From Ginglymostoma cirratum (lineage: Eukaryota), in contig JAHRHZ010000002.1 in the NCBI GenBank assembly GCA_024137785.1, positions 20,782,881 through 20,829,897 on the forward strand: a stretch of 47,017 nucleotides of DNA, in the 5' to 3' direction. The notes beneath the pieces are model-generated. The model was not told where the DNA came from. It searched no databases and saw only the letters and a program-made list of their open reading frames with translations. Position numbers and translations under genes: made by a program. Below are positions 1-47,017 of this stretch, piece by piece. Position 1 is the first letter of the stretch. Each line of letters opens with the position of its first letter.

Positions 1-172
1 AGGCCATTCATCCTGTCGAGTCCACACTGACTCTCTGAAGAGAACCCCACCCAGATCCCTGCCAATCCTTGTAACCCTGCATTTCCCATGGCTAATCTAC
101 CTAGCCTGCACATTCCTGGATACCATGGGCCAATTTAGCATGGCCAATTCACCTAACCTGCACATCTTTGCA
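1..172 (-). mobile_element. HE1/V-SINE-like fragment
   Basis: Reverse complement of the SINE body seen at 6279-6612 (ccctgcatttcccatggctaat...cacctaacctgcacatctttg). Confidence 0.75.
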
Positions 173-365
173 GGAGTTTTATTCTGTATTTTAATCCTTT
201 GTTTTCCCTGTCCCAGGAGTGTTTGATGAGGACAGTGTCAAGAGAACTTTACTTTGAGGTTTAAAAAGTGAGGGGGAGTTTTTTTCCCCATGATATTCAC
301 CCCAAGCTGTCACTGTCCTGGGAGTATTTGATAGGGACAGTGTTGCAGGGACATCTTCTCTATTT
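170..365. repeat. Degenerate satellite-like tandem units
   Basis: ctgtcccaggagtgtttgatgaggacagtgt (~208-238) recurs as ctgtcctgggagtatttgatagggacagtgt (~314-343). Confidence 0.5.
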
Positions 366-722
366 AAGAGTTGAGGTCGCCACCCATATTGGTCAACTGC
401 AAAAAATAGAGACCCAGCCTGCTCAACCTCTCCTCACAAACCAATCCTGGGAATCAGCTTCATGCACCTTTCCCTGACCTACATCCGATGGAAGTATATT
501 CACCTTCAAGTACGGAACCAAAATTGAACACAATAGACTGGTCTCACCAATACCCAGCGCCATGGTAACAAATAATGGGGTGGGATTTGAACCCATGGAC
601 TTCTGACTCAAAGAGGGAGGGTGCTACCTACGGAATAGGGCTGGCTGCCTTTGAGGTCCTCTGTCCTGTAACTCGGTTGTGTTTTTTTTCTTAAAAAGAA
701 CTGACCCTAATTGCATTGGCAG

Positions 723-1001
723 GATTTGGAGAATGGCCTTTGATCAACTTGAACAAGTACACTGGGAATGGAATCCAGCTCCTGTGTGAGTCCGAGAACT
801 GGTTTCCTCCACCGATGGTGCAATGGAGCAACGAGAAAGGTGTTATCCAGACTCAGCAGGGACAGCCAGTAACGGAGGAGCTACGCTCAGTCAACGTGAA
901 GAGCTACATTGATGTGACCAGTGATTCTGGGAACACCTTTAACTGTTTGCTAAAAAGCGAGATGCTGAACAAGGCAGTCTCTGCAGAGCTCCACGTCCCA
1001 G
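723..1001 (+). CDS. Gene 1 IgC (B7/BTN-type) exon, 279 nt
   Basis: ggcag|GA...CCAG|gtttgt. Encodes (G)FGEWPLINL...[19 protein letters not shown]...NTFNCLLKS...ELHVP, with both Ig Cys and the WFPxP motif of BTN IgC domains. Confidence 0.92.
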
Positions 1002-4000
1002 GTTTGTGAGCTTTGTGTCTCTATGTGCCTGTGTGTATGCCCATGTACTGTTGTTGGTGTCACCTCCAGCCAACATCCCATTGTGACGTGCTGATCGAAA
1101 GAACATTTGCCGTCCTTTAAATCAAAGGCATGGGGTGATGCAACTGCCATTTTTCTCAGTCCCTTGCTGCTGTGAACATTGATTTAATTTGTTATTGTTA
1201 CACAGTACCGAGGTACAGTGAAAAGTATTGTTTTGTGCTCACCAGACAAATCGTACCTTACGTAAGTACATCAGGGTAGTGGGACAGAATGCAGAATATA
1301 GTGTTATAGCTGCAAAGAAGGTGCATAGAAAGATCAGCTCGAACGTGAGAGAATTGTTTATAAGTCTAATTACAATGGGGAAGAAGCAGTTCTTGAATCT
1401 GTTGGTTTGTATTTTCAAACTTTGTATGTTCTGCCCGATGAAAGAGAGTATAACGGGGTAGGAGATGTCTTTGATGTTGGCTGCTTTTCTGTGACGGTGG
1501 GAAGTGTAGATGGAGTCAGTGGAAGGAAGGCTGGTTTTCATGGACAGGGCTGCGTTTCCAGCTCTCTCTAACTTTAAGGTCTTCAATTCCTCCATGTCCT
1601 TTTCTGCCCCTCCAACCCAGTCACCACATCTGCAATACTTAGTGACTACAGTCTTCTCCAGTGACTCATCGCCTGGGTTGTGATCAACTTGATGGGCCCC
1701 ATCAATGGCCACATCAACAGCCCCATGCCCTACTGTGACCTCCCTCCAGCCTGCATGACCTCTGTGTGCTTTGAACCTTTCCACCTTTTCTAACCCTCTG
1801 CTCTACTTTAATTCTGTCCCCTTGTGCTACCTTCGATTTTCTTCACACTCCCATCTGTGACTGTGTCTTCAGTTGCTTGTTGTCCAGGCCCCCTCTAAAT
1901 ATTTCTAGCCCTCTGCCCCACGTTCCTTTTCCTTAACTTAAGATGTTTGTCAAAACCTTCGTGTCTGATCAAGCTTTTGGATGTCAGGTCTATTATCTCC
2001 TTACATTACTTGGTGGCTGTTCTGCTCTGAAGCATGCTGGGCTGATTTACTATATAACGGGAACTATATAAATGCAGAAACTCACTGTGGGTCGAGAACC
2101 AACACTGAGGGCCATTCGTTGCTCCGACAAGCCCGTTTACTCAAGGGGTGATGGATTCGGAGGGTAAGATAAAAGACGAGTTCAGCGTTGGAGTGCCTGA
2201 CTTTGACGATTTATTATTTTAGCAATAATTTCATTCTGCTTTTTTTATTCTCCAGATGAATTCTACCCCAAGACATCCGTTTGGCTTTATATGTTCCTCT
2301 TGATTTTCTTTGGCATCCTTGGTCTCGTCGTTGGCCTCTTTCTGTTCTTCAGGAAACAAAAGAGACAGATCCGAGGTATGAACTTTTCGTTGTGCCATGG
2401 GTACGCAATTGGCAATTACTTTTTGATTCAAACACGGTTAGGTTATGTGACGATGTCCCAAAACCACAGGTTGTACCCACCCTCCAACCCAAACCCCACG
2501 GTGAATGGCAAGGGCAGCATGTGCTTAGGAACGTCACCACCCACAAGACGCCCTCCAAGCCGCTCACCGACCTGACTTGGAAATGTGTCGCCATTCATTC
2601 AGTGTTGCTGGGTCAAAATCTGGGACCTCCCTCTTTAACAGCACTGTGGATGACCCCAGAACAGCACATCATCATCTTTTTCCAGGGCAGTGATGCTGCA
2701 GAAAGGCCTATACACTTGTGAAAGAAACCAAAAGGGAAGGTCTGATTAAGTTCGAAGAGAACGTTCAAGTAATCTCCCCTTCATTTACCCCTCAGTGTTT
2801 TTTCTGCGTGCCATGCCCCTCAACCCATATGTACTCTCTTGCCCCAACCATCCCCAATCCAGATAATCATCTCTGTCTCCTTTTTACTTCCTCTACCCCA
2901 AATCAGCCTCCATGTCTTTGTGCAGCCTGAGGTTTGAGGGGATGACTGGGGGAGTTCGTCAGTGATATCTTGATGCTGAATATCTATCAGGCCATTGATA
3001 ATCCGCACTCACCGATATTGATGACTCTCTCTCGCTTTTTATTTTCCAGATCTAAGGAAGCGGCCAACAATAACTGGTGAGGAAAAAACAAAGACTTGTA
3101 TTTTAGCATTGCTGTTCACAACCTTGGAGAGCCAGGCTGCGTCCCTCTCGAACCTCCCACCCTGCGCCATCTGCGTCCTTTCTCCTGCGTCTGGGACTTT
3201 GCGGGACAGTGGGTCAGACACTGTCCTTTTCCCATCCCCACCCACTCTGGGACTAGGTGAGACAATGGGTCACTGACTCCTCACCCCGCCCCAGACCCTC
3301 AACACCACCACCACCACCACCACTCTCCACCTGGGACTGAGTGGCAAATTGGTTTACAGGGCAGCAAGGGCCATTTGGCCCATTGTGCTTATGTTTGCTG
3401 TCCAAAGGAGCAGTTGACTTCGTACTTTTCTCCTGCCTTCTCCTTGTGACCCTCGTACACTATTCATCTTCAGACAACTGTCTGATTCCCTCTGTAAGCC
3501 TGAATTAAATCTGCCTTCTCTGTGCTGTCAGCACACTCCAGACCTTGACCATTCCTGTGTGAAAACGGTTTTCCTCATGACTTTGACAAATTACTTTAGG
3601 CCTGCACCCTCTTAATCTTGATCTCTTCGTGACTGAGAACATTTAGAGCCTTTCCCTTAAACTTCTGCAGTTTTTACAATGCTTTCACATCCTTCCTAAA
3701 GTGCGGTGTCCAGAGCTAGGTCCTGGACTGCAGCTGTGGCTGGCCTAGTGTCTTACATAAGGTCAACACCATCTCCTTGCTATTGTACGCTGTCTCAGTC
3801 AAATGCTGTGTTTTCAACCTGGGGTTATATCTCGATATTGGGACTGAGATAGAGGGATTCTCAGTGGGACTAACAAAAGTTAGGCCTGCAAAGGATGTTC
3901 AGCAGGAACCATTCCAGAAAATATGGCGTTTGTCGGAATCAAAGGCACTTGAATGAGGATCAGAAGGCTTTGTTTCCAAGTGAATTCCTTTCTTTGAGTG

Positions 4001-7000
4001 GCTTGTGCTGTTTTTGTATTTTAGATTATGACAACATGAAGTCCTGCAATGGTAAGTAAACATTCCCAAATGTCCTGAAAGCATCACTGTGGATTTTCTG
4101 ACCCTGTAATAAGTGAGGCAGATGATGAGAGAGAACAGGCCAGTCCCAGGGGCACTAGGCAGAGGGAGTGGGTTAATTTTAATGGAACTGTCCCAGCAGA
4201 AATCTAATTGTGACAGAATTGGGGCCTGTATTATACTGTTATTATTTTTAAACCACCTTGCCAAGTTAACTCAATTAAAACTCTAGCTGCTGTCTTTTTT
4301 TTCCCTTAGTGTTGAAGATTGATAGAACTGCACAGAAGGACAAGGGTTAGGTCTCTGAAGAAGAGTCACTGGACCCAAAACGTTAATTCTGCTTTCTCTC
4401 CAAAGATGCCGCCAAGTTTCTTTAGCAATTTCTGTTTTTATTTTGACAATCCGCAGTGCACTGCTATATTTTTGGGTTAGAGTTGGCTGGGGGCAGAATT
4501 GTGTGAAACACAGCCAATCGAATGCTGATCAGAATAGAGATGCGGCAGTGGGACTGGGGAGGGCTTACCCAGTGACGCCCAGAGGGGGTGATGGACCAAA
4601 TGGATACGAGCTGGTAACTGTGAAGGAGGTGTCACTTGGAAGCGCGATGGGGATTGGGATGGCTCTCTCCTCTCCTGTAGGGTCCTTCTCGCAAGATCCT
4701 CTGGCTTAAATCCTCAGGAAGTTCCTAAATCTCCTCAACCCGTTTCAAAAGTGTGTGATTCAAATGATAGAAATGGTTTCTGCTTTTTTTTAAAAAAATT
4801 TTTTTTTTTTTCTTTTCAGAGGAACTCAGAGAAATAATGGGTAAGACCTCAGTCGAAAGGATTATAAATAAATGTGGAAGGGAGGGTTTGTCATTCTCTG
4901 TTGTGATCAGTACAATCGATGGATAATTCCCCCAATCCGTCTCAGTAGGGGTCAGAATAGAGCCTGTTCAACTATCTGAATGTACAGTCAACTTTGTTCC
5001 AGCAGAGAGCACTGTCTGGTATCTGCAATATCCACTCCCTTAACACTACGTTCCTATGATCTCTGCTTCTGACTTTGGCATGGGATCTTGTTCCTATGCC
5101 TGGGACCACAGCATACCTTGGTGCGGGATGTCAGCTATGACTCGAGTGTAGCACTCCAAGTCCAAAAGGTTCCAGTCCAGCTCTAATATAAAGGGTGAAA
5201 ATATAAACTAACTCTCCTGGTCAGTACCGAGGTGATTCTGCACTGTCAGGGGCACACGTTTCTCTTGAGATGTTGAACTGAGGTCTATCGGTGGATGTAG
5301 AAGATCACAAGACATCTCGCTATTTAGGAGATGAGCCGGAAGGTTTCCCTGTGTCCTGCAAATATTGATTGATACGGATTACGTAAACCTGTTTCCCGCA
5401 GCTATGTCTGCACCTCAAAAACTGCATCATTGGCTGTGAACAACCTGATGTCAACGTTTTTTGAGTTCCCACATGCTCGCTCTGCCTTTGCACCTTGTGG
5501 CCAATGTGAGCTGACCAACTCCGAATTATCGTCACATGATCTTTGTGTGCTCTGTCCTGCTGCACCAGTAGGTGGTGATGCCGCAATAAATGGGCACAGT
5601 TGTGATCTTGCAGGAAGAAAGGTTTTTGCCCTGCGGTTGTCTGTTTGTGTGTTCAGTCAGCGCACTCTGTAAAGCGCGGTGTAATACAGATATCTGTGAC
5701 TCCGACACCATAAGTAATTTTGTTGCTTTTCCTTTCCTGTACAGATTTTCGCTGGAAACAACTAGGTAAGAGGCTACCAGTGAGGTGATGTGTTTCGGGT
5801 GAGAATTTGAAACAAGACCCTGTCTTCCCTCTCAGGGATGTATGATATCCTGTGGCCGCTATGCTAAAGAAGAGCAAGGTGGTTCGGCCTGGTGTCCTGG
5901 GCAAAGTTTAACCCCCAATCACCATTGATTTTAAAACTCATTCATTTATCACTGACTGTGTTTTATCACCGACTTCAATCTGGAGACACAAGTAATAGTC
6001 TGGTAACCCAAGGTCAAATCCTGCCACGGCAAATAGTTGAATTTGAATTCAATAGAAATCTGGAAATAGTGGTAACTATGAAACTATTATCAGTTGTTGG
6101 AAAAAGACCCATCTGGTTCACTAATGCCTTTTAGGGAAGGAAACTGCCATCATTACCCAATCTGGCCTACATGTGACTCCAGACCCACAGCATCATGGTT
6201 GACACTTTTTATCTGGCCTGTGGGCCATTAGGGTATGGGCAATAAATGCTGGTTAAGACAGCAATGCTCTCATCCTGTGGGCGGCACGGTGTCTCAGTGG
6301 TTAGCACTGCTGCCTCACAGGGTCTGGGTTTGACTCCACCCTTGGGCTACTGTGTGGTTGCACATCCTCTCTACGTCTGCATGGGTTTCAACTGGATGCT
6401 CCAGTTTCCTCCCGCAGTCCAAAGATGTGCAAGTTAGTTGGATTGGCCATTCTAACTTACCCGTAGTGTCCAAGGATGTGTCGGTTAAGTGTATTAGCCA
6501 TGGGAAATGCAGGGTTACAGGAATAGGGGGAATGGGTCTGGGTGCGATGCCTGACGGATGGTTGGTGTGTACTCGTTGGACCGAATGGCCGGTTTCCACA
6601 CTGTAGAGAGACTGTGGAAGACAGTTGGTCTGTAATGATAGCCTCCCGCCAGCAAGGATATTTCTATCTCCAGGGCCACCAAACATGCCTTTCAATTGAA
6701 ATGGATAGAAGCTGAAGCAAATGGAGAGTTGGTGTGTTTGGGAAGATCCAGAGAAAAGGGAAACAGTTCCGGAATTTTAAAAAAAATGGCACGTTGACAC
6801 AAATTACCAATGCAGGCCACTCAACACCCATTGTCCATGCTGGTCTTTATGCACCACACGAACTTCTCACCTTGCAGTCTGCTGTGCCCCCCCCCCCCAA
6901 ACAACCCCCCCACCATTTCCCCATCCCTCATGTGGACATCAAGGCCCCCCCATCAATGGATTAACACTTCCTACCTCAACCATGCCATGTGTCAGTGATT

Positions 7001-10000
7001 CTTACCATGTGACTGCTTTCTGGGCCAAATAACTTCTCCAGACTTCTTCACTTGAATAACTTACGACTTTTTTTTAATTCCCCCCCCTCCTTTCCATCCG
7101 TGTTCTGGACTCGTGTAGGGACAGGAGGCCATTCAGCCCTTCCAGCCTACCGTACCAATCACAGAGACGACAACTGATCTGTAGCTCCACATCCCCTGAT
7201 ACCTCCTGTCTGACTCAAGCTGCATTATGTCATTCTTACCCACTTTGGAAAACAACTTTCCCATGTCCTCTCAAATGTTAACCTTAATTTGAAATTCCTC
7301 CATCAAGTCAGGTGTTTTAAGAGTTCCTATCATTTTTGATCTGTTCTGATAAGAGGTGAATGGACCAGGATCAATGGTTAAAGGATGCAACTTGGGAATG
7401 GAGATTTCCCAGCATGTTTCTGTAAGGGGTTAAAGTCATTTCAGTTGTACAACCCTGTGGATCCACAGTTATACAACCGATGTTTTCTCAGATTTGTGCT
7501 GAATGGTAAACACACATTCAATGTAAATCTGTTCAACTGCTAGCAGTATAAAGCTCTTCACTGACTAACTGACGTCATTTTCCTTTTTAGGTGAAATTCG
7601 CCCTCTCCCTCAACTAGGTAAGACATGGAGTAACTTTTCATCATTCTTAAGATGTGCGCATCACTGGTTGGGCCAAAATTTATTCCCCATCGCTCATTTC
7701 CCTTGAGAAGGTAGTGATGAGTTGTAGTCCTCTGGGACTTAGAGACCTCTAAGAGAGCTGATGGGGAGGGAGTTGTAGGATTTAGACCCAGTGACGCTGA
7801 AAGAATGCTGATTATATTTCCAAGTTAGAATGGTGAGCGGCTTGGAGGGGAATTTACAGGGGGTGGTATTCTCATGTACCTGCTGCCCTTGTCCTTCTAG
7901 ACGGCAGTGGTCTCTGGTTTGGGAGGTCCTATCAAAGATCGTGTTAGGGGTGAAATCTCACCTCTGCGTTCACCGTCACTAAACCCAGAGCTCGCAGAGT
8001 CTACAACTAAACTGTCTGATTCCCTGCCTCACCCTTTAAATATTTAGTCAGGTCTCCAAGACTTCTAAGCAGGCTCTGTTTTAGACACCTTTCTGAAAAC
8101 TGCACAAACGTACAATGAATTATTTGAAGGTGATTTAATCTCGTCCTCCTTGTCCTTTTCAGCAATTCAGAGAATGACTGATGCTGCAGGTAAGAACTGT
8201 GCCTCTTCAATAACTCCATGTTGAGTGGTGGTTCGGGAGCGGTGGAAGTGGGGAGGAGTGAATTGTTTATGTGGTGGTGAAAAAGTTGTTCCATTTGTGC
8301 ATGAGTGTGGAGGTGAAGGTATCAGTGCAAATGAATTGTGTGTAATTTGTACCTTTGTTTTTGGCCTCCTCCAGTGCTGAGAGATTCTATTCAGCCCATC
8401 GAATTTGTGCTAGCGTTTTGCAAGAGCTATTCAGTTGTTCCTCCTCCCTGCTGTTTTCCCCAAAAGCTACAAATTTTCCCTTTTAAGTATTTATCCAGTT
8501 CCCTTGCTTGATTGTTGTTTAGAAAAAAAATCTTGTATCCTCTTTGGCTAATTATTAGCAATCTATGTCATCAGATTACTGACCCTCCTGCCACTGACAA
8601 CTGAGAAAATGAGCATCTATTCAAACTCCTGAATGGATCGATCAAATCTCCTCCTCCTCACAGAATTAATGAGAGGATGATGTGGCAGTGGTCTTGCTCC
8701 CCTGTTTAATTTACTATTTAGCCATTGTTACTCTCGTTAACGACATATTGCATTAAATATCCACCAGTCCTCATTGTAAAAGTTTACTTATTCACAGAAT
8801 TTGTTGGCACAGAAAGAGGCCACTCAGTCCAACTAGGTTTGAGCTGGCATTCGTGTTCCATGTGCCCCCCCCCCCCAAAAAAAAATAAAGTAAGGTGGTA
8901 TGGGATTGAGGGAAGAGATAAAAGGTACTGCAGATGCTGGAGAATCCGAGATAACAAGGTGTGGGGCTGGATGAACACAGCAGGCCAAGCAGCATCATAG
9001 GAGCAGGAAAGCTTGACGTTTCGGGNNNNNNNNNNNNNNNNNNNNNNNNNNNNNNNNNNNNNNNNNNNNNNNNNNNNNNNNNNNNNNNNNNNNNNNNNNN
9101 NNNNNNNNNNNNNNNNNNNNNNNNNNNNNNNNNNNNNNNNNNNNNNNNNNNNNNNNNNNNNNNNNNNNNNNNNNNNNNNNNNNNNNNNNNNNNNNNNNNN
9201 NNNNNNNNNNNNNNNNNNNNNNNNNNNNNNNNNNNNNNNNNNNNNNNNNNNNNNNNNNNNNNNNNNNNNNNNNNNNNNNNNNNNNNNNNNNNNNNNNNNN
9301 NNNNNNNNNNNNNNNNNNNNNNNNNNNNNNNNNNNNNNNNNNNNNNNNNNNNNNNNNNNNNNNNNNNNNNNNNNNNNNNNNNNNNNNNNNNNNNNNNNNN
9401 NNNNNNNNNNNNNNNNNNNNNNNNNATACAAACCCGGCTGTACAATAGAAGACAGAGGGTGGTAATAGATGGAAAATATTCAGCCTGGAGCTAGGTGACC
9501 AGTGGTGTTCCGCAGGGATCTGTTCTGGGACCTCTGCTCTTTGCGATCTTTATAGATGACTTGGATGAGGAAGTGGAAGGGTAGGTTAGTAAGTCTGCCA
9601 ATGACACGAAGGTTGGTTGAGTTATGGATAGTATGGAGGGCTGTTGTAGGCTGCAACAGGACATTGACAGGATGCAGAGCTGAGCAAAGAAGTGGCAGAT
9701 GGAATTCAACCCAGAAAAGTGTGAAGTGATTCATTTTGGAAGGTCGAATTTGAATGCAGAATACAGGGTTAATGGCAGGATTCTTGGCAGTGTGGAGTAA
9801 CAGAGGGATCTTGGGGTTCACGTCCATGGATCCCTCAGAGTTGCTACCCAAGTTGATAGGGCTGTAAAGAAGGCTTGCATTGGCAGGGGAATTGAGTTTA
9901 AAGAGCTGAGAGGTTATGCTGCAGTTCTGTAAAACCCTGGTTAGATGACATTGGATACTGTGTTCAGTTCTGGTCGCCTCATGAGAGGAAAGATGTGGAA

Positions 10001-11590
10001 ACTTTAGAGAGGGTGCAGAGGAGATTTACCAGGATGCTACCTGGACTAGAGGGCAGGCCTTATGAGGAAAGGTTGAGGGAGCTAGGGCTTCTTTCATTGG
10101 AGCGAAGAAGGATGAGAGGTGACTTGATAGAGGTGTACAATATGATGAGAGGCATGGATAGAGTGGATAGCCAGAGACATTTTCCCAGGGTGAAATGACT
10201 GTTATGAGGGGGCAAAATTTTAAGGTGATTGGAGGAAGGTATAGGGGAAATGTCAGAGGTAGGTTCTTTACACAGAGAGTGGTGGGTATGTGGAATGTGC
10301 TGCCGGCAGCGGTAGTGGAGTCAGATACTGTAGACACATTTAAGTGACTCTTGGATAGGCACATGGAGGATAGTAAAATGTAGGGTGTGCAGGGTAGTTT
10401 GATCTTAGTTGGATAATAAGTTTGGCACAGCATCGTAGGCCGAAGGGCCTGTACTGTGCTGTGCTGTACTGTTCTTTTTTCTATGTTCTGTTCTAGAATG
10501 GGGAACCTGCTAAGGAGAGCAGTTTCACCTGAATTCCCCATTGGTAATTGTCTTATATTTATAGACCCTGGTTCTTCTCCCCTCTCTGGATCACTAATGT
10601 CCGTACAGGAAAAGTAACTGCTGTCCTCATCTGGTCTGGCCTACATGTGACTCCAGACTCACTGCTGTGGATGACTGTCAGGGTAAGTTAGGGATGGTCT
10701 AGCCAGTGATGCCCACACCCTGTGAATGAAATTTTAAAAAATTAGGACCGCAGCCTATCGAGTGGATTAACAAGGAGATTAAGGATAGCAGGTCAGGACA
10801 GAAGAAAAGCTGAATAAGTGATAATGAGAGTAAAAAGTAGGAGAGAATGGGTGACTGTGCTAATAGCAACCCATGTCATAACAGGACCTGGTGAGGGGTT
10901 GGTGAAAAACATGGAAGGATGGAATCAGGCCCTAAAGTTATTGCTGAGTCCAAGAGGCTACAGGATCCCCAAGCAGAAATTGAGAAGTTTTTCTTTTGAG
11001 CTTCTGCTGAACCTGTCCCTGTCCCTTGCTCTTCCAACCTTTTTTTTTTTTTTGTAGACTGCATTGAACTGGACCGTGACACTGCGAATCCAAACCTCCT
11101 GATATCCTCCGATCTGACCACCATGAGCTGCACTGCAGAAGGGACTGCTGACAGCAGTGAAATGTTCGAGCGCAGGTTGGTCGCGCTGGGAAGGACCGGA
11201 TTCACCAGCGGCAGGCACTACTGGCTGGTGGAAGTGGACATGCACTCCGTCTGGGACCTGGGAGTAGCCAGGGAGTCAGTAAGCAGGGAAGGAAATCTAC
11301 CTTTGATCCCTGAAGATGGACACTGGACTATTCGGCACAATGGGAAGAAATACTGGGCCAACCTCACCAGCCCTTTGGAAATCATGTGCAAGGAGAAACT
11401 CCAGAGAATTGGAATATATGTCAACTACGATGCTGGACAGGTTCTGTTCTGTGATGGCGCTACCTACTCACACCTCCACAGTTTCACTTGGAGCTTTGAG
11501 GGGACGATCTACCCCTTCTTCAGTCTCTCAGGGTCTGGCAAATGTTCCATTTTACCATCAGTCACCCCACTTCCCAATTGGAATCACTGA
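723..11590 (+). CDS. Butyrophilin-like gene 1, 5'-partial and spliced: join(723-1001, 2256-2375, 3050-3076, 4025-4051, 4820-4840, 5745-5765, 7591-7617, 8163-8189, 11058-11590); IgC-TM-juxtamembrane-B30.2
   Basis: Nine exons with ag/gt boundaries, all phase 1, splice into one open frame ending at TGA 11588-11590. The domain order is that of BTN/BTNL. Signal peptide and IgV exons presumably lie upstream of the window. Confidence 0.9.
1178..1570 (-). mobile_element. LINE 3' end (Rex-Babar/L2-like)
   Basis: The minus frame encodes [17 protein letters not shown], an RT-ORF C-terminal motif. Related tails occur at ~20975-21060 (-) and ~27920-28100 (+). Confidence 0.6.
2256..2375 (+). CDS. Gene 1 transmembrane exon, 120 nt
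   Basis: ttctccag|AT...CGAG|gtatga. Encodes [40 protein letters not shown], a hydrophobic stretch followed by a basic stop-transfer segment. Confidence 0.92.
3050..3076 (+). CDS. Gene 1 micro-exon 1 (27 nt), DLRKRPTIT
   Basis: ttttccag|...G|gtgagg, phase 1-1. Homologous to gene 2 ELQKRPTIK. Confidence 0.88.
4025..4051 (+). CDS. Gene 1 micro-exon 2 (27 nt), DYDNMKSCN
   Basis: attttag|...G|gtaagt. Same size and Tyr position as gene 2 EYEELCSQT. Confidence 0.85.
4820..4840 (+). CDS. Gene 1 micro-exon 3 (21 nt heptad), EELREIM
   Basis: Long poly-T tract then cag|...G|gtaaga. 21-nt phase-1 exons are typical of BTN coiled-coil regions. Confidence 0.85.
5130..5440 (+). mobile_element. DeuSINE-like (SacSINE/AmnSINE-type) degenerate copy
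   Basis: cagtaccgaggtgattctgcactgtc...gagatgttgaactgaggtc resembles the Deu-domain as I recall it. Related pieces occur at ~5810-5960 and ~35000-35125. Confidence 0.5.
5745..5765 (+). CDS. Gene 1 micro-exon 4 (21 nt heptad), DFRWKQL
   Basis: tttcctgtacag|...AG|gtaaga, phase 1-1. Confidence 0.82.
   Translation: MFAGNN
5985..6272 (+). mobile_element. Unnamed SINE
   Basis: ctggttcactaatgcc...tctggcctacatgtgactccagac recurs at ~10585-10735. Its tail gggcaataaatgctgg resembles the 3' end of the LINE at 37320-38345. Confidence 0.55.
6279..6612 (+). mobile_element. HE1/V-SINE-like tRNA-derived SINE, near full length
   Basis: tRNA-like head gggcggcacggtg..cagtggttagcactgctgcctcacag, core tgctccagtttcctccc.cagtccaaagatgtgc, and a CR1-like 3' tail. 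Confidence 0.85.
7591..7617 (+). CDS. Gene 1 micro-exon 5 (27 nt), GEIRPLPQL
   Basis: tcctttttag|...AG|gtaaga. Same size and rank as gene 2 exon 40541-40567. Confidence 0.8.
   Translation: MKFALSLN
7650..7935 (-). mobile_element. LINE 3' fragment (same family as 37320-38345)
   Basis: cccttgagaaggtagtgatgag...atatttccaagt...gtccttctag is shared with 13895-14130, 15250-15965 and 37320-37620. Confidence 0.65.
8163..8189 (+). CDS. Gene 1 micro-exon 6 (27 nt), AIQRMTDAA
   Basis: ccttttcag|...GCAG|gtaaga. Homologous to gene 2 AAERVIAAA. Confidence 0.85.
8915..9025 (-). mobile_element. Penelope-like terminal repeat truncated by the assembly gap
   Basis: actgcagatgctggagaatccgagataacaagg...caggaaagcttgacgtttcggg, same family as 19547, 22490, 23930 and 25339. 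Confidence 0.75.
9026..9425. other. Assembly gap, 400 N
   Basis: Run of N. Confidence 1.
9426..10497 (+). mobile_element. CR1/HER1-type LINE, RT 3' part, disabled
   Basis: Encodes [23 protein letters not shown]...[15 protein letters not shown] with stops and frameshifts. Ends in a (ttcta/tgttc)n tail. Confidence 0.92.
11058..11590 (+). CDS. Gene 1 terminal B30.2 (PRY-SPRY) exon
   Basis: Poly-T then gtag|AC. Encodes [19 protein letters not shown]...[13 protein letters not shown]...WDLGVARES...[15 protein letters not shown]...IYPFFS and is in frame with ORF 11123..11590. Confidence 0.95.
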
Positions 11591-12429
11591 CTGGATCAAG
11601 TATCTTCCAATTGGGCCATTGGTTAGCATGTCGTGGAATGATGATGCCACCCTGTTAAAGTCACATGACCCGAATGGATGCCATCTTGCTCCCAGAGATT
11701 TTCTCATAGAATTGGGAGACAATGGTTCTCTCTTGTATTTGCCATTAATAATTACTGGGGTGGTTGGGTTGGGGGAGAAATGGGCAGACTGCTTTGGGAG
11801 AAAAGAAGCAGAGATGGATTATACCTTCACAACTCTGCTCACATACACAAACATTTACTTTCCTCCCAACAGCGTGAAACTTGACAATCACACTACCACA
11901 AATTAGATTTTAATCCATTTTTCCTATGACTTTAGCAGGCCCTTATTTAGTAAATATTTAGCCTGTAACCAACATAATCTCTCTCACTCGCTCTCTCTGT
12001 GCCAGGAGTATAGATCTTCGGAACATGTTGAGACCTTCAAACCTGTTTGATAGGACTATCTGTGATCTGGAGACTGTCCTAGCTCTACTTCCTCTGTCTA
12101 TCCTGTAACCCTTCACTCTCTTGTCTATCAAACCTATCTAACTTGGTCGTTGAATAAATTAAAATACCCAGCCCTACTGCCCCGTGGGAGCCCCATACTC
12201 TAATAGCATTCAGACCGAAATAATCCTCTCATCCCTGTCTTGGAAAGGGATGCCTCTTATCCTTAAACTTTGTTCCTTGTTGTCTCTTCTGCTCACTGTC
12301 AGCAAGTGCTGTCACACTACTGCAGCAAGAACCATCAATTATCTATACTGCCAATGTTTGATAATGCAAAAATCTGGATGTTTACAAGTAAGTCTTTCTC
12401 TGCTCGAAAGGCTCCACTATTGCTCTCCA

Positions 12430-12915
12430 TAAGACCATAAGACATAGGAACAGAAATTAAGCCATTCAGCCCATTGAGTCTGCTCCACCATTCAATCATG
12501 GCTGTTAAGTTTCTCAACCCCATTCTCCCGCTTTCTCCTCATAACAGTGATCCTCTTGACAATCAAGAACCTGTCTATCCCGTCTTAAATATACTCAATG
12601 ACTTGGCCTCCACAGCCTTCAGTGGCAGTGAATTACATGGATTCACTACTCTCTGGCTGAAGAAGTTTCTCCTCCTCTCCAATAAAAGGGCTTCCCTTTA
12701 CTCTACGGCTGTGCCCTTGGCTCCTAGTCCCTCCTGCCAATGGAACATCTTCACAACATCCATTCTGTCCAGGCCATTCAGTATATTGTAAGTTTCAATT
12801 AGATACCCCCTTTTCCTTCTCAATTCTATCAAGTATAGACCCAGAGTCCTCAGATGTTCCTCATATATTAAGCATTTCATTCCTGGGACCATTCTGTGGA
12901 ATGTTCCCATAGAAT
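12430..12915 (-). mobile_element. CR1-type LINE 3' fragment
   Basis: Minus-strand YEEHLRTLGLYLIELRRKRGYLIETYNILNGLDR, with a (cataaga)n tail at 12428-12445. Confidence 0.85.
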
Positions 12916-13746
12916 TGTGAGTCAGTTGGAACCCTCTGTATCTCTGGTTGAAATTGTGGTTCTGATCGGTGAATAATGAAGTATTTTGTCAGTACATGTC
13001 ACAGTTGGTGTTTCTGGGGTGGGAAGCATCACCACAGCAACAAAAGCATTAATGTGAAGAGGGCATTGTACCTATTTCAACTCTTGACTGAATTTTGAAC
13101 CTTCCTCACGTTTTTCTTAGCTGTTAACATGCTCTGACGTCCTGTACATCATAGGGTCCTGCGTTATGAAAGAAAGTTTATCTATTTTTAATGTGGCAAT
13201 GTATGACTTTTTAGAAATTGTTCTGATCTAGGTCATCAGTGATTCTGATAACTTAATGACTGTGAAAGTATTTGATGGACATGGTTCCTAATCCTGAAGC
13301 AGGATTTCTGACCGTTTTGCTCGATTTGGAGAATGGCGCAGGTCATAGCGGAATCTTCCCTTGGGATTAAAATTCCGATCTGCAACATCTCACTAAGTTT
13401 GCGGCTCGATACAAGGCCCACAGCTAGTCAACGCCTGCCATCAAGCACAGGCTAGTACCTTTTTGTTAGTGCCCTGTTTCCTGTTGTAAATTGGACTTGA
13501 AGGTGGGAATGGTGGAGTTGATCTGTTTGTGGAGAAGTCACCACCTCTTCGAACAATTCAATATGTGAACAAAGTAGATCGACCTTGCTATTTGCAGAAG
13601 GTTTCACACCGACTCAGATCGTCTAGCTGGACTCATTCCACCGTGTTCCTGGAGTATTAAGACAGATGTGTCTCCTTTGAGTTCAGCATGTGTCTGTTTG
13701 TTTTAATTTTGTCTTACAAAGTGAATTATGAACTAGTAATGTTTGG

Positions 13747-13817
13747 ATTAAAAGGCACTAAATGTGCTTTGCTATGTGGTATTTGTATTGCAATGATTGT
13801 ACAAATTAATTATTAAA
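13747..13817 (+). terminator. Candidate polyadenylation signals of gene 1 (ATTAAA twice; alternative AATAAA at 12153-12158)
   Basis: AT-rich, UTR-like unique sequence ends here and repeats resume at about 13895. Confidence 0.35.
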
Positions 13818-14299
13818 AATCCAATAATTGCATGTAAGCTCTGGCTTCCTAATTTGTGCTCGAGAAGTGGGTGTCATGAGCAATGCCAGAACTTGTTCTC
13901 ATGAGAAGGTAGTGATGAGCTGTAGCTTTAAGTCACTGTGCTCTTTGGGGTTGAGGGGCACCCACTGTGCTGTTGGGCCGTGAGTTCCAGGATTTTGACT
14001 GGCAACGGTGAGAAGCAGCATTATACTCCCGTGTTTGGAGGTGAGTGACTTGGAGGGGATCTTGCAGGTGGTGGTGTTTCTATGTACCTGTTGCCCACAC
14101 CCTTCTAGGAGGTCGAGGTAGGCGCTGTTGAAAGAGGCTTCCCAAGTGACTGCAGTTATATATGGTATACAATGCTGCTTCTCCAGGTTCGAACAGCTGG
14201 GTACTTGAGCAAGTGCAGTCACTACGATTGAAATATTCCATGGATCGTGTCTTCCAGAATATGATGACCCTGCAGCTACAGAGGATTTGGGGATGGGAA

Positions 14300-15245
14300 C
14301 TGAATGGCTACAAGAAGTCAGTTGCAAGAATTTTCCAGGAAGGAATGTGGCTCTTTCAAACAAGCTGAGTACCAGGGAGGGTTGCAACATTTAGGGGAGA
14401 GCAATCTCAAGTACATCTGCGATACACAGGGTCAAATTACTGTGCCATGGAGCCCAGCAAAGTGGCAAAAGTGCATTCTCAGGTCAAGAGTCCCACAAGG
14501 TATCTGCCTCCCTGATCCAGGGTAAACAGCATCACTGAAAGGGTGCAGGATGTTCTGCCAGAAGAAAGGGGAACAACCAGAAATTGTCTTCCTCTTTAGC
14601 ATATGCATGGAAATGTTTGAGATCTGGCAGGTAGGGTTACCGGAGTTTCAACGAAGCAGCATCCCAAAGTACTACTCAGTCTCTGTGCCCCACAGTCACA
14701 CTGACTACCGGAAGGTTGATTTGTAGTTGATGAAATGGTGCAAGAGGTAAGATTTTGAATCCTGAGATATGGGCAACATTTCAGGGGCAGGAAAGACTTG
14801 CTCAAGGTGAAGGAGAACTGAAAGCCATGTTCTTGCTTGAATGTTAGTTTATGCTGCAAGGGAAGGGGGGTAAAATGGGCAATAAGAGAAGAAACAAGGT
14901 GTACACAGTTTAAAAAAAATCAGACGGGGGGAAATGCAAAGCAAATTAACATATGTTTGGAGTGTGTGTGTGTAAGAGAGAGAGATGCATTGATGCAAGA
15001 AAACTGCAGGTATAAGTCATTGCACAGGATTGCAGCATTAATAATGGAGACCTTGAAGTAGAGCAGGGATGGGAGCCTCAACTTCCGAGTACATAATATT
15101 GAAGGGAAGGAGGAGTTTCTGGTACTATTATTTAAAGATTTTGTAATGGAGAGGGAGATGATGTGGGATTGAAGGTAAATACTGGGTGTAATCCATAGGC
15201 AGCAGAATAGTGTGAAGGGGGTTGAGGAGTAAGTCTACAGAATTT
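14300..15245 (+). mobile_element. Old CR1 5' fragment (ORF1 esterase region)
   Basis: tgcctccctgatccaggg...ITERVQDVL...QPEIV is a decayed CLPGA esterase-like segment of CR1 ORF1. Confidence 0.55.
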
Positions 15246-15249
15246 TACT

Positions 15250-15965
15250 TAATTCACTCATGGGATGTGGGCCTTGATGGGCTGGTCCAGCATTGATTGC
15301 CCATTCCTAGTTAACCTTGGTAATGAGCTGTTCTGAATCACTGCAATCCATAATTGTGGATCTATCCACAATGCCATTAGGGAGAAAATTCCTGGATTTT
15401 GATCCAGCGAAATTGTAGGAACAGCAATATATTTCAAAGTCAGCATAGTAAGAGACTTGGAATCGAATGGAATTTGCGGGTGGCGGTGGTCCCACTTGTA
15501 AATGGTACGCTGCTGCTACTGAGTGTCGGTGGTAGAGGCAGTCGATGTCTGTGGTACAAACACACAATGCTAGAGAAACTCAGTATGTTTGGCAGCTTCT
15601 GTGGAGAGAGAAACAGGTCCAGTATGACTGTTCCTCAGAGCTCCTTTTCAGAATGTTTGTGAATGCAGTTCCAATCAATTGGACTGCTTTGTCCTGGATG
15701 GTGTCAGCTTCTTGAGTGTTGTCGGGGCTGCACTTATTCAGGCAAGTGTGGAGTATTCCACACACTCCTGACTTGTGTGTTATAGAAGGTAGACGGGCTT
15801 TGAGGAGTCAGAACCTGAGTTACTTGCAAGATTCCTCACCTCTGACGTGCTCTTATAGCCACTGAATTTGTGGCTCATACAGCTCAATGTCTGGTCAATG
15901 CTACCCCCATGGTATTAAGCATAAAGAGTTTGATGGTTAGATTCTCTCCTTTTGGAGATGGTCAT
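15250..15965 (-). mobile_element. LINE fragment (CR1/L2 group) with a nested Penelope-type repeat at ~15560-15650
   Basis: Minus-strand DTIQDKAVQLIGT matches 32945-33265 and 37600-37870. Confidence 0.7.
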
Positions 15966-16270
15966 TGAAGGTTTGACAGTGCAGGCAAAGTGTTACACTG
16001 AAGTTGAAGCACTTTTCTTGTAAACTCTGCTTTACCTGTTTGTTTTAGTTATTAAATTGTTAATGAGTGCATACACACAACCACTACATCTGTTTGGGAT
16101 AAGCTTTTGGCTTTTGAAAATGGGAGAATTTTATTAATGTTTCACAGTATGTCAGTACTCCTTTAAGAGATGCTCATGATTTTGTCACTCTACCATAACA
16201 TGGGGGTACAAGGATATCCTATTTCATTTAACCATGGAATAACCAGGATTTAATGGATGAGTTTAAGTTT

Positions 16271-16607
16271 ATCATAGAATCCCTACAGTGTGGAAGCAGG
16301 CCATTCAGCCCATTGAGTCCACACCAACTCTCCAAAGAGCATCCCTCCCAGACCCACCCTTTACATTTTCCATGGCTAATCCACCTGACCTACGTATCCT
16401 GAGACATATAGGCAATTTAGCATAGCCAATCCACCTAATCTGCAGAGCTTTAGACTGTGGGAGGAAACCAGAGCAACTGGAGGAAATGCACACAGACACG
16501 GGGAGACTGTGCACACTCCACACAGACAGTTGCCTGAGGGTGGAATCAAACCTGGGTCCTTGACACTGTGAGGCATCAGTGTTAATCACTGAGCCACTGT
16601 GCCACCC
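16271..16607 (-). mobile_element. HE1/V-SINE-like SINE
   Basis: Full reverse-complement copy with head and catagaatccctacagtgtggaa tail. Confidence 0.85.
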
Positions 16608-17088
16608 ATTTTGCTCATTGCCGTTCCGTTGCCACCTCTGCACAATCTGTGTCTAGTTTCTTATGAGAGATAACAAATGTTGCCACATCAGGTAAAATAC
16701 TCTGCTGGAGACAATAATCACATCAGTGACATCCTCACAAAATGCCAAGAAGTTTGCCAAATATGATTTTTCTTTTCATAAATCCACATTGCACAATTTT
16801 GGTATTCATTTATAAATGTCAATACACATTACAATTAGGTTCTAACATTTTCCTACTCTCGACGTCAAACTAACGAGTCTCTAGTTCTTCATTCACTCTC
16901 TTCTTAAATTGTGCAGTTAAATTTGCTTCCTTCCAGTTACCAAGAACCTTTCCAGAATCTATAGAATTCTGAAAGATAACTACCAACATACCCCAATATC
17001 TCTCTCTTCCCTCTTCCTTCAACATCCTAAAAAAAAGGTCATCTTGTTGAGAAGATTTATCAGCCTTCAATCCAGCTAACATTTAAAG

Positions 17089-17437
17089 TCATAGATTCCC
17101 TACAGTATGGAAAAAGGCCATTTGACTCATTGAATCTGCACCAATCCTTTTTAGAGTATCCGAACCAGCCCCTGCCCCCATCTGCATAACCCTACATTTC
17201 CCAGGGCTAATCCACCTAGACTGCACATCATTGAACACTATGGATAATTTAGCAAGGTCAATCCACCTAACCTGCATATCTCTGGAGCATGGGAGGAAAC
17301 CAGAGTACCTGGCAGAAACCCATGCAGAGAATGTGCATGCTCCGTGCAGTCAGTCACCAAAGGCTGGAATTGAACCCCAGTGTGGGTCCCTGGCAGTGTG
17401 AGGCAGCAGTACTAGCCACTGAGCCAACACGCTGCCC
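17089..17437 (-). mobile_element. HE1/V-SINE-like SINE
   Basis: Reverse-complement copy nested in the old CR1. Confidence 0.85.
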
Positions 17438-19546
17438 TCTTTAATATTAAATTTCTTTTTGCTTCTCAGTTACACACGTTCTTGGTCACTTAATATTTCA
17501 AGGAGATTTTCCATATTTTTGTGTGAAGTAAGATGCAAGATAATTATTTTCAGCATAATAGTTATATCAGTCTCAATGTTAAATCTGTTTTTCTCTCTTT
17601 CCATAGATGTTCCTGGACTTGTTCAGCTTCTCCAGCCTTTTATACTTTTACTTCAGATTTCCAGCATTCGCATATTTTGCTTTAAAGCGTTTGGCTTCTC
17701 TGCCAGTTTCTTGTTCTCCGCTGCACAGATATCCTATCTCACAACTCTTCGGGGCCCACATTTGTCCTTGCTAATCTTTTATCACTATTTCTGACCACGT
17801 TTGGAAAGCCTGTTGTGGTGCAGTATCCTTTCTCTGACCCAGGAGACTGGGGTTCAAGTTTCACTTGCCTCAGAGGTGTGTTAAACAGGTTAATTTGGAA
17901 AATATCTGTAAGCAACTGTTATCTCTTGTGGTTGATTCACCTATCCCTTTGGGTGTTTGTGCCTTAGAAAATGTATACCTGTTGTAGGTCTTGCAACTTT
18001 TTTTAAAAATTACTAGCCATTGCTGACTAGAATCAAGTCTTTGTGTCTTTTCCCCAATCTGCTACACCCAACTTGTCCCCTGTGACCTCATATTTTATAT
18101 TGCTCAGTTTTACAACCCTAGTTTCAAATGAGCTAGCTCACATTCAAACCTCTTGTAAAATTTTATGGTTACTCTTAACCTTGTTGTAAATGAAAGGTGA
18201 AGGTATCAATTAACCCTTTCTCATTATACAACATTAAATCGAAAATATCCCAATTTCTAGTTGGCTCCTCAAAACACTGTTTCAGAAACATGCACATTCT
18301 CTGCATGGGTTTCTGCCAGGTACTCTGGTTTCCTCCCATGCTCCAGAGATATGCAGGTTAGGTGGATTGACCTTGCAAAAGTTAACCCAGTTTGTACTCA
18401 AATTGAGGTCACCCATTGTTATCCATATTACATATCTCTAATTTCCTGATTTATAACGTGCCCAATATTAGTAGTACCGTTTGATGTTCTATAAATAACT
18501 CCCACCAATATTTCCTTCCTCTTGCTGTTTCTTAGCTCCACCCAAACTGATTCTACATCTTGACCTTTGATCTCAGATTGTCTCTTTCTTAAGTACTGAA
18601 GTCATTCTTTCATAGGAGGCTCTACCCCCTTTTACCATTTTGTCTGTTCCTCCTAAATGTAGAATATCTTTGAGACTGGAAACTGAATATCAAATCACCT
18701 TATAGCCATGCTTCAGTACCTCAACTTGTACATTCAAATCATCATCCTATTTGCAAAAGACATCAGCATTCAGATTCAAAACCATTATCCAGCCTTTTTA
18801 ATATTATCCTTCATTTTGACCCCACTTGATGTCTGCCGTTGCTTCATCTTCAGTTTCTTGCTAACTGCTATTCTACTTCCTTTTACCAGTTTTACTTCCA
18901 TCCAATCTGAGCTCCCTTTTGGGTTTCCTTTCCCTTGTCAATTTAGATTAAACCCTCCCCAACAGCACTCTCTGTGAAGATGATAGTGCTGCCAAGATGT
19001 AATTTGTCCATCTTGTATAAGCTTCAATTGCCTCAGAATAGGCCACAGTGCCTCAGAAATCTGATACTCTCCCTCCTACATCCTCCTTTGGTGCAATGGA
19101 AGGAACAGTATTTGTGAGAAACTTGTAAACTGTTCTAATAAACACTTATTGCAGTTAAGATTTGGTCAACCATGAGTACAATGACTCAATGTTACTCTTC
19201 TATGCTAACATGTGTGTGTGGAACTTTGGGATGGAGGGAGATGGGTTAATGCCTTGGTGGTACAACTTCTTAAAGCCCCTCCTAGTTCTTTCAAATCTGC
19301 TTACATGAGTTCATCCCCTGTCCTTACTAAGAAATTGAGCATATCCTGTGGCTGTTCACTCTCTCCTTGAGGAATGTCCTTCAACTATTCAGTAACCTCC
19401 TTGACCCTGGCACCACAGAGGCAACATTCCATTGTGGAGTCACACTTACTATTTGTTCCCCTAAGTAAAGAATTCCCTATCAGTTCTGCTTTTCCACACT
19501 TCTTTCCCCACAGTGGAGAGGGTGCAGCTGAACCACCAGTAGTGTT

Positions 19547-19680
19547 ACTGAGATAATAGCTACTGCAGATGCTGGAGAATCTGAGATAACAAGGTGTGGA
19601 GCTGGATGAACACAGCAGGCCAAGCAGCATCATTGGAGCAGGAAAGCTTGACATTTCGGGCCTAGACCCTTCTGAAGGAA
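19547..19680 (-). mobile_element. Penelope-like terminal repeat
   Basis: Same family as 22490-22614. The hammerhead core is damaged (gaaatgtc, CTGA lost). Confidence 0.75.
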
Positions 19681-20559
19681 TTATCGCCCACACTATCCAC
19701 AGCGAAAAACTGATTTGTGAGCGACATAGTAGCTGGAGTCTCTTGCGTTACTTGACCAGTTCTCTTGAAATGCCCAGCAGCCACTCATTCCCAAGCTGCC
19801 TGCATGCCAGTATTTTGTTATGTAACCACTTCCCTAAATATGTTATCTATATCATCCTCCACCTTGTAGATGCACAACAATGACTTCAGCCACCACTCGA
19901 TGTCTGAAACCCAAGTGTGGAGCCCGTGAAACTTCCTGCATCCTGCAGATATGTTCATCTAAGACACGTGGTGGGTCCATGGCTAATCCCATACCACAGT
20001 CTATACATTCCACTTGACTGAGCTGCCTTGCCAAATCTTCACTGCAATAAGTGTTTATTACAGGAGAACAGTTTACAAGTTTCTCATAAACACTGCTCCT
20101 TCCATTGCACCAAAGGAAGAGCTAAATACTGGATGGCGAAGAAAATAGGTTTTAAAAAGAGAGAAAAGAATCCCACTGTCTCACACCCATTCCCATCAAA
20201 CACACACTACTTAAAATTTCCACTCCATTTGCAAAATGCATGATGACCCCTGTGTTTACAGATATTTCTAATCAATCTATTGAGGCATCTTATGGCACAC
20301 ATCCAGGGCAGGTGGGACTTGAACCTGGGTCTCCTATCTCAGAGGTAGGGGTACCACCACTGTATCATACTCTTTTGAGCTAGACTGTAGTGACCAGATT
20401 CTCTACTTTTTCTAATCAGCTATTCTGCCATACAACTTGTTTACCATGCTTTGGGCTAAGATTATCTTACTTTAGTTCTTAGCCTGTAAAATGCAAGATA
20501 CAGGCTACATATTTAAAAAGCTACTGATACTTAATGTGCCAGTGAGCAAACTTACTTTT

Positions 20560-20965
20560 CTCAAGATCTCTACTTCACTTTGGAGTTGGAATAGTTGAAT
20601 CTAGAGGAAACAAAAGGATGAATGAGGGTTTCAGCAATAGATGAGCTAGGACAAGTCTGAGTCTGGGCACTGTTACTGAGGTGGAAATTGATGGTCTTAG
20701 AGATGGCTCAAACATGTGCCCAGAAACCTGGGGAGGTGAAAATGTGGCACTGAGGTTGTCAACAGACTTGGCGAGGTGGGAGATGGAATTGGTAGCTAGG
20801 GAACACAATCTGTGAGAGTTGAAAACAATGGTTTAAGTCTTTACCAAAGTTAAATGAGAGAAAATTTCTGCTCATCTAATACTGGAGAGCTGGATGAGCA
20901 GATAAGTCAGCATCAGTGGCTTGCTTGAAAGAGGAGTTGGTGAGATTGGCCATACATGTGAAAAC
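20560..20965 (-). mobile_element. L2-like LINE fragment
   Basis: Antisense match to the L2 segment near 45780-45850 (aaacaatgg..t.agtctt..c.aa.tt.aa...gagaaaat). Confidence 0.55.
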
Positions 20966-21771
20966 CAACAATGTTAGAATTAGGTTTATTGTCAGGTATA
21001 GTACTCAAGTTACAAAAGAACAGGAGTACAGTGAAAAGTGTACAATGTCACCCACACGGCGTCATCTTAGGTACAAATCTTAGGTATAAAAATAGATAAA
21101 ATAAAGAAAATAAGTTAGATTACATTACTGATATACATAGTATAAGTCAGGAAAATAAGAAATAAAGCTAAAAAGATGGACATTACACTATTTCTGTAAG
21201 GGCTTCCAATGTGGTCTGACCAGGCTCTATTGGTTTCCAAACAGTAGCCAACTTCACTCCGGACCACTGGCCACCGTCCCTGCTCTGCTCCGGCTCACTG
21301 GCCTCTGCTCCCACTCCGCTCCACTGGTAGAAGAGGAAAAAAGACAGGAGAGAAGAAAAACACAAGGGGGAAGATTAAAAAAGCAATGGACAGAGCAGCC
21401 GAGCTCTGGCTAGTGTGTCCTACTCTGTTGCCATCTTGGACAATGTGTCGGATGAGGGAGCTGAGTGGCAATATGGGGATGAGAAACATTCAGACACAAG
21501 ACTCGATCCACCAGGGACTCTAGAGCTAATCTCGGGGAGTGGGAAGAGCAGCCACTGAAAGTGATATTCTGGTTACGATTAGAAAAGAAGAGACTGGAAG
21601 AAGTCTGTGGTTAGTCCTGTGTGGGCATAGGACAGAGGAGGATGCTGTGGTCAACTATCTCAAAGGCTTTGTGGGGGTGGGGGGAACATCTGTCACAGTA
21701 ACATGGCATGGAAGTCCGACTCTGAGTGAGATCTCCCTGTACTGTTGTAAACAGAAGAATGGGGTCCGTTC

Positions 21772-22110
21772 GGGTGGCACAGTGGTTAGCACTGTTGCCT
21801 CACAGCACCAGGGGCCTGGGTTTGATTCCATCTTTCCAACTGTCTGTGTGGAGTTTGCATGTTCTCCCCATGTCTGTGTGGGCTTCCACTGGTTGCTCCG
21901 GTTTCCTCCCACAGTCCAAAGATATGCAGACTAGGTGGATTGGCTATGCTAAATTGCCCGTAGTGTTCAGGGATGTGTAGATTAGGTGTGTTAGCCGTGG
22001 GAAATGCAGGGTTACAGGGAAAAAGCAGAGGGATAGGTCTGGGTGGGATGCTGTTTGGGGGGTTGATCTGGACTTGTTGGGCCTGTTTCCACACTGTAGG
22101 GATTCTATGA
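21772..22110 (+). mobile_element. HE1/V-SINE-like SINE, full length
   Basis: Head gggtggcacagtggttagcactgttgcctcacagc, tail gtttccacactgtagggattctatga. Confidence 0.88.
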
Positions 22111-22489
22111 TGACTAGATCACACTTGCAAAGAGGCTCGGTGGAAGATGCTCTGCCTGAAACTTATGGGTCTTCTGGAACAAGGAGTTGACCTCGACTGA
22201 GTGTTGTAGACTGGCACATTCCAATGTCCAGGAGTATGTGCTGAGGGACTCACTAAAGCTTGGGGCAGCTGCCGCCAAGGTGCAGTGGGGGAAGACTACT
22301 GTCTAAGGTCTTCCTGCTGAAGGTAAATGGGTGTCCATTCAGTTATTGGACCCTGCCAGTGCCTCAAATGTATGTAAATATAGTCTGGTTCAAGTAAGCG
22401 ATGACTTGGGTTTGTTTGGATAGAGTCAAATTCTTCTTTGTTTTCTTGATATGCTAAGAACTGAACTGGGTTTGTGACAGGGTTAGTCA

Positions 22490-23090
22490 GAACTGCAGAT
22501 GCTGGAGAATCTGAGATAACAAGGTGTAGAGCTGGATGAACACAGCAGGCCAAGCAGCATCAGAGGAGCAGGAAAGCTGACGTTTCGGGCCTAGACCCTT
22601 CTTCAGAAAAGGTGNNNNNNNNNNNNNNNNNNNNNNNNNNNNNNNNNNNNNNNNNNNNNNNNNNNNNNNNNNNNNNNNNNNNNNNNNNNNNNNNNNNNNN
22701 NNNNNNNNNNNNNNNNNNNNNNNNNNNNNNNNNNNNNNNNNNNNNNNNNNNNNNNNNNNNNNNNNNNNNNNNNNNNNNNNNNNNNNNNNNNNNNNNNNNN
22801 NNNNNNNNNNNNNNNNNNNNNNNNNNNNNNNNNNNNNNNNNNNNNNNNNNNNNNNNNNNNNNNNNNNNNNNNNNNNNNNNNNNNNNNNNNNNNNNNNNNN
22901 NNNNNNNNNNNNNNNNNNNNNNNNNNNNNNNNNNNNNNNNNNNNNNNNNNNNNNNNNNNNNNNNNNNNNNNNNNNNNNNNNNNNNNNNNNNNNNNNNNNN
23001 NNNNNNNNNNNNNNGAAACGTCAGCTTTCCTGCTCCTATGATGCTGCTTGGCCTGCTGTGTTCATCCAGCTCTACACCTTGTTATCTCTG
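22490..23090. mobile_element. Penelope-like element with inverted terminal repeats flanking a 400-N gap (22615-23014)
   Basis: 23015-23090 is nearly the reverse complement of 22511-22586. Confidence 0.75.
22579..22606 (-). ncRNA. Putative minimal type I hammerhead ribozyme core
   Basis: The minus strand reads CUGAAGA-A-GGGU(CUAG)GCCC-GAAAC-GUC: both conserved boxes, a 4-bp stem II and a palindromic ACGU in place of stem III. Stem I is weak. Confidence 0.55.
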
Positions 23091-23399
23091 AATAAGGTAC
23101 ATATTTGAAATTAAAACCCACGCAATGAGCTGAACGGCCCCCTTAAGTTGATTGTGAGGTTGTGCTGGAGTAGGAGAGTAGATTATGTCAGTGGTTGGTT
23201 TGCCTTACAGAATGATGCTAACAGCGATGGTTCAATCCCCACACTACCATGAAGGATTTTCCTGTGAACCTCTTCCGTCACCTGAGGCACGGTGACCCTC
23301 ATGTAAAGCCCTGAGAAGAAAGCAGCTCTGCGATCTGGTAGAACTACGATCACTTTACACCGTAGTGTAACCTTGACTCGAACAGGCGTGTAGAGAATG

Positions 23400-23690
23400 G
23401 GCTACGCGGAGGACAGAAAACGGTCCAAATGCATCAATTTCTCTGACTCAGTGAGTGCGGGAGGGAGGACGCAAATTCACAGACGGGGCGAGGTGAGGGA
23501 TTTGAACCACTGATCTCTGTCGTAAAGTCTGAGTTCAGGTTCCGCTTCCCGACGGATGTTTAAAAGTGAAACTGATGAAGATTTCGCTGGCCCTGCCCTG
23601 GGTCCGTCGATTCTCTGCTCACAAGTAAAGAAACGTTTTGGAAGAAAGAGAGAAAGGAAGGCAATTGATGCAGCAGCCAGTGAGTGAGTG
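23400..23690 (+). promoter_or_regulatory. Candidate promoter and non-coding first exon of gene 2
   Basis: Non-repetitive and locally CpG-rich. Contains AP-1 TGACTCA 23444-23450, GC-box-like GGGGCGAGG 23485-23493, tandem ETS cores TTCCGCTTCC 23540-23549, IRF-E AAAAGTGAAACT 23562-23573, and donor-like gtgagt at 23680 and 23684. Confidence 0.55.
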
Positions 23691-23929
23691 TTGCTGATCA
23701 ATTGTAACATTAACAAGGGGTTACGATGGTTAATTGTTTCTCTTTTCCGGGCTGGCCGTCTCCTCTGTTTAGCTACGAAGGGCGGAGTCAAGTCGGTGGC
23801 TGTGTCCTGTACTGCAAATGGGCATTTGTAAGACAGATTTTGAAAGCAGGTCAGGGTTTCTGGGGGCTCAGGACCATCTTTGACATAGACTCCTTTGTCG
23901 CCCCACCCGACCCAGCCCAGAAACTGTAT

Positions 23930-24120
23930 CAGAGATAATAGGAACTGCAGATGCTGGAGAATCCCAGATAACAAGGTGTGGAGCTGGATGAACACAGCAG
24001 GTCAAGCAGCGTCGTAGGAGCAGGAAAGACCCTTCATCAGGCCCGAAACGTCAAGCTTTCCTGCTCCTATGATTCTGCTTGGCCTGCTGTGTTCATCCAG
24101 CTCTACACCTTGTATATCTC
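23930..24120. repeat. Penelope-derived hairpin (inverted arms of about 62 bp)
   Basis: 23967-24028 pairs with 24056-24118 around a 27-nt spacer. Confidence 0.85.
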
Positions 24121-24469
24121 CCAATAAATATAAGGACAAGATTGCCCGTCTTCAGTGTTGTTGGACCTCAGCGATGAATATTAGCCGAGGACGTTGGCCA
24201 AAAACTCTGTCACGTTGCCCCCTCTGTTGGGTGTGACTGGCCAGCAAACGAGGTTCGAAACAGCAGTCAGTGCATCTGGACCCAAACCAGTAGAATTCAC
24301 TGTCTTCAGCACATTCGTTATTCTGTTACTCCTCACTTGTATCAAGTCCTTTTCCTCTTGAGGCCACTAACCTACATCATTTTAAAATTCACTCCCTTGT
24401 TTTCAAATCCTTTCCTGCCCCTCTCTACCAACCCCACAATCCATCGAGATATCTACAATTCTGGCCTGA

Positions 24470-24767
24470 ATAGAATCTCTATAGTGTGGAAACAGGTCCT
24501 TTCAGCCCAACAAGTCCATACTGACCCTCAGAGCATCAACCCAGACCAATCCCCCAAAAACCCACCTTACCTACACGCAATTTAGCACAGCCACTCCACC
24601 AAGCCTGCATATCCTTGGACTGTGGGGGGAAACCAGAGCACCCAGAGGGTGCCCATGCAGGCACAGGGAGAACATGCAAACTCCACACAGTCACCCAAGG
24701 TTGGAATCGAACCCAGGTCTCTGGCACCATGAGGCTGCAGTGCTAACCACTGAGCCACTGTGCCATG
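24470..24767 (-). mobile_element. HE1/V-SINE-like SINE
   Basis: Reverse-complement copy ending in cagtgctaaccactgagccactgtgcc. Confidence 0.85.
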
Positions 24768-25338
24768 CCTGCTGAGTATTCCTGATTTTAATCAGTTAAG
24801 TTTACAATTGGGGAGGGGAGACCATTCAGCCTATCATGCCAATACTGTTGGATAAGGAGGCATCAATACTATTCCACCTACCTGGCCTTTGACTGTGTGC
24901 CACTGCACTTCAAATGCGTGTCTGAGTATTTTTGAGTGTGATGAAGGTTTCTGCCTCCACCAGTGAGTTCCAGTACAACCTCCACATTCTGGATACAAAT
25001 GCCTTCCCTTAAATCCCGCCACCACCCCCCAAATCTCCTGTCTCTCACCCTAAATCTGTGCCCCCAGTTATGGACCCTCACTCATGGGGTGACATTTTTC
25101 AAATCCACTCAATTTAAACCCCTCATTATTATACACAGCAACCAAACCTGCCCCCAGACTCCTTTGTCCCAAAGTAAACGGCTCCAACAGGCCCACACTT
25201 CCTCATTGTGAAAATTCTTCAATTTAGGTAATGTGCTCATAAATCTCCTCTATCCCTTTTCTAGTGTCATCACATCTTCCTTATTTTGCGGTGACCGGAA
25301 CTACAGACAGTGCTGTGGCTTAACTGGTGTTTTATACT

Positions 25339-25885
25339 CAGAGATAGTAAGTACTGCAGATGCTGGAGTCAGAGATAATACGATGTAGAGCTGGAGGAAC
25401 ACAGCAGGCCAGGCAGCATCTGAGGAGCAGCAAAGTTAACATTTCAGGTCGGGACCCTTCTTGAGAAATGGGGAGGGGGAAGGACAGCTGGGAAATAAAT
25501 AGAGAGGAGGGGTGGGGCTGGGGAAGGTAGGTGGGATGGTGATAGGTGAGTGCAGGTAGGCAGTGGTGGGGTTTGGTCGCTGAGGTCAGAGGGGTGAATA
25601 GGTGGGAGAGATGATGGATAGGTTATGTCAGGTCAAGGAGGTGGGGTTGAGAGGGAGGATTGGACATGGGATGAGGCCAGGGCTGGGGAGATTTTAAAGC
25701 TGGTGAATTCCACGTTTAGGCCATCGGACTGTAGGCCCCCGAGGCGGAATATGAGGTGCTCCACTTTGTAGATGGTGTCATTTGTGACACTGGAGGAGGC
25801 CCACGATGGACACGTCACCCAAGGAGTGGGAGTGGGAGTGGGAGTGGGAGCTAAAATGGTTTGCGACCGGAAGGTGTTGTCATTT
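25339..25885 (-). mobile_element. Penelope-like retroelement 3' end (GIY-YIG endonuclease C-terminus plus terminal repeat)
   Basis: The minus strand encodes QHLPVANHFSSHSH...LGDVSIVGLLQCH[frameshift]NDTIYKVEHLIFRLGGLQSDGLNVEF, followed by a C/T-rich UTR and the shared terminal repeat. Confidence 0.8.
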
Positions 25886-26279
25886 TAGCATTGCCTCTCT
25901 GCTGATATAAGCTCAACTTCAGCTAAGAAGACCAAGCATCCCGTGCGAATTCTAGGCTGGGCCTTCAGCTGCCTAGGCCCTCAGCTCAGGAATTTCCTCC
26001 CTGCACCACACTACCTCATTTTTTTCCCTTTAAAAGATTCCTTTCTTTTTTGGGGACTGTGGCAATGTGACTTTTAATTCTTTGATGAAGGTAGAGTGGT
26101 GGATATTGTCTCTATGGACTTTAGTAAGGTGCTCGACAAGGTTCCGCATGGTAGACTGGTTAGAAAGTTTAGAACGCATGAATCTGTGAAGGAGTTTAGT
26201 GTTCAATCTTGATGAAATCTCATGTCTTTCAGGGCTGGCACAGACAGGCTTTGGGGCTTCGCTGAAAGTGTTTGGGAGC

Positions 26280-26337
26280 ATGGAGCGTGGGGCCCTGTGT
26301 CTGATTCTCCTCCTGAGGATCCATTCTACACTGGCAG
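26280..26337 (+). CDS. Gene 2 signal-peptide exon (exon probably starts at 26233, with 5'UTR)
   Basis: agcATGg has a good Kozak context. Encodes MERGALCLILLLRIHSTLA, then G|gtaaga. The upstream acceptor tctttcag| at 26231-26232 implies a further non-coding exon. Confidence 0.85.
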
Positions 26338-29300
26338 GTAAGACTACCTCAATGCCTCACTTCATACTGACACACGAGCTCATCTTCAAACAGGCCGATT
26401 GCCTTCACTTACGATCCCTGTCGAGAACAAGAAACTTAAAAAGAGACCCTAATTTCTCAGCAAGTCTTATGAGGAATTGCACCATGGGCTTTCACATTTT
26501 AAGAGGTTTACTGCCAGAAACAAACTAAAATCAGCATTGACTAACATTTTGATGCAGTTCTGCCAATACTACAGGTTCAATTCCAGCACTAACTGAGGTC
26601 ACCATCAAGGTTCTGTCTTCTCATCTTTGCCCCTTACCGAAGGTGTGGTGATTCTCAGGTTTTAACTCACAGCAGGTCTCTCTCTCTCTCTCTGTCTGTC
26701 TACTGAGAGAGTGGCTCTGTGGTCCTCAGGGACTATGGCAATTTTACCTTTTACTTAGCTTCCAAATAATATGCTGAACTGCAGAATGTATTCCCTATTA
26801 ACTTCCTCAAACATCTTTCACCTTTGTAAAATGTTTTCCATGTGAAAGTCCTCAAGCTGTGCTGGCTTTAACAAGCTGTCTTCTGTGGATCCCCAGGAGC
26901 ATGTCCCTGAGAAACGAGTCAGTATTTACAGTGGTCCCTGGGGACTGTCAGTATTATATGGGGGTGGCGGGTTCTAGGGACAGTGTCAGTACTTACACAA
27001 GGCATCTATGGGGGCTGTGCCTGTACTTACAAGGTGTCTTCAGGTATCCATGTCTTACCCTGCAGTGCTTCCTCTCCCATCCTGCTTTCTAATCCCAGCA
27101 AAGCCTCTGAGACTGCTAGGAGATTGTTTTGAGAGTGTAGGATGTTAGTGTTGAAATCTCTTGTCTTTCAGTGCCTGCACAAATAGGCTTCACACTACAG
27201 TCTCAAGGCACCTTCTGGTGACTTGGTGGTCTTTAAAGCCTCACAATCCTCAATTCTTTGATCCTGTTTTCTATCATCATTGGCCCTCTGTTTGGTGGTT
27301 AAAGCAGATACAGTCCCGATCTACTGCCTGGCTCAGCAACACCAGCTGGTAGTCTTCTTTTTCTTAAGCCTCTGTCTGACTCAGTCTGACGGTTTGGGAA
27401 TTGAGGCAGCAGCAAGGTAATGCTCCTTCTTCCATGTACCCATATATTAGAACTTGCTATTTTGAAACCATGCTCATATTCCTTTGAACTGTAGATTTCA
27501 ACCCACTGTTGTTGGGCTTAGAGACAAGAGGGAAAGGAATGGCAGATCGTGATGTGGTGAAACATCCCTAGGGACTTCACAGGACGGGGCATTCCTTCAC
27601 TCAGAGGGTTGTCAATGTTTGATTCTCCCTACAGGCAGCTAGAAACACTCAGTCCTTAAGTATATTCAAGACAGAAGATTTGTGGTCTCTTAGAGAATGA
27701 AGGGATAGAACAGGATAGTGGAGTTGAGATTTCAGGGACCGAAGGACCTCCTGCAACTCCTATTTATCCCATGAGCATTATCAGCCAGAATTTGAAACCA
27801 AGCCCCAACAAGAGAGATAATCTAAAATCTCATCAAAGAGGTCGGGAATTTATGGAACGTCTTCAATAAGGAAAGAGAGAGGGTTGGGATGAGTGCTTTT
27901 ATCATTTTTCAATGGACGTCTCAAATGTTAATCCTGATATCTCCCTGTGAACCTTCTCTGTGGCTGTAATACTGTATTCTGCACTCCACTCTGCTACCCT
28001 GATGCTCGTTGCATGGTTAGGTCTGCCTGTATAACATGCAAAATAATGCTTTTCACTGTACCTCGGTACATGTGACAAGAAAAATCAATGAATCAATCAT
28101 AGATTCCCCACAGGGGAGGGAGGGGATTTCCAGGTTTTGGGCCTCAGTAGCTGAAGGTACAGCTGCCAACAATGGAGGATGCAATTCAGAGAATGGGAAG
28201 AAACTAGAGCGCAGTGATTCTGGTGCATCGCAAACTGAATGCTACTGTGTTTCCGACGTTACAAAAGTGACTACACTTGGAAAACCACTCTGTCAGCAAC
28301 AAAACCATTGGGATATGCTGAGTCAAAAGAGGTGCTATGTCAATGCACATTATTTAAAAACAAACTGTGACAATGCTGTGGCTATGAGGTGTGTTTTGTC
28401 CTGGTTTCGTTAACAGAGAGAGAGAGAGAGAGAGAGAGACTGGTGGGGGAGGGGTGTGGCAGGTGCTGAGCCACTATGAGAAGGTAAACAACTTGTGAAG
28501 CCTCCCATCCTTTTTAAAAGTTAGAACAATAGAAACAGCCTGAGGGGGTGTGGTTAAGCTCCCACTCACTGGGCTAGGGATCTGAGTTTTTAGTTTTCAG
28601 CAGCAATTGCTATTGGGGTCTTGAAGAAGTGGAAGCTATTTTCTCCCTCTCTCGATACAGCCAGAGGCTGGGTTTTCTCTTCCTGGGTTGCAGGATTGCA
28701 TGTGAGACAAAATTTTTCTAAATTGGTCTTTTGCCAAGGATGTGTTTATGGGATATCACTATATTGGAACAGTTCATTGGTAACAGTTATTGCATTTATT
28801 GGACTGCTAAGCTTTCCAATAGAATTAACTTATTTCAAGTCCTCCTTTTGTTGAATTTTAACTAAAGCGTTTGAATAGGTTGTGTTTAACTGAATATTGA
28901 TTAGTTTCACCAATCAAATCGTATCTGGAACACGGCACGTCACATTTGCCTTTAAAATAAGAAAACATTAGGGTCGAGGCTACCTTCTTAATATATTTAG
29001 AAGGAGCCTGGCCTGGTCTGTAACAAAACACACATTTGTATTGTTTTTGCTTGTTTGAATGAGTGGTTTGACCACTTCTCCCTTCTCCCCAAATCTCTCC
29101 AGAGGTGTTCCGAGTCACTGGCCCGGAAGCTCCAGTCATTGCTATGGTCGGTGGAGTGGCAGTGTTGGAATGCCAGCTGATACCAGATAAACCTTCAGTG
29201 GGCATGGAGATACAGTGGGTTCGCAGCGACTCGGAGCAGCACACACCCATCCACAGCTATATCATTGGGAAGGATATAGAGGAGCAGCGGGTTCCAGCAT

Positions 29301-32300
29301 ACCTGGGCAGAACAGAGTTCTATAAGGAGGAGTTCAACCAGGGGAACATCTCACTCAGACTGCGAGATGTCCGGCTGGAGGATGAAGGCGACTACCTCTG
29401 CATGGTCGAGTTTAAGGGATTCATCGAGCAGGCACCCTTGAAGCTGAAGGCCACCAGTAAGTCCCTGTAGGAACATCTGTCCACAGGATTGACACCCCGC
29501 TCTGTCACCCTCTCTCCTCACTCTCTACATCCTTCTCACCATCCTCCTCCACTCCTCTCACTCATCTTCCATTCCCTCACTCCCTCCTCCATTCCTCTCA
29601 AAACTGCCTTCCCCTCATACCTCACTCTGCTCCTCCACCACACCTCACAATCATCCCTCCACTCACCCCTCTCTTGCATCTTCTGCTTACCCCTCTCTTG
29701 CCCCCTCTGCTCCCCTCCCTTCCCATGCCTCCACTCCCCTCTCTTCCCGCGCCTCCACTCCCATCTCTTTCTCCCCCTCTACTTCCCTCTCCTTCCCCCT
29801 TCCACTCCCCTTTCTTCCCCCCTACTCACCTCTCTTTCCCCCCCCGCTCCGCTGTCTTTCCCCCCTACTTCCCTCTCATTTCCCCCCTACTCCCCTCTCT
29901 TTTGCGCCCCCCTCCCATCTCTTCCCGCGCCTCCACTCCCATCTCTTCCAGCACCTCCACTCCCATCTCTTCCCGCGCCTCCAATCCCCCCTCTTTCCCC
30001 CCTCTACTTCCCTGTCTTTCCCTCCTCCACTCCCCCTCTCATTTCCTTCCTCTACTCCCCTCTCTTCCCTCCTCTACTCCCCTCTCTTTTGCCCCTTCCA
30101 CTCCCCTGTCTTCCCATGCCTCCACTTCCCTCTCTTCCCCCCCACCACTCCCTTCTCTTTCCCCCCACCACTCCCTTCTCCTTCCCCCCATCCACTCCCC
30201 TCTCTGCCCCACCTACTCGCCTGTCTTCACCGCCTCCACTCCCCTTTGTTCCCCCTTTGCACTCCCCTCTGTTCTCCCCCCCACATCCCTCTGCTTGCTC
30301 CCCTCCGCTCCCCTCAGTCCACCCTCCTCCGCTCCCCTCTGATCATGCCCCCCACCCCACCCCCCCCGTCACTTGCACTCACCCCAGCGCCTAAAGTGGA
30401 GCAACCTGGCAGGATAATGAATGATAAGGGGGAAACAAAGAACTCACGGGGCGATTTCGACAAGCTGAATTAATGGGCACATGCATGGCAACTGCAGGGT
30501 AACATGGTTAACTGTGAAGTTGTACATGCTGGTGGGAAGAACAGATTGGTCAGGTACCAGATCAGTGCTGATCTGATTGGATTGTTGTGCCAAGTGATTT
30601 GGTTTCTGTTGCACACCAGTCACTACAAGTAAGAGCTCGAAAGGTAAATGGTAAGTTGGCCTTCACAGTGAGAGGGTGTGAGATCAGGAGCCTTATGGAG
30701 ACCACGTCTGGAGTATTGTGTGTAGCTGTGATCTCCTTCCCTTAGGGAGGATACTCTTGCCTCAGATAGAGTGCCAAAACTACGCTAAACCTACTCTGGT
30801 CTTTGGCTGAAGGCACAAGCTGCTGAATTTTGGATGACATTAAGTTCATAGAACATAGAATAGTACAGTACAGTACAGGCCCTTCGGCCTACGATGCTGT
30901 GCCAAACTTATTATCCAACTAAGATCAAACTACCCTGCACACCCTACATTTTACTATCCTCCATGTGCCTATCCAAGAGTCACTTAAAAGTCTCTATAGT
31001 ATCTGACTCCACTACCACTGCCAGCAGCGCATTCCACACACCCACCACTCTCTGTGTAAAGAACCTGCCTCTGACATTTCCCCTATACCTTCCTCCAATC
31101 ACCATAAAATTATGTCCCCTCGTAATAGTTATTTCCACCCTGAGAGAAAGTCTCTGACTATCCACTGTGCCTATGCTTCTTATCATCTTGTCCACCTCTA
31201 TCAAGTCACCTCTCATCCTTCTTCGGTCCAATGAAAAAAGCCCTAGCTCCCACAACCTTTCCTTATAAGACCTGCCCTCCAGTCCAGGAAGCATCCTGGT
31301 AAATCTCTCTGCACCCTCTCTAAAGTTTCTACATCTTTCCTATAATGAGGTGACCAAAACTGAACACAATATTCCAAGTGTGGTCTAACCAGAGTTTTGT
31401 AGAGCTGCAGCATAACCTCATGGCTCTTAAACTCAATTTCCTCGCCAATGAAAGCCAACACACCATATGCCTTCTTAACAACCCTATCAACTTGGGTAGC
31501 AACTTTGAGGGATCTATGGATGTGAACCCCAAGATCCCTCTGTTACTCCACACTGCCAAGAATCCTGCCATTAACCCTGTATTCTACATTCAAATTTGAC
31601 CTTCCAAACGAATCACTTCATACTTTTCTGGGTTGAATTCCATCTGCCACTTCTTTGCCCAGCGCTGCATCCTGTCAGTGTCCCATTGCAACCTACAACA
31701 GTCCTCCACACTATCGACAACTCCACCAACCTTTGTGTCATCGGCAAGCTTACTAACCCACCCTTCCACTTCCTCATCCAAGTCATTTATAAAGATCACA
31801 AAGAGCAGAGGTCCCAGAACTGATCCCTGTGGAACACCACTGGTCAACTCCAGGCTGAATACTTTCCATCTACTACCACCCTCCGTCTTCTATTGTACAG
31901 CCAGTTTTGTATCCAGACAGCCAAATATCCCTGAATCCCATGCCTCCTTACTTTCTGAATGAGCCTACCATGTGGAACCTTATCGAATGCCTTGCTAAAA
32001 TTCATATACACCACATCCACTGCTGTGCCTACATCAATGTGTTTGTCTCAAAGAATTCAATAAGGCTTGTGAGGCATGACCTGCCCCTCACAAAGCCATG
32101 CTGACTATTTCTAATCAAACTGTGCTTTTCCAAATAATCATAAATATTATGTCTCAGAGTACTCTCCAATAATTTGCCCATCACAGAAGTAAGACTGACT
32201 GGTCTGTAATTCCCAGGATTATCCCTGTTCTATTTCTTGAAAAAGGGGACGACATTTGCTACCCTCCAATCGTCTGGTCCTATTCCAGTGGACAGTGAGG

Positions 32301-35300
32301 ATGCAAACATCATTGCCAAAGGGGCAGCAAACTCTTCCCTCGCCTCCCGTAGCAAACGGACTGGCTTAACCTCTCAATCCGTTGCCCTGGAGAGACTCAG
32401 ATTCAAATGAAAAGGCAGTGGCGTCGGTCTCCCACAGCCTTTCCTTCCTCGTGACCAATGACTCTTCTTGTTGTAGGTTTTGGCCAGCGCCCTGTGATAC
32501 GATTGGACGGATACCAGAAAGATGGAATCGGGCTGCAGTGTGCTTCGTCTAGCTGGTACCCGCTTCCCACGATGCACTGGGAAGACAACAGGGGCAAGAG
32601 CATGACAGAGGAGGCAACGATGACATCGACGAAGAACACAGATGGCCTATACAGAGTCTCGAGCAGCATCAAGGTCACAGCTGGCTCCAGTGATACCTTC
32701 AGCTGTTTAGTGAAGAGCGCCATCTTGAAGAGATCACAGCAGAGCAGCCTCCGCATCCCAGGTCAGTGAGCGCACTCGGCTGCAGAAAGCGGGATTGCAC
32801 GTTTTCTAAGGCGACTGTGGAAACACCCAGACGTTTCACTGTCGATTAAATTCTCTGTTAACATCAGTGCTCCCTCTGCAGAGGGGGTTCCAGTCCAGTC
32901 CCAAGGAAGCACTGTACCCCTAAGTCAGAGCCTAGGAATCTCACAGTGAGTAACTCATCTCCTAAATCCCCAAAGCCTGTCCACCATCTACAAGGCACAA
33001 GTCAGGAGTGTGATGGAATACTCCCAACTTGCCAGGATGGGTGCAGCCCCAACAACACTCAAGAAGCTTGACACCATCCAGGACAAAGCAACCTGCTTGA
33101 TTACCACAATATCCACTCCCTCCATCACCGACACTCAGTAGCAACAGTGTGTACTATTGACAAGGTGCACTGCAGTAAATCACCAAGGCTCCTTAGATGA
33201 CACCTTCCAGATCCTTGACCATTACCATCTAGAAGGACAAAGGCAGCAGATACATGGGAACATACCTTGGGTTAGCTCTCAGTTGACTAGACAGCTGGGT
33301 TTGTGATGTCGAGTGATGCTGTAGCAAGGGTTTAATTCCCGCTGAGGTCACCATGGAGGTCCCATCCTCTCAACCTTCTTCCCATCTTCCTTGCTGACTT
33401 TGTCATCCTCTTTTCTGAAGGAGAGTTATAGTGGACTTGAAATGTTAGCTGTTTCTCTCTCCACAGATGCAGCCAGACCTGCTGAATTTCTCCAGCATTC
33501 TCTCTGAATCTATTTCAGCTTTTCACAGTACTTTGCTTTTATTTGCGATCAGGTCATTGATTAGGCTAATACCAGCTGGACGGAATGAATTGACTCCTGC
33601 TGTGGCATAAATGTAATCAGGAATCATGGTTGGTCTCCATCAGGGCAGAGAGCAGGTCCTTTTCACACTCGCTCTCAACGAACCCAGGGCCAGGAAGTAA
33701 GGGAGCTGATTTCTGAACTTGCAACCTGACTGAGCCACCTGCCTCCTGGGATCCTGGCAACATGCTTAACGCCTAGTCAGATAGTTCCCTGACAATCCAG
33801 ACTTCGAAACAGCCAGAGGTTAAGGTGGCACAGATGTGTGCTCATAATCACTTCCCCACTTGCTGCTGGTAAGATTGGTGATGGGAAGACTTCGTTGGCG
33901 ACAAAGAGGCCTGCTTGGGTGGGGCGGGGTGGGGGGCGGTGTGTGGGGAGGTGTGCTAAGGATCAGAGCTGCAGTCCATTTGATAACTTCGCTTTTAATG
34001 GAGCTTTCTTCTGATTCCATTTCCAGATGAATTCTTTCCCAGGATGTCACGTTTCTTCACCGCCTTCATCCTGTTGCTCATTTTGCTCTTTGGATTACTG
34101 GCAGCTGCCGGTGTCTATCAGTACAAACAGCAGAAATGTATAAAAGGTATGACGTATTGGTCACTGACAAAGAAAGGCGCCATTTTGAGAGGGGTCGCCA
34201 CTTTACCACAGGGTGACAATTTGACACATGGTGCCATTTGAATGAAATGTGGCAATTGTGAAATGGCAGCTTTTGCTTTGGAAGCAAGGCATTTTGGGCA
34301 CTGGTTGCCACAGTGAGATAGAGTGCGTGTCGGTGCACCATTCTTGAGTAGTGCACCATGCTGAATTCGGCCCAGGCGCCATTTTGAGAAAATTCTGAGG
34401 AAAGGGACCGTTTTGTTGCTCGGTGCCATTTGGAGACAAAATCTTGCCACTTTCAGATTTGAAATGGGGAAGAAAAAATATGTTGTGCTTGAGTTAAACA
34501 GTCGCATTGTAAGAATTGTGAACAGACATCCATAAAGGGGTCTTTGGAGATTTTGATTCTGATGAGGAGGTGTAGCGGGAGGGTCTGCGGTAGGATAGAG
34601 TGCATTCCATATGGTGGAACTGTGAATCCAGAGAGTGACAGGAAATTGTATGCTCACTATTTTACGACATGCTTTCTGATTAAAGGTGGGGGGAAAGGAT
34701 TTGACTTTCACAATGCAAGAAGTATTGTGTGTTTGATTATCGAATAACTGTGTACCATTTGAGGAATGCACATGAAAGTATGTGCATATGTGTCAAATCT
34801 AACAGTGCATCATATGGAAAAACCTCTTTGTTCTCTTTCAGAGCTACAGAAACGCCCAACAATCAAAGGTATGTAATATTTCATTTAAGCATTTGCCTCT
34901 TCCCTCTTTAGCTGTTCCGTATCACTTGTCTGACAGTGATTCAATGATTAACTCTCATATCCCTGACTCAGCAGCTCAGGGTCTAAAATCCCACTCTATA
35001 GAGATATTGGCAGGGACGCAAGGTTCTTACTTCCAGGGCATCCTGAGGGAATACCGTACTGTCCTCGATGCTATCTTCCCAATAGGACCTTAACCCGAGG
35101 GCCTGTCCTTGGGTGGATGCCAGTTTCTTTGGCAAACTGTTTTGTTCTGTCTTTTCTCTGAGGCTTTTTGAACTGTTGCCCTTGGATTTAGTTTGTGAAA
35201 ACTAGAATTGCCACTGGACGAACTGTAGGAGTTTTGGTCGTTGCCAAACCCAGAATCTCAATCTGTGAATTCAGTCCTAGACAGGAGCAGGTTGGGAAAG

Positions 35301-38300
35301 TGGAGTCCATGAGATCCAATCATTTTAGGTCAGTGACAGGGAAAAGAATTGATTGTGGAGAAATGTTGGTGAGATTTTTTTGTGAAAAGACAGATGTAGA
35401 CAACCGGGTGGGTGAAGCTACTAATGGTAATAATGATTGAATGGTGGGATAGTCTTGAGGGCCTGAACGACCTATTCCTGCTCCTTGTTCATACGTTCAG
35501 TACAGAGGAATCTGTACCCAGCCTGCCAGTCTGGCCTACTCCTGAATCTGGGCCCACTATGACATGGTCCACCAGCGAAGCTCTCCGAGGGAGTCTGGAA
35601 TTCATTGAAGATATTTCATCACCATCTCCTTAATAATTCACTGAGGGAGAGGTCAGGGACATGTATCTCTTCAAAATGAATCAGAAAGTTAGCAATAGGA
35701 GAAAACCTTGTCCCAGTAGTCAATAGTTGATCTGCGCCTGAGCTACATTTACCTTTGGCCCATGTCTACCAATCTACTAATCAAAATGAACAGTTGACTC
35801 TGCGTTGGTTGCTCTTTGTGGAAGAGAATTTCAAACATCCTCCACCCTTCTGCTTGGACGCATTTGTAAATTTTATTCCTGAGTAATTAAGCCCCAGTTT
35901 CTGCCCTCTGCTTCCTGGTCTCTAACCAACAGAAATAGATACTCACTGTTCTTTTTGATGTCTTGAAAATTTTGACCAAACGCTTATTACCCTTCTTATT
36001 TCTAGGGAGTAACAACCCTTGCTTGTGTCATCTCTCCTCACAGTTTGATACTTGGAATCCTGGTATCATTCTGGCAAATTGACTTTGTACTGCCTGTAGG
36101 GTCAATGCACATTTCTAAGGTGTGGTGCCCAGAATTGAACACAGTATTGTGCATAAGGTCGGATGAGGGCTTTGTGTAGCTGAGACATGATTTCTATCCC
36201 CCTATTATTCTCCTCACACCTACTGGTTTGTGAGGCAGACAAAAGACCTGCCCTGGTGTCTTCCCATAGCTTGGTTTTTCCTGAGAACATGTTTAAGAGC
36301 CTATAGATTGAAGGGGATCTCTCTGCATGGAATTTGGCCAATCAAGAGACTCTCCCAGTCTCAGCATTTGCTGTAAGGATTTACAGGTTGATAGTTACCC
36401 ATCTTATGAATGCCCCTTCTGTGATCATCAGTCCTGGAGCAGGATTTGATCTCAGCTGCTGACTGAAAGGCTAGGATCATATTCACTGGGTGTCCAGATA
36501 CTCTTCATCAACCTCTGGTGCAGTTGGGACTTGAACCCAAGACTTCTGGATCAGAGGTAGGCACACTATCATTGTGCCATGAGAGATCCTAATCTCACTG
36601 GGCCTCCAATCCCTTTGTATTCTAATTCTCTATCATTGTTTCTGAGCTGGACTGCCAAGCTTCATTTTTAGTTAATGATCATTTGCCAATAGTTAACTCC
36701 TGTGCTTACTGACAAACGTTGGATTCCAGTCCCTATCAACCTTCGAATCCTGATTTTAAAATCTTCACTGCTGACTCCTGGGCCCTGAGCTTTGAAAGAC
36801 CCACCGGAAACCTCTCCGACATTCCAGCACACTGAAAAGATGACCAAAGTCTTATCTATCTGTGTACCCTTTTGAAAAGCTGCTCAAATATTTCCTTATT
36901 TGGCTAGCTATCTAATTTTGGTCACTTTTGTGAAGCATCTTGGGATGTGTTACTATGTTAAAGACTCTCTGTAAATACAAGTTTTTATTCTTGTTGAGCA
37001 TGGTTGCCCATTGATCCTTATTCTTTTTATTGCAGAGTATGAAGAGCTATGCAGTCAAACAAGTAAGAATCAGTTTGGCTATTTCCCATCTACTGTTGAG
37101 AGAGTTCCTTCAATCTCACAAGTGTTTGCACTTGATGAATCTTGACTGTCACTGAGCGCTCAGTCCAAGATAAAGGGGACCACGTAGAGGGTTCCACGGC
37201 ACTGTGTTTGCTGTTGAAGAACTCTGGCCCCCTGCAGTCAGTGGGATAGAGTGTCCCAGAGAGCCCCCTGTAGCCAGTGGGACAGTATGTTCCAGTGTGC
37301 CTGTTGCAGTCAGTTTTGTCTTATGCACTCATGGGCTGTGGGCATTGCTGGCTGGGCCTGCATGTCTATTGACTGTCCCTTTGAGAAGGTGGTGGTCAGC
37401 TGCCTTTTTAGTCCCTGAAGTCCATGTGCTGTAGGTAGATCCACAATACCCTTAAGGAGGGAATTCCAGGATCCTGACGCAGCGACATTGAAGGAACGGT
37501 GATATATTTCCAAGTCATGATAGTGAATGACTTGGATGAAAGCTTGCAGGTGGTGGTGTTCCCACGTATCTACTGCCATTGTCCTTCTAGATGGAAGTGG
37601 TTATGGGTATGGAAGGTGCTGTCTGAGGATCTTTGGTGAATTTCTGCAGTGCAACTTGTAAATAGTCCACAGTGCTGCTACTGCGTGTCCGTGTTGGAGG
37701 GAGTGGATATTTGTGGACGTGGTGCCAATCAAGTGGGCTGCTTTGTCCTGGATGGTATCAAGCTTCTTGAGTGTTGTTGGGGCTGCACTCATACACTGAA
37801 GCGGGGAGTATTCCATCACACTCCTGACTTGTCCCTTGGACAGGCTTTGGGAGTCAGGAGGTGTGTTACTCACCGCAGTATTCCTAGTGTCTGACCTTTT
37901 CTTGTAGCCATTCTGCTTATCTGGTGGGTCCGGTTGAGTTTTTGGTTAATGGTATCCCCAGGATTTGATTATAGGGGTATTCGCTGATGGTCACACCATT
38001 AACTTTTCAAGTGGCATTGGTTACATTATCTCACATTGGTGACGGTCATTGCCCGGTATTTGTGTGGCGCAAATGTTACTTCCTACTTGTCAGCCCAAGC
38101 CTGGATATTGTCCCGATCCCATTGTATTTGAACACGAGCTGTGTTCAGTAACTGAGGAGTCATGAATGGTGCTGAATATTGTTCCGTCAGCAGCAAACAC
38201 CCCCATTCTGGCCTTATGGTTGAAAGAAGGTCATTGCCAAAGCAGGTAAAGATAGTTGGGCTTGGGACATTACCCTGAGGAACTCCTGCAGATATGCCCT

Positions 38301-41300
38301 GGAGCTGAGTTAATTGGGATGCTGTATTCCAAAATACAGCCATAGGCCTGCTCTAGACCTCTGGTTGAGTTTCACTGACCGGCACCATCTTTCTCTGGTT
38401 CAGATCAATGAGATGATATCTGCCATTTGTAGGTGTCAAGAGGACTGTTAAATATTTTAATATTATTCCACTTACAACGCATAAGTCAGAACTGTGATGG
38501 GATACTCCCTACTTGCCTGGATGAATACAGCTCCTAATCACTCAAGAGGCTTGACACCATCGAAAAAATAGCAGTCCATTTGACTGGCACCACACCCTTC
38601 CCTCTCTCTACCCCTGGTGCTCAGTAGCAGCGGAGTGTTCTATAAATTTCCAATCTTCTGAACTGCTCATCCTTGATGTGTCTTTTTCCTTTTTCAGAGG
38701 ACCTTGAGAACGATGTTGGTGAGTTTTCTAATTCAGTGTTTTTGTTGACTGTTGATTTGACTTGTATCCACATCACTGAGTTGGATATGTTCCATTGGTT
38801 TCTCGTTTTAATTGGGATTGATAGATTTTGATCCAAAACCTGGGAATAATCTGTCTTTTAGTAGATGGTAACTTGTGGCTAATAGCCTACCACTAGTTGG
38901 TGAGTACAAAGCATCCTGTTTCCCCACGCCCAGGGCTAGGCAGAGCTCTGATCCAGATACTAGGTGAGGTCCAGACAGGGATCTGACCCAGATACTGTGT
39001 GAAGTTCTGGCAGAGACCTGATTCATGCCCTAGGCCAGGTCCAGGCAGAAATCTGATCTAGATCCAAAGCCAGTCACAATGAAAAGTCTCTTTGTGTCTC
39101 CCTGGACAATGAAAGCCTATCCTGATCCAGTTTCTGTCAGTTTATAATTTCAAGCATGAAGATTGTTTCTCTACTATCACTAATTAAGTTTTTTTACGTT
39201 TGCTTTGTTTTCTCACAGCGAGTGCTAATGCTAATTTAGGTAAGTTACTCTCAATCCAATGTGAGAGGGATGCTTCTCTCTCACATTCTGATTCTCACTG
39301 TGTCTGAACCTGGGTATGTTCCTCCACCTTAAGCTGCAATTTAAATACATACTGGTATTCTCCTTCTTTGTCTCTGTCTTTCTTGAGTTGGACATAGAAT
39401 TGGAAAATGAAAGCTGAGAGGATAAACCCAATAACCAAGGCTGAACAGAAAGACTGAGGATGGGACTTTCAGATTGAAGTTATTAAAGTTTTGAAAGGAG
39501 CTTCCATACAGTAGACATGGAAAAGATGTTTCTAATGCTGGAGGAAATCATTGAGATTGACCTCCTGGGCTGAATGGCCTGTATCTTTCCAGGGACCTGT
39601 AGCATTTATTTAGAAACAAAGGAAGTAGGAGTAGGCCACTTGGCCCTTCGAGCTTGCCCTGATCATGAGTCTCTTCCTCAGAAGGTGGTGGAAGCAGAGT
39701 CTTTGAATACTGTAAATACCATGATGTGGAGGTGCCAGTGATGGACTGGGATGAACAAAGTCAGAAGTTACAAGACACCAGGTTACAGTCTAACAGGTTT
39801 ATTTGAAATTACAAGCTTCTAGAATGCTGCTGCTTCATCAGGACTTCACTTGACAAGAAACATCACACCAAAAGCTTGTGGTTTCAAATAAACCTGTTGG
39901 ACTATAACCTGGTGTTGTGTGACTTCTGACTTTGAATACTATTAATGCAGATGTTGCTAGATACTTGCTGAGAAAGGGGTGAAAGGGTATCAGAAAGGGT
40001 AGGAGGAAATGTGGATGAATCAAATCAGACATCGAATGTGCAGAATAGACTCGTTGGGCTGAGTGGCCTGCTCCCTGTCCTGAGGCGTAAATTTATGTGA
40101 CCTATTGTATATATCCCTTATTCTACCTCTCTCCCAGTGCCTCCTTTTGTCTGCTTCTCTCCGTCACTGTCTGTCTCATTGTCCCACTGCCTCCCTTTGC
40201 CTGCCTATCACTGTGTGTCTCTCGCACTCTCGCTTGCTTTCTGTCACTCTGTTTCTGTTGCTCTCTGTCTCCTTCCGTCATGTTTACTGAGGATTGTGGT
40301 GGGATGTTATTGGATTAATATGGTCTTGAGGTAACATAGGAATGGATGAGAGTTTCAGTGATGGATGAGCTGAGGCTGGGTATAGTTGGACAGCGTTGGG
40401 GGGTGGAATAAGTGGACTTGACTTTTCCGACTGGATACGTTTGTGGTGGGATTGGTGGTCTAGTTCTGCTTGAGTAGAGCATTGATCATGCCACAGGGAG
40501 GTAATGTTTTATTAACGAAGATATCTTTGCTTCATTACAGGTCTGGAGAAGATTCTTTGTCGAACAGGTAAGGTCTCAACGGGCTGGTGCAGCACTGGTC
40601 AAATTCTCAGTGTTTCTCTATATCTGACCTCCACAGTGTGCTCCCATCTGAACCTGACTCCCTCCACTTTCACAGAAAGGCTAGATAGCCTGTTGGCTTA
40701 TCCCACTGTCCTATCAATGGTTGGAGATTTGATAAATGCCAGCGTCAATGGGCTGAATGGCATCTGTCTACGCTGTAAAGATTCAGTGATAGTGTTGATT
40801 GATGAGATGGAGTGGAGCTGTGGATTATTAGTCTGGCTGCACACATGACCCCCTGGACAGGGGGTCATCACTCCTCACCCTGACAGCTAAAAGTTACAGA
40901 TCAGAAAAGCCCATTGACCCATTAAAGCTCATCCCTTGAGAAGACCTCAACTGTTTCCCATCAGTGACATCTCCACTGTGGGAAAACTAAAATCCTTCCT
41001 CGATTTTCGTGGAAAGATTGTAACTGTTTCTATGTTTCCAGAACATTGTGCGCTGCACAGTGGAGCATAGAACAGTACAGCACAGGAACAGGTCCTTCGG
41101 CCCACCATGTTTGTGCCATCCATGATGGCATTCTAAGCTACTCCCATCTGCCTGCCAGTGGTCCATAATCTGGCTATTTCTTGCCTGTTTGTGTGTCAGT
41201 CTAAATGCCTCTTAAACATTGCTATCATCTCTGCCTCTAGTGTGTCCCCTGACAGAGCATTCCAGGCACCTACCACCCTCTACATAAAAAAAGAAACTTG

Positions 41301-44300
41301 CTATGCACATCTCCTTGAAATGTTTCCCCTTTCACTTTAAATCGATGCCCCTTGTATTTGACATTTCCACCTTGGGACTATCCATACCCCACAAAATTTT
41401 ATAACTTCTATCAGTTTGCCCGTCATCTCTGAAGTTCTTTTGAAAACAATCCAAGTTTGTCCAATCCCTCCTTATAGCTAATGTGCTCCAATCCAGGCAA
41501 TGTCCTGGTAAACCTCTTTTGCATTCTCTCCAAAGCCTCCACATCCTCCCAATAGTGTGGTGATCAGAACTGCACACAGTACTCCAAATGTGACCTAACT
41601 AAAGTCTTGAACAGCTGCAACATGACTTGCCAACTTTTATACTCAATGCACCAACTGATGAAGGCAAGCATGCTGTATGCCTTCTTTATTATCTTATCCA
41701 TTTGTGTTACTACTTGCAGGGAGCTATGGACTTGCACACCAGGATCCCTCTTTAATCAATGATCGTTTGGGTCCTGCCATTTACTGTATACCTTCCTCTT
41801 ACATTTGACCTCCCACAGTGCAACACCTCACACTTGTCCAGATTAAAATCCATCTGCCATTTCTCCACTCAATTTTCCAAATGGTAACTCTATTCATTGA
41901 CCATTTTCTCCAGAACTCCACCAATTTTCATGTCATCTGCAAATGTACTAATCAGTCTACCTACATTTTCATCCAAATAATTTAGATATACTACAAACAA
42001 CTGAGGTCCCAGCATTGATCCTTGTGGAACACCACTGATCACTGTCCTCCAGTCAGTAGAATACCCCTCCACAACTACCTTCTGTCTTCCAAGATCAAAG
42101 CCAATTTTGTATCCAACTTACCAACTCACCCTAGATCCCATGTGCCTTAATCTTCTGGTCCAGCCTATCATGAAGACCTTGTCAAACGCTTCAGTAAAGT
42201 GCATGTAGACAACATCCACTGCCCTCCTACATCAATTATTGTTGTCACTTCCTCAAAAAATCCAAATTTGTGGGACAAGACCTCCCTTGAACTAAGCCAT
42301 GATGACTATCCCGAATAAGTCCATTCTTTTCCAAACACGAGTGAATCCTGTCCCTAAGAATTTTCTCCAATAATTTCCCTACCACTGATGTAAGACTCAC
42401 CAGCCTATAATTTTCTGCATTACCCCTGTTGCATTTCTTAAACAATGAAAGAATCTTAGCTATTATCCAGTTGTCTGGGACCTTGCCTCTGGCTAAAGAG
42501 GGTATAAACATCTCTGTCAAGATCCCATCAAACTCCTCCCTTGCCCCCTTCAGTATCCCAGATCCCATCAGACCCTAGGAACTTATCTGCCCTAATGTTT
42601 TACCAACACCTGCTTTTTCACATTGACAAGCCCCAGAATATCAACATTCTCCCCTCTCATCTTACCATGATCCATGTCCCTCTCCTTGGTGAATGCTGGT
42701 GGAAAGTAAGCATTGAGGAACATCCCCACTTTCTGTAGCTCCACACATAAATTCCTACCTTTGTCCTTGAGTGGACCTACCCTTTCCTGAGCTACCCCTT
42801 GCTCCTGATATATGTATAAAATGCCTTGGGATTCTCCTTAATCGTACAAGCCAAGGACACACCATGGCGCCTTCTAGCCCTCCTAATTTCGTGTTTAAGT
42901 TCTTTTCAGCTTCCTTTATACTTTGCAAGACCTCAAGTGATGCTGACAGTTGTTGAATGCATTAATGCATGTGTTGGGGGGCGACGGGGTCGTAGGTAGT
43001 GGTTATTTGTCACAAAATGAGTCAAGCTGTGTTGTTGGTGGTGGGTGGGGTGCTGGTGGTGGTGGTTGAAGAAAATGTTCAACGATCCTTTAACTTCAAT
43101 TCTGTGTGTTTTCAGCTGCCGAAAGGGTCATCGCTGCTGCAGGTGAGGAGGGGTTTTCTAGTCACTTTGGCACGTTCTTCCCCCATTTCCCGGGAATCAC
43201 ACTGGGAGTTCTGTTCCACACCCTTTGGGGTTAAGATAACCAGAACTCTCCCTTTGATGGGGAGCTAAACTACGAAGGTCATCCTTTGAGAAGTGCTGTT
43301 TAAGCTCGCAAAGCATCATGTAAAGAGCAGGAGAATTCTCCAGCCAATCATTCATCCCTCGACCCATTAAATCCTGGCACAGTCTCCTCAGGTGCTGGCC
43401 AAGTTTGTACACAACTTGTCTCTCTGGCCCCAATCATGCACATTAACTGAAGAACTGATTTTTGATATTAAAAAAAAATGTTGCTTCCATTGTAGCTCCC
43501 TCAATAACATGTACTGGGGGAAGAGTTGCAGATCTTCACTCTCCTTTGTGTGAAAAATTGCTTTCTGATGTAGCCTGAACAGCTTTGTTTTAGGGTTTGA
43601 GATTCTGTCCTTCTGTGTACCCTGCCCCCCACACACAACCAGGGGGAATTGTTTCTCCCTCTCTCCCTCCAATCGAATCCTTTAACTGTATTAAATATGT
43701 CAGTTGGAACATTCCTTCATTTTCTATATTTATGATATACAAAACCAGATCTGTTTAATCTTGTTCACTTCAGTTGTATTTTGGTGGAACTGTAATGCAT
43801 CCACTCCAAGGCTACCATAGCCGCTTTCTGTATTGGTGCCCAGAACTGTGTGGTATATGGGGCTTGATCGAAGCTCAATCCATTTCAACGTCCCTTTCTA
43901 CCGTAGGGAAAAGACATGGGACTGATCGGGTAACTCTACCAAAGAGCCGTCACACTCACAATAGGCTGAATGGCCTCCTCCTATGCTGTGGTTCTTTAAA
44001 CGTTTTCCAGTTGCCCACTCACATCAGTGATTTCTGGAGAATGCTGAAAGTTGGTGTCAGAGGCCTGACCTGTGACTTCCTTTTGTGTTGACAGTACCTG
44101 TGACCTTTGACCCAGAGACCGCCAACCCCTACCTGATAATCTCAGAGGACCAGCTGACCGTGACGTTCAGTGAAAATTGGCAGGACCTTCCGGAAAGCCC
44201 GAAGAGGTTTGTCTCCCGGCTCTTTGTGATCGCGAAAAAAGGATACAAGAGTGGGAGCCAATACTGGGAGGTGCTGGTGGGCAACAAGCCTGACTGGGAT

Positions 44301-44609
44301 CTGGGAGTGGTCAAGAAATCCATCTCCAGGGAAGAGTGGATCACATTGAGCCCGGAGAACGGGTATTGGACCATCGGGAAGCGGGGTGATATCTATGAGG
44401 CCTATGAAGCGATGCCTGTAGAACTTGAGTACAAGACGATTGCTCCGAAAATTGGCATCTACCTGAACTACGAGGAGGGGACAGTTCGTTTCTATGATGC
44501 AGACTGCATGGTGCAAATCTACAGCTGCACGGCGAAATTCACAGAGGAAATCTACCCATTCTTCAGCCCCTGGGGATCCCAAGAAGGGATGACAATCTGC
44601 CCCCTTTAA
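26280..44609 (+). CDS. Butyrophilin-like gene 2, complete CDS: join(26280-26337, 29103-29456, 32477-32761, 34027-34146, 34842-34868, 37036-37062, 38698-38718, 39219-39239, 40541-40567, 43116-43142, 44095-44609); 493 aa SP-IgV-IgC-TM-juxtamembrane-B30.2
   Basis: Eleven exons with ag/gt boundaries total 1482 nt in one frame from ATG to TAA. Canonical butyrophilin domain order. Confidence 0.92.
28366..29025. mobile_element. Solo LTR (660 bp) with 4-bp target-site duplication
   Basis: Termini TGTGACA...TGTAACA, flanked by AAAC at 28362-28365 and 29026-29029. Contains an internal (GA)n run. Confidence 0.7.
29103..29456 (+). CDS. Gene 2 IgV exon, 354 nt
   Basis: ctctccag|AG...ACCA|gtaagt. Encodes EVFRVTGPEAPVIAMVGGVAVLECQL...MEIQWVR...YLGRTEF...GNISLRLRDVRLEDEGDYLC, a BTN/MOG-type V-set domain with an NIS sequon. 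Confidence 0.95.
29489..30390. repeat. C/T-rich low-complexity minisatellite, about 900 bp
   Basis: Strong pyrimidine bias. Includes ~24-bp units such as cccatctcttcccgcgcctccact at ~29914-29985. Confidence 0.9.
30847..32355 (-). mobile_element. CR1/HER1-type LINE, 5'-truncated, same young subfamily as 9426-10497
   Basis: Minus-strand [38 protein letters not shown]...[15 protein letters not shown], with a catagaacatagaa tail. Confidence 0.93.
32477..32761 (+). CDS. Gene 2 IgC exon, 285 nt
   Basis: ttgtag|GT...CCAG|gtcagt. Encodes SFGQRPVIRLDGY...GIGLQCASSSWYPLPTMHW...DGLYRVSSSI...FSCLVKS...LRIP. Confidence 0.94.
32945..33265 (+). mobile_element. LINE fragment (CR1/L2 group)
   Basis: Encodes YKAQVRSVMEYS...APTTLKKLDTIQDKA. 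Confidence 0.75.
33410..33545 (+). mobile_element. Older Penelope-type terminal repeat with decayed hammerhead-like core
   Basis: ctgaagga-gagtt..gactt-gaaatgtt followed by ctctccacagatgc.gccagacctgctga. Related copies occur at 4352-4465 and 17575-17685. Confidence 0.55.
34027..34146 (+). CDS. Gene 2 transmembrane exon, 120 nt
   Basis: tttccag|AT...AAAG|gtatga. Encodes DEFFPRMSRFFTAFILLLILLFGLLAAAGVYQYKQQKCIK. Confidence 0.92.
34842..34868 (+). CDS. Gene 2 micro-exon 1 (27 nt), ELQKRPTIK
   Basis: ctctttcag|...AG|gtatgt. Homologous to 3050-3076. Confidence 0.88.
37036..37062 (+). CDS. Gene 2 micro-exon 2 (27 nt), EYEELCSQT
   Basis: tttattgcag|...A|gtaaga, phase 1-1. Confidence 0.85.
37320..38345 (-). 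mobile_element. LINE 3' kilobase (CR1/L2 group RT)
   Basis: Minus-strand AGVPQGNVPSPTIF and QVRSVMEYSPL...LDTIQDKAAHLIG. Confidence 0.85.
38698..38718 (+). CDS. Gene 2 micro-exon 3 (21 nt), KDLENDV
   Basis: ctttttcag|...G|gtgagt. Confidence 0.85.
39219..39239 (+). CDS. Gene 2 micro-exon 4 (21 nt), ASANANL
   Basis: ttctcacag|...AG|gtaagt. Confidence 0.82.
   Translation, partial: RVLMLI
39712..39934. mobile_element. Second Penelope-type palindromic element inserted in a CR1 3' fragment
   Basis: Arms 39756-39818 and 39872-39934 are inverted. The direct repeat ctttgaatact flanks it at 39701-39711 and 39930-39940. Confidence 0.7.
40541..40567 (+). CDS. Gene 2 micro-exon 5 (27 nt), GLEKILCRT
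   Basis: ttcattacag|...CAG|gtaagg. Confidence 0.82.
41065..42945 (-). mobile_element. CR1-type LINE, 5'-truncated and decayed
   Basis: Minus-strand NYRLVSLTSVVGKLLEKILRDRI and SGVPQGSMLGPQLFVVYLNYLDENV...FADDMK. Confidence 0.9.
43116..43142 (+). CDS. Gene 2 micro-exon 6 (27 nt), AAERVIAAA
   Basis: gttttcag|...GCAG|gtgagg. Confidence 0.85.
44095..44609 (+). CDS. Gene 2 terminal B30.2 (PRY-SPRY) exon
   Basis: ttgacag|TA. Encodes VPVTFDPETANPYLIISED...QDLPESPKRF...SGSQYWEVLVG...WDLGV...PENGYWTI...KIGIYLNYEEGTVRFY...IYPFFSP...TICPL*. Confidence 0.96.
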
Positions 44610-45147
44610 TTCCCCATTGTCCAGCCCCAAACAGCCCTTATCCACGGGACCTTGGACAAGAAAGATGGACAAGATTGAGAAGGAGCGAAAGTAATTCACT
44701 TTTTGCAAAAGGGAAGAGATTGTGTTAAGTGATACAGGCATTGCCATTTTCATTTGTACATGGTTTGCAAGATTCATCATGCTCAGTGAAGAGAATCAAT
44801 GCTTACATTTGTGTGGGTGACACAAGTAGTTTGTACACGTTGGTTTTGTTGCCCCGAGCTCTTGTCCCCGAACTCACCCTTCACAAGCCCATTCCCATCT
44901 TGAAGGTATTGACTCGAATGGTGGTGGGCTAGACCAAAAATCAGTACCATCAATCGAATGTAGTTCCTACTAAATCCAAATGGAGTGATTGAAATGAATA
45001 GTAACATAATTAAGGGGAAGCTGGATAAACACATGAGAGTGGCTGACATAGTGCTGATGTAAAAGGAGATGATGATGTACTTCTAATGACTAGCAATCTG
45101 ATTAATGCTCTTGGGATACAGGTTTCTATCCCAGTCTCTGCTTGAGC

Positions 45148-45153
45148 AATAAA
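45148..45153 (+). terminator. Candidate polyadenylation signal of gene 2
   Basis: AATAAA about 540 nt after the stop codon, followed by GT/T-rich sequence. Confidence 0.55.
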
Positions 45154-45749
45154 TGCTCCTTTATTCAACACTAATGCATCTGCTTCTTCCGTAAAGCAGT
45201 TACGTGTCAGTGAAGTTGGTGTTGAATGTTCAGCTAAACTCAGATTAAGCTATGACTAAAGTTAGAAAGATGACTTTTTTGAAGCACAGGAAGTGGCAAT
45301 TCTGCACCTTTTGTGTTGAATTTCAGCTCCTCTGGGGATTTCAATCCAAAACACAATTCCTACCTGCTCCAAAAGCCAATGGTTCTGAACATGAGACCTT
45401 TCATTCAATTTATGTCAACTTTTGATGCCCCAGTCTCTCTCTCTCTCTCTGCCATCTTGGCCATTAGCCCAATCTGCTCCTCATCCCTACCCTGTAATTC
45501 TAGAGGATTCAGATGTGATGGATAGTTGGTTTAACCATTTGTCATATGATCTTGCTGAACTACATAAACTGTGACAGTATTGGTTCCCTGCTCTTATCTA
45601 CTGAAAGCACTCACTATTCCAGGCAACATTCCCTCTTAGCCAACTGCTGTCCCTTGGTGACACCATCCATCAAGAGAATTAGCTCTTTGCCTTAACACTG
45701 ACAACACCCAGCTCTCCCTCAATGCCCAGCTCTCTTGACCCTCCTACAA

Positions 45750-46705
45750 AGCTAAATTATCAGGCAGCTGGCTGAACTTCCAGTACGGGGTGAGCAAGAA
45801 CATTCTCTCCAATTAAATATTGGGAAGACCAAACCCATTGTTTTCAGTTCCACTCCAAACACAGTTCCTGAGTCACCAGCTCCTTCTGTCACCTTGACGA
45901 CAGTCTTGGATAATGCCAGTGTGCTCACAATATGACCTGAAGGTGAGATTCCAAGCAACTCTCACCAAGGCTGCCTAATTCCACCTCACTCTGTTTTTCA
46001 CCACCGGGCCAGGAATCATGAAGTCAAATAAAACATCAAGTGGGCTTCCTCTCAAAGTCTTGCGAGGATAATGGACATAGTCAGTCACTGGGATGAAATC
46101 CACTGATTCCACACTCATCTCAGCTCATCTGCTGTTGAAACCTTAATCCTTACAGTGGTGTCCTCTGGGCTCGATTATTTCAGTGCACTCCTGTCTAGTT
46201 CCCCCACATTCTATGCTTCATTAACCTGAGGTTGACCACAAAACTGCAAAGGGTCCTTTACTTGCAGTAAATCCTGTTGTCCCCTTGCCCCAGTTCTTGC
46301 TGACCTGCATTGACTCCCAGGTTTTAAAATTCTCATCATTGTTTTCAGATCCCTCCATCTGCCACCAACCCTTTCCACCTCTACATGCTCCCTTAGCCCC
46401 GTGAACCCCCCACCCCCCAACAAAATGTCTTTGTTCCTCTTATTCTGGCCTCTTGAAAGATGATATTGGTTTTAATTGCATCATCATTAGGGATCATGAA
46501 ATCAGAAGTCGTGGTCTCTCTTCCACCTCTAACCCCTCTGCCACATTTTCAAAAATTAAAATACCTCTTGAAATCCTGCTGAATGAATGAATGACCGTCT
46601 GACATCACCACCCAGATGTGCTAAATGCCGAATTTTGTACATTTGCAGTCCTGTGAAGTGCCTTTTGATCTTTTATTACATAAAACATGTTATATAAATT
46701 TGATT
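45750..46705 (+). mobile_element. Old L2 LINE 3' part
   Basis: LQLNIGKTKPIVF and LSSSAVETLI...LDY motifs, with an L2-like tail (tgtgaagtgcc...ttattacataaaa). Confidence 0.65.
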
Positions 46706-47017
46706 ATTTTAATCTTTGTGATCTTTTAAGAACTACACTGCATATTTTTTATTAAAACAGAAATGAATTTCCACAGCTGGGAAGTCTCCTCTGTTCTCCT
46801 GCATTCGCACTGAAACACAGCAGTTAGTTCAGTTCTTGGAAAAAGCAGCTTACTGATTCTCCAGGATTGATCCAAACTCTCCTGGAATTGGGATCCTGCA
46901 GACAGGGTGTGAAATAATTCATTGGGGTCATGTAAAGAATTGTTTTCAATCGACACTTTCATTCACTGGTTATGAAAATGTGGGAGATGCTTAACATCCA
47001 ATTGGCTGGCTGGAGAC

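What the first reader, a model, noticed from the sequence alone, without database searches (positions are those of the whole stretch)
723..44609. Tandem pair of diverged full-architecture butyrophilins in a probable shark: candidate heteromeric gamma-delta T-cell regulator pair
Seen: two co-oriented genes about 15 kb apart. Their proteins are strongly diverged, yet TM exon length (120 nt) and micro-exon series (27/27/21/21/27/27 nt) are identical, so the membrane-to-B30.2 distance is conserved to the residue. Known: mammalian BTNs work as heteromers of neighbouring paralogs (BTNL3/BTNL8, Btnl1/Btnl6, BTN2A1/BTN3A1) acting on gamma-delta TCRs, and cartilaginous fish have gamma-delta T cells. 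Inference: the conserved register is what in-register juxtamembrane pairing would require, so this may be an ancient BTN heterodimer module.
Basis: partly seen in the sequence, partly recalled or inferred. Interest (0 to 1): 0.8.

Follow-up and report, generated by a model that had tools for sequence, protein, structure and literature searches.

The report
Conserved shark butyrophilin gene pair
Two neighbouring, strongly diverged butyrophilin immune genes of a shark keep exactly the same tiny-exon layout between membrane and inner domain, and this pair and spacing are kept in 14 other sharks and rays, but nothing yet shows that the two proteins work as a pair.

Summary
Both genes have a 120-nt TM exon, then micro-exons of 27/27/21/21/27/27 nt, all AG/GT and phase 1. 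Gene 2 is complete. Gene 1 starts at its IgC exon, and its leader and IgV lie outside the window. RNA from three studies shows gene 2's last four junctions exactly as predicted, plus m2>m3.

The pair is old. Gene 1 (lineage L1) and gene 2 (L2) each have orthologues in sharks and rays. L1 and L2 are sister lineages (97/97) and appear adjacent in at least six other species. All 19 primary orthologue models from 14 species have exactly 91 residues between the IgC and B30.2 exons.

But a third lineage is just as invariant at 107, and sister paralogues inherit their layout. The shared register therefore shows common descent plus a family-wide length constraint, not heteromer pairing.

Charge-pairing tests were weak, and folded models show the L1 helix kinked and the L2 helix continuous. 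The heteromer and gamma-delta roles remain untested.

The gaps lie in a repeat-filled intron and between the genes. The scan also noted another BTN pair 5.6 kb downstream (unchecked).

The parts
723..1001 (+). Gene 1 (L1 lineage) IgC exon, 279 nt, phase 1/1. It is the first gene 1 exon inside the window.
   Evidence: Pfam C2-set_3 (butyrophilin Ig-C) E 3e-14. AG/GT flanks. 92% identical to Rhincodon P0162.
2256..2375 (+). Gene 1 connecting-peptide/transmembrane/stop-transfer exon, 120 nt
   Evidence: 95% identical to P0162.
3050..3076 (+). Gene 1 micro-exon m1, 27 nt (LRKRPTIT)
   Evidence: Splice scan. Matches the P0162 juxtamembrane region.
4025..4051 (+). Gene 1 micro-exon m2, 27 nt
4820..4840 (+). 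Gene 1 micro-exon m3, 21 nt
   Evidence: 6/6 identical to P0162.
5745..5765 (+). Gene 1 micro-exon m4, 21 nt
7591..7617 (+). Gene 1 micro-exon m5, 27 nt. It carries the L1-typical IRxLP kink motif.
   Evidence: The helix break falls here in the P0162 model.
8163..8189 (+). Gene 1 micro-exon m6, 27 nt
   Evidence: 8/8 identical to P0162.
9026..9425 (.). Assembly gap inside gene 1's last intron. Not filled.
   Evidence: The left flank is a ~110-bp dispersed repeat. The right flank is 88% identical to the reverse-transcriptase element at 31405-31912.
11058..11590 (+). Gene 1 B30.2 (PRY/SPRY) exon with stop codon
   Evidence: Pfam SPRY E 2e-18. Acceptor and phase. 84% identical to P0162.
22615..23014 (.). 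Assembly gap in the intergenic region. Not filled.
   Evidence: Both flanks are copies of the same ~80-110-bp repeat.
26280..26337 (+). Gene 2 (L2 lineage) leader exon, ATG plus signal peptide, 58 nt
   Evidence: Scan. Matches the N-termini of Chiloscyllium P0161/P0274.
29103..29456 (+). Gene 2 IgV exon, 354 nt
   Evidence: Pfam V-set E 2e-12.. 76% identical to P0161.
32477..32761 (+). Gene 2 IgC exon, 285 nt
   Evidence: Pfam C2-set_3 E 5e-20..
34027..34146 (+). Gene 2 transmembrane exon, 120 nt
34842..34868 (+). Gene 2 micro-exon m1, 27 nt (LQKRPTIK)
   Evidence: The last three bases before m2 in the RNA loose end fit its 3' end.
37036..37062 (+). Gene 2 micro-exon m2, 27 nt
   Evidence: Its sequence is the loose end joined to 38698 in the X2 RNA contig.
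38698..38718 (+). Gene 2 micro-exon m3, 21 nt
   Evidence: RNA joint 38718>39219 in X15, X1 and X2
39219..39239 (+). Gene 2 micro-exon m4, 21 nt
   Evidence: RNA joints on both sides
40541..40567 (+). Gene 2 micro-exon m5, 27 nt
   Evidence: RNA joints 39239>40541 and 40567>43116
43116..43142 (+). Gene 2 micro-exon m6, 27 nt
   Evidence: RNA joints 40567>43116 and 43142>44095
44095..44609 (+). Gene 2 B30.2 (PRY/SPRY) exon with stop codon
   Evidence: Pfam PRY E 3e-17 and SPRY E 2e-16. Best solved relatives are the BTN3A3/BTN3A1 B30.2 domains, E about 3e-36. Covered by RNA.
44610..46777 (+). Gene 2 3' UTR (approximate end)
   Evidence: The X1 mRNA contig runs 2127 nt beyond 44650. AATAAA at 46751.

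Best explanation
The window holds two members of an old tandem array of butyrophilin (BTN) genes in an orectolobiform shark. Gene 1 belongs to a lineage I call L1. Gene 2 belongs to its sister lineage, L2.

Both encode type I membrane proteins with this layout: IgV-IgC ectodomain, one transmembrane helix, a roughly 50-residue amphipathic helical juxtamembrane stalk built from six micro-exons, and a cytosolic B30.2 domain.

The identical 120 + 27/27/21/21/27/27 nt layout was inherited from the single L1/L2 ancestor. That ancestor duplicated in tandem before sharks and rays split. Purifying selection on stalk length has kept the layout since, while the stalk sequence drifted.

Such strict length constraint is a general property of shark BTN lineages, since each lineage has its own fixed length. 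By analogy with human BTN3A (inferred), the most likely reason is that the stalk is a dimerising helix that sets the position and rotation of B30.2 relative to the membrane.

Shown here: gene structure, splicing and transcription of gene 2, orthology, sister relationship, conserved spacing, and conserved neighbourhood (by proxy).

Inferred: that the stalk dimerises, and that the function is immune-regulatory. Whether the partner is self or the neighbour is open.
For: - Exon models and phases.
- Domains. Nearest solved structures are BTN3A/BTN2A B30.2 domains.
- RNA junctions in three studies.
- Orthologues: gene 1 is 84-95% identical to Rhincodon P0162, and gene 2 is 75-85% identical to Chiloscyllium P0161/P0274.
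- B30.2 tree: L1 clade 100/100 and L2 clade 100/99, each containing sharks and rays.
- Tree of Ig plus B30.2 with the TM/stalk removed: L1 and L2 are sisters at 97/97.
- Spacing is 91 residues in 9 L1 and 10 L2 models from 14 species. It is 107 in all 6 L3 models and 59 in both L4 models.
- Neighbourhood: consecutive accessions on one contig in Heterodontus, Pristis, Hypanus and C. punctatum. Read-through models join L1 > L2 (> a third BTN) in C. plagiosum and Mustelus.
- Stalk hydrophobicity has a period of 3.5-3.6 in both lineages. The L1 and L2 profiles correlate at r = 0.65 at shift 0 only.
- AF2 models give a TM helix, a break at the conserved RPT, then a long stalk helix.
- Human precedent for a stalk coiled coil that controls BTN3A homo- and heteromers: PMC10665462.
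Against: - Gene 1's leader and IgV are not in the window, and its RNA was not examined.
- Micro-exon lengths in other species are inferred from protein spacing only.
- Some isoform or older models lack one or more micro-exons (82, 66 or 59 residues), so the length is not absolute at the transcript level.
- Dimerisation of the stalk is inferred from periodicity and from mammalian BTN3A, not shown.
Confidence: 0.75

Rival explanations
1. L1 and L2 proteins form an obligate heteromer through an in-register parallel coiled coil of their equal-length stalks. They would act together as a ligand or regulator of gamma-delta (or other) lymphocytes, like BTN3A1/BTN3A2 or BTNL3/BTNL8.
For: - The pair appears adjacent, and co-oriented where fused models show the strand, across sharks and rays.
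- Among five shark BTN lineages, only these two share the 91-residue spacing.
- Their hydrophobic seams coincide (r = 0.65 at shift 0).
- Summed g-e' charge score over six species: hetero +9, against L1 homo +4 and L2 homo -6.
- L2 has an invariant Glu where L1 has an invariant core Ile (column 35).
- In human BTN3A the stalk decides homo- versus heteromer formation (PMC10665462).
Against: - Sister paralogues inherit the same layout.
- L3 is equally invariant at a different length.
- In the window species the charge score shows no heteromer preference (+2/0/+1), and both stalks are net acidic.
- The charge trend comes from few, related species and an assumed register.
- AF2 monomer models show the L1 stalk broken at the conserved GxIRxLP motif and the L2 stalk continuous.
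- There is no co-expression, association or receptor evidence.
- Tandem duplicates stay linked without any functional pairing.
Confidence: 0.2
2. The identical series is structural inertia without function. Micro-exons simply rarely change length, and the stalk is a passive linker.
For: Stalk sequence identity between the genes is low outside m1 and m6. Exon lengths are generally more stable than sequence (general knowledge).
Against: - There is no indel in 91 codons in 19 orthologues since the shark/ray split, while the IgC and B30.2 exons of the same genes do carry indels.
- Amphipathic periodicity and several invariant positions (RPT, column 21 Leu, ERVI) are conserved.
- Other lineages did change micro-exon number, so change is possible.
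Confidence: 0.05

Closest known systems
Annotated elasmobranch orthologues: Rhincodon typus XP_048472517.1 (P0162, 'BTN1A1-like') for gene 1; Chiloscyllium punctatum XP_072406182.1 / GCC38318.1 (P0274/P0161, 'BTN3A3-like') for gene 2
   Same: Same domain order, same 91-residue TM-plus-stalk spacing, and 72-95% identity per exon. Same neighbour arrangement in Chiloscyllium.
   Different: These are only automatic gene models. No paper found here describes the two lineages, their pairing or the invariant stalk.
Human BTN3A1/BTN3A2/BTN3A3 and BTN2A1 (phosphoantigen-sensing complex)
   Same: IgV-IgC-TM-helical stalk-B30.2 layout. The B30.2 domain is the best match among solved structures (E about 3e-36). 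They are neighbouring paralogues, and the stalk coiled coil controls homo- and heteromer formation (PMC10665462).
   Different: On the limited sampling, which included no mammalian BTN, the shark lineages group together apart from the bony-vertebrate BTNs. This suggests the duplication is independent of the mammalian ones. PMC12841164 also reports class-specific duplications. No clear RKKKR versus xExEx type charge switch was found. Phosphoantigen pocket residues were not examined.
Human BTNL3/BTNL8 and mouse Btnl1/Btnl6 heteromers
   Same: Adjacent diverged paralogues with the same architecture.
   Different: Their heteromer status is experimental. Here it is only a hypothesis, and no orthology is implied.
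Chicken BG genes
   Same: The cytoplasmic region is built from many micro-exons of 21 nt (7, sometimes 8, residues) forming heptad coiled coils, and they are BTN family members (PMC4046983).
   Different: BG genes have one Ig domain, no B30.2, and a highly variable number of micro-exons. The shark genes have a fixed 27/27/21/21/27/27 series followed by B30.2.

Membership tests
Butyrophilin (BTN/BTNL) family | N-terminal signal peptide and IgV domain | tested here: met
   Gene 2: leader 26280-26337 matches orthologue N-termini, and the IgV exon hits Pfam V-set at E 2e-12. Gene 1: these exons lie outside the window and were not seen. Its orthologue P0162 has them.
Butyrophilin (BTN/BTNL) family | Membrane-proximal IgC domain of the BTN type | tested here: met
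   Pfam PF22705 C2-set_3 'Butyrophilin subfamily 3 member A2-like Ig-C': gene 1 E 3e-14, gene 2 E 5e-20.
Butyrophilin (BTN/BTNL) family | Single transmembrane segment followed by heptad-like juxtamembrane region encoded by micro-exons | tested here: met
   120-nt TM exon and six 21/27-nt exons in both genes. Period 3.5-3.6. Helices in the AF2 models of the orthologues.
Butyrophilin (BTN/BTNL) family | C-terminal cytosolic B30.2 (PRY/SPRY) domain on one exon | tested here: met
   Gene 2 hits PRY plus SPRY. Gene 1 hits SPRY, with an alignable PRY part. The best solved matches are BTN3A.
Butyrophilin (BTN/BTNL) family | Linkage to the MHC or its extended region | not tested
   Only leads. Scan notes place MHC class I and II genes 12-16.5 Mb upstream on the same piece. 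PMC12841164 reports BTN and MHC-I on one chromosome in three other cartilaginous fishes.
Heteromeric BTN pair (BTN3A1/3A2, BTNL3/8 type) | Neighbouring paralogous genes | tested here: met
   14.7 kb apart on the same strand. Adjacency inferred in six other species.
Heteromeric BTN pair (BTN3A1/3A2, BTNL3/8 type) | Physical association and mutual dependence for surface expression | not testable with these tools
   Needs co-IP, FRET or surface rescue. No multimer modelling was available.
Heteromeric BTN pair (BTN3A1/3A2, BTNL3/8 type) | Complementary stalk features that favour the heteromer over homomers | tested here: inconclusive
   g-e' score sums are hetero +9, L1 homo +4 and L2 homo -6 over six species, but +1/+2/0 in the window species. 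Net charge is not complementary here.
Heteromeric BTN pair (BTN3A1/3A2, BTNL3/8 type) | Co-expression in the same cells | not tested
   Only gene 2's RNA was examined, because one read-laying run was allowed.
Gamma-delta TCR ligands/regulators | Binding to or selection of gamma-delta T cells | not testable with these tools
   No data. PMC12841164 argues that BTNs persist even in squamates, which it reports lack gamma-delta T cells, so the link is not obligatory.

The most novel reading that the evidence does not exclude
L1 and L2 are an obligate heteromer whose equal-length stalks pair in register. This would be an elasmobranch-wide BTN heterodimer, older than the shark/ray split and apparently independent of the mammalian BTN3A/BTN2A1 and BTNL pairs. 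Heteromeric BTN signalling would then be a recurrent or ancestral solution in jawed vertebrates. The micro-exon skipping seen in some isoform models (minus 9 residues) would act as a switch of stalk register.
Probability: 0.2. Interest if true: 0.75.

Novelty: new member of a known kind. Interest (0 to 1): 0.45.

Why it matters
Butyrophilins are central to gamma-delta T cell biology in mammals, where they often act as heteromers of neighbouring paralogues and where the juxtamembrane helix decides pairing. How old this design is remains unknown.

This locus gives a concrete system outside mammals to test that. The evidence here indicates two sister BTN lineages kept side by side since before sharks and rays diverged. 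Both have a stalk whose length has not changed by one residue in 14 species, while other BTN lineages in the same genomes have other fixed lengths. Gene 2 is shown to be expressed and spliced as predicted.

The finding does not itself show a heteromer. Its value is as a defined, conserved candidate pair, and as evidence that stalk length is under strict constraint throughout the family.

Tried and rejected
- The word search with gene 2's B30.2 exon alone found nothing, because full-length relatives fall outside its length band. This was solved with the representative search and with an alignment of P0010 plus gene 1's exons as separate rows.
No loci of other species could be read, so micro-exon lengths and synteny elsewhere are inferred from protein spacing, accession order and fused models.
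- Net-charge complementarity of the stalks: orthologues trend L1 slightly basic and L2 slightly acidic, but the window genes are -2 and -3, so this was rejected as evidence.
- Position-specific g-e' pairing score: a weak trend only, treated as inconclusive.
- The idea that all shark BTNs share the series was rejected, since other lineages have 59, 107 or 132 residues.
- The idea that gene 1 hides an exon in the gap is unlikely. The frame is continuous and orthologues have no extra residues. It was not tested with RNA.
- Run X16 gave no reads on the stretch.
- Rfam found nothing in the window.
- A look-up of scan notes beyond the window's end was not possible.
Exons were searched one by one by reference. 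Folding used the database orthologues P0274 and P0162.
- Scripts only: junction codons were translated. The 51 stalk residues of each window gene were laid out in memory for charge scoring, and were not saved or searched.
- The N gaps were not filled, and the read stretch was chosen to contain no N.

Full report
**What is in the window**

Six-frame ORFs and Pfam show two sets of butyrophilin-type exons on the + strand.
- A BTN-type IgC domain (PF22705) lies at 716-1009 and at 32458-32769.
- A V-set domain lies at 29105-29470.
- PRY/SPRY domains lie at 11123-11590 and 44085-44609.

Reading the splice sites gives the following exons.
- Gene 1: IgC 723-1001, TM 2256-2375, B30.2 11058-11590.
- Gene 2: IgV 29103-29456, IgC 32477-32761, TM 34027-34146, B30.2 44095-44609.

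I then scanned for AG...GT-bounded open segments in phase 1 with a pyrimidine tract and a good donor. Between the TM and B30.2 exons of each gene this returned six collinear best-scoring micro-exons.
- Gene 1: 3050-3076, 4025-4051, 4820-4840, 5745-5765, 7591-7617, 8163-8189.
- Gene 2: 34842-34868, 37036-37062, 38698-38718, 39219-39239, 40541-40567, 43116-43142.

A leader exon for gene 2 (26280-26337, a hydrophobic signal peptide with a GTAAGA donor) was found by scan. It matches the N-termini of the Chiloscyllium orthologues.

Gene 1 has no leader or IgV exon in the window. The window begins inside the intron before its IgC exon. 'Full architecture' is therefore seen for gene 2 only.

The two proteins are 35% (IgC), 28% (TM) and 41% (B30.2) identical. 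Their IgC exons differ by 2 codons and their B30.2 exons by 6. The TM exon plus stalk has no length difference: 91 codons from the end of the IgC exon to the start of the B30.2 exon in both.

**The gaps (tested first, as asked)**

Gap 9026-9425 lies in the last intron of gene 1, between m6 and the B30.2 exon.
- Its left flank is a ~110-bp dispersed repeat with copies at 19550, 22492, 23931 and elsewhere.
- Its right flank is 88% identical to the reverse-transcriptase-bearing element at 31405-31912.
- The gap therefore sits inside transposon sequence.
- The reading frame passes from m6 (phase-1 donor) to the B30.2 exon (phase-1 acceptor) without needing anything from the gap.
- The annotated orthologues have no extra residues at that point.
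- RNA across this junction was not examined, so a hidden alternative exon is unlikely but not excluded.

Gap 22615-23014 is intergenic, flanked by copies of the same short repeat. It makes the 14.7-kb gene distance approximate. I did not fill either gap, and the read stretch I chose contains no N.

**RNA evidence**

- The runs were raw polyA RNA reads (X15) and spliced contigs of two further studies (X1, 3832 nt; X2, 3696 nt).
- All three show GT..AG joints that resolve to 38718>39219, 39239>40541, 40567>43116 and 43142>44095. These are exactly the predicted m3>m4>m5>m6>B30.2 junctions.
- The loose end attached to 38698 in X2 reads the whole m2 exon preceded by the last bases of m1.
- In X1 the B30.2 exon begins at contig position 1147. 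That fits 967 nt of predicted upstream coding sequence plus about 179 nt of 5' UTR, and leaves no room for further coding exons.
- The contig runs on for 2127 nt, which fits the AATAAA at 46751.

Gene 2 is therefore transcribed and spliced as modelled. Run X16 had no reads here. Gene 1 was not tested with RNA.

**Relatives**

The word search with one exon found nothing, because of its length band. I then ran a word search with an alignment of the best full-length hit plus gene 1's exons as separate rows. These returned automatic gene models from many sharks and rays.

- Gene 1 is 92% (IgC), 95% (TM) and 84% (B30.2) identical to Rhincodon typus XP_048472517.1 (P0162). It is about 72% identical to a Chiloscyllium model.
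- Gene 2 is 75-85% identical to Chiloscyllium punctatum P0161/P0274 and 72% identical to Heterodontus P0010.

The source is thus an orectolobiform shark whose own proteins are not in the collection. An earlier scan note calls it nurse shark (not checked).

**Two old sister lineages**

A B30.2 tree places gene 1 in a clade (L1, 100/100) and gene 2 in another (L2, 100/99). Each clade contains both sharks and rays.
- L1 includes Pristis, Hypanus, Hemitrygon and Amblyraja.
- L2 includes Pristis, Hypanus, Hemitrygon, Mobula, Rhinoraja and Narcine.

The duplication therefore predates the shark/ray split. That split is of the order of 250-300 million years by general knowledge, not computed here.

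A tree of the Ig and B30.2 parts, with the TM/stalk region removed so as not to be circular, joins L1 and L2 as sisters (97/97). Other cartilaginous-fish lineages (L3, L4, L5 and a Callorhinchus protein) fall outside that pair. A small set of bony-vertebrate BTNs served as outgroup.

**Conserved neighbourhood (by proxy)**

The L1 and L2 models carry consecutive accession numbers on the same contig in four species.
- Heterodontus: XP_067865485/6 and XP_067865487.
- Pristis: XP_051899635 and XP_051899636/7.
- Hypanus: XP_059827092 and XP_059827093.
- C. punctatum: GCC38317 and GCC38318, locus tags chiPu_0016831 and chiPu_0016832.

Read-through gene models need same-strand neighbours, and they add further cases.
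- A whole L1, a whole L2 and a third BTN are joined in C. plagiosum (P0275).
- An L1 5' part is joined to L2 in Mustelus (P0158).
- L2 is joined to a different BTN lineage downstream in Scyliorhinus canicula (P0159) and Narcine (P0008).

This fits the scan's unchecked note of another BTN pair 5.6 kb beyond this window. The 'pair' is therefore the first two genes of a longer conserved array.

**The spacing across species**

I measured the residues between the end of the IgC exon and the start of the B30.2 exon.
- L1: 91 residues in all nine primary models.
- L2: 91 residues in all ten primary models. Together these cover 14 species and show no gaps.
- Exceptions are isoform or older models that lack whole micro-exon units. 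One lacks m2 (82 residues, Pristiophorus X2). One lacks m5 (82, Carcharodon X2). Two early Chiloscyllium models have 59 and 66.
- Other lineages differ. L3 has 107 in all six species, L4 has 59 in both species, L5 has 132, and Callorhinchus has 83-84.

Equally, each lineage is rigid at its own length, including L3, which is not part of this pair.

**The stalk itself**
- In both lineages the mean hydrophobicity of the stalk has its strongest period at 3.5-3.6 residues.
- The L1 and L2 profiles correlate at r = 0.65 in register and near zero at every shift.
- Conserved features shared with L3 are an (E/D)LxKRPT motif at m1 and an aromatic residue two positions later.
- L1 and L2 share an A-x-x-R-h-x-x-A-A last micro-exon that L3 and L5 lack. 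This is in line with their sister status.

AF2 models of the orthologues were built from a 27-sequence alignment (mean pLDDT 87 and 85; stalk 58-87).
- Both give a TM helix, a break at RPT, then a stalk helix.
- The L2 stalk helix is continuous for 40 residues.
- The L1 stalk is broken at the conserved GxIRxLP of m5, into 25 + 9 residues.
- An equal residue count therefore need not mean equal geometry.

**Does anything favour a heteromer?**

In human BTN3A the stalk coiled coil decides homo- versus heteromer formation through a charge switch (PMC10665462). I looked for the same here.
- Net stalk charge tends to be slightly positive in L1 and slightly negative in L2 orthologues. In the window species both are negative, at -2 and -3.
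- With the heptad register read from the hydrophobic seam, g-e' pairs summed over the six species having both genes score +9 for the heteromer, +4 for L1/L1 and -6 for L2/L2. In the window species the scores are +1, +2 and 0.
- That sample is small and phylogenetically related.
- One position is striking: column 35 is an invariant Ile in L1 and an invariant Glu in L2.

These are hints, not evidence. No co-expression, association or receptor test was possible.

**Comparison with what is known**

Butyrophilins in cartilaginous fishes, and their presence on the MHC class I chromosome, have been reported (PMC12841164). That paper does not treat tandem pairs, heteromers or exon structure. Cytoplasmic heptads encoded by 21-nt micro-exons are a known BTN/BG family trait (PMC4046983).

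The genes here are ordinary members of the family with annotated orthologues. What seems undescribed is three things together:
- the L1/L2 sister pair;
- its conserved neighbourhood;
- the residue-exact stalk length over the whole elasmobranch radiation.

**Verdict**

The pair is ancient and conserved. The identical micro-exon series is best explained by common descent plus a family-wide constraint on stalk length. The heteromer and gamma-delta reading is a reasonable but untested hypothesis, at about 0.2.

Noticed in passing
window 3050-4051 (gene 1 m1-m2 junction): The DYDNM (YxNM-type) motif noted by the scan is specific to this species. L1 orthologues keep the Tyr (8 of 9, Phe in Pristiophorus) but not Asn at +2 (for example Rhincodon DYANT, Chiloscyllium EYNTK). 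An (E/D)LxKRPT...(Y/F/H) motif is shared by L1, L2 and L3.
   Followed up: partly
window 29542-30340 (gene 2 intron after the IgV exon): A CT-rich minisatellite with a 22-24/46-nt unit and about 28 copies. It produces long spurious Pro/Ser/Leu ORFs on the + strand and the strong negative GC skew at 30-32 kb.
   Followed up: partly
window 39685-40082 (gene 2 intron between m4 and m5): A short repeat with word depth in the thousands in the RNA contigs and many variant letters and loose ends. It is a very abundant dispersed element (SINE-like) and not part of the gene. There is no Rfam match.
   Followed up: partly
window 9426-9925 (+), 31405-31912 (-), 38083-38343 (-), 41679-42568 (-): Fragments of reverse-transcriptase-bearing retroelements (Pfam RVT_1) lie in introns of both genes. 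Copies of a ~80-110-bp repeat border both assembly gaps (8914-9025, 19550-19673, 22478-22612, 23015-23095, 23931-24127, 25339-25471). This is the family the scan noted as Penelope-like with a hammerhead.
   Followed up: partly
database proteins P0160 (Pristiophorus L2 isoform X2) and P0172 (Carcharodon L1 isoform X2): These isoform models lack exactly one 9-residue micro-exon unit (m2 and m5 respectively). This suggests micro-exon skipping that would shift the stalk register. No such joint was listed for gene 2 in the RNA laid here.
   Followed up: no
database proteins P0275, P0158, P0159, P0008: Automatic annotation fuses neighbouring BTN genes into 746-1645-residue read-through models in four elasmobranch species. 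This is useful as a synteny proxy but a warning for family counts.
   Followed up: partly
stalk column 35 (m5) in L1 and L2 orthologues: An invariant Ile in all L1 against an invariant Glu in all L2, at a position that is a core 'd' position in the L1 heptad pattern. Column 44 is likewise an invariant Glu in L2 only.
   Followed up: partly
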